DNA of 55,106 nt, taken from positions 1-55,106 of the forward strand of contig CAYIZE010000001.1 in the NCBI GenBank assembly GCA_964367785.1, read 5' to 3'. The translations under genes and the position numbers were made by a program. Below the pieces are notes generated by a model, which saw only the letters and a list, made by a program, of their open reading frames with translations, had not been told where the DNA came from and made no database searches. Below, piece by piece: positions 1 to 55,106 of this stretch. Each line of letters opens with the position of its first letter. Positions within the stretch are counted from its first letter, which is position 1. The stretch is from an uncultured Christensenella sp. (GTDB lineage: Bacteria > Bacillota > Clostridia > Christensenellales > UBA1242).

Positions 1-3000
1 TCTTTATTGCCCACTCTTGTGAAAATCTTTTTAACTTCTTCAAGGCTTCCGCCACACCACACAATATCATCATGTTTGACGCTTTCATTTTCCAAAATTT
101 CTGTGTCAAAAACATCTTCATCAACTTCCAATTTTTCTTCATTATCTGTTGAAATCATACTTGCGTTAAATGTGAATTTATTAAATTCGTCCATATAATT
201 GTCAAGAGGATGACCTGAAAGGTATATTCCCATAACTTGCTTTTCAAACTTTAATTTTGTCTGTTTTGTGTATTCTTTTATGTCTGGAATTTCAATAAAA
301 CTTTTTTTCGTGCTTGCAAAGGCGTCGTCAAAAAGAGTTGTCTGCCCCGGCAACTTTGTTTTGTTATCTTTAGACACTGTGTCCATTACATTTTCATAAA
401 TACTCATCATCTGAGAGCGTCTTAAAGAAAAGCAATCACAAGCACCAGCCAAAATTAGGCTTTCAAGACACCTTTTGTTGAGACATTTCCCTTGAGTTCT
501 CTCCACAAAATCATAAAAATCGGTGTATTCCCCTTTCTCAGTTCTCTCTTTAACAATCTCGTTCACAACGGCAATACCCACATTTTTAAGAGCAGCCATT
601 CCAAAACGAATACAGTTTTTTTCCACACTAAAATACGTCTCACTTCTGTTGACATCTGGTGGCAAAACTTCGATATTATTTTGTCTTGCATAGACGATAT
701 ATTTTTTTATCTCGTCAATGATTGTAATTCTGTTATTTAAAACTGCCACTAAAAATTCAACGGGATAATAGCATTTTAGATAACCCGTTTGATAGGATAA
801 ATAGGCATACGCAGCAGCGTGAGATTTGTTGAAAGCATATTTGGCAAAGTCTTCCATATCGGCAAAAACTTTCCTTGCAACATCTTCACTCACTCCCTTT
901 TTCAAAGCCCCGTCAATGCTCTTTTGTCCTTTTGGGTCTTGCCAGCCATAGATAAATTTCACCTTTTCGGCTTCCATTTTATCCACTTTTTTCTTGCCCA
1001 TAATACGCCTGACCATATCGGCTTGTCCCAGCGAATAACCTGCCATTGCTTGCACAATCTGCATAACTTGCTCTTGATAGACAATAATTCCATATGTCGC
1101 TTCCAAAATAGGCTTCAAACATGGGTCGGCATATTTAATTTTCGCGGGATTGTGTTTATTTGCAACATAGTCGTCGATATATTTCATAGGTCCTGGGCGA
1201 TAGAGTGAAATTCCTGCGATGATATCTTCCAAACTGTCAGGGCGTAGCTTCTTCATAAAGCGTTTCATTCCGCCACCTTCAAGTTGAAAAATGGCGTCTG
1301 TGCTTCCTGAACCAATAAGTTTGAAAACTCCGATGTCATCATATTCCATTGCATAAAAGTCGATGTCTTTATTATGAATTTGTTTGATAAGTTTAAGTGT
1401 CTTGTCGATATCCGTCAGCGTCCTCAGTCCCAAAAAGTCCATTTTGAGAAGCCCTAAATCTTCAAGTTCAACCATGGAATATTGCGTTGCAATTTCGTCG
1501 CTATTCCTTGAAAGAGGAACAAAGGTATCAACGGGCTGAGGTGCAATCAAAACACCGCAAGCATGGGTTGAAGCCTGTCTTGGCATTCCCTCTAACTTGA
1601 TGCTCATATCAATGACTTTGCGGATTTTTTCATTCTCTTCATATACATTTCTCAAAGTTGGAATAATGAATTTATCGTTTTGTTTTTCTCCTGTCGTGCC
1701 AAAGTAATATTTTAAAACGGGAGGTTTGCTTATCCCGTCGGGAAGTTTTAGTGGAATTTCCTTACAAATTTTATCCACTTCAGACAGCGGAACATTAAGG
1801 ACTCTACTCACGTCTCTAATGGCATTTTTTGCGGCCATTGTGCCGAAAGTGCCGATGAAAGCAACATTTTCTTCGCCATATTTTCTTTTCACATATTCAA
1901 TGACTTCGTTGCGTCTGTTATAGCAAAAATCGACGTCAAAGTCAGGCATTGAAACTCTCTCACGGTGAATAAATCTTTCAAAAAGAAGATTATATTTAAT
2001 AGGGTCAACTCTTGTGATGCCCGTTGTGTAGGCGACAATGCTCCCTGCTCCACTTCCTCTGCCAGGTCCAACTGGAATATTTTGTTGTTTAGCGAAGTTT
2101 ATGTAGTCCCACACAACGAGAAAATATTCAACAAACCCTTGTTCATCAATAATGTTTAGTTCAAAATCTGCTCTTTCTTGAATTTCAGGAGTTATAACAG
2201 GATATCTTTCTTTCAATCCGTCAAAACATAATTTTTTCAAAAATTCAAAAGAAGTCATTCCTTTTGGAATATATTTTGGAATAAAGTTTTCATTATCTTT
2301 AAGTGTGCAACCCTCTGGCATACTGTCCTGCAAGTCTTTGTGACTCTTTGCCTTAATGGTGACTAAACACTTGTCCGCAATCTCTTGCGTGGTGTCAAGC
2401 GCTTCAGGATAGGCACCCAGCACTTCTTCCATCTCCTGCCTTGTCTTAACATAAAATTCGTCTGTGCCAAATTTCATTCTATTTGTGTCGTCAATAAGTC
2501 TGCCTGTCCCGATGCACAAAAGGACGTCCTGCATTTCAGCGTCTTCTCTGTTGATATAGTGGCAGTCATTTGTGGCGACTGTTTTCACTCCCAAATCTTT
2601 GGCAAGTTTACTCAGTGGCTCTAAGATTTCCATTTGCTCGGAAAGATGATGATTTTGCAGTTCTATGTAAAAATCGCCCTCATCAAACATATTTTTGAGT
2701 TTTTGTCCCAACTTATAAGCCTCGTCATACTGTCTATTCAGAAGCAGTTGAGGAATGTGCCCCGCCAAGCAAGCACTCAAGCAAATGATGCCTTTTGAGT
2801 GTTGTGAGAGAACATCATAATCTATTCGTGGCTTATAATAAAAACCCTCTCTGGACGCTATGGCACTGAGTTTTAAAAGATTACCATAACCCTCATTATT
2901 TTTTGCGAGAAGAATTATATGCCCCATATCGCTTTTGTCTTCTTTGCGAAGTCTGTCGTATGCAATATAAAACTCACAACCAATTATAGGCTTTATTTTG

Positions 3001-3173
3001 TTTCTATAGCATTCAGAAAAAAATTGCAAAGCACCCGCCATTGTGCCGTGGTCAGTGATAGCAACGGCATTTGCACCTTGTTCTTTAACTGTTTTTATCA
3101 ATTTTTTAATTCTTGCTGCACCGTCTAGCAAACTGTATTCTGTGTGAACGTGCAAGTGGACAAAATTCTTCAT
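1..3173 (-). CDS. dnaE: DNA polymerase III alpha subunit (DnaE-type); 3' end cut by the window edge
   Basis: Absent from the ORF track because there is no stop inside the window. The minus-strand ATG at 3173-3171 opens a frame that I translated by hand. It starts MKNFVHLHVHTEYSLLDGAARIKKLIKTVKEQGANAVAITDHGTMAGA (PHP-domain start typical of DnaE). It contains PVGPGRGSGAGS (about 2041-2075) and MPDFDVDFC (about 1921-1950). The frame is still open at nt 3. No competing in-frame minus ORF fragments are listed. The ATG overlaps the whiA TGA stop as ATGA. Confidence 0.9.
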   Translation of the reverse strand, partial: MKNFVHLHVHTEYSLLDGAARIKKLIKTVKEQGANAVAITDHGTMAGALQFFSECYRNKIKPIIGCEFYIAYDRLRKEDKSDMGHIILLAKNNEGYGNLLKLSAIASREGFYYKPRIDYDVLSQHSKGIICLSACLAGHIPQLLLNRQYDEAYKLGQKLKNMFDEGDFYIELQNHHLSEQMEILEPLSKLAKDLGVKTVATNDCHYINREDAEMQDVLLCIGTGRLIDDTNRMKFGTDEFYVKTRQEMEEVLGAYPEALDTTQEIADKCLVTIKAKSHKDLQDSMPEGCTLKDNENFIPKYIPKGMTSFEFLKKLCFDGLKERYPVITPEIQERADFELNIIDEQGFVEYFLVVWDYINFAKQQNIPVGPGRGSGAGSIVAYTTGITRVDPIKYNLLFERFIHRERVSMPDFDVDFCYNRRNEVIEYVKRKYGEENVAFIGTFGTMAAKNAIRDVSRVLNVPLSEVDKICKEIPLKLPDGISKPPVLKYYFGTTGEKQNDKFIIPTLRNVYEENEKIRKVIDMSIKLEGMPRQASTHACGVLIAPQPVDTFVPLSRNSDEIATQYSMVELEDLGLLKMDFLGLRTLTDIDKTLKLIKQIHNKDIDFYAMEYDDIGVFKLIGSGSTDAIFQLEGGGMKRFMKKLRPDSLEDIIAGISLYRPGPMKYIDDYVANKHNPAKIKYADPCLKPILEATYGIIVYQEQVMQIVQAMAGYSLGQADMVRRIMGKKKVDKMEAEKVKFIYGWQDPKGQKSIDGALKKGVSEDVARKVFADMEDFAKYAFNKSHAAAYAYLSYQTGYLKCYYPVEFLVAVLNNRITIIDEIKKYIVYARQNNIEVLPPDVNRSETYFSVEKNCIRFGMAALKNVGIAVVNEIVKERTEKGEYTDFYDFVERTQGKCLNKRCLESLILAGACDCFSLRRSQMMSIYENVMDTVSKDNKTKLPGQTTLFDDAFASTKKSFIEIPDIKEYTKQTKLKFEKQVMGIYLSGHPLDNYMDEFNKFTFNASMISTDNEEKLEVDEDVFDTEILENESVKHDDIVWCGGSLEEVKKIFTRVGNK

Positions 3174-4189
3174 AGATTACCCGTCTTTTTGGTTGAATTG
3201 GCTATTTTTTTAGACTTATTATCAATCCTCTCCGCAATTTTTATAAGTTTGTTGAGTTGATGATTAATTCCACTTTTAGTTATATGTGTTGAAATCATCT
3301 TTGTCAAGTTTTCGAGTGACTCATATGGATTTGATAATCTAATTAAACTCAATTCTTTCAGATTGTTTGGCAAGGCATCAAGCCCGATTGTCGACTTTAT
3401 CTTTTTAATCGCAACAACTTGTTTGAGTCCTGCTTGCACAGATTTTGTGATATTTGCATTAAGGCAATTATTTTGCCTGTTTATGTTGTTCCTCACTTCA
3501 CGCACCGTCATCTCGTTTTGAAGTTTGAGTAACCCACGAAAAGCCCCGACTATGGCAAATAGGTCGCTGACTTTGTCGGCTTCTTTAATGTAGAGAATGT
3601 AAAGGTTTTTCCGTTTACTCTTGCTATTTGTAATGTTCAGTGAAAAAAGAAGATTAGAAAATTCAATGGCAAAAATCTCGTTTGTAAAGATAAATTCCCA
3701 ATGATAGCCACAAAATGTTCTAAGTTTTTTTTCTTTATTATCGCCCAAAATTATGTTTGAAGTGGACGAGGAAGCAAATACGCCTTTCACATAAGTTTTG
3801 GCACAACACTCGTTCTCAATTATATGCTCGTCCAGTCCCAAAACTAACGATGAGGAGTTGTCCATATTATATTTAGCGAGTCCGCAATCAAACAAAATCC
3901 TGCTTGTCAGGTTTGCAGGAAGAGAGATGACATAACGCACGGCCTTATTGATGTTTGAATCAGTGTCAATTCGCATCTCTGCATATTCACCATAAAGGGT
4001 TTTAAGGCAATCATTCACTTTTGTGTAAACATTTTCGATATCTGTCCTAAGTTCCACTGTTTTAGTGTCACCATTTTTTGAAAGTTCACCACACGAATGA
4101 ATAACAGCCGACAAAAACGCCAATTTGCAACATTCATTTTCAATTGGTGCTTCTAAAACTTCATTTTTGACTTCGTGTGCAAAAGACAT
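3170..4189 (-). CDS. whiA: Sporulation/cell-division regulator WhiA family DNA-binding protein
   Basis: 339-aa ORF. The N-terminus MSFAHEVKNEVL matches the typical WhiA start (MSF..E.K.EL). A C-terminal helix-turn-helix-like segment is present (NANITKSVQAGLKQVVAIKKI). Size and Gram-positive context fit. Ends in TGA, overlapping the dnaE ATG. Confidence 0.8.
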   Translation of the reverse strand: MSFAHEVKNEVLEAPIENECCKLAFLSAVIHSCGELSKNGDTKTVELRTDIENVYTKVNDCLKTLYGEYAEMRIDTDSNINKAVRYVISLPANLTSRILFDCGLAKYNMDNSSSLVLGLDEHIIENECCAKTYVKGVFASSSTSNIILGDNKEKKLRTFCGYHWEFIFTNEIFAIEFSNLLFSLNITNSKSKRKNLYILYIKEADKVSDLFAIVGAFRGLLKLQNEMTVREVRNNINRQNNCLNANITKSVQAGLKQVVAIKKIKSTIGLDALPNNLKELSLIRLSNPYESLENLTKMISTHITKSGINHQLNKLIKIAERIDNKSKKIANSTKKTGNL

Positions 4190-4201
4190 TTTCTTTCCCC
4201 T

Positions 4202-5110
4202 TTATTCTAAAATTTCAATCTCTGTTTCTAGCATTATACCAAACTTTTCAAAAACTGTCTTTTTAATTTTGCAAATTAATTTTAAAACTTGGTGAAAAGT
4301 TGCTTTTCCATTTGCATTTATGATGAAGCCACAATGCTTTGATGAAATCTCGGCATTTTTATATTTTTCTCCTTTTAAACCACATATTTCAATCATCACA
4401 GGGGCATAATTTTCTTTTGGTTTTTTGAAAACACTGCCCGCATTTAGTGTCCCATAGGGCTGAGTTGCAATTCGTTTTGAAAATATTTTAGAACAAAGAT
4501 TGTCAATGTTTTCTGGCAAATCTTTTTTAAGTTTTAAGACAACTTTAAGGATTATGTAGTTATTTTTTGAAAAAAAACTATTTCTATAAGAAAAGCCCAG
4601 TGATTTCACATTTTTCCTAAATATTTTTTCTCCGTCGGTGTAGTAAACACATTGGACAACATCTTTCATTTCCCCGCCAAAACTTCCCGAATTCATCTTC
4701 ACCCCGCCACCCACAGTGCCAGGAATGCCATAACTCCACTCAAGCCCTGAAAGCCCATTTTTTATGGCAAAATGATTAAGACTAAACATATTTACGCCCG
4801 CACCACAAACGATATTTTCATTTTTCACACGAATGCTTTTAAGAGAAATTTTAAGCACCACTTTCTCAAAAGATTTATCGCTCACAAGCAAGTTACTCCC
4901 GTTTCCCAAAACAAAAAACTCCAACTTGTTCTTTTTACAAAGTGAAATAATTTTAAGAAGTTTAGTCACTTCTTTAATTTCAATAAACGCACGAATTTTT
5001 CCCCCAATTTTAATGGTGGTCAAATTTTTAAAAGTTTGGTTTTTGACAACCCTTACAGTTGGCAAAAAAGTCTTCATATCTTTAAAAAAGTTTTTAAAAG
5101 ATTTTTCCAT
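4202..5110 (-). CDS. murB: UDP-N-acetylenolpyruvoylglucosamine reductase
   Basis: 302 aa. Carries the FAD-binding and MurB motifs VLGNGSNLLVSD, GIPGTVGGGVKMNSGSFGGEM, FSYRNSFF and NAGSVFKKP. Confidence 0.9.
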   Translation of the reverse strand: MEKSFKNFFKDMKTFLPTVRVVKNQTFKNLTTIKIGGKIRAFIEIKEVTKLLKIISLCKKNKLEFFVLGNGSNLLVSDKSFEKVVLKISLKSIRVKNENIVCGAGVNMFSLNHFAIKNGLSGLEWSYGIPGTVGGGVKMNSGSFGGEMKDVVQCVYYTDGEKIFRKNVKSLGFSYRNSFFSKNNYIILKVVLKLKKDLPENIDNLCSKIFSKRIATQPYGTLNAGSVFKKPKENYAPVMIEICGLKGEKYKNAEISSKHCGFIINANGKATFHQVLKLICKIKKTVFEKFGIMLETEIEILE

Positions 5111-5141
5111 ATTCTTTTATATGCAAAAAAGATATTTTAGT

Positions 5142-6236
5142 TTAGTTTAAAATCAAATTTCCTTTTGAAATTGTCAAATTTTGTGCCATTTCTTCATAAG
5201 AAATAAACGCAGACACAGAAGTAAGTTCCTGTTTTAAAACATTTTCAAATTCCAGCATATACCCCTCATCATAAATATTATTTTTTAGAGTTGAAAAAAG
5301 TCCATAGTCCGAAAGATTTTTTTGAGCGTCTTTACTTGTCAAAAATGTTGCAAACTCTTTTGCATAAAGCGTTTTAACACTGTTCCCGCTGTCCACAACT
5401 GAAATATACTGCACAAGGTCGCTGTAACCTCCTAAAAAATTATATTCACACGCTCCCAATGTTCCAAGACTCTCTCTGTTTTTACACCTTGCCAAATCAC
5501 GCGCTGTTCCAAGAAGAGATTTTGTTTTTTTGCCTATAAAGTTTTTATAAGCGTCATATGAAGACGCCGTTTCAAGTAAATCATTTTCGCTTAAAGTTAT
5601 GCCATTTTGCACTAGAACTTCTGCTCCATTAAAACTGTTTGAAAGAGAAAGTCCTAAAATATTTTTTTTAGCGTCTGTTGTGACAAGTGAAGACAAGTTC
5701 TCACTTTCATTTGCATAATTTTCATATGAAATTAAAGAATAACCCGACAAAATGCAGGGATATGCAAGAAGTTTCCCGCTCTTTTTGCCATATTGCACAA
5801 GGTCGCTTCTTATTTGAGAATTATTTTCAAGTTCACTCAAAAAGCCCTGAATATAGTTCCCCACTCCCACTCCAAAAGAATAGAGGTCGGGCAGATTATT
5901 ATTCCTGATATTTAGTGCAAGTTGGTCTGGAGTGAGCGTTTTTATAACAACAAAACAATTATTGTATTTTTTGTTAAATTTCATTGCTTGTTGTTGAAGA
6001 TAATTTGTTCTGCTGTTTGTCCCGCCTTCAAAAGTTTCGACATTATAAAGGGTTAAGACAACTTTTGTGGAACTTTCCAAGTTAAAATATTCGTTCAATT
6101 TAAGTCGGTAATTCTCCTTGTTAAAAAGATAAAATGGAGAAATTGCAACAAAAATAACGCAGGAAAAACAAAAGAATAATTTTAAAAAATTTCTTTTCTT
6201 TATTGTTTTTATTTTTTTAAAAAAATTAAACCGCAT
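5142..6236 (-). CDS. Membrane-anchored solute-binding-protein-like protein, function unknown
   Basis: 364-aa ORF. It has a basic N-terminus followed by one hydrophobic helix (FLKLFFCFSCVIFVAISPFYLF). The remainder resembles extracellular solute-binding (PBP2-type) proteins by eye (LTLYNVETFEGG...PDLYSFG...FATFLTSKDAQKNL). There is no recognisable Shine-Dalgarno sequence, and the ATG sits inside a hairpin. Confidence 0.5.
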   Translation of the reverse strand: MRFNFFKKIKTIKKRNFLKLFFCFSCVIFVAISPFYLFNKENYRLKLNEYFNLESSTKVVLTLYNVETFEGGTNSRTNYLQQQAMKFNKKYNNCFVVIKTLTPDQLALNIRNNNLPDLYSFGVGVGNYIQGFLSELENNSQIRSDLVQYGKKSGKLLAYPCILSGYSLISYENYANESENLSSLVTTDAKKNILGLSLSNSFNGAEVLVQNGITLSENDLLETASSYDAYKNFIGKKTKSLLGTARDLARCKNRESLGTLGACEYNFLGGYSDLVQYISVVDSGNSVKTLYAKEFATFLTSKDAQKNLSDYGLFSTLKNNIYDEGYMLEFENVLKQELTSVSAFISYEEMAQNLTISKGNLILN

Positions 6237-6280
6237 AAATATTTATATGCGGTTCGTAGTTTTTTTTAGGACAAGTTAAG

Positions 6281-8095
6281 TTAATTTAATTCTTCAAGTT
6301 TTTTTATAATCTCGTTTGCAAGTTTTGGATTAATTCCACTAACGGAAATAAGGTCGTCAACCGATGCTTTTTTCATTCTCCTCACACTCTTAAAACGCTC
6401 AATAAGATTTTCTTTTTTCACCTTCCCGAGCCCTTCAATCTCGTCTAATAAACTAATCACTTGCTTTTTCTTTCTTAGTTTTTTGTGGAAAGTGATGGCG
6501 AAACGGTGTGCCTCATCTCTCACTTTTTGCAGAAGTTTTAGTTCGTCATCGTCCTTTGAAAGTTTCTTTGAAATAGAGTTGTCCTCCACAAAAATTTCCT
6601 CTTGCTTCTTGGCAAGACTTATGACATCAATGTCCCTATCAAAACTCTTAATAACTTCTCTGCAAGCATTTATTTGCCCCTTTCCGCCATCAATCAAGAT
6701 GAGATCTGGCGTGGAGGAAAAACTGATATCTTTGCTAGTTAATTTTTCAAGCCGTCTTGTAATACTTTCTCTCAAACTTTCAAAATCATTTGGCCCAACA
6801 ACTTCTTTTATTTTAAACTTTCTGTAATGTTTGCTCTCTTTAACTCCATTAACAAACACCACAATGCTACATACTGAACTTGTGCCGGAAATATTTGAAA
6901 TGTCATATCCCTCTATGCGAAATGGAACGTTTTTCAGTTCCAATTTTTCTTTTAAGCCGTTTAAAATGCTAATTTTTTTTCTTTTTCGCTTGCTTTCAAG
7001 TTCGCAATTTTTCTCCAAATATTCTTTTGCATTAGCATTTGCCTGCAAAACAAGTTTCTTATTCACTCCTGTTTTTGGGCTGATAACTTCCATTTTCTTG
7101 CCCAATTTGTTACTGAGAGATTTGAAAAGTGCGTCTTCAAAGTCAACTTCAATTGGAAGTAAAATCTTGTTTGGAAGCAGTGCATTAATTAAATAATATT
7201 GCGTCAAAAAGGATATTAACATTTGTTCATCGTCAATTTGAGCATTGTCAAAACTATAACTCTTTGCTCCCATCATCTTGCCTTGGCGAATGATCAGAAC
7301 TGTGAAAACATAGAACATATCGCTTTTTTCAAGCCCAAAAACATCAATATTATCAAAGTTTGCAAGAGCGGTGACTGTCTTTTCACGAAGTTTGAGGAGC
7401 ATATATTTTAAATCTCGAAGTTTTATAGCAAGTTCAAAATTTTGCGTCTCCACTGCTTTTTCCATTTTTTTGCAAATGATGTCATAGACAGCACTGTCTT
7501 TTCCGTTTAAAAAGTCATACACTTTTGGCAGAAGATTGTTATAATCTTCCTTAGTTATCTTGCACATACATGGAGCGGAGCAAAGCCCGAGCGAAAAATC
7601 CAAACAGCCTCTTCTCATTTTGTGGTCGTCTTTAATCTTTTTGTCGCAAGTCCTGATTGGATAAGCATAGTTCACTGCCCTGACAACATCGCTGACGTTA
7701 ATCCCGAAAAATGGCCCAAAATATTTTGCATTATCTTTTTTAATCTTCCTGACAACTTCCAATTTTGGAAAGTCTTCTCCTGTGTCAATTTTAATGTATG
7801 GATAAGATTTGCCATCTTTTAACAAAATGTTATAAAAAGGCAAATGTTTTTTGATTAAATTGCATTCAAGAATAAGAGCGTCCAGTTCGGAATTTGTGAG
7901 AATATAGTCAAAATCGGCAACCTGAGACACCATACTTTTTGTCTTTTCAGCCTGATTTTTGTTCAAAAAATATTGGCTAACTCTATTTTTAAGTCTTTTA
8001 GCCTTTCCGATATAGATTACATTGCCGAAAATATCTTTCATTATATAAACGCCCGGCGACAGTGGCAATTTATTTAATTTGTCTTTAATATCCAT
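6281..8095 (-). CDS. uvrC: Excinuclease ABC subunit C
   Basis: 604 aa. It has an N-terminal GIY-YIG block (GVYIMKDIFGNVIYIGKAKRLKNRVSQYF), a UvrC-type Cys-containing central region and a C-terminal (HhH)2-like tail (GLGKVKKENLIERFKSV...SGINPKLA). Confidence 0.95.
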   Translation of the reverse strand: MDIKDKLNKLPLSPGVYIMKDIFGNVIYIGKAKRLKNRVSQYFLNKNQAEKTKSMVSQVADFDYILTNSELDALILECNLIKKHLPFYNILLKDGKSYPYIKIDTGEDFPKLEVVRKIKKDNAKYFGPFFGINVSDVVRAVNYAYPIRTCDKKIKDDHKMRRGCLDFSLGLCSAPCMCKITKEDYNNLLPKVYDFLNGKDSAVYDIICKKMEKAVETQNFELAIKLRDLKYMLLKLREKTVTALANFDNIDVFGLEKSDMFYVFTVLIIRQGKMMGAKSYSFDNAQIDDEQMLISFLTQYYLINALLPNKILLPIEVDFEDALFKSLSNKLGKKMEVISPKTGVNKKLVLQANANAKEYLEKNCELESKRKRKKISILNGLKEKLELKNVPFRIEGYDISNISGTSSVCSIVVFVNGVKESKHYRKFKIKEVVGPNDFESLRESITRRLEKLTSKDISFSSTPDLILIDGGKGQINACREVIKSFDRDIDVISLAKKQEEIFVEDNSISKKLSKDDDELKLLQKVRDEAHRFAITFHKKLRKKKQVISLLDEIEGLGKVKKENLIERFKSVRRMKKASVDDLISVSGINPKLANEIIKKLEELN

Positions 8096-8162
8096 CTTAT
8101 TCCTTCAAGAATAGAATATCACAAATGAAATAAAAAACAAAAGTATTTTATTATTTTGTGAT

Positions 8163-8504
8163 TTACCCTAATATGTAGTCAACCCCGTCCGACATAATAC
8201 TTTGCACAAAATCATTACCCAGACTATACAAGATATATTTTCCACGCCGTTTTTGAGCAACCGCATTAAAATTTTTCAAAAAACGAAGTTGGTGGCTAAT
8301 TGTCGTTTGATTTATCGAAAGATATGTTGACAAATCATTGACACACATTTCACTTAGCGCCAGTGCTGATAAGATTTTTAGGCGTGTGGAATCTGCAAAC
8401 AAACTAAAAATGTCGGCAAGTTGTCGCAAAGTGCCACTTTCGGGCATATAATACTCCAAGTTTGATAAAGTTTTATTATCAATCGCTACATAATCCTGTT
8501 TCAT
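8163..8504 (-). CDS. ArsR/SmtB-family winged-helix transcriptional regulator
   Basis: The core FADSTRLKILSALALSEMCVNDLSTYLSINQTTISHQLRFLKNFNAVAQKRRGKYILYSL is the canonical ArsR/SmtB HTH. I place the start at the ATG 8504-8502 (MKQDY...), which has AAGGAA 8 nt upstream. The track's longer version begins at a TTG (8552) with no RBS. Confidence 0.85.
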   Translation of the reverse strand: MKQDYVAIDNKTLSNLEYYMPESGTLRQLADIFSLFADSTRLKILSALALSEMCVNDLSTYLSINQTTISHQLRFLKNFNAVAQKRRGKYILYSLGNDFVQSIMSDGVDYILG

Positions 8505-8523
8505 TATTTGTTCCTTTTCATAA

Positions 8524-8552
8524 ATTATAAAACAAAAAAGTCGCAAAGACAA
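8524..8552 (-). promoter_or_regulatory. Candidate promoter of the ArsR-family gene (TTGTCT-17-TATAAT)
   Basis: On the minus strand, TTGTCT (8552-8547) is followed by a 17-nt spacer and TATAAT (8529-8524), about 20 nt upstream of the ATG at 8504. Confidence 0.35.
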
Positions 8553-8622
8553 AATGAGATTTTGGCAGAAAATAGATTATAAAACTTTATAAAATAATTT
8601 TTTAGAACAAAAAGGGGAAAAT

Positions 8623-8805
8623 ATGGACACGACATATCTCATACTTGTGCTTTTAATCTCTATTTTCACATCTGCCACAAACACCGACCTTAACACAAAC
8701 ACAAATTTCTTGCTTTTACTCTTACTCTCTCTTATGGGGACATCTTCAAACAATAATTGTTGCAATAGAAATAATTGTTGTTGTGGTGGCAATCGTGTGT
8801 TCTAA
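8623..8805 (+). CDS. Hypothetical 60-aa membrane peptide with a C-terminal cysteine cluster
   Basis: This is the only plus-strand ORF with expression signals. GGGGA lies 6 nt upstream of the ATG at 8623, and a hairpin follows the TAA. Sequence: MDTTYLILVLLISIFTSATNTDLNTNTNFLLLLLLSLMGTSSNNNCCNRNNCCCGGNRVF. It has two hydrophobic stretches and then a CC-x5-CCCGG tail. It is divergent from the ArsR-family gene. It is short and low-complexity, so coding status is uncertain. Confidence 0.45.
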   Translation: MDTTYLILVLLISIFTSATNTDLNTNTNFLLLLLLSLMGTSSNNNCCNRNNCCCGGNRVF

Positions 8806-8831
8806 AGAAAAAAACCTCTTAAAGAGGCTTT
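8803..8831 (-). terminator. Intrinsic terminator downstream of trpS (possibly bidirectional)
   Basis: On the minus strand, AAAGCCTCT-tta-AGAGGTTTT (core CCTCT/AGAGG at 8815-8827) is followed by a run of T (complement of the A-run 8805-8814). On the plus strand the same hairpin follows the small ORF's stop, but with a weaker T-tract. Confidence 0.5.
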
Positions 8832-8884
8832 AATTTACAAAATTAACTATTTATAATTTAAAAATTATATGTAGAATATAATTA

Positions 8885-9874
8885 TTATTTAAGTGAAACC
8901 AGACCGATTTTCTCATAGACTTCTTTGAGTGTTCTAAGTGCAATCTTGCTTGCCTTTTCTGCGCCCAATTTCATCATCTTGTCGAGATAATCTTTGTTCG
9001 CTTTGAGTTCAATAACTTTTTTTCTAATCGGAGATAATTTTTCGATGACACTTTGTGCTGTCTGTGTTTTTAATTCGCCATATTGACTCCCCTCAAAGTG
9101 CTTTTCAGCGTCTTTAACAGATATTTCCTTCATTGAAGAATAAATCGTCAGCAAATTTGAAACGCCAGGTTGCTCATCGCAAAATTTAATTCTATTTAAA
9201 CTGTCCGTAACTGCTCGTTTAAATTTTTTCATAATAGTGTCATCGTCATCGCTGAGATATATAACATTGTTATCATTATCTTCCGACTTTGACATTTTTT
9301 TTGTGGGGTCAGTTAACCCCATTATTTTTGCACCAGTCTTCGGCAAAACACCTTTTGGCAAAGTGAAAGTATCACCATAGCGAGAGTTAAACCGCTCCGC
9401 AATGTCCCTGCAAATCTCAACGTGTTGCATTTGGTCGATGCCAACCGGCACAACGTCTGTATGATACAAAAGTATGTCGGCAGTCATAAGCATTGGATAT
9501 GCAAAAAGCCCCACCGACACGTTTTCTTTTTTTTGCTTATGGTCTTTAAATTGAGTCATTCTGCTTGCCTCACCAAAATAGGTCAAACAATTCATAATCC
9601 AAGCAAGTTCAGCATGTTCTTTCACCTGAGATTGAATGTAGATTATACTTTTTTCTGGGTCAAGTCCACAGGCAAGAAATGTTGCAAACTGCGTGTATAT
9701 ATTTTCTCTAAGTTCATCGCTATCGATGCTCACTGTGAGAGAGTGCAAATCTGCCACTGCAAAAATAGAATTATAGTTATTTTGCATTTCACACCAATTC
9801 TTAATTGCTCCAATATAATTTCCAAGAGTAAGTTTACCCGTCGGCTTTGTGGCACTATATAAAACTTGCATCAT
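8885..9874 (-). CDS. trpS: Tryptophan--tRNA ligase
   Basis: 329 aa. It has a class-I synthetase signature near the N-terminus (PTGKLTLGNYIGA) and KMSKS (KKMSKSEDN). The overall TrpS size fits. Confidence 0.93.
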   Translation of the reverse strand: MMQVLYSATKPTGKLTLGNYIGAIKNWCEMQNNYNSIFAVADLHSLTVSIDSDELRENIYTQFATFLACGLDPEKSIIYIQSQVKEHAELAWIMNCLTYFGEASRMTQFKDHKQKKENVSVGLFAYPMLMTADILLYHTDVVPVGIDQMQHVEICRDIAERFNSRYGDTFTLPKGVLPKTGAKIMGLTDPTKKMSKSEDNDNNVIYLSDDDDTIMKKFKRAVTDSLNRIKFCDEQPGVSNLLTIYSSMKEISVKDAEKHFEGSQYGELKTQTAQSVIEKLSPIRKKVIELKANKDYLDKMMKLGAEKASKIALRTLKEVYEKIGLVSLK

Positions 9875-9892
9875 TCTCCCCTTAATTGTTTT

Positions 9893-11428
9893 TTATAAAT
9901 CTTTTTTGTCTTGTTTCACTGTTTTTTTGATAGTCCTTTTCACAGTTGTTTTAACCCCTTCTGGATTTGTCTCCTCACTTGTTGCTGTCGCTGTGGTTGT
10001 TGTAACTTTTTTCAGTGATAACTGACTTGTTAAATCATTCTCTTGATTTTCAGTTTGTTTATCTTCATCTGCTAAGTCGGCTTTTATTTTGGTTTTTCTC
10101 GCCGTTTTCCTCGCAGTTGTGCTTACCGCCCTAACCTCTTTTTTATTTGCAACTTTAATTTCATCAAGAGTCCTATTCTCTGGTAAAGTCATACTACTTT
10201 TTTGCCCGTATTTGCTTTTTTCTCTTGAAAGTTTGAGTTGCATCATATATTTCATATGATTTTCTTTAAGTTCAATATTTCCCATAATGATAACGCTAAT
10301 AATGGCAGCAAGTGGAGGTGCAAGCAGCATTCCCATCAGTCCAAACATTGCACCACCTAAAACGATTGACGCTGTGACTATAAGGGCGCTGACTTTCAAT
10401 TTGTTCCCTGTGATTATTGGCACAAGGATATTTAAAACTATGGTGCTAACAATGAATGTGGCAAGAGCCATAAAGAGTGCTGCATCCATTGAGTTGAAGA
10501 TAAGAGTGAAGAGAATTGAAGGCACGACTCCGATGTATATTCCAAAATATGGAATGAAGTTGAAAATGCCAATGATGAGAGCGAGTTCCCAAGTGAACCT
10601 CAAGTCAAGCAGTGAATAAGTGACGCCAAGAGCAATAAACAAAATTGAAAATTCGATTAATTTGCAAATGACATAATCAAAAAGAATTTTTCCAGAATTT
10701 GCAGTTAGGACACACATTTCGTCTGCTCTTTCTTTCTTGAAATTAGCATACACAAAACGTCTGGAAAATCTTGATATTTTTTCTTTGTCTTTCAAAAATA
10801 GAACAGTCAAAATCATTCCCATCAAAAAGTTAATAGCACCAAGCACAAGGCTCATAGAAAATTCCATAAGTCCATCGATATAGAAAACAGTTTCTCTCAA
10901 ACTGTCGAACAGCGATGTCAAAACACCTTTCACACTGCCTTGGTCAACGTCTGCACCAAACCATTTTTGAATTAAAGTTGTAATCTCTGTGACAACATTA
11001 TTCACCATTTGGTCCCAGCCATCTCCTGCGCCCGTAGTCAATTCCTGAATAACGGAAATGATTTTTGGCACGAGAATTGAAAAGATTAAGATGAAAATTG
11101 CAGCAATAATAACAAGAACAGTAAGAATGGAAATTGTTCTCTTTATACTAAACTTGTATGGACTGTTTTTAAAAGCATGTTTCAAAACAACATTTTCAGT
11201 GAAATTGACTAATCTGTGAAAAATAAACGCTCCTGCTATACCTATTAAAAGCGGAGTGATGCCAGAAAGAAGCCCGCTAATGATTTGCGATAGATAAGGA
11301 CTCAGAACATTACTGAGAGCCATTGCTATAAAAAAGGCCCAAAAAATAGCCATAGTCAAACTAAACCATTTTATTTTAAAAGGCGAATTCTTTGAAGTGT
11401 CAAAGTTTTCAAATTTATTTTTTTCCAT
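9893..11428 (-). CDS. AI-2E family transporter (PerM/UPF0118-type permease) with a long charged C-terminal tail
   Basis: Multi-pass membrane ORF with an AI-2E-like core (FNFIPYFGIYIGVVPSILF, MLLAPPLAAIISVII). I place the start at the ATG 11428 (MEKNKFENF...). The track start at 11461 is a TTG with no RBS. The last ~130 residues are Lys/Thr/Glu-rich and non-membrane. Confidence 0.75.
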   Translation of the reverse strand: MEKNKFENFDTSKNSPFKIKWFSLTMAIFWAFFIAMALSNVLSPYLSQIISGLLSGITPLLIGIAGAFIFHRLVNFTENVVLKHAFKNSPYKFSIKRTISILTVLVIIAAIFILIFSILVPKIISVIQELTTGAGDGWDQMVNNVVTEITTLIQKWFGADVDQGSVKGVLTSLFDSLRETVFYIDGLMEFSMSLVLGAINFLMGMILTVLFLKDKEKISRFSRRFVYANFKKERADEMCVLTANSGKILFDYVICKLIEFSILFIALGVTYSLLDLRFTWELALIIGIFNFIPYFGIYIGVVPSILFTLIFNSMDAALFMALATFIVSTIVLNILVPIITGNKLKVSALIVTASIVLGGAMFGLMGMLLAPPLAAIISVIIMGNIELKENHMKYMMQLKLSREKSKYGQKSSMTLPENRTLDEIKVANKKEVRAVSTTARKTARKTKIKADLADEDKQTENQENDLTSQLSLKKVTTTTATATSEETNPEGVKTTVKRTIKKTVKQDKKDL

Positions 11429-11530
11429 ATGCTTTATTATAGTATAAAAGTGAGATAACAAGCAAATAAATAATTGAATTATGCAATTTTTGTTTTAAAT
11501 TATGAAATTAAAACTAAACAAGAAAAATAT

Positions 11531-12013
11531 TTACATTATGTTATCTTTTCCAAAAGATCTTTTCATAATCTCAATAGAATTATTATGTATATTCTTGTTG
11601 CTAGATGAAGAGCCACACAACGAAGATAGAATTATTGGTTTTATATTATTATCAAATAAATTATAAGCAATAGCCATAACACAGGCATCTGTGTCCGTTC
11701 CACACAATTCAATTTCAGTTATATTTTTATCTTTCAAACATTTAATCATTTCAGGAGTCAAACCATAGCCATTTTTTGTAAATATTGTTGAATTATTTAA
11801 AATATCTACAACAATTTGCTGTTCTTCAATTTTGAGCATACCATTCCATTTCAGAATTTCAAGAAAAGGACTGCCAGATTGATTAGTGCATTTTGTATAT
11901 AAAACATTTTTAAAACAATTTGAGTGTAAATAACTATTAACTTTTTCAATTAAAAATTGATTATTTTGATTTATAAAACCCTTTTGCATATCAACTACTA
12001 TTATGTTTTTCAT
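11531..12013 (-). CDS. Isochorismatase-family cysteine hydrolase
   Basis: 160 aa. It has IIVVDMQKGFI (catalytic Asp block) and ELCGTDTDACVMAIAYNLFDNNIKPIILS (nucleophile Cys block). A GAGGAG RBS precedes the ATG at 12013. Confidence 0.8.
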   Translation of the reverse strand: MKNIIVVDMQKGFINQNNQFLIEKVNSYLHSNCFKNVLYTKCTNQSGSPFLEILKWNGMLKIEEQQIVVDILNNSTIFTKNGYGLTPEMIKCLKDKNITEIELCGTDTDACVMAIAYNLFDNNIKPIILSSLCGSSSSNKNIHNNSIEIMKRSFGKDNIM

Positions 12014-12030
12014 TTAAAACTCCTCTAAAA

Positions 12031-12059
12031 AATATATCATATTGTGCAAAAATTTTCAA
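12031..12059 (-). promoter_or_regulatory. Candidate promoter of the hydrolase gene (TTGAAA-17-TATATT, extended -10 TGA)
   Basis: On the minus strand, TTGAAA (12059-12054) is followed by a 17-nt spacer ending in TGA and then TATATT (12036-12031). Confidence 0.4.
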
Positions 12060-12133
12060 TTAAATAGTTGTTAGTGGAAATTTTAGTTATGACTTTTTAC
12101 TAAATATTTTTAAAAATTCATAAAAATAATTCA

Positions 12134-12163
12134 TAAAAAAACACTTTGGAAATTCCAAAGTGT
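12134..12163 (-). terminator. Intrinsic terminator after tuf
   Basis: A perfect 9-bp stem ACACTTTGG/CCAAAGTGT (12141-12149 and 12155-12163) has a 5-nt loop. It starts 21 nt after the tuf stop. On the minus strand it is followed by 7 T (complement of 12134-12140). T-tracts on both sides make it potentially bidirectional. Confidence 0.7.
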
Positions 12164-12183
12164 TTTTATTTTAAAAATTTTGA

Positions 12184-13386
12184 TTAAGCAATGATGTCAA
12201 CAACAACGCCTGAACCAACTGTTCTGCCACCTTCACGGATAGCAAATCTTAACCCTTTTTCGATTGCGATTGGGGTAATGAGTTCAATAGTCATCTTAAC
12301 ATTGTCGCCAGGCATAACCATTTCAACACCTTTTTCAAGTTCAACAGAACCTGTAACGTCAGTTGTTCTGAAATAGAATTGTGGACGATATCCATTAAAG
12401 AATGGAGTATGTCTTCCGCCCTCTTCTTTCTTAAGAACATAGACTTGTGATGTGAATTTTGTGTGTGGTTTGATTGTTCCTGGTTTGCAAAGAACTTGAC
12501 CTCTTTCGATGTCTTTTCTTTCAACTCCACGAAGAAGAACACCAACATTGTCGCCTGATTCTGCTGTGTCAAGAAGTTTTCTGAACATTTCAATTCCAGT
12601 GATAACAGTTGTTTTGTCGGAACCAAGTCCAAGAATTTCCACTGTCTCGCCAATTTTACAAACGCCTCTGTCAACACGGCCAGTAGCCACTGTGCCACGT
12701 CCTGTGATTGTGAAAACATCTTCCACAGGCATCAAGAAAGGTTGATCTGTTGCTCTTTGAGGTTGTGGAATGAATGTGTCGATTGCATTAAGCAATTCTT
12801 CAATACATTTGCATGCAGGATCATCTGGATTTCCTGCTTGAGCGGCTTCAAGAGCCTTCAAAGCGGAACCTTTGATGATTGGAGTGTCGTCTCCTGGGAA
12901 ACCATACTCATTAAGAAGGTCACGAATGTCCATCTCAACAAGGTCAAGTAATTCTGCATCATCGACTTGGTCGACTTTGTTCATAAACACAACGATGTAT
13001 GGAACCCCAACCTGACGAGCGAGCAAAATGTGCTCTCTTGTCTGAGGCATTGGTCCATCAGTTGCAGCAACAACGAGGATTGCTCCGTCCATTTGTGCAG
13101 CACCTGTGATCATATTCTTCACATAGTCTGCGTGTCCTGGGCAGTCAACGTGCGCATAGTGTCTTTTTTCTGTTTGATACTCAACGTGAGAAGTATTGAT
13201 TGTGATTCCTCTTGCCTTTTCCTCTGGTGCCTTATCAATGTCCTCATATTTCATTTTTTGAGCCCAACCCTTTGAAGCACACCAAATTGTGATTGCTGCT
13301 GTCAAAGTTGTTTTGCCGTGATCAACGTGTCCAATAGTTCCAACATTGATGTGTGGCTTACTTCTGTCAAATTTAGTTTTTGCCAT
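12184..13386 (-). CDS. tuf: Elongation factor Tu
   Basis: 400 aa. [33 protein letters not shown]...[26 protein letters not shown]...NKVD is unmistakably EF-Tu. An AGGAGG RBS is present. Confidence 0.98.
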
Positions 13387-13417
13387 ATTATATTATCCTC
13401 CTATAAAAACAAAATCA

Positions 13418-13445
13418 ATTATAATTTATTTTAATTGTATGTCAA
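13418..13445 (-). promoter_or_regulatory. tuf-proximal promoter P2 (TTGACA-16-TATAAT)
   Basis: On the minus strand, TTGACA (13445-13440) is followed by a 16-nt spacer and TATAAT (13423-13418), about 32 nt upstream of the tuf ATG. Confidence 0.5.
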
Positions 13446-13450
13446 GCGTA

Positions 13451-13479
13451 ATTATATGAATATTTTATTTTTTTGTCAA
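13451..13479 (-). promoter_or_regulatory. tuf-distal promoter P1 (TTGACA-17-TATAAT)
   Basis: On the minus strand, TTGACA (13479-13474) is followed by a 17-nt spacer and TATAAT (13456-13451). Both hexamers are full consensus. Confidence 0.5.
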
Positions 13480-13531
13480 ACAAATTTACTCATTTTATTT
13501 AGCGTTAGACATTTTTTACTAAAATATCATT

Positions 13532-15610
13532 TTAGTCTTTTTTTCTTTCTCCCACGATTTTTTCCGCAACGCTCTTAGGCACTTCGGAATAGTGAGAAAA
13601 TTCCATTGTGAATGTTCCTCTGCCCTGCGTTGATGAACGAAGTACAGTGGCATATCCAAACATTTCTGAAAGTGGAACTGTTGCATTGATTGCTATAATT
13701 CCATTTATCGTTTCTGTGCCTTGAAGCACACCACGTCTGCTTGTTATTCCGCCCATAACTGTGCCCAAATAATCTTCTGGCATCTCAACTTGAATTTTCA
13801 TAATAGGTTCAAGTATAACAGGATCTGCTTTCCTTGCTGCTTCTTTAAAAGCCATTGAACCAGCAATTTTGTATGCCATTTCAGATGAGTCAACATCATG
13901 ATAAGATCCATCAAATACAGTCACTCTAAAGTCAACAGTCTCATAGCCAGCAAGAACACCGTTCATTTTCGCTTCTTTAACACCATTGTCGATTGCTGGG
14001 ATATATTCTTTTGGAATTGATCCACCCACAACTTTGTCGACAAATTCATAGCCTTTTCCAGGTTCAAGAGGTTCAAGTTTTATCCAGCAGTGTCCATATT
14101 GTCCATGTCCACCTGTTTGACGAATATATTTTCCTTCTGCTTCCACAGTTTTTTTGATTGATTCTCTATAACTAACTTGTGGTCGTCCCACATTCACTGT
14201 AACACCAAACTCTGTGCGAAGTCTGTCAACAATAACGTTAAGGTATAGTTCACCCATACCTGCAATGATTGTCTGTCCTGAATCTTGATCTGTCCAAGTT
14301 TTGAAAGTTGGATCTTCTTCTGCAAGTTTAACAAGTGCATTCACCATTTTTTCTTGCCCCTGTTTTGTGGTTGGTTCAACCGCAATGTTGATAACAGGTT
14401 CTGGGAATATCATACTTTCCAAAATAACTGGGTGGTCTTGATCACACAAAGTGTTTCCTGTTGTTGTGGCTTTAAGACCCACAATAGCGACAATATCACC
14501 TGCGTATGCTTCGTCAAGATCTTCTCTGTGATTAGCGTGCATTCGAAGCAATCTGCCGACTCTCTCTTTAACTCCTTTAATTGGATTTAAAGTATATGAG
14601 CCTGCTTTTAATGTTCCAGAATAAACTCTGAAATAACTGATTTTCCCAACGAATGGGTCAGTTGCCACTTTAAACACAAGTCCAGACATTTTTTCATTGT
14701 CGTCTGATCTTCTTTTTTCTTCCGTCACTCCGTCAAGTTTTGTGCCAACAACGGCATCAACATCAACTGGGCTTGGAAGATAGTCAACAATAGCGTCAAG
14801 GAGTTTTTGAACTCCCTTATTTTTGAATGAACTTCCGCATGTGACTGGTGTGATTTTCAAAGCAAGAGTTGCTTTTCTAATCGCTAATTTAAGTTCAGGA
14901 ACAGTTATTTCCTCGCCTGCAAAAAACTTTTCAAGCAAAACGTCATCTGTTTCTGCAACTGCTTCCACAAGTTGAGCACGAAATTCTTTTGCTTTTTCCA
15001 TCATATCTTCTGGAATAGGTCCAACAATCATTTCTTTTCCTAAATCATCTTTGTATAGGGTGGACTCCATTTCAACGAGGTCAATAATACCTGTGAAACT
15101 TGTGTCTTGTCCTATTGGAAGTTGAATTGGAACAGCGTTTGCTCTTAGTCTATCCTTCATCATTTCCACTGCTCTATAAAAGTTTGCATCATCTCTGTCC
15201 ATTTTATTTATATATGCAATTCGTGGAACTTTATAAGTGTTTGCTTGTCTCCAAACTGTTTCTGATTGAGGTTGAACTCCTCCTCTTGCACAAAAAACTG
15301 CCACTGCTCCGTCAAGAACTCTAAGACTTCTCTCAACTTCAATCGTGAAGTCAACGTGTCCCGGGGTGTCAATAACGTTGATGATGTGACCTTTCCATTG
15401 TGCTGTGGTGCAAGCACTTGTTATAGTGATGCCCCTTTCCTGTTCTTGTGCCATCCAGTCCATAGTAGCGGCGCCATCATGCACTTCACCAATCTTATGT
15501 GTCCTGCCTGTATAGAACAGAATTCTTTCGGTGGTGGTTGTTTTCCCTGCATCAATGTGTGCCATAATACCAATATTTCTGTATGTTTTTATTGGAAAAC
15601 TTCTAGCCAT
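13532..15610 (-). CDS. fusA: Elongation factor G
   Basis: 692 aa. [24 protein letters not shown]...DTPGHVDFT...NKMDR is typical EF-G, and the gene sits at the conserved position in the str operon. Confidence 0.98.
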
Positions 15611-15634
15611 TTTATCTCCTTTTTTTGTTTTAAA

Positions 15635-16108
15635 TTACCATTTGAAATGTGCGAATGCTTTGTTTGCTTCTGCCATTCTGTGCATTTCTTCTTTCTTTTT
15701 GATTGCTCCGCCAGCGTTGTTGTAAGCATCCATAATTTCACTTGCCAATTTCTTGTTCATTTCCTTATCTCCGCTTCGCTTTCTTGCAAACGAAACTAAC
15801 CATCTGATAGCCAAAGTTTGGCGTCTGTCAGGTCTTATTTCAGTGGGAACTTGGTATGTTGCTCCACCAACTCTTCTTGATTTTGTCTCCAAAACTGGTT
15901 TTACATTTTCAAGTGCTTTAGTAAAGATTGTCATTGGGTCGGTTCCCAACTTTTCTTTTAAAATATCAAAAGCACTGTAAATAATCCCAAATGAAATTCC
16001 CTTTTTACCATCAAGCATAACTTGATTAACAAGTTTTGTCACGATGATTGAGTTATACATTGGGTCTGGTAAAACTTCGCGTTTTGTAGCACGGTTTCTT
16101 CTAGACAT
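15635..16108 (-). CDS. rpsG: 30S ribosomal protein S7
   Basis: 157 aa. [20 protein letters not shown]...LAIRWLV...AHFKW has the canonical S7 start and end. Confidence 0.97.
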
Positions 16109-16179
16109 ATTTTCCTCCTCGTTAAATTTCTGAAAGACTCCTTTAGAGTCTTATTATTAAAAAAAATAAATTGTTCTAA

Positions 16180-16551
16180 TTATTTAGCCTTTTTTGCGCC
16201 ATATTTCGAGCGTGATTGTTTGCGTTTTGCAACGCCAGCAGCATCAAGAGTACCACGAATAATGTGATATCTCACGCCGGGTAAGTCTTTGACTTTTCCG
16301 CCACGAATAAGCACAACACTGTGTTCTTGTAAGTTGTGACCTTCACCCGGGATATAGGCTGTGCCTTCTTGCCCGTTTGATAACTTTACTCTTGCAATTT
16401 TTCTTAAAGCAGAGTTAGGTTTTTTAGGTGAAGTGGTGGTAACAGAAAGACAAACACCTCTTTTTTGTGGATTTTGTTCCAAAATAGGGGTTTTAGACTT
16501 TTTTGTAACCTTGCTTCTGCCAAGCCTTACTAACTGATTGATTGTAGGCAT
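16180..16551 (-). CDS. rpsL: 30S ribosomal protein S12
   Basis: 123 aa. MPTINQLVR...[15 protein letters not shown]...[34 protein letters not shown] is canonical S12. An AAGGAGG RBS is present. Confidence 0.97.
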
Positions 16552-16574
16552 ATTTTCCTCCTTAATTATTGTGC

Positions 16575-16611
16575 GAGAATTTTTTAAATTGCAACCGATA
16601 AAAAAATTCTC
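16575..16611 (-). promoter_or_regulatory. 11-bp hairpin in the rpsL 5' leader, 13 nt upstream of the RBS
   Basis: GAGAATTTTTT (16575-16585) pairs perfectly with AAAAAATTCTC (16601-16611) across a 15-nt loop. On the minus strand the 3' arm is followed by GCACAATAATTAAGGAGG-N6-ATG. There is no U-tract, so it is not a terminator. Confidence 0.3.
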
Positions 16612-16780
16612 TCTTAAAAAAATTTTTAAGTCCTAAAAAAGAAAGTGGAATTAATTTCTTTTAAAACATAAAAAGTCTTTTAAGTATGCAAGACCATCTT
16701 GCTAGAACAATTTATTTTGCGTTCCAAACAAATAAACTGATTGTTTATAGACGCGTTATACGCCATATTACAACGAAATA

Positions 16781-16809
16781 ATATTAACAAAATAACAAAA
16801 AAAAGTCAA
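16781..16809 (-). promoter_or_regulatory. Candidate str-operon promoter (TTGACT-17-TAATAT)
   Basis: On the minus strand, TTGACT (16809-16804) is followed by a 17-nt spacer and TAATAT (16786-16781). The -35 hexamer forms the 3' arm of the preceding terminator hairpin. This would give a leader of about 225 nt before rpsL. Confidence 0.35.
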
Positions 16810-16823
16810 CACCTATTTGACTT
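16797..16823 (-). terminator. Intrinsic terminator after the HicB-like gene
   Basis: On the minus strand, AAGTCAA-ataggtg-TTGACTT (7-bp stem, 16803-16823) is followed by 6 more T (complement of the A-run 16797-16802). Confidence 0.55.
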
Positions 16824-16895
16824 TTTCTATATTATTTCTCATTTATTTTAAGAATTACTGCAAAAAATTATTCAAAAAGAAAATTTTTAATATTT

Positions 16896-17177
16896 TTAGT
16901 CGATTTTCTTAATGTTATTTTTAACTTCTGCATCAACAAGCATTACAATGTCTTCCTTATGCTGTTCTCTTGCTTCAAGAAATGTTCTTGGCTTTTCCAA
17001 AACTTCTCCATACATTTTACACGAAAGTTTGCAATAGTCTCTAAGATATCTTCTGGCAATATAAAACGCTTCTTCCACTGTTTTGCCTTGACAAAAAAGA
17101 CTAAGGTCGTCGAACGCCACAATAAAATTATCGTTTTCTTCGTCTTTATAAAATGTTGCTGGGAAAATATACTCCAT
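16896..17177 (-). CDS. HicB-fold (UPF0150-type) small protein, no visible DNA-binding domain
   Basis: 93 aa. MEYIFPATFYKDEENDNFIVAFDDLSLFCQGKTVEEAFYIARRYLRDY matches the HicB N-terminal fold pattern (y.pa.f..de.g.y.v.fPDlpgc.t.G.t.eEA...A...L) by eye. It has its own promoter, RBS and terminator. Confidence 0.6.
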   Translation of the reverse strand: MEYIFPATFYKDEENDNFIVAFDDLSLFCQGKTVEEAFYIARRYLRDYCKLSCKMYGEVLEKPRTFLEAREQHKEDIVMLVDAEVKNNIKKID

Positions 17178-17201
17178 AATTTAACACCTTTCTTCAAAAT
17201 T

Positions 17202-17230
17202 ATTCTATCATAGTATAATTTTTATGTAAA
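17202..17230 (-). promoter_or_regulatory. Promoter of the HicB-like gene (TTTACA-17-TAGAAT, extended -10 TGA)
   Basis: On the minus strand, TTTACA (17230-17225) is followed by a 17-nt spacer ending in TGA and then TAGAAT (17207-17202). Confidence 0.45.
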
Positions 17231-17240
17231 ACAAAATGCA

Positions 17241-17266
17241 CAAAAAAAACCACAATAAAGTGGTTC
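17241..17266 (-). terminator. Intrinsic terminator after the 89-aa gene
   Basis: On the minus strand, (G)AACCAC-tttatt-GTGGTT(T) (17248-17265) is followed by a run of about 7 T. Confidence 0.5.
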
Positions 17267-17287
17267 TTTTTTTATTTTTTAAAAAAA

Positions 17288-17557
17288 TTACATTACGAGT
17301 TCTTCTTCAACATCTTTTTTACGATTTTCTTGGATTTCAATTAATCTTTTTAAAGATTTTACATTTCCGCTATAATGCACACCGTCAATAGTGACATTGA
17401 CATAAGGACCTTGCTCCTTAAATGCCTTGTTAATCTCAGCGATTGATTGAGCCAACGTATGTTTTTCTGAGCAAACGCTTTTTCCCATTTCTTTTGCACG
17501 AGCCTCTGCATTCTTATCTGAGATCATTTCAGCTACTTTATTTTTGTTATTAATCAT
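17288..17557 (-). CDS. Hypothetical 89-aa protein
   Basis: I place the start at the ATG 17557 (MINNKNKVAEM...), which has AAGGAG 6 nt upstream. The track's TTG start at 17572 actually contains that RBS. I recognise no family. The protein is Lys/Glu-rich and soluble-looking. Confidence 0.6.
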   Translation of the reverse strand: MINNKNKVAEMISDKNAEARAKEMGKSVCSEKHTLAQSIAEINKAFKEQGPYVNVTIDGVHYSGNVKSLKRLIEIQENRKKDVEEELVM

Positions 17558-17605
17558 TCTTTTCTCCTTCAATGTTGTTTATCAATAATTTCTTTTGATA
17601 TGTGT

Positions 17606-17634
17606 ATTCTATCACACAAAAACACTGTTGTCAA
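17606..17634 (-). promoter_or_regulatory. Promoter of the 89-aa gene (TTGACA-17-TAGAAT, extended -10 TGA)
   Basis: On the minus strand, TTGACA (17634-17629) is followed by a 17-nt spacer ending in TGA and then TAGAAT (17611-17606). It lies directly after the rpoC terminator. Confidence 0.5.
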
Positions 17635-17638
17635 TAGC

Positions 17639-17667
17639 AAAAAATCTCACATATTTGTGAGATTTTT
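17639..17667 (-). terminator. Intrinsic terminator after rpoC
   Basis: The stem TCTCACA/TGTGAGA (17645-17651 and 17656-17662) has a 4-nt loop and is extendable by A-U pairs to 11 bp. On the minus strand it is followed by TTTTTT. It starts 8 nt after the rpoC stop. Confidence 0.7.
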
Positions 17668-17673
17668 AACTTT

Positions 17674-20600
17674 TTATTCAGCTATTTTTGCTTTCATTTC
17701 TTTGGCTTTTTGAATTTCTCTATCGGCTTCTTGTCTTGCCAACCATTCTTTTGAAATTGTTGGATAGATTTCCTTATATTGTTTCATTCCTGTGCCTGCA
17801 GGAATAAGTTTTCCAATCATAATATTTTCTTTCAAGCCTTCAAGTCTGTCTGTTTTGCCCTTAATTGCTGCTTCAGTCAAAACTGCTGACGTCTCTTGGA
17901 AACTTGCTGCTGATAAGAATGATTCTGTTTTAAGCGATGCTTTCGTTATGCCAAGAAGCACACGTTTAGCAATGGCTGGTCTCTTATCATTCATCAAAAG
18001 TTCATTATTAATCTCTTCATACTTTTGAAGGTCAAGCATATTGCCAGGAAGAAGTTCAGAATCGCCCGGATCTTCAATCTTAACTTTTCTAAGCATCTGT
18101 CTAACGATTATTTCAACGTGTTTAGCACTAATTCGAACATCTTGCAAACGATAAACTCCCAAAACTTCTTTCAAGAGATATTCCTGCACGCCTTTTAGTC
18201 CACGCACTCTCAAAATATCATTTGGATAGATAGAACCTGAAGTCAAGCATTGTCCAACATTCACTGTGTCGCCTGTTTTCACTGCAAGCACAGTTTTGTT
18301 CTTTGGAGGAGTCATATATTCAACATCACCCTCGCTTGTGGAAGACACAATAATTCTATATCTTTCACCAGATACTTCAACTTTGACTTTACCAGTTACT
18401 TCAGAGATTATTGCTTCGCCCTTTGGTCGTCTGGCTTCAAAGATTTCCTCAACACGAGGAAGACCTTTCGTAATATCTGCTTCTGCTGTAACACCACCAG
18501 AGTGGAAAGTTCTCATTGTAAGCTGTGTTCCTGGTTCGCCGATACTTTGAGCAGCAACGACACCCACAGGTTCGCCAACATTAACAATTTGATTGTTTGC
18601 CATATTTCTGCCGTAGCATTTTGCACAAACGCCATGTTTTGCTTTGCAAGTAAGAAGTGTTCTTATATTAACTTCTTTAATTCCAGCCTCAACAATTTTA
18701 GTTGCTTTGTCTGGATAAATCATTTCGTTAGATTTAACAATAATTTCTTTTGTTTTTGGATCATAAATATTGTCCACGCTTACTCTTCCTGAAATTCTGT
18801 CTTCCAGTTTTTCAACAACAGTTTTGTCTTCAATAAGTTCAGTAACAATCATTCCCTTAGGTTTCTCTCCAAGAGATTCAAAACAATCTTCCTCTGTCAC
18901 AACAACTTCTTGAGCAATGTCAACAAGTCTTCTTGTTAAATAGCCAGATTCGGCTGTTTTAAGAGCGGTGTCGGCAAGTCCTTTACGTCCACCACGACTT
19001 GATAGGAAATAGTCGATTGGGGTTAGTCCTTCACGGAAACAAGACTTAACAGGAATATCAATTTTAAGTCCTGAAGCACTCGCCATAACTCCACGCATTC
19101 CGCAAAGTTGGTTGATTTGCACAGGATTTCCACGAGCGCCTGACACAGTCATCATTTTCACAGGGCTAAATTCACCAAGGCTGCTCATAACTGCTGCTTT
19201 CACTTTGTCAGTGGTATCGTTCCAAATGGCAATATTTTTAGAAATTTTTTCGTCAAAAGCAATGAGACCACGCTTATATGCTTTTTCATTTTCAAGAACC
19301 TTTGCGTCTGCTTCTGCAAGAAGTGTCTTTTTCTCTTTTGGCTCTTTCATATCATAAACGTTGATTGTTAGAGCAGCGATTGTAGAATATTTATATCCTA
19401 GTTCTTTAACTTTATCAAGCATCAAAACTGTTGGAGTTGAACCCAAAACGTTGTAGGTTGCAGAAACGATTTTGCCAAGCATTTTTTTATCAACAGTTTC
19501 TTCAACTTCATATCTAAGAGCATTTTCTTTTTTAGTTCTGTCAATAAATCCAATGTTTTGAGGAATACAACGGTTGAAAAGAATTTTACCCACTGTTGAG
19601 ACAACATTTCCAGTTATCTTCTCACCATTAAAATTAACTGTTCTTCGAACTAAAATCTTTGATTGAAGTTCAAGATTTTTTGTTTGATATGCCATTATTG
19701 CTTCGTCTTCATCTTTGTAGGCACAGCCTTCGTTCAAACAATTTGGCTTGTTGATTGTCATATAGTAACAACCGATGACAATATCTTGTTGTGGAGTCAT
19801 AACAGGTTGTCCATCGGCTGGTTTTAGGACGTTGTTTGAAGAAAGCATAAGAATTCTTGCTTCTGCTCTTGCCTCTATGGAGAGAGGAATATGCACTGGC
19901 ATTTGGTCGCCATCGAAGTCAGCGTTAAAGCCAACGCAAACAAGTGGGTGGAGTTTTATGGCTCTGCCCTCGCAAAGCACTGGTTCAAACGCTTGAATTC
20001 CAAGTCTGTGAAGAGTTGGAGCACGGTTTAAAAGCACTGGGTGATCTTTAATAACTTCATCGAGAACGTCCCAAACGATAGGTTTTTCGCGTTCAATAAG
20101 TCTCTTTGCACTCTTTATATTGTGAGATTCATTCATCTCCACAAGTCTTTTCATAATGAAAGGTTTGAAAAGTTCAAGTGCCATTTCTTTTGGAAGCCCG
20201 CATTGATAAATTTTGAGTTCTGGACCAACAACGATAACAGAACGTCCTGAATAATCCACACGTTTTCCAAGCAAGTTTTGACGGAAACGCCCTTGTTTTC
20301 CACGGAGCATTGCTGTCAAACTCTTCAAATCTCTCGATTTTGGACCTTGCACTGCCTTACCACGTTTTCCATTTTCAATAAGCGCGTCAACGGCTTCTTG
20401 AAGCATTCTCTTTTCATTTCTAACAATGACATCAGGAGCACCGAGTTCAATAAGTTTTTTAAGTCTGTTATTACGGTTAATAACACGTCTATAAAGGTCG
20501 TTCAAATCACTTGTGGCAAATCTTCCGCCGTCAAGTTGCACCATAGGTCTCAAATCTGGTGGAATGATTGGAATGACATCCAAAATCATCCATTGAGGTT

Positions 20601-21267
20601 TGTTTCCACTCTTAATAAAGTCATTAACAATTTCTAGCCTCTTAACTGCTTTAAGTTTTTTCTGTCCTTTTGACGTTTTAACAATCTCTTTAAGTTCTGC
20701 ATAATCTTTTTCCAAATTCACTTCGCCTAAAAGTTGTTTGATTGCTTCAGCGCCCATTCCTGCTTTAAAGCCGTTTGCACCAAATTCTTCCACTGCATCA
20801 CGATATTCTTTGTCGGAAATAACTTGTTTGTATGTGAAAGAAGTTGCTTTTGGATCAAGAACAACATAATTAACATAGTAAAGAACTTGTTCCAAAGTTT
20901 TTGGAGTAATGTCAAGCAAAACGCCAATCCTTGAAGGAATTCCACGGAAAAACCAAATGTGACTAACAGGGGTTGCAAGTTCAATATGCCCCATTCTCTC
21001 TCTACGGACTTTGGAAGTTGTAACTTCCACACCGCATTTATCACAAATCACGCCTTTATAGCGAATTCTCTTATATTTTCCACAGTGACATTCCCAATTT
21101 TTTCTAGGCCCAAAAATTCTCTCGCAAAAAAGCCCATCTCTTTCTGGCTTTAAAGTACGATAGTTAATTGTTTCGGGTTTTGTCACTTCGCCATAACTCC
21201 ATTCCCTAATTTTTTCAGGTGAAGCAATGCCAATTTTCATAGAGTCAAAATTATTGAGTTCAAACAT
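17674..21267 (-). CDS. rpoC: DNA-directed RNA polymerase subunit beta'
   Basis: 1197 aa. It has the zinc-binding [23 protein letters not shown] and the catalytic NADFDGDQM, plus typical beta' blocks throughout. Confidence 0.98.
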
Positions 21268-21304
21268 AAAAATTCTCCTTAAATTTTTGCGTTTTATTTA
21301 GTTG

Positions 21305-24300
21305 CTATTCAAAATCGTCAAACAAAGAATCTTCATCAAAATTTTCAAGAAGTTTATCTTCAGTATCGGCGGTATTTTCAGGATTTTCTTCAATTAAACC
21401 CTCAGCAACTTTATTGTCAAAGTTGAGTTCAATGTCCTGAGTTGGTTCTTTTGTCTTCACGGTGAATGGAGCAGTTTCAATGTCATCTGTTGCAAGTTCG
21501 GAAAGCGAAACTTCTTGTTTTTCTTCCGTAAGAATACGTAAGTCAAGACCCAAACTTTGGAATTCTTTAATCATAACTTTAAATGATTCTGGAATGCCTG
21601 GTTCGGCAATAGGATAACCTTTCACGATTGCTTCATATGTCTTATTTCTGCCTGTGACATCATCAGATTTAATGGTGAGCATTTCTTGAAGAAGATGACT
21701 TGCGCCATATGCTTCCAGAGCCCAAACTTCCATTTCACCAAATCTCTGTCCACCAAACATTGCTTTTCCTCCGAGAGGTTGTTGTGTGACAAGTGAGTAT
21801 GGTCCAGTGGAACGAGCATGCATTTTACTGTCAACCATATGGTCAAGTTTCAGCATATACATAGTTCCCACGGTTACTCTATTTTCAAAAGGCTCGCCTG
21901 TTCTGCCGTCATGAAGCACCATTTTTCCGTCTTCTTCAAAATTATTGTCTTTCATAATTTTGAAAATTTCATTTTCTTTGATGCAATCAAATGCAGGCAC
22001 AGCGACTTTCCAATCAAGGACTTTTGCAATTCTGCCAAGAAGGACTTCAAGCACCTGTCCCACGTTCATACGACTTGGAATACCAAGTGGATTGAGAACA
22101 ACGTCCACAGGTGTGCCGTCTGGCATATATGGAAGGTCGGCAAGTGGAAGAACTCTACTAACAACACCTTTGTTACCATGACGTCCAGACATTTTGTCAC
22201 CCACAGAGAGTTTTCTCTTTTGGACAACATAAACTTTGACCATCATATTAACACCAGGCTCAAGTTCGTCTTTATTTTTTCTTGTGAACACTTGAACGTC
22301 CACAACAATTCCGCCACGACCATGTTGAACACGCAAAGAAGTATCTCTCACTTCTCTTGCTTTTTCACCAAAAATAGCACGGAGAAGTCTTTCTTCTGGG
22401 GTGAGTTCTGTCTCTCCTTTTGGAGTGACTTTCCCGACAAGGATATCACCTGTTCTGACTTCAGCGCCAACACGAATGATACCATTTTCATCAAGGTTTT
22501 TAAGGACTTCGTCGCCAAGATTTGGAATATCACGAGTGATTTCCTCGTCGCCCAATTTTGTACTTCTAGCCTTACTCTCTTCCACTTTTAAAGTGATTGA
22601 GGTGAATAAATCTTCTCTAACAAGACGCTCAGAAATTAATATGGCGTCCTCATAGTTATAACCTTCCCAGTTCATATAGGCAATGGTCATATTTTTTCCA
22701 AGTGCAAGTTCGCCGTTTTTAGTTGCAAATCCGTCTGCTAAGACATCTCCAACTTCCACTCTTTGATTTTTAAGAACATTTGGTTTTTGATTTATGCAAG
22801 TGTCTTGGTTTGTTTTTGCAAATTTAATGAGTGGATAAGTATCTGTCTCGCCATCGTCGTTTTTAACACGAATTTCATTAGCTGAAACATAAGAAACAAA
22901 TCCTGCAATTTTGCAAAGAACCATTGCCCCACTATCGACAGCAATTTTATATTCCATTCCAGAGGCTACAATAGGTGCTTCTGTTTGAATGAGTGGCACT
23001 GCTTGTCGTTGCATATTTGAGCCCATAAGAGCACGAGAAGTATCATCGTTTGCAAGGAAAGGAATGAGTGCTGTTGCAGCAGAAATAAGTTGTTTTGGAG
23101 AAACGTCAACGTAGTCCACTCCATTAGGTCCAACTTCAATGACAGATTCTTTCTTTCTCACGATAATTCTATCGTTGATAAATTTGCCTTCCTCAGTTGT
23201 AGGTTCTATGGCTTGTGCCACACAACAATTTTCTTCTTCGTCTGCCATTAAATAGACAACTTCATTTGTGACAATGCCTTTAACTTTATCCACCACTTTA
23301 AGAGGTGAAAGTAAAAAGCCATATTCATTTACTTTTGAGTATGTGGCAAGTGAATTGATAAGCCCAATTCCCTGACCTTCAGGAGTCTCAATGACGCAAA
23401 TTCTTCCATAATGTGAATAGTGAATATCACGAACTTCTGCAGTTGCTCTCTCTTTTTTCACACCACCAGGTCCAACAGCGGAAATTTTTCTCTTTTGAGT
23501 GAGTTCACTCACAGGGTTCACCTGATCCATAAGTTGTGAAAGTTGTGAACTTGCCAAGAAAGCTTTTAATGCTTTATTAATTGGTCTTGCATTAATAATT
23601 GATGATGGGCTAACGGTTGTTAGGTCTTGTGCTTGTAATGTTTCACGAATGACTCCTGCAAGTTTGTTCACTCCGCTTCTGAATGCGTTTGCAATAAGTT
23701 CGCCCACAGTTGCAATTCTTCTGTTTGCCAAATGATCAATGTTGTCAATCTCGCCAACGCCGTCGTTTAAGTCAAGGTGATAGCTGAATGTTGCGATGAT
23801 ATCGTCCATTGTAAGTTGAAAATTCATAAGTTCTTTTGCATTTTCTCTGATTGCTTCTTGTCTTGCTTCTTTTGTCTTGTTTTCTTTCAAAATCTTTTGA
23901 AGAGCTGGGTAATATACTTTTTCAAGAATTCCAAGTTCTCTTTCATTGCATGGGAATATAGCGGACAAATCAACTCTGTTATTTCCCACTATCTTGTGAG
24001 GAATAAACTTCTCTCCGTCCATTTTAAATTCGCCTTTGAGAGTTTTTGCTCTAACCCAAACTTCATTAATTCCTGCATTTTGGATTTGTTTTGCAATCTC
24101 TCTGCCGATGATTTCGCCGTCTTTAACAACAACTTTATTGTCAATCTTAATCTCGCCATAAGCGGTTTCACTTGTCATTCTGGTGGCTATGGAAAGTTTT
24201 TTGTTAAGTTTGTATCTTCCCACTCTAGCAAGATTATAATATTGATGAGTGAAGAAAAGTGAATTTATAAAATTATAAGTTGCTTCTGCACTTGGAACTT

Positions 24301-25042
24301 CGCTTGGACGCATTTTTTTGCTCAGTTCAATAAGAGCCTCTTCCTGAGTCTCTTGCAATTCTTTTTCAAGCATACTCATAATGATTGGATTATTACCAAA
24401 AGTGCTTGCAATTTGATTTGAAGTGTAACCAAAGCATTTCAAAAACACTCCCAAAGTCACTTTGCTACTTCTGTCAACAACAACTTTCAAAACATCACTT
24501 GCATTTTGTTCCACTTCAAGCCAAGTTCCGCGAGTTGGAATGATTGTGCCTTTAAAAAGCCATTTGCCTGTTTTATCTTGCTCTTTTGCAAAATAAGCAC
24601 TTGGGGACCTGATGATTTGACTGACAACAACTCTTTCAATTCCATTAAAAATGAAAGACCCTTCATCTGTCATAAGAGGAACGTCTCCTAAAAAGACTTC
24701 TTGCTCAATAACTTCGCCGTCTTCTTTTCTGACAAGTCTAACTCTTGCTTTGAGTGCAACAGAATAAGTGATACCTTTTCTTTTGCATTCCATTTTTGAG
24801 TATTTACTTGTTGAATCAAGAGTATAGCCCACGAAATAGATTTCTGCCTTTCCGCTATAATCCAAAATTGGAGAGAATTCTTCCAATATCTCCGCTATGC
24901 CAACTTCAAGAAAGTGCTTATAAGCATCTTTTTGAATAGCAACGAGATAAGGCATTTCAATAGGTTCTGAAATCTTTGAAAAGTTAACTCTCTCGACTTT
25001 TCCATACCTAGTCTTTTTAAAAGTAACGTTAGATTGTCCCAT
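21305..25042 (-). CDS. rpoB: DNA-directed RNA polymerase subunit beta
   Basis: 1245 aa. Conserved beta blocks are present (GRYKLNKKL, SQLSQLMDQVNPVSELTQKRKISA, GRHGNKGVVSR, GGQRFGEMEVWALEAYGA). It has an acidic C-terminal tail and an AGGAG RBS. Confidence 0.98.
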   Translation of the reverse strand: MGQSNVTFKKTRYGKVERVNFSKISEPIEMPYLVAIQKDAYKHFLEVGIAEILEEFSPILDYSGKAEIYFVGYTLDSTSKYSKMECKRKGITYSVALKARVRLVRKEDGEVIEQEVFLGDVPLMTDEGSFIFNGIERVVVSQIIRSPSAYFAKEQDKTGKWLFKGTIIPTRGTWLEVEQNASDVLKVVVDRSSKVTLGVFLKCFGYTSNQIASTFGNNPIIMSMLEKELQETQEEALIELSKKMRPSEVPSAEATYNFINSLFFTHQYYNLARVGRYKLNKKLSIATRMTSETAYGEIKIDNKVVVKDGEIIGREIAKQIQNAGINEVWVRAKTLKGEFKMDGEKFIPHKIVGNNRVDLSAIFPCNERELGILEKVYYPALQKILKENKTKEARQEAIRENAKELMNFQLTMDDIIATFSYHLDLNDGVGEIDNIDHLANRRIATVGELIANAFRSGVNKLAGVIRETLQAQDLTTVSPSSIINARPINKALKAFLASSQLSQLMDQVNPVSELTQKRKISAVGPGGVKKERATAEVRDIHYSHYGRICVIETPEGQGIGLINSLATYSKVNEYGFLLSPLKVVDKVKGIVTNEVVYLMADEEENCCVAQAIEPTTEEGKFINDRIIVRKKESVIEVGPNGVDYVDVSPKQLISAATALIPFLANDDTSRALMGSNMQRQAVPLIQTEAPIVASGMEYKIAVDSGAMVLCKIAGFVSYVSANEIRVKNDDGETDTYPLIKFAKTNQDTCINQKPNVLKNQRVEVGDVLADGFATKNGELALGKNMTIAYMNWEGYNYEDAILISERLVREDLFTSITLKVEESKARSTKLGDEEITRDIPNLGDEVLKNLDENGIIRVGAEVRTGDILVGKVTPKGETELTPEERLLRAIFGEKAREVRDTSLRVQHGRGGIVVDVQVFTRKNKDELEPGVNMMVKVYVVQKRKLSVGDKMSGRHGNKGVVSRVLPLADLPYMPDGTPVDVVLNPLGIPSRMNVGQVLEVLLGRIAKVLDWKVAVPAFDCIKENEIFKIMKDNNFEEDGKMVLHDGRTGEPFENRVTVGTMYMLKLDHMVDSKMHARSTGPYSLVTQQPLGGKAMFGGQRFGEMEVWALEAYGASHLLQEMLTIKSDDVTGRNKTYEAIVKGYPIAEPGIPESFKVMIKEFQSLGLDLRILTEEKQEVSLSELATDDIETAPFTVKTKEPTQDIELNFDNKVAEGLIEENPENTADTEDKLLENFDEDSLFDDFE

Positions 25043-25239
25043 TTTGACTCCTATAAAAAATTTTTTCTAGCTAAATTGTTCAAATTGATTTTTAGTTTAG
25101 CAAACAAAAAATCATGTTTAATAACTCAATTTTTACATTATTTTAAATTAAATTATCAAACATAATTTCTCAATTCTATTAATTCCCTCTCTAAACACAA
25201 AAATAAACCCGCATAATTTAGCAGTCTAAGATGATTTTG

Positions 25240-25268
25240 AGTTTATCACAATCATATTTTTTAGTCAA
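25240..25268 (-). promoter_or_regulatory. Candidate rpoB promoter (TTGACT-17-TAAACT, extended -10 TGA)
   Basis: On the minus strand, TTGACT (25268-25263) is followed by a 17-nt spacer ending in TGA and then TAAACT (25245-25240). This leaves a leader of about 190 nt before the rpoB ATG. Confidence 0.35.
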
Positions 25269-25437
25269 TAGTTTTTTAAATTTTATTTTATTTTTTTTAA
25301 ATTTCATAATTTTTTTAATAATTGTATCATTTTTTTTATATAATTTATAAAAATTTTTATCTACAAAAATTATAAGCTTAAAAGATAATTGAAAAATGGA
25401 AAGACAGGAACTTCATTTTGAACCTCCTATCTCTTCA

Positions 25438-28400
25438 TTAATCTCGAATTACTGTCACATAACATGTCACAATGTCAACTCCGTCTGCAACTGTTATAAA
25501 AGTTGACAAGTCATAGCCATTATCTGGAGTTGTGCCAAGTTCCATTTCAAAATATTCATATGTGAGAACATTATCGACAATTTTCACCACAGCGATTCCA
25601 ATCTTATCTCCTTCTTCGAAGGCATCTTGCTCATAGGTTACTGTGTTTTCATTAAGAGACGAGATGTAAAGTCCTGGATTTGTTGAATTGATGAGAGGAT
25701 TATCAATCGGAGAGTTTGCTTTTAAAGTTATTTCTCCGCAACTCATCAAGAAAATTCTCTTGTCTTTTAAAGTTTGATTACTATTACTCCAAAATTCTGA
25801 TTTAAATATTCCGCTGTCGCTTATTGTTGACATTTCTGTCAAGAAAATTTCTTCCAATTCATCTATTATTTCACAACTCGAATCATAGTGTCCCACACTT
25901 ATTGAAAAACCTGTTCCCTCTGTGGAATAGACATTTTCGCTATCAACTTCGCCTAAGTTAAAAATCTTTTGCTCGGCTTTACCAATGATCGCTCCCATAT
26001 TTAAGTCCTGATTTTGTGAATTTGCACGAGTATTTCCGACACTCACACAATATTCCAAACTCCCGCTATATGTCCAGCCAACAATTCCGCCAACATATGA
26101 CCAAATATTTTCGTTTGTAGTGTCTCTGCCTGTTGCTTGACGAGATTCAATGTATCCATCACTAAAATAGCAATTAGAAAGTCTGCTTTCGAAGGAATAT
26201 CCCACTATTCCACCAACAACGTCATATTTTGAAGAATATGTCTTCACGTTTCCTTTGTTGTGTGAGGCATTAATGGAAAATGAAACTCCATATCCCACAA
26301 TTCCGCCGGCATAGACATTTGAAGAATTGGAAGTGGAAACTCCTGCCAAATTCGTTTCATTATCAGCATATTCCACCACAAAATCATCACCAGTTGTGCT
26401 ATAGCCTGAAAGATAACCAGCCACACCGCCAACATAGACAAGTCCACTACTGCAAACTGCCAAAATATCAACAGTGTCTTTTTTAATCACACCTAAAGAA
26501 CCATTAACTTCTTCTGCAACCATATTTTCATAACTTCCAAGGTCAACCGTCGAACCTGTTCTATAGACATGAACATTTTTTATTTCATAACCTATTGAGC
26601 CTGTGTAGAGACCAACAATTCCACCCACATATGTTCCCGCTTTTGATAAGCCAACGATATTTGTGGAAACACTGATATTTTTGATGATTGTATTCTCTGC
26701 AAATCCAACAACTGTGCCGACATAAATTTTAGAAGTTGTGCTTTCGCTCTTAACTTTTATAAAGGCTTTGTCGATATATCCGTTTAATATTTGAGCGTTT
26801 GAAGTGTAGCCAAATAGTCCACCATAACTCAAATTTGAAGTATCAATCCTCAGCCCTGATATAACATGCCCGTTGAAATTAAATATTCCACGGAATGAAT
26901 TTATTGAAGAATTGCCGATTGGCGTCCAATATTTTCCACTCAAATCAATGTCATTAACAAGCAAAAATTCGCAATTTAATGAGGAAAACATTCCACTATT
27001 TACATTTGTTGCAAGCCATGAAAGTTCTTCTGCAGTGGAAATGAGATAAATTGTTTTAATTGAAGTTGTGGTGTTGTCGCTACCAAAACTCACAAGTGTT
27101 TGAGAGACTCCCAAATCCTCAATGTCTTCTAAAATTTTATGCTTTGTTGCTAAAATAGCAGTTGCGTTATTCAAATTATAATTATAACTCAAAAGAGAAT
27201 CACTTTCTGTATTCTTCCAATTTTGTCCTAATCCACGGAGAGATGGATATATGCTGAAAGCATCTTCGTGCAGGCTATATTCTTTTGTCCAGATGTCACT
27301 CAGTTCATATCCGTCCACAGTTAAGTTTTCAAAAATAGGATTTAATGTTGTTGCAACAACAGAACTTGTTGGCTCGTCAAGATAAAAGAGTTTTGGCGAA
27401 CATGTGCTGTAAGTCGTGGAAGAATCTGCAACCGTTGGAGACAGGTTGAAGACATTAAGTAAAGAGCAATTTTCTTCCACTTTCCCGACAACAAGAATTC
27501 CATCATCAACTCCACTCACGGCTTCTTTTCGAGAAATCACTGCGTTTTCGCCATTATATGAGTTGTCTAAAATTGCATTTTGAATTTTTGCAACAATTCC
27601 GCCAACGATTTGCGTTTCTGCTCCTGACAAACTGCCCGACACGTCAACATTGTTATAACTATATTTCAAACTGCAAGTTGAATTGCTGTTAGATTCATCA
27701 TTAATCATTTGATAGATAAGTCCGCCTGCACCTTTAAGCCCTTCCACTTTTGACTGCACGCTGTCGCCTTTTTCGGTGAAAACTTTGCTGACAGCACTAT
27801 TCTCCACGCTGTATGCAACGCCTCCTGCATAATCCACATTTTTGATTATGACTGACTCTAAGCCAAAGTTTGTGACAACAGCGTCTTGCACAAATCCAAA
27901 CAAACCACCATACAATTTGTTACTTAAAACGTTGCCGTCAATAGTTAAGTTTTTAATGACATAGCCGTCTCCATCAAATGTGCCACTAAATGGATAATCT
28001 TTTGTTCCAATCGGTGTCCAATATTTGTTTGCAAGATCAATCTGTTTTTTCAGTTTGAAAGTCACATTTTTAGTTGTTATATAGCCGTTATTTATTTGAT
28101 CAGCAATATAGGCAAGTTGCTCTGCACTTTCGATTATAAAAATCTTATTCACACTTGTGACTTCGCTGGATTTATCCACCCACAAAGTTTTAATGTCGTT
28201 TTGTTTTAATGTTGGATACCATGTATCAAACTCTTGCCCCCAAATGTTTGAAAAATCCCAGTCTATAAAGGAAATTGTCTTATCTTTTAAATCAGTTGAA
28301 ATTTGTGAATCGCAGAACGTAATAATGTCATCAGTTGCTTTATATGAATCTGTTGATATGTCATATGAAGTCATTCCAAAGTAGTTTGTGTTTCCGCTAG

Positions 28401-31400
28401 ATGCCGAGCCTCTTAGGTAATAGTTCCTCATATATATGCTTTGCGTATCATCTGTTTCGTCCAAGTAGCCAGTATATATATAATCGTCCACTGCAACAAT
28501 AGCCCCAAGTGCATTCTTCGATTCATTAATAGATTGAACGCTTATCTTTCCAATGTTTAAACAATTTGAAATGTTCAAATAATTAATTTCGACCGCACTA
28601 ATTGCTTTGCCAGCAATTCCACCGACAAAGATATTACTTGTGCTATCAGCAGTTATATCACCCGAATTGTAGCAGTTCAGTATTGAGAGAGATGTGTCAA
28701 GATTTATAAGCCCGACGACACCAGCAATAGTCATATATGTGCTTGAATCAGAAGACGAAAGATTGATGTTATCCATACTATATGACTCAGAAACACTGCT
28801 AGAAGTCTTTGCAACAACTCCCGCCACCGCAATTTCTGCCAAAGTTGCCCGTCTACAATTAAAGTCAATCTGCCCTGCGCCACTTGCAAGAGTTAATTCT
28901 TTTGAAGAATAGCCAACAACGCCACCCACATAGCAATATGCACTAGAAATGGTTTCGTCTTTACAGGAATTTTCATATGAAATTGTGAAAGTGGAATCAT
29001 TTTTAAAGTTTGAAATACTTGTTACGCTTGATGTATCCTCAACGATATAGCCTGTGACTCCTCCCACATAAACTTTGTGTGCGTTAGTTGTGAGAATAAT
29101 GTTTCCATAATTTGCATTCTCTCCACCAAATGAGGTGAAACTTGACATTCCAACAAGACCACCCACAAACACAGAAACCTTGTTTGAACTTAGTGCTGTG
29201 TAGTTATTTAATTTGTTATTTAACAATAATTTTCCATAATTTTTATTGTTTGTAAACGTTGACAATTTCAAGATTTTTCCATCTAAAATATCCTGTACAG
29301 TCAAAACGTTAAGTTTGCCAACAATTCCGCCCATATAAAGTTCTGGGTCTGAACTAGTTCTTGTGTTAACAACTTTCACTTCACCATAGTTTTTGCAATT
29401 TATAAATGAGGACTCTTCAACACCTTCAAGAGAATAATTCACGCCAACAATTCCGCCTGCATTTTCCGTTGCAACGATTGTGTTTCTGTTTTCAACATTT
29501 GAAATGATGCTGTTTGTTGCAATTCCTGCCACACCACCAGTATTCACACCATAGAACTCACCACCAATGACGATGAAATTTTGAAGAGAGGCATTTTCCA
29601 CTTTTCCAAAGAGTCCTGCATATGTTGGAAGAGTGTTTGACAAAGTATTTGTAGAAGAATAGAGTGAATTTTCATTCACAGAAGCATATTTTATGGAGAA
29701 AAGTGAAGTTGTATTTATTCCTTTGAAAGTTCCTTTAAAAGGTGTTTCATCTGTGCCAATAGGCACCCAATATTTTCCGCTTAAGTCAATATCTTTTAAG
29801 AGACGAACTTCTACCCCATCATAATTTTGCCCCAAGACGTTGACACTATATGCCAAAGCCGCCAAATCTTCGGCAGAATCAATATCTGTAATCGTCTGAT
29901 TGCCTCCAACAAATGGAGTTATGAAACTGCTCCAAACATATATGTCAGCAAGTTCCTCGTTTGTTGGGAATTTTGAATTTACGGAATATGTTAATGAGAA
30001 GAAATTGTTGTCAAAACTCCAATAGCCATTTTCAAAAGCGTGATAAATAACTTTTTTAGAAGACACATTTAAGGAATATGTCGTTGTTACATTGATTGTT
30101 GTGCTTGATAAATTCACAAACACATCAAAAGCAGTGGAAGATGCTGGGGCAACATTTTCACACAAATAGTTCAGTGTCACATTTTCGGCATAGAACCATT
30201 TTGTTGAACCAGTCATATATGATTTGATTATAAAAGATAAACTTGTGATTATTCTGCCATCAGGCAATGTTAAATTTACATTAGAATACTTATATTCTAT
30301 GCTTGTGAAAGTGTCTTCAAGTTCAAGGCTTTCGTCCACATCTCCCAAAATCGCAGTGTCAAGAGGAATTGTGATGCCATTAACTGAGATTGAAGTTTGA
30401 GTCTTGAAATCTAAAAGCGTGTTGAATGAATAGCCATCAGCACCCTTTTGGCTTGTTGGGTCTATTCCAAAGAAAACTATATTATTATTTTCTGTTAAAT
30501 AATTTGTTGAATATTGAAAATTATCTATGACAGGAGTGGAAACATAATAGAACATTTCATTAGCATTTCCCTGAATTATCGAATTATATGAGTCTTCTGT
30601 TCCAATGGAAACATATGTGTCACTTCCCTCGGCATCAGTTATTTTTTGATAAAATTTTCCAAAATGATTTTTATACCACGAGTAAGTTCTATCCAAAGTT
30701 GTTGCCGTCCACGTTCCGTCTATTTCTTTGAAAAACTGACCGTCATTTGTTATACTTGTTGGACTTGAAGATGTTACTGAGTAAACATATTCCATATAGA
30801 CATCACCCTCTGTGGAAGTGCCTGCTAATGTGTTTGTTTCCATCTTAATTCTATAATATGTGCTGGATAAATTAACTTCATTATAAAAAGATGAGGTTGC
30901 ATAAGGATAGACACTTTGATTTCCATTTTCATCAGTTAAAGTTATTGGGTCAACTGTTATAACTGAGTTGTATGAATCTATAGTTTTTGAAGTGTAAATT
31001 GGTTTTATATATTTATTCACGCTTGTTGTGTTTGTTTTATAAAGTGTGTTTGAATAAAAACTTTGAGATGAAAATTCAACAAATTCATTCATTCTGGCAA
31101 CGACATCAGTGCCAACAAATGCACAAGAAACTAAGCCTATAAATCCGCCGACACTTCCAACTTTTTTCAAAATTGAATCATAATAATCATAGTCCATAAA
31201 CAGCCAGTTTGTTGCCGAAACACAATTTTTAATCACAGTTACTTTTTCATTTTCTTCCACCGTTGAATTTGCAATAAAATCTGCATAAGTTTGTTTTGTT
31301 GTTTCAGTTGCAAGATATTGCACTTTAATGATAGCGTTTGCATTATATCCGCCCTCATTCACAATCGTGTAGACATCATTTATCGTGCCAATGAGTCCAC

Positions 31401-34400
31401 CCATAATGCTTTTTGCCACGACAGAGCCTCCTGTCACGACATAATCCAGCGTTCCTTCAAGCATTCTTCCAACAGCGCCACCTGCGATTGTGGCACGTTT
31501 ATTTCTCACATTAATTGAACAAATACTATTACTTATCGTTCCACCATTATTTATGCCGACAAGTCCGCCAACTGCAATGGTGACATAACGAGAACTATTA
31601 TAGAAAAAGTTATATTCTGTATTGAAAGAATAGCCGACATATACTGTGGTATTATCTTCCTCTTCATAATTTATGGAAGAACTAATGATTGTCCCTCTAT
31701 TTTCCCCCACTAGTCCACCTGCATAGGAGACTGCTTTTATGTAAGAAGATTGGGCATAAGTTACAGTGGTGTTCACATAGTTAACAATGGCATTTTGTCC
31801 CACGAGTCCAAAGGCAGAGCCAACAATGCTTCCTATGTAGGAATTTCTTCCAAGAACAATAATATTTGTTGCATTATAATTCTTTTGAGTGGAATCATCG
31901 ACAACAGCTGCAACATCAAAAATCCCCACAACTCCACCAGAATATGAAACATAATCAACTTCTTCATCAGTTGTGTAGAGTATTTCATCAGTTAGAGTGT
32001 TTGAAATCTCAAACGTTGCATTCACACTCACATCACAAGTGATATCTTTGATTATAACTCTTCCTGTGGCAATGCCAGCCAATCCGCCCACAGCATTTTT
32101 TCCATAAATATATGAGGAGTTGTTGCCTATTCCGCTGATTTTAATATTATTCAAGAAAATCTTTTGATTAGAATTTTGACTCTCAACAACTGTTTGTTCA
32201 CCCGTTGTTTCATCTGTGACTGTATATGTGCTAGGTCCAATCCTGCCTGCCAAAGCACCCACAAATTTGTGTGCATTTGACAAGACTTGATCCACTTGTA
32301 GATTAAAGTTTGAAATGACAGTGTCAAAAGTTTCGTTACTGTTTAATTTATCGTCTGCCACTGTGGTTATCGAAGCAAATAGTCCAAAACTATCAACGTC
32401 AAATCCCTCCACAATGTTGCTGTTTAGATATGAAAGCGAGATGTTTAAAACAGTCATATAATTTCCTTGCAAAACGCCTTGAAATGAGGAATGAACTGTG
32501 GAGACAAAACTACTATTCAAATCAATGTCTTTTAAAATCCTATAAAATTTTTGAGAGGTATTTTTATTTAAAAGACTGTTAAAAGTGTTGTAATCATAAA
32601 TCAAATATGGGTTCGTGCGTGTGCCTTGGACATCTGACACTCCTGAAACATTTCCAGTGTAACTATAACTTGCATTTTCAAGAACTTTATATGTAATCTC
32701 AATAATTTCACCATTCTCATTATAATCTATGACAATTGTGTCGTTTGCACGGAAATTATCGTCGCTTGTGATACTTTCCTCACTTTCGGTTTCGACATCA
32801 AGAACTTGAATTTCCTCGTCGCCGGTTTCTGCGGAAATGAGTGTCGCATTTTCAATTCCCTGCGTTATATCATAGTATATCGTCATCTTTTCAAGGTCGC
32901 CTCTTTCTGCGAACTCATAGGTCAAAGTTTTTAAAGCATTATCAATCGTTATGGAATAAATTTCATACGTGGTTAGGTTTAAAACGTCCACTCCATAATA
33001 TGTTGTTTTTGTTTTATTGCTTGATATATTTTCAGTCGTTCCTGCATTAATTGTTTGGTTTGTGACATCGAAATAATTATATATAGAAGAATAATTTTTA
33101 GTTTTTCCAATATAATCACACATACTCACTGTGTTTATTAGCGTTGAAACAATGACAGGTTTACCTTCAATGATAACCCAAGTGTAGCCGTCGACAAAAT
33201 TATAGGTGTGTAAATTTGATGCAGTGGAGTCGACATAATTTGAAGTTGAATAGACAAGTGATAAATCGTAATTTGTGAAACTGGTGTGTGTGGCAAAATT
33301 ATCAAAACTTAACCCCACCGCTTTTTTATTGTCTGGTGTGTCAGACAATTTATTGCTATCTTCAATATAAAATCCTGTTTCTCTCCATGTTTCTGAACTT
33401 GTAAGATAGAAGCAATTATTGAGTGTTCCTTTCACTTCAATCCTTGGCTCAAACGACGAGGAAAGTGGCCCTGCAAATGGGAATGCCGTGGTGTTGTTAT
33501 CGTTTGGATTTTTATAACTTATTGAATAGCATCTTGAAATGACGCTACTCGCAAGGTCAACATAGAAAAATCCTGCCATAGAACTAGAAGAAGATGTTTT
33601 TATGTTTGAATAACAATCACTGATAGTTCCGCTGTTAGTGTAGATAAATCCACCAATGTCTCCGCCATAGGAAGCAAGTCCATTGCCAGTGTTTCTTATA
33701 TCTCTGTCAGAATCACTTCTAACACCCTGCGAATAGCATTCGTAAATGCTCCCCAAAGAGGAGTTTGAATAAGCGAAGCCCCCCATATTATCGCTCGACA
33801 AGTTGCCTACTGAACTTTCATCAAAAGAAGATGCAACAATTTTTCCTGAATTATTACACACAAATCCACCTGTCTGCCCATAGCAAATAAGAGAGAAATT
33901 CTCAACCTTTGAATTTGTGATATATCCCGTGGAAGAATTTGTGGCGACAAGTCCGCCATTTTTCTCTGTTTCAACAGAAGTTGAGTCGTCGCTTGTCGAA
34001 TCAATATCCAAATCGATACTAATTCCTCCCGTCACTTTGCAATTTGACAAAACTCCGTTATTAACACAAGTTATTCCTCCAAAGACAACCGTTTGGGTTT
34101 GATAGAAATTAATTTGAAGTGGGACTGAACTTGGAATAAGTTCACCCTCAACTACTTGAACTTTGTTTGTGTATAAGACGGTGGTGTTTATGATTATAGT
34201 ATCTTTTGAAACTTCACTAAACAAACCTAAGTTACACGCCTGCGTGGTGTTGCTTGAATAACTAAAACTTGAAATATATATGGTGTGGTTATTTCCGTCA
34301 AAAGAGGAGAAATTTGCAGAAAAAGGTGTGTAATTTGAAAGTTCAATGTCACTAACAAGTCGGTAATCATATCCCTCTTGCATATTCATAAAATCTTCTG

Positions 34401-37400
34401 AATTTGAGATTGGAATATAATTGATAAGTTCTGTTTTAAACACAAAAATCAAATTAAAATCATCAATAAAACTAAATGTGTGTTTATAGTTTGATGAAAT
34501 TTCACTATTATAATTCTCAACGTTTGGCATTCCTGTTCCAACTGAGGCTGGTCCATAATAAGAGAGTTTGACATTATATCTTAAAGAGGAAGATTTATTT
34601 ATTCTCAGCCCAACCAATGCAAAGAATTCTTTATAATTCTCCACACGGAAAATATCATCGTTATATGTTGTGTTTGCTGTTAAGTTTGTCTGAATGTCAC
34701 TTTCCGAAACATATGAGAATACACCTGAAATTAATGATGAAGATGGGTTATATTTTGCTTGTGCAATTTTTTCTTTTAATTTTGTTATATAATTTTGGAA
34801 AAGTTCTTCAACATCATAACCCGACGCAACAATGTTTTGATAGAGTTTGTCGGAAGAATTGTCTCCATTATTTTCATACCACGATGTATACCAGTTGTTA
34901 GAACTTGAAGTGATTGCACTATCATAACTTGCCTCAACATTCACTTGAAGTGGTGTTGTTGTAGAAGTTTGCAAGGTTAAAGTGCCATCGGTGACATCTT
35001 GCACTTCAATATTAGTCACAGTAAACAAAGTTATAACAAAGTTTAAAGTGTAGTTGTAGATATTCTGTCCGTCATCAACCTGTGCTGTAAGAATAAATTC
35101 ATTACCAATTATATATGGGTCATGCACATCTTCGCTATCACTATTATATCTTAAAGTCGTCAAGTAATATTTACCATTTTGAAGCACAGGCATAAGGATC
35201 TCTTCCACATCAGGAGTAAAGACATAATTTGTCACACTCTCAATCTGCCAATTTACTTTGCCAGAAAAGTTGACTAAATTAACATCAAGTTCATTTAAAG
35301 TGTTATATGGTAAATAGTATTTTCCGTCAGTTCCCTTCAAACTTTCGTCGAAAGAAAGAGATATAACAGGCTGAGCAAGTGTTATTATAGAAATTTCATT
35401 TGTGCTGATAACTTCTTTGTTAGAATTTAGCACTTTCACAGTCACAACAAACTGCGAGCCATTGGTTGTTCCACTGCCCACTATCAAAGAAAAGAAATAT
35501 GATTTACTATATGAATATTTATTATCTGTGTTTATCTTATAGGTGTCTTGCCCACTTATTTTCTGCACAATAAGAGAGCCGTCGTTTTGAATTACTGCTC
35601 CTGAATCTTCATAAGAACTCCATTTGACGCCAGATGAAGCCGATGCATCATAACTTATTTGCATAATTGAAAGCGAGGAAGAAGAAGTTGTGGCATAGGA
35701 TATTTGAAGAGTGTTAAATTTTGCAAAATATGGGTATACTTCCACAGAAAGCAATCCTGTTTCACCATTATATATAACATTATTCTTGTTTGACTCTTGT
35801 GGGAAATTGTCTAATTCATCATAGATAGACAAACCAACACTATCCAAAGCAGAAAAACTTGTTATAGTGAGGTTAAGAGTTTTTGTGAGAGATGAATTTG
35901 AAGATGCAAAGAAGACGAGGTTAAAATTGATATTGCCGTCGATTGCATTAGTTTTGTCTTTATACCAAATTGTATAGGTCATTGAAATGCTTTCCACAAT
36001 CCCTGTATCTTGGTCGTATGTGTATGTGTATCCACCGATTGTTGAACCAAAATTCCCATTTTCCTGTTCAATTTGGTCAAAATTATCAATAATGACGTCA
36101 TCGCTATAATCAGTGAAAATTGTCACATCAATAACTGCCACTTGTAATTGATTCATTTCAATCTTGCTTATATTGTTTTCAAACACCAAACTTGTCGCAC
36201 CCTTGACAATGGAAAGAGTGAAATTGCCAGAATATTCATTAAAGAAAATTGTTGAAATTGCTGAATCAAATGTTGGGGTGATGTATGGATAAAATGATAT
36301 ATTCAAACTTTTATTCTCTTGCATTGCTTCAAGAGGCATAATCAAAAAGAGACCATTTGGATTAATGTCGACATAATAAATATGTTCCTCTTGATCATAT
36401 CTCCAACTATTATTCCCAATTTGAAAAATACTGTTAATAGAATTTGTTTGATCGGTTGTCTCTCCGATGAGCAACTCTAAGTCAGCCTCTGTCACAACAA
36501 AACGAACACCAATGTCTTGCGTGCTTGTGAGGTTATATATTTCATTTTCTCCCAAAGTAACATCGTAAAAAGTCTCAACATACAAATTTTGACTACTTAA
36601 CGTTAGAAGTTCAATCTCTGCTCCATCAAGCGAGGAAGTGAGTCCAACATTTGCATATATCTCTATGTCTGAAAAGCCAAGAATGACATAGACATAAATT
36701 TCTTTATAAAAATTGGAATTTAACTTTGAACTCAGAATAATCTTTGCACTACCCTCTCCCACAATAGTCATCAAACCATTATCGTCAAAAGTCACAACTT
36801 TTCCATTGTTTGAATAAACCTGAATTCTTGAAGTTTTACTTGTTTGAGGATAGACAATAATGTCCATCAAATCATTAATATTAATTTTATTTAAAGAGGC
36901 AATGTCTGCCGATTTATATTTTCCATATTCATCACTATTAAGGAAAATTACAAGAGAATTTTCATCATTCTTTATATATCCATCAAGCGTAATTGAAATG
37001 TTATCTTTCACAATCGCCACAATGTTTATTGAAGACGAGGCAAACATTGCTTGCTGAACACCTGTCCCCTCTTCTAGAATTTGAAGATATGGCAAACCTG
37101 AATTAATGTTATTTGTGTTGTCAATATTCCACATGTCATCATAGTTTTCAGCATTGAATGTTGAAATGATTTCAGCTGGGCTGAGAATTCCGCTCTCAAC
37201 ATTAAGGCAAGTATATTTTGTTGTCAAATTAATGACATTATAAACGCAAGAGTAAGAAAACCCATTCACCAATCCACCAAAACCAAGAGTGAAATCTCCG
37301 CTAGAAATTACATATAATGAGCCTATTGCAAAGGCATTTGTCACAGTGCAATCAATGACTGTTTGCACCACGAAAAGAGAAGCATTCGATTGTGCTTTGA

Positions 37401-40400
37401 TGTTTAAATTTGTTGCACACTCATGAATGTCTGTGTTTTCAAATTCTCCAATTAAGCCTGCCACTTGCTGATTGCCAACAATATCATAGTTGTAATTTTG
37501 GGTAACATTTGTTGTAACAGCCGAGCAATTAAAATAACTGATAAAATAACTATAATTTAAGTTTAAAAATTTGGCATAACCTATCAAACCACCCACAACA
37601 TTGTTTGCAGTCACTAAAGTTCTTGTCGTGTTGTTTGCAGAGTAGTTTTCAGCACTAATATTATACAAATAGACCATAGACTCTGCGCTTTGTCCTTCAA
37701 TTCTTCCAACTGCACCTCCAACATAATCGTTTGCAGTGATGATAATAATGGAATAGGAATTGCTCAAAGAATAGAATGTTTTTTGAACCGTTGTGCCGTT
37801 TTCCTCAACGTCTTTCACCCCGTTATAATTTTCATCATAAGTGAGTTTGCCCACCAAGCCACCAACATTGTCGCAATTTGTGGCGATAATCTTTCCCTGC
37901 ACCGATATGTTTGAAATCTTGCCAGAGTTAAGACCTGCCACACCGCCAATATTTGTTCTAGTCAAGACGTTGCCACTTATGATATTCATAATAAGTGAAG
38001 AGTCAAAGCCAGCGTCGTTAAAAGTGTAATTTAATGTTTGATTTAAACTATATTTTCCACTTAAAATTGAGTAATTCTCACCCACCATTCCACCAATGTT
38101 ATAGTCATAATCATTGCTGGAAAGAGTTATATTTATACTTCCTTTCACTCCTGAAAGATTATTCTCGCTTTGTGTTATTGTGCCAAAGTTTTTACCGACA
38201 ATTCCGCCAAAAGTCAGGGCTTTATTAGCTCCAAAATATACATTTGAAAAACTCACTTTCACATTCTCTATTGTGCCATAATTAACGGCAACAATTCCTC
38301 CAAAAGTGAAAGATTCGATGGACTGTGCAAATGAAGGTTGATAAGAGGAATATTTAACACTCAAATTTTCAATTTTTCCACTTTTCCCAAGTTTTGCAAT
38401 CACGGAAAAAGAGTCTGCAGTCGTGCTTGCAGTATATGTAATGTTTGTTATTCCATAATAAGATTTATTCAGCATTTCATTTTGAATACCTGTAACCACA
38501 TGTTCTCCCGAAAGAGTGCCATGGAAACCTGTTCTATAATATGTCAATGTTTTGTCAAAATCACCCGACAAATCAGCCAAAGTATAGACCCCAAAATTTA
38601 ACAAGTAATAATCATCATCTGCAAGTTCCCCGCTAACATCGGCTTCATAGAAGTTTGACCCGAGAGTCTCAAAATTTCCAGATGAAGAAGCAGAGATGTC
38701 TTTTGTTAATATATAATTTTTTGTGCTTGATTCCTCGTTTGCACAAATTTGTTTTAATTCCTCTAATGTGGAAATATAATAAGCAGTGTCCTCGCCGTTT
38801 GACACTGTAATTTTAAAAACCAAAGTGCCTTGCCAAATCGAAAGAACACTCGAAATGTTAGATTTAATTTTCACAAAATAATCAGCATTTTCATCATATT
38901 CTTCGGCAGAAATATATTCGCCTTCTTCTAAAACATAATACATTCCCTCTTCAAAAGTGTCACTTGAAAGCGAAATGGAAAGATAGGAAAATTCATTACA
39001 TGTTTCATTCTCCGTACTTGAAAGAATTTTGTCTTGTGGAATAACAATGATATAGGCAGTGGAGAGGTCAGAAGAGTTGACATTTATGCTCATTTTATAT
39101 TGTGCCTCAATTCCTGTGCTATTAATTTGGACATTGATAAGCCCATAGCCCTCTTCAGGCAAGACAAGATATTTTGTTCCATTCACTTCTTTTTCGTTTA
39201 AGATTAGATATAAAAGATTTTTATTATAAGAAGTATTTTTCTGCAACTGCAAAGTGATTTCTTTTTCGCTCGTTAATCCCTTTTTAAAATTCAACTCGTA
39301 GTTATTTTCGCTCACACTGTCATAGTTCACTAAAATTGATGATGAAGTGAGCGCCTTTGAAACTGAAATGTTTTTGTCACGAGAAAGGAAATAATCAAGT
39401 TCTTTGATTAATGCGTTCACAACAATAGTCTTTACGGTTGAAAAATCATAGTTTTCATTCAGTTTAAACCAAAAATACCCATTCCACGCAGTGCTTGAAA
39501 GCAGAGTCGCAAAACTTGTTTGAACAGAATAACTACTACTCAAAATGCCTGAAGAAGCATAATATTCGCTGTCTTTAACGCCATTAATTAGGAAAATAAT
39601 TCTTCCGTTTTCTAAAAAGGAATAAGAAGGAGTTCCGCCGTCTTTTGAAAAAGCATTCACCGACACTCCAAAAATACTATCGTCATTTGTTGGGATAGAA
39701 TTTGAGTTTAGTTCCATATCATCAATAGTTTGAATTTTACTTTGATAACTTAGGGTGCTTGGGTCATAAACTGTCGTCACTGGAAGAGAAATTGACATTG
39801 TCTCCACACAAACATAACTTGAAAGAACAAATTCACTTTGCTTCATAACTCCATTTATATTTGTCAGTGTTACAGTTATTGTGTATGTATAATCCATATT
39901 TTGAGTGTTCGAGAAAATAAAAGTTCTGTTTACTAAGTCAATCCTAAACCTGCCCAAATCTTCAATAATAAATTTTTCGTTTATTGAAGTTCCTGTGACA
40001 TTTCCGTTTGCATCTTTTGAATAAGTGCCAATCTGAACTGATAAGTTTGCGTCATTTCTTGTCACAACATATGAGATGGAATATTGACTAACTTTGCTTG
40101 GCAAAATTGTTAAATTAAATGAAATATTTCTATTATTTTTGACGGTTGCGCTTAGTAAGTTGCCATTTGCATCTTGTTCAAATTTCCCGACACCCATTTC
40201 AATAGATGTGTCAGTCAAACCTATCACCATATTTGTGATCGGCTTATAAATGTTCACTTTCAAAACATATTTTTGTGTTAAATTTGAAGCCGTTATCTCA
40301 ATGTAAGTCGAACCAATGCTTTTTGTTGTGATTAAGTATCTGTTGTCCGCTTTTTTCTCGATTGTAAGAATTTTTGTGTTTTGACTTGTTATAATCAAAT

Positions 40401-42324
40401 TTTCCAGCGAGGAGTCTTCTGGCAGACAGTTAAAAGATATGTAGGAATTAAAATTGTTTTCTAAGTCTAAATTTAAGTCGCTATTTGCATTATAGTTTGT
40501 GAAAGTGATGTTCCCGATTTGTTCAAGCACATTTTTTTCGTTATATTCGTCCAGCACATATTCGCCTGAACCATCAACTTCATAATACAAATAGGAATAA
40601 TCTAAACTGCTTATTTCCCTTATTCCCTGTGCAACGGTCAACTCTATTGTCGCAACGGCTTGCTCTGTTGTGTTTGGGTAGACTGCCCGCAAAACCACAT
40701 AATAAACCTGTCCAGCAGTGAAAGTAACACCCCCTGTGGAATTAAGTTTAATATATAATTTTGTATTAATGTCAAATTCAATGCCTTCTGACAAAATTTC
40801 TTTTGTTAGTTGTCTTGTTTGAAGATTGGTCTTATATGAAATGGACAAAATGTCCAAAGGTGAAACAAGAGCCTCTAAGGCAGAATTATAAAACTCTAAA
40901 ATAAATTTGGCATCTTCATTGAGAACTGTAGTAGGATTTGACACCCCAATTTCAAAAGATGTGCCAAGTAAAGAATTATCGGTGTCCATATATAATTTTT
41001 CTTCATAAGCATAATCATCATATGCAGTTTCATCTCCCGCAGAGATACTTTCCATTTCTATGTTGTTTATGGAGAAATTTTTGATGAGATTAAAACATTT
41101 TGAGACATAATTGTGAGATAGTGGAAACCCGTCCACTTCGTAATCTGCATAATCACAAGTGAACTGCAATGTGAAAGTTCCATTTGGATAGGAAGCGTTT
41201 ACCGTTGTTATAGTTTTAGATGCTGTAAGTCTTAAGTAGATTAAAGTATAAGTTGCATCTTCATAACTAACATAAGAATAGGTTAGGTCTTCATTCAAAT
41301 ATTCCACGTCATTTTCAACCGGCTGAGCAGTTATGTCAAAAGGAGACAAAGCGTCTTTCAAAAAAGAAAAAGACACCAAAACTCCTTTTGATTTAACTTT
41401 TAAAATTATATCTGCATAATTGAGATTATTAAAATTGACAGCAAACTCTTGTGTTTCACTATCTAAAATTTTATTTTCTTCAACAGCATCAGTTTTCTGC
41501 AAACCAGAGAAGATTTCAAATTCATCAATTTCAGGTAAAACTTGCAGAACAGTTGTCGCAATAAGATCCTCTTTTAAAGGATTATCATACACAGCCGTCA
41601 CCACAAGACTTTCCAATGTTGTTCTGTTTGCAATGACTGTTAAATTTTTTGAAACAGCATTAAAACTCAGCCCAAACCCCACAAGTTCACTATCGCTATA
41701 TTTAACAAATTCTCCACTAACTATTTGTCCAAATTCATATGTGATTGAATTGTCGCCTATTGATGAAAAAAGTGGGTCGCAAATTACTTGCTCCGCAAAA
41801 CTGACAGTTGAATTTTTCTCATTTGTGATTGCAAGATTACTATTTTTAAAACTAATGCTTTCAGCAACTTGCTTGACAAAAACTTTAATGGTGGAAGTTT
41901 TGCCACCTTCAAGACTTATAACATTAACATCGGCTTGTCCAACAGAAGTTGCAGTTATTCTTGTTCTAATTCCACCGTCAATATATTCAAGGTTGTCATT
42001 AACATTGACAACTGCGTTTGAAATGTTAAAACGTGCGCCATATCTAAAATCATTTGGCACATTTTCGAAAAGGACATCAAGACTTGCAGAAGTTGAACTT
42101 GAATCCTCAATGTAGAAAGTGTAACTTCCATCAACATTTATATCAAAAGTGCCAGTTGAAGTGGTCACACGTTGTGCACCATTATCAAGAGAAATCGTGT
42201 TTTCCTGAGAAAAATTAAGTTGCGACGTCATAACAAGGTTGCCATAACGAGAATCACAACCGACCAAAGAAAAACAGCATGAGAGTAAAAATATTAATAT
42301 AAATCCGTAAAAAACTCTTTTCAT
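25438..42324 (-). CDS. Giant (about 5628 aa) modular surface lipoprotein with Ig-like stretches and six GLUG-type beta-helix modules
   Basis: The frame is uninterrupted for 16.9 kb. The track starts it at a TTG (42366). I prefer the ATG at 42324 (MKRVFYGFILIFLLSCCFSLVGC|DS), which has a GGGA-type RBS 4-5 nt upstream and forms a signal peptide plus lipobox. The body contains recurrent GG(I/L/V/A)(V/I/A)G repeats and six module-cap motifs (see findings). Confidence 0.85.
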   Translation of the reverse strand: MKRVFYGFILIFLLSCCFSLVGCDSRYGNLVMTSQLNFSQENTISLDNGAQRVTTSTGTFDINVDGSYTFYIEDSSSTSASLDVLFENVPNDFRYGARFNISNAVVNVNDNLEYIDGGIRTRITATSVGQADVNVISLEGGKTSTIKVFVKQVAESISFKNSNLAITNEKNSTVSFAEQVICDPLFSSIGDNSITYEFGQIVSGEFVKYSDSELVGFGLSFNAVSKNLTVIANRTTLESLVVTAVYDNPLKEDLIATTVLQVLPEIDEFEIFSGLQKTDAVEENKILDSETQEFAVNFNNLNYADIILKVKSKGVLVSFSFLKDALSPFDITAQPVENDVEYLNEDLTYSYVSYEDATYTLIYLRLTASKTITTVNASYPNGTFTLQFTCDYADYEVDGFPLSHNYVSKCFNLIKNFSINNIEMESISAGDETAYDDYAYEEKLYMDTDNSLLGTSFEIGVSNPTTVLNEDAKFILEFYNSALEALVSPLDILSISYKTNLQTRQLTKEILSEGIEFDINTKLYIKLNSTGGVTFTAGQVYYVVLRAVYPNTTEQAVATIELTVAQGIREISSLDYSYLYYEVDGSGEYVLDEYNEKNVLEQIGNITFTNYNANSDLNLDLENNFNSYISFNCLPEDSSLENLIITSQNTKILTIEKKADNRYLITTKSIGSTYIEITASNLTQKYVLKVNIYKPITNMVIGLTDTSIEMGVGKFEQDANGNLLSATVKNNRNISFNLTILPSKVSQYSISYVVTRNDANLSVQIGTYSKDANGNVTGTSINEKFIIEDLGRFRIDLVNRTFIFSNTQNMDYTYTITVTLTNINGVMKQSEFVLSSYVCVETMSISLPVTTVYDPSTLSYQSKIQTIDDMELNSNSIPTNDDSIFGVSVNAFSKDGGTPSYSFLENGRIIFLINGVKDSEYYASSGILSSSYSVQTSFATLLSSTAWNGYFWFKLNENYDFSTVKTIVVNALIKELDYFLSRDKNISVSKALTSSSILVNYDSVSENNYELNFKKGLTSEKEITLQLQKNTSYNKNLLYLILNEKEVNGTKYLVLPEEGYGLINVQINSTGIEAQYKMSINVNSSDLSTAYIIVIPQDKILSSTENETCNEFSYLSISLSSDTFEEGMYYVLEEGEYISAEEYDENADYFVKIKSNISSVLSIWQGTLVFKITVSNGEDTAYYISTLEELKQICANEESSTKNYILTKDISASSSGNFETLGSNFYEADVSGELADDDYYLLNFGVYTLADLSGDFDKTLTYYRTGFHGTLSGEHVVTGIQNEMLNKSYYGITNITYTASTTADSFSVIAKLGKSGKIENLSVKYSSYQPSFAQSIESFTFGGIVAVNYGTIENVKVSFSNVYFGANKALTFGGIVGKNFGTITQSENNLSGVKGSINITLSSNDYDYNIGGMVGENYSILSGKYSLNQTLNYTFNDAGFDSSLIMNIISGNVLTRTNIGGVAGLNSGKISNISVQGKIIATNCDNVGGLVGKLTYDENYNGVKDVEENGTTVQKTFYSLSNSYSIIIITANDYVGGAVGRIEGQSAESMVYLYNISAENYSANNTTRTLVTANNVVGGLIGYAKFLNLNYSYFISYFNCSAVTTNVTQNYNYDIVGNQQVAGLIGEFENTDIHECATNLNIKAQSNASLFVVQTVIDCTVTNAFAIGSLYVISSGDFTLGFGGLVNGFSYSCVYNVINLTTKYTCLNVESGILSPAEIISTFNAENYDDMWNIDNTNNINSGLPYLQILEEGTGVQQAMFASSSINIVAIVKDNISITLDGYIKNDENSLVIFLNSDEYGKYKSADIASLNKININDLMDIIVYPQTSKTSRIQVYSNNGKVVTFDDNGLMTIVGEGSAKIILSSKLNSNFYKEIYVYVILGFSDIEIYANVGLTSSLDGAEIELLTLSSQNLYVETFYDVTLGENEIYNLTSTQDIGVRFVVTEADLELLIGETTDQTNSINSIFQIGNNSWRYDQEEHIYYVDINPNGLFLIMPLEAMQENKSLNISFYPYITPTFDSAISTIFFNEYSGNFTLSIVKGATSLVFENNISKIEMNQLQVAVIDVTIFTDYSDDVIIDNFDQIEQENGNFGSTIGGYTYTYDQDTGIVESISMTYTIWYKDKTNAIDGNINFNLVFFASSNSSLTKTLNLTITSFSALDSVGLSIYDELDNFPQESNKNNVIYNGETGLLSVEVYPYFAKFNTLQISYATTSSSSLSIMQISYDASASSGVKWSSYEDSGAVIQNDGSLIVQKISGQDTYKINTDNKYSYSKSYFFSLIVGSGTTNGSQFVVTVKVLNSNKEVISTNEISIITLAQPVISLSFDESLKGTDGKYYLPYNTLNELDVNLVNFSGKVNWQIESVTNYVFTPDVEEILMPVLQNGKYYLTTLRYNSDSEDVHDPYIIGNEFILTAQVDDGQNIYNYTLNFVITLFTVTNIEVQDVTDGTLTLQTSTTTPLQVNVEASYDSAITSSSNNWYTSWYENNGDNSSDKLYQNIVASGYDVEELFQNYITKLKEKIAQAKYNPSSSLISGVFSYVSESDIQTNLTANTTYNDDIFRVENYKEFFALVGLRINKSSSLRYNVKLSYYGPASVGTGMPNVENYNSEISSNYKHTFSFIDDFNLIFVFKTELINYIPISNSEDFMNMQEGYDYRLVSDIELSNYTPFSANFSSFDGNNHTIYISSFSYSSNTTQACNLGLFSEVSKDTIIINTTVLYTNKVQVVEGELIPSSVPLQINFYQTQTVVFGGITCVNNGVLSNCKVTGGISIDLDIDSTSDDSTSVETEKNGGLVATNSSTGYITNSKVENFSLICYGQTGGFVCNNSGKIVASSFDESSVGNLSSDNMGGFAYSNSSLGSIYECYSQGVRSDSDRDIRNTGNGLASYGGDIGGFIYTNSGTISDCYSNIKTSSSSSMAGFFYVDLASSVISRCYSISYKNPNDNNTTAFPFAGPLSSSFEPRIEVKGTLNNCFYLTSSETWRETGFYIEDSNKLSDTPDNKKAVGLSFDNFATHTSFTNYDLSLVYSTSNYVDSTASNLHTYNFVDGYTWVIIEGKPVIVSTLINTVSMCDYIGKTKNYSSIYNYFDVTNQTINAGTTENISSNKTKTTYYGVDVLNLTTYEIYSITIDNALKTLTYEFAERGDLEKMTIYYDITQGIENATLISAETGDEEIQVLDVETESEESITSDDNFRANDTIVIDYNENGEIIEITYKVLENASYSYTGNVSGVSDVQGTRTNPYLIYDYNTFNSLLNKNTSQKFYRILKDIDLNSSFVSTVHSSFQGVLQGNYMTVLNISLSYLNSNIVEGFDVDSFGLFASITTVADDKLNSNETFDTVISNFNLQVDQVLSNAHKFVGALAGRIGPSTYTVTDETTGEQTVVESQNSNQKIFLNNIKISGIGNNSSYIYGKNAVGGLAGIATGRVIIKDITCDVSVNATFEISNTLTDEILYTTDEEVDYVSYSGGVVGIFDVAAVVDDSTQKNYNATNIIVLGRNSYIGSIVGSAFGLVGQNAIVNYVNTTVTYAQSSYIKAVSYAGGLVGENRGTIISSSINYEEEDNTTVYVGYSFNTEYNFFYNSSRYVTIAVGGLVGINNGGTISNSICSINVRNKRATIAGGAVGRMLEGTLDYVVTGGSVVAKSIMGGLIGTINDVYTIVNEGGYNANAIIKVQYLATETTKQTYADFIANSTVEENEKVTVIKNCVSATNWLFMDYDYYDSILKKVGSVGGFIGLVSCAFVGTDVVARMNEFVEFSSQSFYSNTLYKTNTTSVNKYIKPIYTSKTIDSYNSVITVDPITLTDENGNQSVYPYATSSFYNEVNLSSTYYRIKMETNTLAGTSTEGDVYMEYVYSVTSSSPTSITNDGQFFKEIDGTWTATTLDRTYSWYKNHFGKFYQKITDAEGSDTYVSIGTEDSYNSIIQGNANEMFYYVSTPVIDNFQYSTNYLTENNNIVFFGIDPTSQKGADGYSFNTLLDFKTQTSISVNGITIPLDTAILGDVDESLELEDTFTSIEYKYSNVNLTLPDGRIITSLSFIIKSYMTGSTKWFYAENVTLNYLCENVAPASSTAFDVFVNLSSTTINVTTTYSLNVSSKKVIYHAFENGYWSFDNNFFSLTYSVNSKFPTNEELADIYVWSSFITPFVGGNQTITDIDSAEDLAALAYSVNVLGQNYDGVEVRLLKDIDLSGKYWVPIGTDETPFKGTFKGINTTSLFSIKYASVNENSLYSSTNTLSNTLPTYAGLFGKVENASLQNFIVIGGEFYGVNTGGVAGIATNSIISNVENRNTIVATENAGGIVGVNYSLEGVEESSFINCKNYGEVKVVNTRTSSDPELYMGGIVGKLNVLTVQDILDGKILKLSTFTNNKNYGKLLLNNKLNNYTALSSNKVSVFVGGLVGMSSFTSFGGENANYGNIILTTNAHKVYVGGVTGYIVEDTSSVTSISNFKNDSTFTISYENSCKDETISSAYCYVGGVVGYSSKELTLASGAGQIDFNCRRATLAEIAVAGVVAKTSSSVSESYSMDNINLSSSDSSTYMTIAGVVGLINLDTSLSILNCYNSGDITADSTSNIFVGGIAGKAISAVEINYLNISNCLNIGKISVQSINESKNALGAIVAVDDYIYTGYLDETDDTQSIYMRNYYLRGSASSGNTNYFGMTSYDISTDSYKATDDIITFCDSQISTDLKDKTISFIDWDFSNIWGQEFDTWYPTLKQNDIKTLWVDKSSEVTSVNKIFIIESAEQLAYIADQINNGYITTKNVTFKLKKQIDLANKYWTPIGTKDYPFSGTFDGDGYVIKNLTIDGNVLSNKLYGGLFGFVQDAVVTNFGLESVIIKNVDYAGGVAYSVENSAVSKVFTEKGDSVQSKVEGLKGAGGLIYQMINDESNSNSTCSLKYSYNNVDVSGSLSGAETQIVGGIVAKIQNAILDNSYNGENAVISRKEAVSGVDDGILVVGKVEENCSLLNVFNLSPTVADSSTTYSTCSPKLFYLDEPTSSVVATTLNPIFENLTVDGYELSDIWTKEYSLHEDAFSIYPSLRGLGQNWKNTESDSLLSYNYNLNNATAILATKHKILEDIEDLGVSQTLVSFGSDNTTTSIKTIYLISTAEELSWLATNVNSGMFSSLNCEFLLVNDIDLSGKYWTPIGNSSINSFRGIFNFNGHVISGLRIDTSNLSYGGLFGYTSNAQILNGYIDKAFIKVKSESTTSKIYVGTVVGFAENTIIKNISVSTNIVGLSKAGTYVGGIVGLYTGSIGYEIKNVHVYRTGSTVDLGSYENMVAEEVNGSLGVIKKDTVDILAVCSSGLVYVGGVAGYLSGYSTTGDDFVVEYADNETNLAGVSTSNSSNVYAGGIVGYGVSFSINASHNKGNVKTYSSKYDVVGGIVGYSFESRLSNCYFSDGYIESRQATGRDTTNENIWSYVGGIVGWTYSGSLEYCVSVGNTRANSQNQDLNMGAIIGKAEQKIFNLGEVDSENVYSTEGTGFSISVGHYDSSCEIIDELEEIFLTEMSTISDSGIFKSEFWSNSNQTLKDKRIFLMSCGEITLKANSPIDNPLINSTNPGLYISSLNENTVTYEQDAFEEGDKIGIAVVKIVDNVLTYEYFEMELGTTPDNGYDLSTFITVADGVDIVTCYVTVIRD
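25950..34420 (-). repeat. Protein-level GLUG-like repeat modules 2-6 of the giant lipoprotein (approximate bounds, interrupted by linkers)
   Basis: The translation shows GGxxG pentapeptides roughly every 20-30 residues (e.g. GGLAGIATG, YSGGVVGIF, YAGGLVGEN, VGGLVGIN, AGGAVGRM, MGGLIGTI). The nucleotide copies are diverged. I saw no long identical DNA repeats. Confidence 0.6.
42256..42324 (-). other. Lipoprotein signal peptide with lipobox L-V-G-C
   Basis: MKR (basic n-region) is followed by VFYGFILIFLLSCCFS (hydrophobic core) and then LVGC. The Cys codon is at 42258-42256 and is followed by DS. This fits the signal peptidase II consensus [LVI][ASTVI][GAS]C. Confidence 0.7.
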
Positions 42325-42405
42325 ATTTCCCTTTTTGTCGTTTTCCTTTCCCATTATTAAAATCAATCCAGTCTATTCATCTATCTTATCAAAATCTTTC
42401 AATAA

Positions 42406-42435
42406 AAACTATCAAAATACTCTAAAATTTGTCAA
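42406..42435 (-). promoter_or_regulatory. Candidate promoter for the giant lipoprotein gene (TTGACA-18-TAGTTT, extended -10 TGA)
   Basis: On the minus strand, a consensus TTGACA (42435-42430) is followed by an 18-nt spacer ending in TGA and then TAGTTT (42411-42406). The -10 is weak. Confidence 0.3.
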
Positions 42436-42511
42436 AATTTTTCTCTTTTTTCACCACCATTTTTTAGGGCGTCCACCCTCGCCCGTTTTTCAGAAATAAG
42501 ACCAGTTATAT

Positions 42512-45500
42512 TTATATAGCATTCACATTATATAAGAATAATACTCCCATTGGAACAAAGCCTTTATCCCATTCAAAGTTTCCAACATCTTCGCTTGTTG
42601 TAACATTATCAAGTTCATAAAGTTTTTCCAAGATAATTGATTTTGAAGACAAATCAGTCATATAATTAAGTTTTGTATAAATATTTCTTGCAAAACTGAC
42701 ATCTCCACCACAATCTTGAATAGCACTTGTTTCATATTTTCCGTCATAATAAGATGTAATAACTTTATAAACTTTAAAAGTTGTTTCAATTTTTGTAATG
42801 CCGTCCCCAGCAGGAGGTGAATAACTCACAGAATTTGAAGAACCAACACTTGCCCCTTGAACTTCTAAAGAAACAATTTTGTTAGAATATAAGGCGGCTT
42901 GTTCTCCTAAATAAATCAATGTGCCTGATGAAGCAGAAAGACCCAAAGAGGCTATGTCTTGTATGATTGAAGCTGAACTTTGTATGGCTTCATAATTTGA
43001 TTTAACACTCTCCCAACCATTCAAACTAGTTGAACTGTTAGCTACGGCCATAAGATTATAATAGGTTGGTAAGTTACTTATACTGTTGTATTCATAACCT
43101 GTTATCTGTCCTTCCGTATCATAAGTTGGAACACATCCAGTGGTTGTAACAGCAACTTCAATCACATAACCCACCTGAGCTTCTTTTGAATCACCTTCAA
43201 GTTCATCTTGTCTGTCAGCCCAAGAAACTACTTTAACAGCAGCGCCTCCGACATCAGTCGTCCAAGTGCCAAGAGTTCCAAATTCAACCGCTTCATTAAT
43301 GGCTTTCGCTCCGTCCTCTTCAGAATTTTCGTTTAAGCCAGCAATGTTTCCTCTTCTATCAACAATTTCATAAGTGTTAACTAATTCATCACTATCACTA
43401 AAGTGAACAGTCGATTGTTGAGTTTCGTTGAAACCATAATAATAGTAACCAGAAATTATTCCAGTGTTTGTGCCGGAGACATATGATGTGCCACTTATTT
43501 TTCCTGCAATTCCTCCAACTGCTCCAGAATATACATTAGAGAATTCAGTTGGACTATCATATTCTGTGGTATCGCCCGTCATCAAGTTAATATAATTCAA
43601 ACTTGGACTGCTTTCCCAAGAACTGCTGTCAATATATAAAGAACTACTATGTCCGCCCAAACTTAATGTTGCTGAATTTGTGCAATCAGTTGTAACTTTG
43701 CCTTCATCTGCACTAATTCCAACAATACCACCCAGCATACTCTTGTTTGAAGCAGTGAGTGTAATCTGTTCGCCACTTGATGTGCCGTTTGTGCAATAGA
43801 AAATTGAACCAAGATTTTTGCCAGCAATTCCACCAATGCCATCAAAGTCTGATGTAATACTTGCTGAGTTTTTGCTATTATAGATGTAACTATCATTGAA
43901 ACCACAAATTCCACCAAGGACAGCATTGTCTGCAGTTGAATTTAACAAAATTTCAAATTTGTTTTCGCATCCATAAATTATTCCTGACTTTTCGTCACTA
44001 CCTGTGCCGAAAGAGGTGTTGTATCCGACAATTCCACCAAACATAAAGATCTCATCACTAATACTCAAAGAAGCGTCTGTGCTTTCTCCAAGTTTAATAG
44101 CAAAGACAGAACCTCCTTGCATTTGACCAACTACCCCTCCAATTATAGATCCAGCATTTGTAGTTATAGTCAAATCTTTTAAACTAACTGTCGTGGAGAT
44201 TGTGTCCAAATTTATGTTTGTATTTGGCACATCTTCGTTTTCCTCATCATATCCAAAAGGTCCAATTCTTGTGTTCACACTAACACCAACAAGACCACCA
44301 ATATAGTTTTGGCTATCTGTTGCAGTTAATACACCATTAACAGAAATTGCTGATTTATTTAAAACAACTTGGCTATCCTTCGCAAAACCAATTACTCCAC
44401 CAACTGCCGTCGTTCCATTAAGTGTAATGTTTTTAATTTCAGAAACATTAATAATAACGCTCTGTTTTTCTGCACCATTAACATAGCCAATTACGCCTCC
44501 TGCATATTTTGCAGTCACAACGCTCCCAGATTTTGCCACAGAAGAGATAATTCCGTCTGATGCTTTTCCAATTAATCCGCCACCATAATATACACCACTA
44601 ACATTTGTCTGTAACTCTGCTATTTCGAAATTATATAAATTTCTATTTTCATCATCTAAATCACTTTCCGATGACACAGTCAATTCACCAACAACTCCGC
44701 CACCATAAACTGAATCAAGAGAACCTGAAGCGATTACTGAAACTGGGTCTACAGCTGAATTAATTGTCCCGCCAGTCAAAATTCCCACAACACCACCAAG
44801 GCTAACACTATTAGAATTAATATTGTTTGCAACCCGTGAATTTTCAGTCTTGCTTGCACTATTAATTGTTCCAGCGTCCATTCTTCCAACATATCCGCCT
44901 GCATATGAATTGTCGCCAGTTGCAATGATAACTCCCACTGTGCCACCATTTATTGTGCCAGTAGTTGTTATATCTGCTCCATTCGAATCAGTTGTTTCAC
45001 GACTAGTCATCCAACCAACAATTCCACCAATATTATTGCCTGAAAGAGTTGTTGGAACAATTCCTCCATTAATAACTCCACCTGTCATTTTGCCCACCAA
45101 ACCTCCAAGTGCAATGATATTATCACCATTACTCTCTGTGCCTGTTGCAATAATTATATCCGAAACGTCTCCATTTTCAATTAAGCCACCAGCCATTTCT
45201 CCAACAAGTCCGCCTGCGACGTATTTTCCTTTCACAATGTTTAAATCATAATAATAGAAATACATTCCGGAAGATTCAGATAGGTTAAAATTAAATGTTC
45301 CGCCATTCATATATCCCACAAAACCACCTGCAGTATCAGCACCTTCTGTGATGACCGCTTTTGCTTGCTCTGTGACATTCACACCTTTGCTTATAACTCT
45401 TTCAAAAATGCAATCCGTTCCTTCCAGATAGCCCACGACACCACCGCCGTATGTTGCTGTGCCGACTTCGCCACCTTCCACAACTAACGAACTGCTTCCA

Positions 45501-48500
45501 ATCGTGCCTGATTTCATATAACCCACGACACCGCCGACGTATTTTGCACCCGACAAAATAACATTATTAACATAAGAACTTAAGATATATCCGCCATCCA
45601 TATAACCAACTAATCCGCCCAAAGCCAAACCATTATTTGCCACTGTTTTATTTGTCACTTTTGAGCCACTAATAAGCGTGGTATATTCAGATTGTTCTGG
45701 TTCGACAGAAACTCCAGAGATAGTTCCATCCTTCCCAAGTTTACCCACAACACCGCCAACGATATTGCCTGTTTCACCACTAACACTATGAATTACTCTC
45801 ACTCCTGTGAGTGTGCCAGATTTTAAATAACCCACGACACCGCCAACAGCAGATGCTTTATCAAACACACTTACAGTTGAGCCTTCAACAGTAATGGATA
45901 AAGATTCAATAAGACTGTCAGACAAAGTAGTTTTTGTGCCTTTCACAATAAGTGATGCATTTGTTGACGTTTTAACTGCTAATCCATTAACTATTTTAGA
46001 TAGATCAAGTGTGTTTCCCTTTCCTAAATCAACCTTGCCAAACCAACCGCCCACTGCAAGTTCTCCACCTGAAACAGTGCATGCAATCTCGACATAATAT
46101 TCATCAGGCAAGTCATTTTCCACAAGCCCAATAGAACCTCCCACATAGGCAGGATGGAAAGATTGAAGTGTTGAAGTTGCAGTTGAACTTGCTCCAAAGA
46201 AAACGTTATCTCCAACATAAACATAATAAATTGTATTTAATGATGGAAGTCCAATATTTCCACCAATTTGAGCATTTGAACTAACTTTCCCGGCAATTCC
46301 ACCAGCACAACTCACATTGTCTGCACCAGATTCTGCAAAGCCATAAATTGTCACTTTAAAAAACGAATTTAGGAAAAATTCATTTTGACTGCCAACATAA
46401 CAAGTGCCTGAAATAACTCCATTATTGTCCATTTCACCCACAAGTCCGCCTGAAAATGACGATCCTGCAATAGACATAGTGCTGAGTAAATCTCCCCAAG
46501 CAAAACCTTGAGCTGTTAATATCGAAAGAGGGCTAAGTGTTGCTTTACAGAAATACATACCTGTATTATCTGTTGCATATCCAACAATTCCACCCGATCT
46601 CTTTGCTCCAGAAATACTTCCCGAACTAACAATGTATGGGCAAAGAGATGTGTTGTCTTGACTTATTTCACTTGCAAGAATTGCATCAGATGCAAATTTG
46701 CCAGCAGACCCAACAATCTCTACTAGATGAGGAGCGTAGAGATTTTCGACTGCTTTTGTGTTAAGATTAGCACCAACAGAACGTCCGATAATTCCGCCAG
46801 CATTACCAACTGCATTCACAGTGCCATAGTTTGCCACCCAGCCACGGACGTATCCCTCTGATAGAATAGCTCCATTAAGATAACTTCCAATACTTTCTTC
46901 ACTGCCGGAATAAATAAATGTTGATTGTTCTGCATAGCCAAGAATTCCGCCAGCATTTTCTCTGCCGAGGACAGGAGTGAAGTTAAATGCAAAGGAAATA
47001 ACTAGTTGCTCCTCTCCATTATAATTGTTAGGATCTCCTTTAAGACAAGCCCCAACCAATCCACCGGCAGTTCCTGCAGAAGAAATTCTTCCAGTTGACA
47101 AAGTAAAGAGACTTTGTGCTGTAATCCCGCTTGAAGTAAGCGTCACAGCATAACTTATCACTGCATTAAGTGTTAAATGTTGAGTTGTTTTAACAATTCC
47201 AATGATACCACCACAAGCACCTTGTCCAATAGTTGTTTTAAAGTCCATTTCATCTAGCACAAAATTGTCACTTGCCATTTGTTCTGGAGTTGTTGGATAG
47301 CAAAGTCCATCATCTGCTGTCCATTTATAATTAGGTATAGTTACATTAGACAAATATTCATTTATGCCATAACCCGCTGTTCTAATATCTAACCAACTTA
47401 AAGCGAAAGTGAACAAATTATTCATATTAATGGAGAAGCATTCCAAAAAGCTTGTGGATAACCCAAGGACTTCCTCACCGTCAATTTTAATTGCAATACT
47501 CCATTCACCAAGATATTTATCAACTGTGTTGCTAACCCATTTTCCAAGTTTAGTGAGCCAGTTTACATCTTCTACTATGCTTCCACCACTGCTTTCAGCA
47601 ACCTTGTTTGCTGCAAAAAGCATTCCCACGCCAGAGGCTGCCGTGCCTAAATTAATCACTCCTGCAAGTTCAGGATCTTCATTAATAATTTTATCATATT
47701 TAACTGTATCCATATGTTCATAATAACCAATAATTCCACCAGACGAATATCCAAGAATAATTCCAGTGACAGAGTTGATTATAATTCCATTATTGTTTTC
47801 CAAAAGGTAATCATCGATTGTTCCGCCATCAAAAATAATTTCTTTAAGCATTCCAACAAATTCTGAGATGACGTTAGCGTTTTGAAGACTAATTTCAGTG
47901 CTTATTGCACCTCCACGCATTAAGCCAACGATACCTCCTGCGATGCCCGATAGAGCATATACAGCGCTTTGATTAATCATAATTTTTGTGGATTTAAGAA
48001 CTCCACCAGCCATCACACCAATCATTCCGCCAGCCACACGAGACGCCATCATAAGCCCCACATTAGTGTTACAATCTTGAACCAAGCCGTTTTGAAGATA
48101 TCCCACAATTCCACCAAAGATGTATGGAGTGCTAAGGAATGTTTCAGCGGCAGTGAATAAATCAATTACTGACTTTGCAACTTCATCTTCATCTGAATTT
48201 CCCATATATTCTTCAAGTTTTTCTGTTAAAGTTGTTCTGTTGTTTCCACTAATGATAGAGATTGCAGACCAACTTCCAGTTTCGCAATTAATTATTTTTG
48301 TGTAATTTGAATATCCCACAATTCCACCAGCAAAAGAATTTAGTGGATATCCTAGGAATGAAGCAGATGCTTCACAATTACTAATTAAAATATGTTCATT
48401 TAAAGTTGCATCAGCAGAAAGCCCCACAATACCTCCAACAAATGTTGACAAAATACAGCCAATAATATCTGCATCTGTGACGCAATCCTTAATTGTCACA

Positions 48501-51500
48501 ACTGCACCGCTAACACTTGACGAAATTGAACTATACACATATCCAACAATTCCGCCCGCTTTCGATTCTTTCAAAGTAATATAGAAGTCTGCTTTAAGGA
48601 GCATATCAACTAAAGTTGTTGACTCTTTCACATAACTTGAATCATAACCAGCATAAATTGTTGAATGTGCATCAACATCTGCTCTAAGATCAAAAGTGGA
48701 CAAAGATTTGACATCTCCTGTGTTCTTAACATTGATAATGTTAACCTTTTTTGAACCATCAGTTTGTGTGACAATCACTTCGCCGACAATTCCGCCAGCA
48801 GAACTATTTGCTTCAATGCTTGCATTATTGAAAATGGTGTATTCTCCTTCGGTTGCACCTGAACCATTGAGTGTGCCATATTGCATCTTACCAACAATTC
48901 CGCCAGTAACACTATATCCATAAGAACTAAAAGTTCCTCCGATTGATTTACTAGTATATCCTGTTGTTTGACCATTGCTAGGCAAATCAGAATAGTTTGC
49001 ATCTATATTCAAGTCTTTTGGATAATATGTTAAAGTTCCAGACAACCAATTTTTATTTTTCCAATAACTATTCCAAAGGTCTTCAAAATTTGAAATTCCC
49101 TCTTCCCAATTTTCAACTAATCCTGGAAGAATCCAAGAAATGTGGTCTAAATTGAAATAGACGCTAGAAACAAATTTTGAATCTTGACTTTCCACCAAGT
49201 TGCCATTACTGTCTAAATAATAACCAGTGTTACAATTTGTCAATATCCCACCACGCATACGTCCAACTATTCCGCCAACAATGCTCGTTTTAACCGATCT
49301 AACTGTTGCACGTCCTGCTGAATAGCAATTATTAATTGTTGCAGTGTTGTTTGAAGATTGATAGAGATCTCCAACAATTCCGCCGAAAATAACTGAGTGA
49401 TAACCACCAAGATAAAGCACAACAACTTCAAAGTTTGCATTCTTTCCATAGGAGCAATCTTCAATAAGTCCCGATTTAAACTTGCCCGCAATTCCACCGA
49501 TGTAAATTTCATTAGCAATCAAATTTTTCATTGCTTCATTTTCATAAACAGAATTATTAGTTATAGTCGCTTTTCCAAATTCATTCTTACTAACAAGAAC
49601 TCCCGCAACATTGATGCCATCTTTAGCATCATACACGCAATTTGTGATTTTTCCACCTTCATTATAACCCACTAATCCACCTATTGTGTAGAAACCATAA
49701 AGACCAACTGAAGAGCCGTCTGTGACGGAAGCCACAGTAATGTATGACAATTCACCTGCAATTTTTATGTATGTTGAAAGGAGTCCCACCACACCACCAA
49801 TGTGTGAACTGGAAACAGGTCTACTAATAGCCTCGTTATTTTCATCTGTTAATATACCGTTGTCAAGGCATGAATAGACAGAAATTCCTTGAACTTTAAA
49901 TGATTCACTTTCCGTTCCATAAATTTTGCCACCAACCATAACACCAACAAGTCCGCCAGCATAACTCTCATCTGAATATATTCTGTCATTAACCATAACA
50001 AACAAGCCCATATATTCTGCGCCAACATATGTTGTTACACCTTCATTTATCACAGCAGTTGTGGAAATTTCACCACCTTCCATATAACCAATCAAGCCAC
50101 CCGCAAAAGCAACTTCGCTTCCCGAAACGCTTCTCCTGATTGTTTTGTCATTTGAATTTGTGAAGTTGACAAGCACTGATGAAATTCTCTCTTTATCTGT
50201 GAAAAGACCGTCAGTAAATGTTCCTGTTTGGACAATATTTGATAAGTCACCATTATAAATATAACTATTTCCACCAATAGTGCTTATGCTTGAGTCGACA
50301 TCTATTCCGCTCAAAACTCCGTTGCCCATATATCCAGCAACAAGTCCCGTCTGAGCATAACTTGCCGTGAAAGTGATGTCATGGACAGCAGTGTTTATTG
50401 TGTTTGTTCCAGAATTCACATTCTCAAGGTTTGGAAGTGCTCTTAAAAGTCCGTTTGAAGAATACATATTATAAACAACTTTTTCATTTCCGTCTAAGTC
50501 GCCCACAAAATATGCTGCTTTTTCGTCCAGATGTTTAGACCAATACATATCCCCAGAATATTTTTCAAAATTGATATCTTTTGTGAATATATAATATTTA
50601 TATTCAGGGGAATTTTTCAAATAGTTAATAAGAATATACATTTCAAGCATACCAGAATGCTTAATCATATAAGGCATATCAACAAAACTATTTGTTATCT
50701 CGTTTTCATTTGTGCTATCTGCAAGTCCGTTGCCTGTGTAAATCATATCAAAATAATCATCAAGTTCGCTTGCGAGGATAACATTCTTATAGTTCTTCGT
50801 CACATAAGCGTAGTTAAACCAAGTTGAATCAACTTTCAAAGTCTCTGAAGTATTTGATGTGTATTTTTCACTCTTTTTGAAAAGTGAAATAAGTTCTGAA
50901 TCGGTTGAAGTTGATGAAGATGAAGTATCTTCGTTTGGAATTATCCAATGCGATGAGAACATAGAATTCACATCAACATAACTTGTGTCTGTTCTTTCGC
51001 CCGACAAAGAATATGAATAGACATAGAAACCTTTGCTTTGAATACAATCAATGTTTTCGTTAGATAATAGAAGCACATTTGCATTCACTCCCTCTTGAGT
51101 TGCTCCAAATGAAGCAGGCAAATAGTCATAATATGTCCTATATATATTTTCGCTTGTGTCTCCTTCTTCCAAATATGCTATTGGAGCAATCTTTTTGTTC
51201 TCAGCATCAACATCTGCCATAGTGTAGCAGTTTGATATTGTGCCAAATTTACTGAATGCAGTGAAGCCAGAGAAATAACTGTCTGAACCTCCACCTGCAA
51301 CGCTCCTAACCTCTCCTGTGAAGTATGTGTTATAGATATTTCCCAGTTTATCTGAATTAACTTTACCATTGTAAAGAACTATTCCTGCTCCAGACGAAGC
51401 AGTTATTGTTGCAACACTAAAACTTGTGTTAATCACACCATAATTTGTGTGAACAAGCCCCGCAAGTCCCTCTGTTCCAGTGATTGTTCCAGCAGTTCCG

Positions 51501-54500
51501 CAAGAGAACACAAATCCATAATTGTCTTTTGCTATTGGAGCGTAAGATGTCACTGCGTTTGCATTGCTTGAATTAAGCGTTGAAAACACAGCACAAACCG
51601 CAGAATTTTCAGTTATGGTTGAAAAGAGTGGGACATTTGTTCCAACAGCAGAGTAACCCTGCCCATTAAACATCCAACCCGTTGCAGTTGTTGTTATGGA
51701 AGTGTTAAGTTGAATATCACCTTTCAAAACATAATAAGAATCGTTTGCTAAAACAGTGCTTGCAACAAAAGTGATTGGATTAATCTTGCTTCCTAAAATG
51801 TAGTTAGAAACATTATTTATCTGCGTTGTCACGCCATTTCCTGTGAAATAGGAAGTGTGAAGTTTAGAGAAATATTCGTTGTTATATGTGGCTTCAAAGT
51901 TGTCAGATTTTATCATAATATCTTTATAGATACTTTGGAAAACTGCCATAAGTTCACTTTGAGAAACATTTGTAAATTCATCATTCACATATGTGTCACA
52001 GTTAACAAGCGAAATATTTTCGTTATAATATGTCTTTTTGTTATTTTTATGAGAAACAAGTGCATCAGTTGTTGTTGAATTATTAATGTTTTTTCTGCCA
52101 ACAACAGAACCGATGTTTAAGTTGAGTTTTTGTGAAATTGCATAATCCTTTATTGTGGACGCAACCAAAGTTGAGCCGTCAATCTCGCCACAAATGTATT
52201 TTGAATACATTCCCACTAAACCACCGATATAATAGTAGTAGTCCTCATCACTATCGCTATCAGTATAGAAATAACTGCCACTTAATGAGCCATTACCACG
52301 ATTAAGAGTAATGTCACCAAGGACAATAACATTTGAAGTGGAAACTGTCTCTGCTTTTCCAACAGCGCCGCCAACATACATTACTTTCTCTTGATCACAA
52401 ACAATGTCCATAGTGGTCAAAACTTTATTGAGTGTGATTGTTGAAGCATTGCTACCTTGAACTCCACCTGTAATTCCACCCACAGCAATCATAGTTGTGG
52501 CATAGTTTCCATTTGTTTTAACTCTTGAAACATTCAAATAATCTGCATCGTTAATGACATTCACAAAACTGCAACTCTTACTTAAAACAGCCACAATTCC
52601 GCCGACATAAAGTGATTCACAATAATCAGCCTGAACGTTAATACTCATATTTGTATAGACGTTGTTAAGTTCACTTGCCAAGTTGTCACCAAGCACGCCA
52701 CCAACATAAACGTTTGAATCGCTACTGCCAAGATAAACATTCAAAGTTTCACTTGAAGAGTTTACTGATGATTGTTTTATTGTCAAATTGATAATGTTAT
52801 ATCTGTTTTGTCCAACAACACCAGCAATAGAAGCCTTACCCTGAACATAAACGTTCATAACAAGGTCTTCAATTTCCACTCCTTCGATGCTTCCAGTCAC
52901 TCTTGTTCCGCTGTCCACTGTCACATATTCACCTGCTGCTCCCACCAAGCCACCAACAAATATTCCACCAGAGCCACTGTTTGTGGTTAATAGTTTTCTT
53001 TGTGCTGTGCCAACATTAACTGTCACATCTTCTGCAAAAATTGACTCCATTGAACCCTGCATTCTGCCCACAGCGCCACCAGCATAGAAAATGTCAAAGT
53101 CGCCGTTTGTTGAGTCAACAGCATAGTTAGTCGTTATTGTAACATTAGATGATGTGAACATCTTTGTCATATTTCCAATACAATTTCCAACAAATGCACC
53201 CACATATTTTGTTTTGTATGCAGTTGCTGAAGAATAGATAACAGAAGTATTTAAAGTTGTGCTACAACTTGCAATGTTAAGAATTGAGGTTTCACTCGCA
53301 GCAACAAATTGACCCACGCATGAAGCATTTGTCACCATTCCTGTTGAATTTAATCTATTTTCTATTGAAACATATTCGCCCGCAAGCACTGTAATTGATG
53401 TGCGAGGAATAACATTTAGTCCCTCGGTGATTAGACTGTCAGTGGCATATGAAAGATCATAAGTATATGTCAAAACCGAACCAACCGTCTCTTCTTTTGT
53501 GAAGGTAAAGAAATATTTAAAGTGAAGATCTCTTGCTGAAGTTGAAGTAGAAACTTCGCTTAAAGGATTTAATGTGGCAAGTTGCAAGAATGCATTGCTA
53601 TAATCATCAACATTGTTGAGTTCATTAGTCCTCACACCTCTTGTCACATAATGAGTCTTACCATTCAAAACTTGAGAAGTTGAAGAAATATCTTCGGACA
53701 CAACATCATTTAACGAACTATAAATATTTACATCTGTTATTGTTGTGTTTATTGCATTTGCAACAAGTATTGATGCCTTTGTTTCAGTTTTCACAGTCGC
53801 AGAGAAAACTGCACTATAACTTGAAACAACGAAATTAAGGTTGGAAATTGTTGCGTCCACAGTTGTCTGGAATATTGCAAAATCACTTGTCAAGTCGCTT
53901 CCCGAAAGAGTGATGTTAAACAATATAGGATATCTAGAATATTCCTCCCCATTTTCAACAATGGTCACAGCGTTTCCAGATAGCGTCCCACGGAAAGGCT
54001 CTGTGAACACAGAAAGGTCAACCCCTGTGAAATCAATGTCATTCATAATAATATATTTCTTTGACAAAGTGTCAGGTGAAGAGAGTTCATCAATGAACTG
54101 CTGGGCTGTATAAATTCTAACAAGAGAAGATTCATAACCATATTTAAGCAAAGGCAAAAGATTTTCATCAGAATAATCCCAAGTGCTTTCCAACCAATTA
54201 TCTGGTGAGAAGTAGATGTCTCTTAAAGAAGAATTTCTCAAATTGTTTCCAAGCAAGTCTTGCACTTTGTTTGGATAAATCAAATTATTTCCATCATTTT
54301 CACAAAGAATATTACTTAAATAATCGTCAAAGTTTTTATTTTCATTCACACCCCAAAGTTGAATATAATGAACTATTTCAGTTTCATCTTCATCAACAGT
54401 AACAAGTTGTCTTAAATCAAAACTTGCGTCGCTGATGTCTGCATCTGAAATACAATCATAATCAAAACTATCCAAAATGAGATTTTGAACATAGTTTCCA

Positions 54501-55106
54501 TCATTCACGCTGACAATTCCCAATTCTCCTTCAACTTCACCGGAGTTTTCATATTTGCCATACAAAGCACCGATGACGTTATTTTCGCCACTTTGATAAG
54601 TATAATCAAACAAGTCATCAAAATCATCTGTATCCCAAATGTTGAGAGCCACCGCATAACTCAAATTGAGTTGATAGGATTGGCTATCACTTGCTGAAGC
54701 ACTGGTTTCAACTTCTTGGAAATATTCTCCTGTGCTTTCTTCAAAAATTCTGCCGATAATTCCGCCGATGTAAATTTGTTCAGTGCTATCAAGGTCAGCC
54801 ATTAAACTTGCAGTTGTATAGACATTTTTAATTTCGCCGACATAACTTGCTCCAACAATTCCACCCACAGAAATTGCAAGTTCATTTTTAACATCAACTC
54901 TATTATAACTATCAAGAATTCTTCCTGAGCCTGATGTCTCGCTTCCAGCGTTTATTCCCACAAGTCCGCCAATATAAGTTGGAGAGCCGTCTGAGAACAG
55001 AGTTTTGTTCACACTGCTTGCATTTTCTCCGCCTGAGACAAAAGATATAATGCTTAAATTTGAAGCATCTAAATCATCGCTATTAAAAGTCACAGATGTT
55101 TTACTG
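42512..55106 (-). CDS. Giant (at least 4197 aa) GLUG-repeat beta-helix protein; 5' end lies beyond the window
   Basis: The track begins it at a GTG (55093), but the frame has no stop up to the window edge (...SKTS precede it), so the N-terminus is missing. It ends at TAA 42514-42512. Dense GGxxG repeats run from about 50450 to about 43500. The C-terminal ~330 aa are non-repetitive. Confidence 0.85.
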   Translation of the reverse strand, partial: SKTSVTFNSDDLDASNLSIISFVSGGENASSVNKTLFSDGSPTYIGGLVGINAGSETSGSGRILDSYNRVDVKNELAISVGGIVGASYVGEIKNVYTTASLMADLDSTEQIYIGGIIGRIFEESTGEYFQEVETSASASDSQSYQLNLSYAVALNIWDTDDFDDLFDYTYQSGENNVIGALYGKYENSGEVEGELGIVSVNDGNYVQNLILDSFDYDCISDADISDASFDLRQLVTVDEDETEIVHYIQLWGVNENKNFDDYLSNILCENDGNNLIYPNKVQDLLGNNLRNSSLRDIYFSPDNWLESTWDYSDENLLPLLKYGYESSLVRIYTAQQFIDELSSPDTLSKKYIIMNDIDFTGVDLSVFTEPFRGTLSGNAVTIVENGEEYSRYPILFNITLSGSDLTSDFAIFQTTVDATISNLNFVVSSYSAVFSATVKTETKASILVANAINTTITDVNIYSSLNDVVSEDISSTSQVLNGKTHYVTRGVRTNELNNVDDYSNAFLQLATLNPLSEVSTSTSARDLHFKYFFTFTKEETVGSVLTYTYDLSYATDSLITEGLNVIPRTSITVLAGEYVSIENRLNSTGMVTNASCVGQFVAASETSILNIASCSTTLNTSVIYSSATAYKTKYVGAFVGNCIGNMTKMFTSSNVTITTNYAVDSTNGDFDIFYAGGAVGRMQGSMESIFAEDVTVNVGTAQRKLLTTNSGSGGIFVGGLVGAAGEYVTVDSGTRVTGSIEGVEIEDLVMNVYVQGKASIAGVVGQNRYNIINLTIKQSSVNSSSETLNVYLGSSDSNVYVGGVLGDNLASELNNVYTNMSINVQADYCESLYVGGIVAVLSKSCSFVNVINDADYLNVSRVKTNGNYATTMIAVGGITGGVQGSNASTITLNKVLTTMDIVCDQEKVMYVGGAVGKAETVSTSNVIVLGDITLNRGNGSLSGSYFYTDSDSDEDYYYYIGGLVGMYSKYICGEIDGSTLVASTIKDYAISQKLNLNIGSVVGRKNINNSTTTDALVSHKNNKKTYYNENISLVNCDTYVNDEFTNVSQSELMAVFQSIYKDIMIKSDNFEATYNNEYFSKLHTSYFTGNGVTTQINNVSNYILGSKINPITFVASTVLANDSYYVLKGDIQLNTSITTTATGWMFNGQGYSAVGTNVPLFSTITENSAVCAVFSTLNSSNANAVTSYAPIAKDNYGFVFSCGTAGTITGTEGLAGLVHTNYGVINTSFSVATITASSGAGIVLYNGKVNSDKLGNIYNTYFTGEVRSVAGGGSDSYFSGFTAFSKFGTISNCYTMADVDAENKKIAPIAYLEEGDTSENIYRTYYDYLPASFGATQEGVNANVLLLSNENIDCIQSKGFYVYSYSLSGERTDTSYVDVNSMFSSHWIIPNEDTSSSSTSTDSELISLFKKSEKYTSNTSETLKVDSTWFNYAYVTKNYKNVILASELDDYFDMIYTGNGLADSTNENEITNSFVDMPYMIKHSGMLEMYILINYLKNSPEYKYYIFTKDINFEKYSGDMYWSKHLDEKAAYFVGDLDGNEKVVYNMYSSNGLLRALPNLENVNSGTNTINTAVHDITFTASYAQTGLVAGYMGNGVLSGIDVDSSISTIGGNSYIYNGDLSNIVQTGTFTDGLFTDKERISSVLVNFTNSNDKTIRRSVSGSEVAFAGGLIGYMEGGEISTTAVINEGVTTYVGAEYMGLFVMVNDRIYSDESYAGGLVGVMVGGKIYGTESESFKVQGISVYSCLDNGILTDENNEAISRPVSSSHIGGVVGLLSTYIKIAGELSYITVASVTDGSSVGLYGFYTIGGLVGYNEGGKITNCVYDAKDGINVAGVLVSKNEFGKATITNNSVYENEAMKNLIANEIYIGGIAGKFKSGLIEDCSYGKNANFEVVVLYLGGYHSVIFGGIVGDLYQSSNNTATINNCYSAGRATVRSVKTSIVGGIVGRMRGGILTNCNTGYYLDSNGNLVESQDSKFVSSVYFNLDHISWILPGLVENWEEGISNFEDLWNSYWKNKNWLSGTLTYYPKDLNIDANYSDLPSNGQTTGYTSKSIGGTFSSYGYSVTGGIVGKMQYGTLNGSGATEGEYTIFNNASIEANSSAGGIVGEVIVTQTDGSKKVNIINVKNTGDVKSLSTFDLRADVDAHSTIYAGYDSSYVKESTTLVDMLLKADFYITLKESKAGGIVGYVYSSISSSVSGAVVTIKDCVTDADIIGCILSTFVGGIVGLSADATLNEHILISNCEASASFLGYPLNSFAGGIVGYSNYTKIINCETGSWSAISIISGNNRTTLTEKLEEYMGNSDEDEVAKSVIDLFTAAETFLSTPYIFGGIVGYLQNGLVQDCNTNVGLMMASRVAGGMIGVMAGGVLKSTKIMINQSAVYALSGIAGGIVGLMRGGAISTEISLQNANVISEFVGMLKEIIFDGGTIDDYLLENNNGIIINSVTGIILGYSSGGIIGYYEHMDTVKYDKIINEDPELAGVINLGTAASGVGMLFAANKVAESSGGSIVEDVNWLTKLGKWVSNTVDKYLGEWSIAIKIDGEEVLGLSTSFLECFSINMNNLFTFALSWLDIRTAGYGINEYLSNVTIPNYKWTADDGLCYPTTPEQMASDNFVLDEMDFKTTIGQGACGGIIGIVKTTQHLTLNAVISYAVTLTSSGITAQSLFTLSTGRISSAGTAGGLVGACLKGDPNNYNGEEQLVISFAFNFTPVLGRENAGGILGYAEQSTFIYSGSEESIGSYLNGAILSEGYVRGWVANYGTVNAVGNAGGIIGRSVGANLNTKAVENLYAPHLVEIVGSAGKFASDAILASEISQDNTSLCPYIVSSGSISGAKRSGGIVGYATDNTGMYFCKATLSPLSILTAQGFAWGDLLSTMSIAGSSFSGGLVGEMDNNGVISGTCYVGSQNEFFLNSFFKVTIYGFAESGADNVSCAGGIAGKVSSNAQIGGNIGLPSLNTIYYVYVGDNVFFGASSTATSTLQSFHPAYVGGSIGLVENDLPDEYYVEIACTVSGGELAVGGWFGKVDLGKGNTLDLSKIVNGLAVKTSTNASLIVKGTKTTLSDSLIESLSITVEGSTVSVFDKASAVGGVVGYLKSGTLTGVRVIHSVSGETGNIVGGVVGKLGKDGTISGVSVEPEQSEYTTLISGSKVTNKTVANNGLALGGLVGYMDGGYILSSYVNNVILSGAKYVGGVVGYMKSGTIGSSSLVVEGGEVGTATYGGGVVGYLEGTDCIFERVISKGVNVTEQAKAVITEGADTAGGFVGYMNGGTFNFNLSESSGMYFYYYDLNIVKGKYVAGGLVGEMAGGLIENGDVSDIIIATGTESNGDNIIALGGLVGKMTGGVINGGIVPTTLSGNNIGGIVGWMTSRETTDSNGADITTTGTINGGTVGVIIATGDNSYAGGYVGRMDAGTINSASKTENSRVANNINSNSVSLGGVVGILTGGTINSAVDPVSVIASGSLDSVYGGGVVGELTVSSESDLDDENRNLYNFEIAELQTNVSGVYYGGGLIGKASDGIISSVAKSGSVVTAKYAGGVIGYVNGAEKQSVIINVSEIKNITLNGTTAVGGVIGFAKDSQVVLNKSAISVNGVLTATDSQNYIGGLVGVSVNTRIGPFGYDEENEDVPNTNINLDTISTTVSLKDLTITTNAGSIIGGVVGQMQGGSVFAIKLGESTDASLSISDEIFMFGGIVGYNTSFGTGSDEKSGIIYGCENKFEILLNSTADNAVLGGICGFNDSYIYNSKNSASITSDFDGIGGIAGKNLGSIFYCTNGTSSGEQITLTASNKSMLGGIVGISADEGKVTTDCTNSATLSLGGHSSSLYIDSSSWESSPSLNYINLMTGDTTEYDSPTEFSNVYSGAVGGIAGKISGTSYVSGTNTGIISGYYYYGFNETQQSTVHFSDSDELVNTYEIVDRRGNIAGLNENSEEDGAKAINEAVEFGTLGTWTTDVGGAAVKVVSWADRQDELEGDSKEAQVGYVIEVAVTTTGCVPTYDTEGQITGYEYNSISNLPTYYNLMAVANSSTSLNGWESVKSNYEAIQSSASIIQDIASLGLSASSGTLIYLGEQAALYSNKIVSLEVQGASVGSSNSVSYSPPAGDGITKIETTFKVYKVITSYYDGKYETSAIQDCGGDVSFARNIYTKLNYMTDLSSKSIILEKLYELDNVTTSEDVGNFEWDKGFVPMGVLFLYNVNAI
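43500..50450 (-). repeat. Near-continuous GLUG-like repeat array (about 2300 aa, protein level) in the upstream giant ORF
   Basis: An example run reads GGVVGYLKSGTLTG...VGGVVGKLGKDGTISG...LGGLVGYMDGGYI...YVGGVVGYMKSGTI...GGGVVGYLEGTD...AGGFVGYMNGGT...AGGLVGEMAGGLI...LGGLVGKMTGGVI...IGGIVGWMT. On the plus strand this appears as recurring CC(A/G)CC(A/C)AC strings. Confidence 0.65.

Follow-up and report, generated by a model that had tools for sequence, protein, structure and literature searches.

Two neighbouring giant genes upstream of rpoB in a low-GC Clostridia lineage, most likely encoding surface proteins with GLUG-type beta-helix modules

The window, by which we mean the whole 55,106-nucleotide stretch of DNA analysed, carries two giant genes, A and B, both on the minus strand. 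As the initial annotation had reported, they are co-directional and fill about 54% of the window (25438-55106, 53.8%), with products of at least 4,197 and of 5,628 amino acids.

42512..55106, minus strand: giant gene A, with its stop at 42512-42514 and a frame of at least 4,197 codons that runs off the right window edge.
42325..42511, minus strand: A-B intergenic region, 187 nt.
25438..42324, minus strand: giant gene B, 5,628 codons plus stop.
21305..25042, minus strand: rpoB, directly downstream of B after a 395-nt spacer without a terminator-like site.

Gene B can be read from an alternative TTG start (25438..42366, 5,642 aa) or from the ATG at 42324, which gives the 5,628-residue protein beginning MKRVF. 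The methionine of this ATG is common to four of four orthologues and is preceded by a conserved AGGGA Shine-Dalgarno sequence. Because the orthologues all start here, the gap between A and B is 187 nt, and the 145 nt given in the initial annotation holds only for the TTG start. In addition to the Shine-Dalgarno sequence, the intergenic region holds a conserved AT-rich block, a promoter-like TTGACA-16-GATAGT (42435 to 42408) and a GC hairpin at 42467-42484 with no coding-strand T-tail; an Rfam scan of the whole window gave no matches. The frame of A is open through base 55105, giving 4,197 aa, and residues of A are numbered from the codon 55105-55103 as residue 1. A database protein (P0001, 4,193 aa), called from a GTG at 55093 (42512..55093), is identical to A; this GTG is internal-looking and has neither a signal peptide nor a Shine-Dalgarno sequence. 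The first 135 residues of A have no cap and no signal peptide, which suggests that A starts further upstream.

Orthologues of B have 5,615 aa in assembly L004 (77% identity), 5,625 aa in L001 (61%) and at least 3,749 aa in L003 (35%), and A shares 71% identity with its L004 orthologue across 3,312 aligned columns; the A-B pair was found again in two other assemblies. Identity between B and its L004 orthologue is uniform from end to end, successive stretches of 150 residues giving 65-86%, and B and A have dN/dS values of 0.12 and 0.19, respectively. Judged from this conservation, A and B are real, vertically conserved genes. Mis-assembly, a chimera or a decaying pseudogene might be suspected in a metagenome-type contig on which A is truncated by the window and was called from an odd GTG, but three independent assemblies keep B free of stops at 5,615-5,628 aa, two keep A upstream of it, and dN/dS lies well below 1, such that an artefact is refuted for B and has a negligible probability overall. 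Collapse of the assembly is not a concern, since no tandem DNA repeats were found in the A/B region, direct repeats are only 30-40 nt long, overlap motif codons and are mostly 60-80% identical to the reference copy, with no near-identical repeats able to collapse, and BLASTP of A and B returned zero self-matches. The same BLASTP gave a single weak match between A and B, and a recent tandem duplication of the two genes is rejected on this basis.

In L004, rpoB (93.5% identical) follows the B orthologue, and in L002 rpoB (62% identical) and rpoC (66%) come after a giant lipoprotein gene, placing a giant lipoprotein gene directly upstream of rpoB in two other assemblies. On this comparison of gene orders, the position before rpoB is conserved synteny, and rpoB is no part of the giant proteins. 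The pairing and the location, earlier regarded as unusual, are conserved traits of a small family rather than oddities of one contig. Co-regulation with growth could explain why this site just before rpoBC is conserved. The closest public relatives carry the labels Christensenella sp., Oscillospiraceae and Clostridia MAGs, a low-GC Clostridia lineage, and the family is very rare, the C-terminal 1,200 aa of A having 31 matches in 1.84 billion representatives.

The following features were delineated in B.

42256..42324, minus strand: B residues 1-23, lipoprotein signal peptide, MKRVFYGFILIFLLSCCFSLVG followed by C.
38785..42255, minus strand: B residues 24-1180, N-terminal spacer of unique sequence.
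37225..38784, minus strand: B module 1, residues 1181-1700, capped GLUG module with 5 strict motifs (Pfam Glug, 34.2 bits).
34420..37224, minus strand: B residues 1701-2635, spacer of unique sequence that includes a Big_2-like stretch (1823-1868) below threshold.
33355..34419, minus strand: B module 2, residues 2636-2990, capped, with variant coils GGF.Y.N.G.I..CY (cap HMM E 4e-30).
31045..32604, minus strand: B module 3, residues 3241-3760, capped GLUG module with 7 strict motifs (cap HMM E 1e-17).
28465..29859, minus strand: B module 4, residues 4156-4620, capped GLUG module with 6 strict motifs (cap HMM E 1.6e-18).
27025..28104, minus strand: B module 5, residues 4741-5100, capped, without a strict motif (cap HMM E 2.2e-23).
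25975..27024, minus strand: B module 6, residues 5101-5450, capped GLUG module with 5 strict motifs (cap HMM E 1.8e-21; Pfam Glug, 35.9 bits).

The signal peptide of B consists of an MKR n-region, the h-region FYGFILIFLLSCCFS and an LVG-C23 lipobox, in agreement with the sequence criterion for a bacterial lipoprotein (an N-terminal signal peptide ending [LVI][ASTVI][GAS]C). The lipobox cysteine is kept in five homologues, among them L001 (LVGC), L003 (LIGC), L004 (LCGC) and L002 (FVAC), and the signal peptide is the sole hydrophobic segment in A and B together. This is consistent with the earlier proposal that one partner, here the putative lipoprotein B, is lipid-anchored. The proposal that the other partner lacks a C-terminal anchor also stands, none having been found in A. 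A C-terminal LPxTG or NPxTG or a hydrophobic segment is absent from A, B and their orthologues, and a sortase-anchored adhesin is rejected for this reason.

The six modules of B have a common grammar, each being a cap (consensus '...Y.L..DIDL....P....F.G.fdGNgh.I...GLF') followed by coils (consensus GG(L/I/V/F)VG...G.I.N(C/S)Y). B is no plain array of the motif but consists of these six capped modules parted by about 3,000 residues of unique sequence without a database match, and the strict motif occurs in only four clusters (1373-1578, 3413-3726, 4263-4568 and 5234-5412), with none in about two thirds of the protein. The C-terminal region (B 5451-5628) is without repeats. The spacer at B 24-1180 has no PDB or Pfam matches, and word-indexed protein searches returned no homologues for B1-1200 and one partial protein for B2601-3800; these searches score only 8,000 candidates, and as such the absence of homologues is weak evidence. 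A repeated Ig-like spacer array is unsupported by sequence, since hhalign found no homology between the B1-1180 and B1761-2630 spacers and Big_2 in B is sub-threshold at 16-18 bits. More than half of B is without a match in Pfam, NCBIfam and PDB sequences. An activity could be concealed in the approximately 55% of B in which no fold can be recognised. Over the A-B pair, unique spacer without a Pfam, NCBIfam or PDB match amounts to about 5,000 residues, and the spacers that were compared are unlike each other.

Gene A is organised as follows.

54701..55105, minus strand: A residues 1-135, three GLUG-type coils without a preceding cap and without a signal peptide.
52076..54118, minus strand: A residues 330-1010, capped GLUG-type module with 4 strict motifs.
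43391..50698, minus strand: A residues 1470-3905, long GLUG-type array with 41 strict motifs, densest at 3085-3905.
42515..43390, minus strand: A residues 3906-4197, C-terminal region without repeats.

Residues 1-135 are also matched by the B profile, at positions 3573-3640. The module at 330-1010 opens with a cap, 'KKYIIMNDIDFTG...FRGTLSGNAVTI', from approximately residue 344 (cap HMM E 1e-10), and the long array has a weak cap near residues 1494-1553, 'YKYYIFTKDINFE...'. In A, 41 units fit a repeat HMM with the consensus SSYAGGIVGYMTGGTINNSVSGSNV. Read from these caps and coils, the module grammar of A is that of B, including its array of about 2,400 residues. The C-terminal region has neither LPxTG nor a membrane segment, and its AF2 pLDDT is below 35. 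Neither end of A has a recognisable fold, and an activity could be concealed there too.

Both products are rich in Asn, Ser, Thr, Gly and Tyr and poor in Cys, as had been noted (A: G 11.9, S 11.3, T 8.3, N 7.8, Y 5.7 and C 1.0%; B: S 11.6, N 9.4, T 8.9, G 7.4, Y 6.4 and C 0.9%). The motif GG[ILVAF][VIA]G occurs in 48 copies in A, against 0.57 expected from shuffles (maximum 3), and in 23 copies in B, against 0.12 (maximum 2), an enrichment of 80-190 fold. The recurrence of this motif was thus confirmed, but not the 20-30-residue spacing first claimed for it: the minimum is 26, and the median is 34 within A 3085-3905 and 43 across A 1660-3905. Assignment to the GLUG family, made by eye in the initial annotation, holds for B, in which two tiles of the protein exceed the 20.5-bit gathering cut-off of Pfam Glug (PF07581), B1170-1760 at 34.2 bits and B5100-5628 at 35.9 bits, with two stretches in each. 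A falls just under this cut-off, at 17.3 bits for the whole protein and 20.0 bits for the tile A1440-2100, with no match in its other tiles. To detect Glug in B, tiles of about 500-600 aa were needed: with the protein cut into two overlapping halves (2,875 and 2,953 aa) there was no match. An orthologue profile of B2620-3070 reaches seven PF07581-annotated proteins (P0039-P0045) at E 3e-11 to 4.5e-5. Scanned whole (A) or in pieces of 2,875-5,000 aa (B), the proteins gave almost no matches in Pfam, NCBIfam and PDB sequences, NCBIfam gave no match on tiles of A and B, and profile searches of PDB sequences with alignments of module 2, B1-1180, B1761-2630, module 1 and module 6 gave no credible match. 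Motif searches and Pfam concur with the reported absence of HExxH, LPxTG, SLH and choline-binding repeats: HExxH, LPxT[GAS] and NPxTG are absent from A and B, Pfam has no matches in either to SLH, CWB2, choline-binding, LysM or similar wall-binding repeats, and no enzyme, toxin or wall-anchor motifs were found.

Structural models of B point to the fold of these modules. In AF2 models, module 2 is the best-modelled of the predicted beta-helices (pLDDT 70-95 over B2640-2970) and module 3 reaches pLDDT 55-90 over B3240-3650, both with short beta-strands throughout. Almost all listed matches of the model of modules 2 and 3 in a Foldseek search of the PDB are right-handed parallel beta-helices, at E 1.5e-3 or worse, and include PL6 lyases, pectate lyases, Ag43, IgA1 proteases, tailspikes and PfbA, with the highest probabilities (0.82-0.97) for the IgA1 proteases. 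The weak E-values and low TM-scores of these matches are attributable to a 1,200-residue two-module query with disordered parts. The best match in BFVD reaches 1.5e-6, to uncharacterised proteins. The model of A is weak, with a mean pLDDT of 48 and no significant Foldseek matches; over approximately A3087-3597 it is all-beta at pLDDT 50-90. The beta-helix fold proposed earlier is supported by the predictions for modules of B, and only weakly modelled in A. A and B are most likely built from GLUG-type right-handed parallel beta-helix modules, with the fold support coming from the models of B, and the array of A could be among the longest continuous beta-solenoids known if the predicted fold extends along it. 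Read-level evidence for stops or chimeric joins, an absence of Glug or beta-helix predictions, or close homologues already characterised as a known adhesin family had been named in the initial annotation as evidence against its reading; the orthologues are without stops, Glug and beta-helix are predicted, and the searches turned up no close homologue that has been characterised.

Many enzymes are built on beta-helix scaffolds (PMC9637739), and the modules might be lyase, hydrolase or depolymerase domains of carbohydrate-active enzymes, carried on a giant scaffold and serving to feed on complex glycans. The best PDB Foldseek E-values are indeed to PL6 alginate lyases, a beta-1,3-glucanase and pectate lyases, and matches in the viral library include pectate-lyase-superfamily and tail proteins. 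However, these E-values are weak and speak for no more than a shared fold class, the top Foldseek probabilities belong to the non-catalytic beta-helix of IgA1 protease, no tile matched the pectate-lyase, GH28, PL or Beta_helix families of Pfam and NCBIfam at E up to 1, and the conserved residues are structural Gly, Asn and hydrophobic coil positions. We consider an enzymatic role of this type quite unlikely.

In IgA1 proteases the domain NTD2 is a beta-helix (PMC9637739), and in the M26 IgA1 metalloproteases (S. pneumoniae 6XJA/6XJB/7JGJ and G. haemolysans 7UVK) it is a gating domain. As in these and other GLUG proteins, B has the GLUG motif above the Pfam threshold and a predicted right-handed beta-helix, and by analogy A and B may likewise be surface proteins of Gram-positive-type bacteria. 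In contrast to the M26 enzymes, A and B have no M26 peptidase domain, HExxH, G5 or LPxTG, no PDB chain is matched by sequence even with profiles, and there are at least six modules per chain rather than one, in proteins 3-4 times larger that have an N-terminal lipid anchor, predicted here for B. Identity as an M26 protease is rejected, there being no HExxH in A or B and no Peptidase_M26 match in Pfam. A second comparison is with beta-helical adhesins, namely PfbA of S. pneumoniae, autotransporter passengers of the Ag43/pertactin type, TpsA proteins (FHA, EtpA) and Candida Awp, with which A and B would share a predicted parallel beta-helix rod as an extended binding surface that projects from the cell (Foldseek 4mr0, 7koh, 8vbb and 7o9q). 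This is a likeness of fold class only, with weak E-values: A and B are multi-module proteins with long unique spacers, and have no autotransporter barrel, TPS domain, sortase signal or sequence similarity to these adhesins.

A further alternative is a filament for contact-dependent antagonism, in which A, B or both would form a CdiA/TpsA-like beta-helical stalk and deliver a C-terminal toxin to neighbouring cells. Such a filament would be in keeping with two chains that are both long, predicted to be beta-helical and extracellular, with non-repeat C-termini (A 3906-4197 and B 5451-5628), and with weak Foldseek matches to EtpA, Hbp and VacA. The C-termini, however, are conserved against L004 (58-59% identity for A 3906-4197, which is not hypervariable, and 66% for the last 78 residues of B) and are not swapped cassettes, no TPS, FHA, PT-VENN, Rhs or toxin domains were found, and no immunity-sized ORF follows either gene, A being followed by B and B by rpoB. 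We regard this filament as highly improbable. A polymorphic toxin was rejected on the same grounds, namely the lack of scaffold or toxin domains, the conserved C-termini and the lack of a small ORF after either gene.

The giant adhesins Ebh of S. aureus and the T1SS RTX proteins LapA, SiiE and MpIBP consist of many near-identical Ig-like or helical repeats, and carry RTX/T1SS or LPxTG signals. Like these, and like the giant proteins of Clostridia that have been linked in general terms to adhesion (bioRxiv 10.1101/2023.11.21.568195), A and B are multi-thousand-residue chains, probably extracellular, with a surface or cell-contact role inferred; unlike the giant adhesins, they are almost without internal sequence repetition and have no RTX/T1SS or LPxTG signals. 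GLUG proteins of gut archaea have been proposed as adhesins, although the function of the motif is described as unknown (PMC9723798). The membrane-bound proteins of Methanimicrococcus blatticola in that study, from an archaeal gut methanogen, carry the GLUG motif and are proposed to be adhesin-like, and they resemble A and B at the level of the motif.

We favour, with moderate confidence and by analogy, the view that A and B are giant surface fibres or adhesins with GLUG beta-helix modules, or form an aggregation matrix. B would leave the cytoplasm through Sec, receive its lipid on Cys23 and stay tethered to the cytoplasmic membrane on its outer side, and its N-terminal spacer of about 1,150 residues would take the rod-like modules through and past the cell wall. 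If a coil takes up about 25-35 residues and adds 4.8 A, the individual modules would be rods approximately 5-10 nm long, and the whole chain might reach 100 nm or more. A would be exported via an N-terminal signal beyond the window, and then be non-covalently associated or released; this export is putative because the N-terminus of A lies outside the window. With their long flat faces, the beta-helices could bind glycans, proteins or other cells in a multivalent manner.

It could alternatively be that the proteins build a structural envelope layer, a coat, sheath or S-layer-like matrix that protects against phage, host factors or predators, rather than acting as specific adhesins. This is consistent with their very large size, with purifying selection that is even along the length with no focus on a tip domain, with the conserved place beside rpoB, and with one chain that would be membrane-tethered and another that is not. 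In contrast, Pfam gives no match to any S-layer or wall-binding domain, SLH and CWB2 included, and the family, with the 31 matches given above, is very rare. Sequence offers no distinction between a layer and adhesins, and the two readings overlap; we consider the layer unlikely. A more specific proposal is a clade-specific giant surface fibre of two components, with B as lipid-anchored stalk and A as its beta-helix partner of about 2,400 residues, with spacers that represent new folds and with a specific cell-cell or host interaction. We advance this proposal tentatively, as possible but rather unlikely.

A and B are an uncharacterised yet not unprecedented kind of protein. Giant surface proteins with beta-helix rods are familiar in bacteria and no new mechanism is indicated, and as such the value of the pair lies mainly in a catalogue entry and a structural-genomics target, with thousands of residues in A and B that have no recognisable fold. 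The GLUG motif is widespread, with a function described as unknown (PMC9723798), and A and B are extreme examples of it, comprising about 30 kb of coding sequence under purifying selection from end to end, paired in a barely sampled lineage of Clostridia. Should A and B act as adhesins or as a surface matrix, they would probably be dominant in the contact of these organisms with their surroundings.

Every recognisable gene of the window lies on the minus strand. The giant genes A and B are present as the initial annotation described them, the frame of A running uninterrupted to the window edge (4,197 codons) and that of B spanning 5,628 codons counted from the ATG of MKRVF.

Features of the window in transcription order
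42512-55106, minus strand: giant gene A, first in order, open at the right edge
25438-42324, minus strand: giant gene B, second, after A
21305-25042, minus strand: rpoB, after B
17674-21267, minus strand: rpoC, after rpoB
Between rpoC and rpsL, minus strand: two small ORFs
After the small ORFs, minus strand: rpsL, rpsG, fusA and tuf, in this order
After tuf, minus strand: isochorismatase-family gene and AI-2E transporter gene
After the AI-2E transporter gene, minus strand: trpS and uvrC
5142-6236, minus strand: 364-aa ORF between uvrC and murB, without a match in a Pfam search
After the 364-aa ORF, minus strand: murB and whiA
Last, minus strand: dnaE, cut off by the left window edge after its first 1,058 codons

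GC content is 32-40% throughout, and an Rfam search of the whole window found no family. The setting is the ordinary chromosome of a peptidoglycan-bearing (MurB, WhiA), low-GC Firmicute. The 1.1-kb rpoC-rpsL interval (16552-17673, minus strand) holds small ORFs only, one of 93 aa (16896-17177) with a sub-threshold PHD_like antitoxin match (18.6 bits) and one of 94 aa (17288-17572) with no match. The 0.8-kb gap between uvrC and trpS (8096-8884) lacks any ORF of 150 aa or more, and contains no T-box or other Rfam family at gathering thresholds.

Four related loci were found in other assemblies, three by a one-genome-per-species scan and the fourth by a metagenome scan. On L004, a 100-kb JGI contig, orthologues of A (71% identical; at least 3,288 aa within the part fetched) and B (77%; 5,615 aa) stand with rpoB (93.5%) in the order of the window. 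In L001, from a MAG labelled 'uncultured Christensenella sp.', a B orthologue of 5,625 aa with 61% identity occupies the contig. L003, from an Oscillospiraceae MAG, has an A-like ORF (2,647 aa or more) and, after it, a B-like lipoprotein ORF of at least 3,749 aa (35%). L002, from a distant Firmicutes MAG, encodes a 3,503-aa lipoprotein collinear with the B profile at two places, its gene lying immediately upstream of rpoB (62% identical) and rpoC (66%). The two near-full-length orthologues of B refute its reading as an artefact. Identity between B and its L004 counterpart is even along the protein (65-86% per 150 residues), and dN/dS by the Nei-Gojobori method, again relative to L004, comes to 0.12 in B, 0.19 in A and 0.05 in rpoB; these values are approximate because dS is near saturation. 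On these sequence comparisons, A and B are real genes. A giant lipoprotein gene precedes rpoB in the window (21305-25437), L004 (L004:26849-30943) and L002 (L002:13235-16973); the usual upstream neighbour of rpoB is rplJ-rplL. The pairing and the location next to rpoBC had both been called unusual, but since the A-B order and the rpoB position recur in related loci, they are conserved traits of the family. Directly upstream of the L002 lipoprotein gene (L002:42-2693, plus strand) is a gene for an 884-aa protein that combines an N-terminal membrane segment with a P-loop ATPase domain of the TraG/VirB4/HerA type (PF19044, E 2.5e-19). This protein might be an ATPase dedicated to export or assembly, or simply a mobile-element neighbour.

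The 145 nt originally placed between A and B belong to an upstream TTG start. The true spacer is 187 nt (42325-42511), because B starts at an ATG common to all orthologues, behind a conserved AGGGA. This ribosome-binding site and some 60 nt of AT-rich sequence are conserved in the window, L004 (9869-10000) and L001 (1-151), and the 'TTGAAAGATTTTGATAAGATAGA' core of the spacer is identical in the window and L004 only. The spacer also contains a promoter-like TTGACA-16-GATAGT and, just past the A stop, a GC-rich hairpin with no coding-strand T-tail, which L001 shares and L004 does not. In the window, the 395 nt between B and rpoB contain several weak sites resembling promoters and none resembling a terminator. 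Co-transcription of A and B, and read-through into rpoB, are possible with this arrangement.

The amino-acid composition of both proteins agrees with that first described. Of the motif GG[ILVAF][VIA]G, A contains 48 copies compared with 0.57 in shuffles, and B 23 (0.12 in shuffles), limited to four clusters. The motif spacing is wider than the 20-30 residues first estimated, with a median of 34 where copies are densest in A and of 43 for the A array as a whole. No tandem repeats were found at the DNA level; the only direct repeats are of 30-40 nt, mostly 60-80% identical to the reference copy, and overlap motif codons. BLASTP at the protein level gave a single weak match, between A and B. As read from these comparisons, the repeats are ancient and degenerate, and assembly collapse or expansion is therefore not an issue.

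Alignments of the B orthologues yielded a module grammar, in which a cap ('I.t.eEf..m....Y.L..DIDL....w.P....F.G.fdGNgh.I') is followed by 'GLF...' and then by coils of the form GG(L/I/V/F)VG-x3-G-x-I-x-N-(C/S)-Y. Iterated on the giant proteins, a cap HMM located strong caps at five positions of B, 2641, 3247, 4161, 4743 and 5107 (E 1e-17 to 4e-30), and a sixth cap, interrupted, lies near 1190. The six modules make up about 45% of B. The parts outside them (residues 24-1180, 1701-2635, 2991-3240, 3761-4155 and 5451-5628) match nothing in Pfam, NCBIfam or the PDB sequences and do not resemble one another, the sole hint being a sub-threshold Big_2-like segment at B1823-1868.

Organisation of A
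Window edge: coil run, truncated
From about residue 344: capped module with a strong cap
Near 1116 and 1494: weak caps
About 2,400 residues: array of 41 strict motifs in which no further cap is recognisable
290 residues: C-terminal region without repeats

The GLUG assignment, originally made by eye, held for two 500-600-aa tiles of B (34.2 and 35.9 bits against a Pfam Glug cut-off of 20.5), but a tile of A fell just below, at 20.0. Glug gave no match when B was split for the search into two halves that overlap, each of about 2,900 aa, and the motif can thus escape routine annotation in very long proteins. A profile search with module 2 (B2636-2990; profile built over B2620-3070) retrieved seven PF07581-annotated proteins at E 3e-11 to 4.5e-5. 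AlphaFold2, run on B2601-3800 with a 14-row alignment, gave runs of short strands in module 2 (pLDDT 70-95) and module 3 (B3241-3760; 55-90), and no predicted structure for the spacer between them. Nearly all Foldseek matches of this model in the PDB are right-handed parallel beta-helices, including PL6 alginate lyases, pectate lyases, Ag43, the P22 and HK620 tailspikes, PfbA and IgA1 proteases, whose NTD2 is a beta-helix (PMC9637739). Probabilities reach 0.97 (6xja) and 0.87 (7uvk and 7jgj), with E-values of 1.5e-3 or worse and low TM-scores, owing to the length and multi-domain make-up of the query model. In BFVD, uncharacterised proteins of giant viruses rank first (1.5e-6), ahead of pectate-lyase-superfamily and tail proteins. 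That A and B are glycan-active enzymes is quite unlikely, as the resemblance to the lyases is at the level of fold class only and family signatures are absent. A GLUG-type beta-helix is a well-supported prediction for the B modules. For A2998-4197 the model is weak (mean pLDDT 48), with a beta-rich core at about A3087-3597 (50-90) and no significant Foldseek match; motif and module grammar make a GLUG-type beta-helix probable for A also.

B begins MKR-FYGFILIFLLSCCFS-LVG-C23, and the cysteine and its lipobox-like context are kept in all four related loci. In the Lgt/LspA pathway, a lipobox cysteine is lipidated and tethers the protein to the membrane. B is thus predicted to be exported by Sec, lipidated at Cys23 and held on the outer face of the membrane, which supports the proposal of one lipid-anchored partner. 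A, whose N-terminus lies beyond the window, has, as first noted, no C-terminal anchor. Neither protein contains HExxH or LPxTG in a motif scan, as noted initially, or any membrane segment apart from the B signal peptide. The database protein P0001 is encoded on an NCBI contig of 60,584 nt, which exceeds the window by 5.5 kb, and matches A at 100% identity from GTG 55093, where the gene caller placed its start. This GTG has no Shine-Dalgarno sequence or signal peptide and falls within a run of GLUG coils. Gene A may in fact begin further upstream, or a stop or frameshift may divide it.

The family is very rare in the databases searched. HMMER with the last 1,200 residues of A against 1.84 billion representatives gave 31 matches at E <=1e-3, only two of them below 1e-30 (P0001, which is A itself, and a 330-aa fragment). 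In word-indexed searches with 8,000 candidates scored, B1-1200 found no homologue and B2601-3800 one partial protein, P0033, from a Clostridia MAG (48% identical). A and B are without a characterised close homologue, and most of their sequence is dark.

Taken together, A and B are most likely giant cell-surface fibres or adhesins. The structural side of this reading is backed by evidence; we infer adhesion because the beta-helical adhesins PfbA, Ag43 and EtpA appear in the Foldseek lists, because it has been proposed for GLUG proteins of gut archaea (PMC9723798), and because giant Clostridia proteins are generally associated with it. B would be a lipid-anchored stalk whose unique N-terminal spacer crosses the wall and whose six beta-helix rods supply multivalent binding faces, and A a co-conserved, beta-helix-rich partner, secreted or loosely attached. 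A structural coat, which overlaps with this reading, is rather unlikely. Contact-dependent toxin filaments are highly improbable, given the conserved C-termini of A and B and the lack of immunity genes. Very large surface proteins of beta-helix modules with the GLUG motif are already familiar. What is new is the six-module capped architecture of B with its long unique spacers, the conserved A-B pairing, and the conserved location ahead of rpoBC, in a Clostridia lineage that has seldom been sampled.
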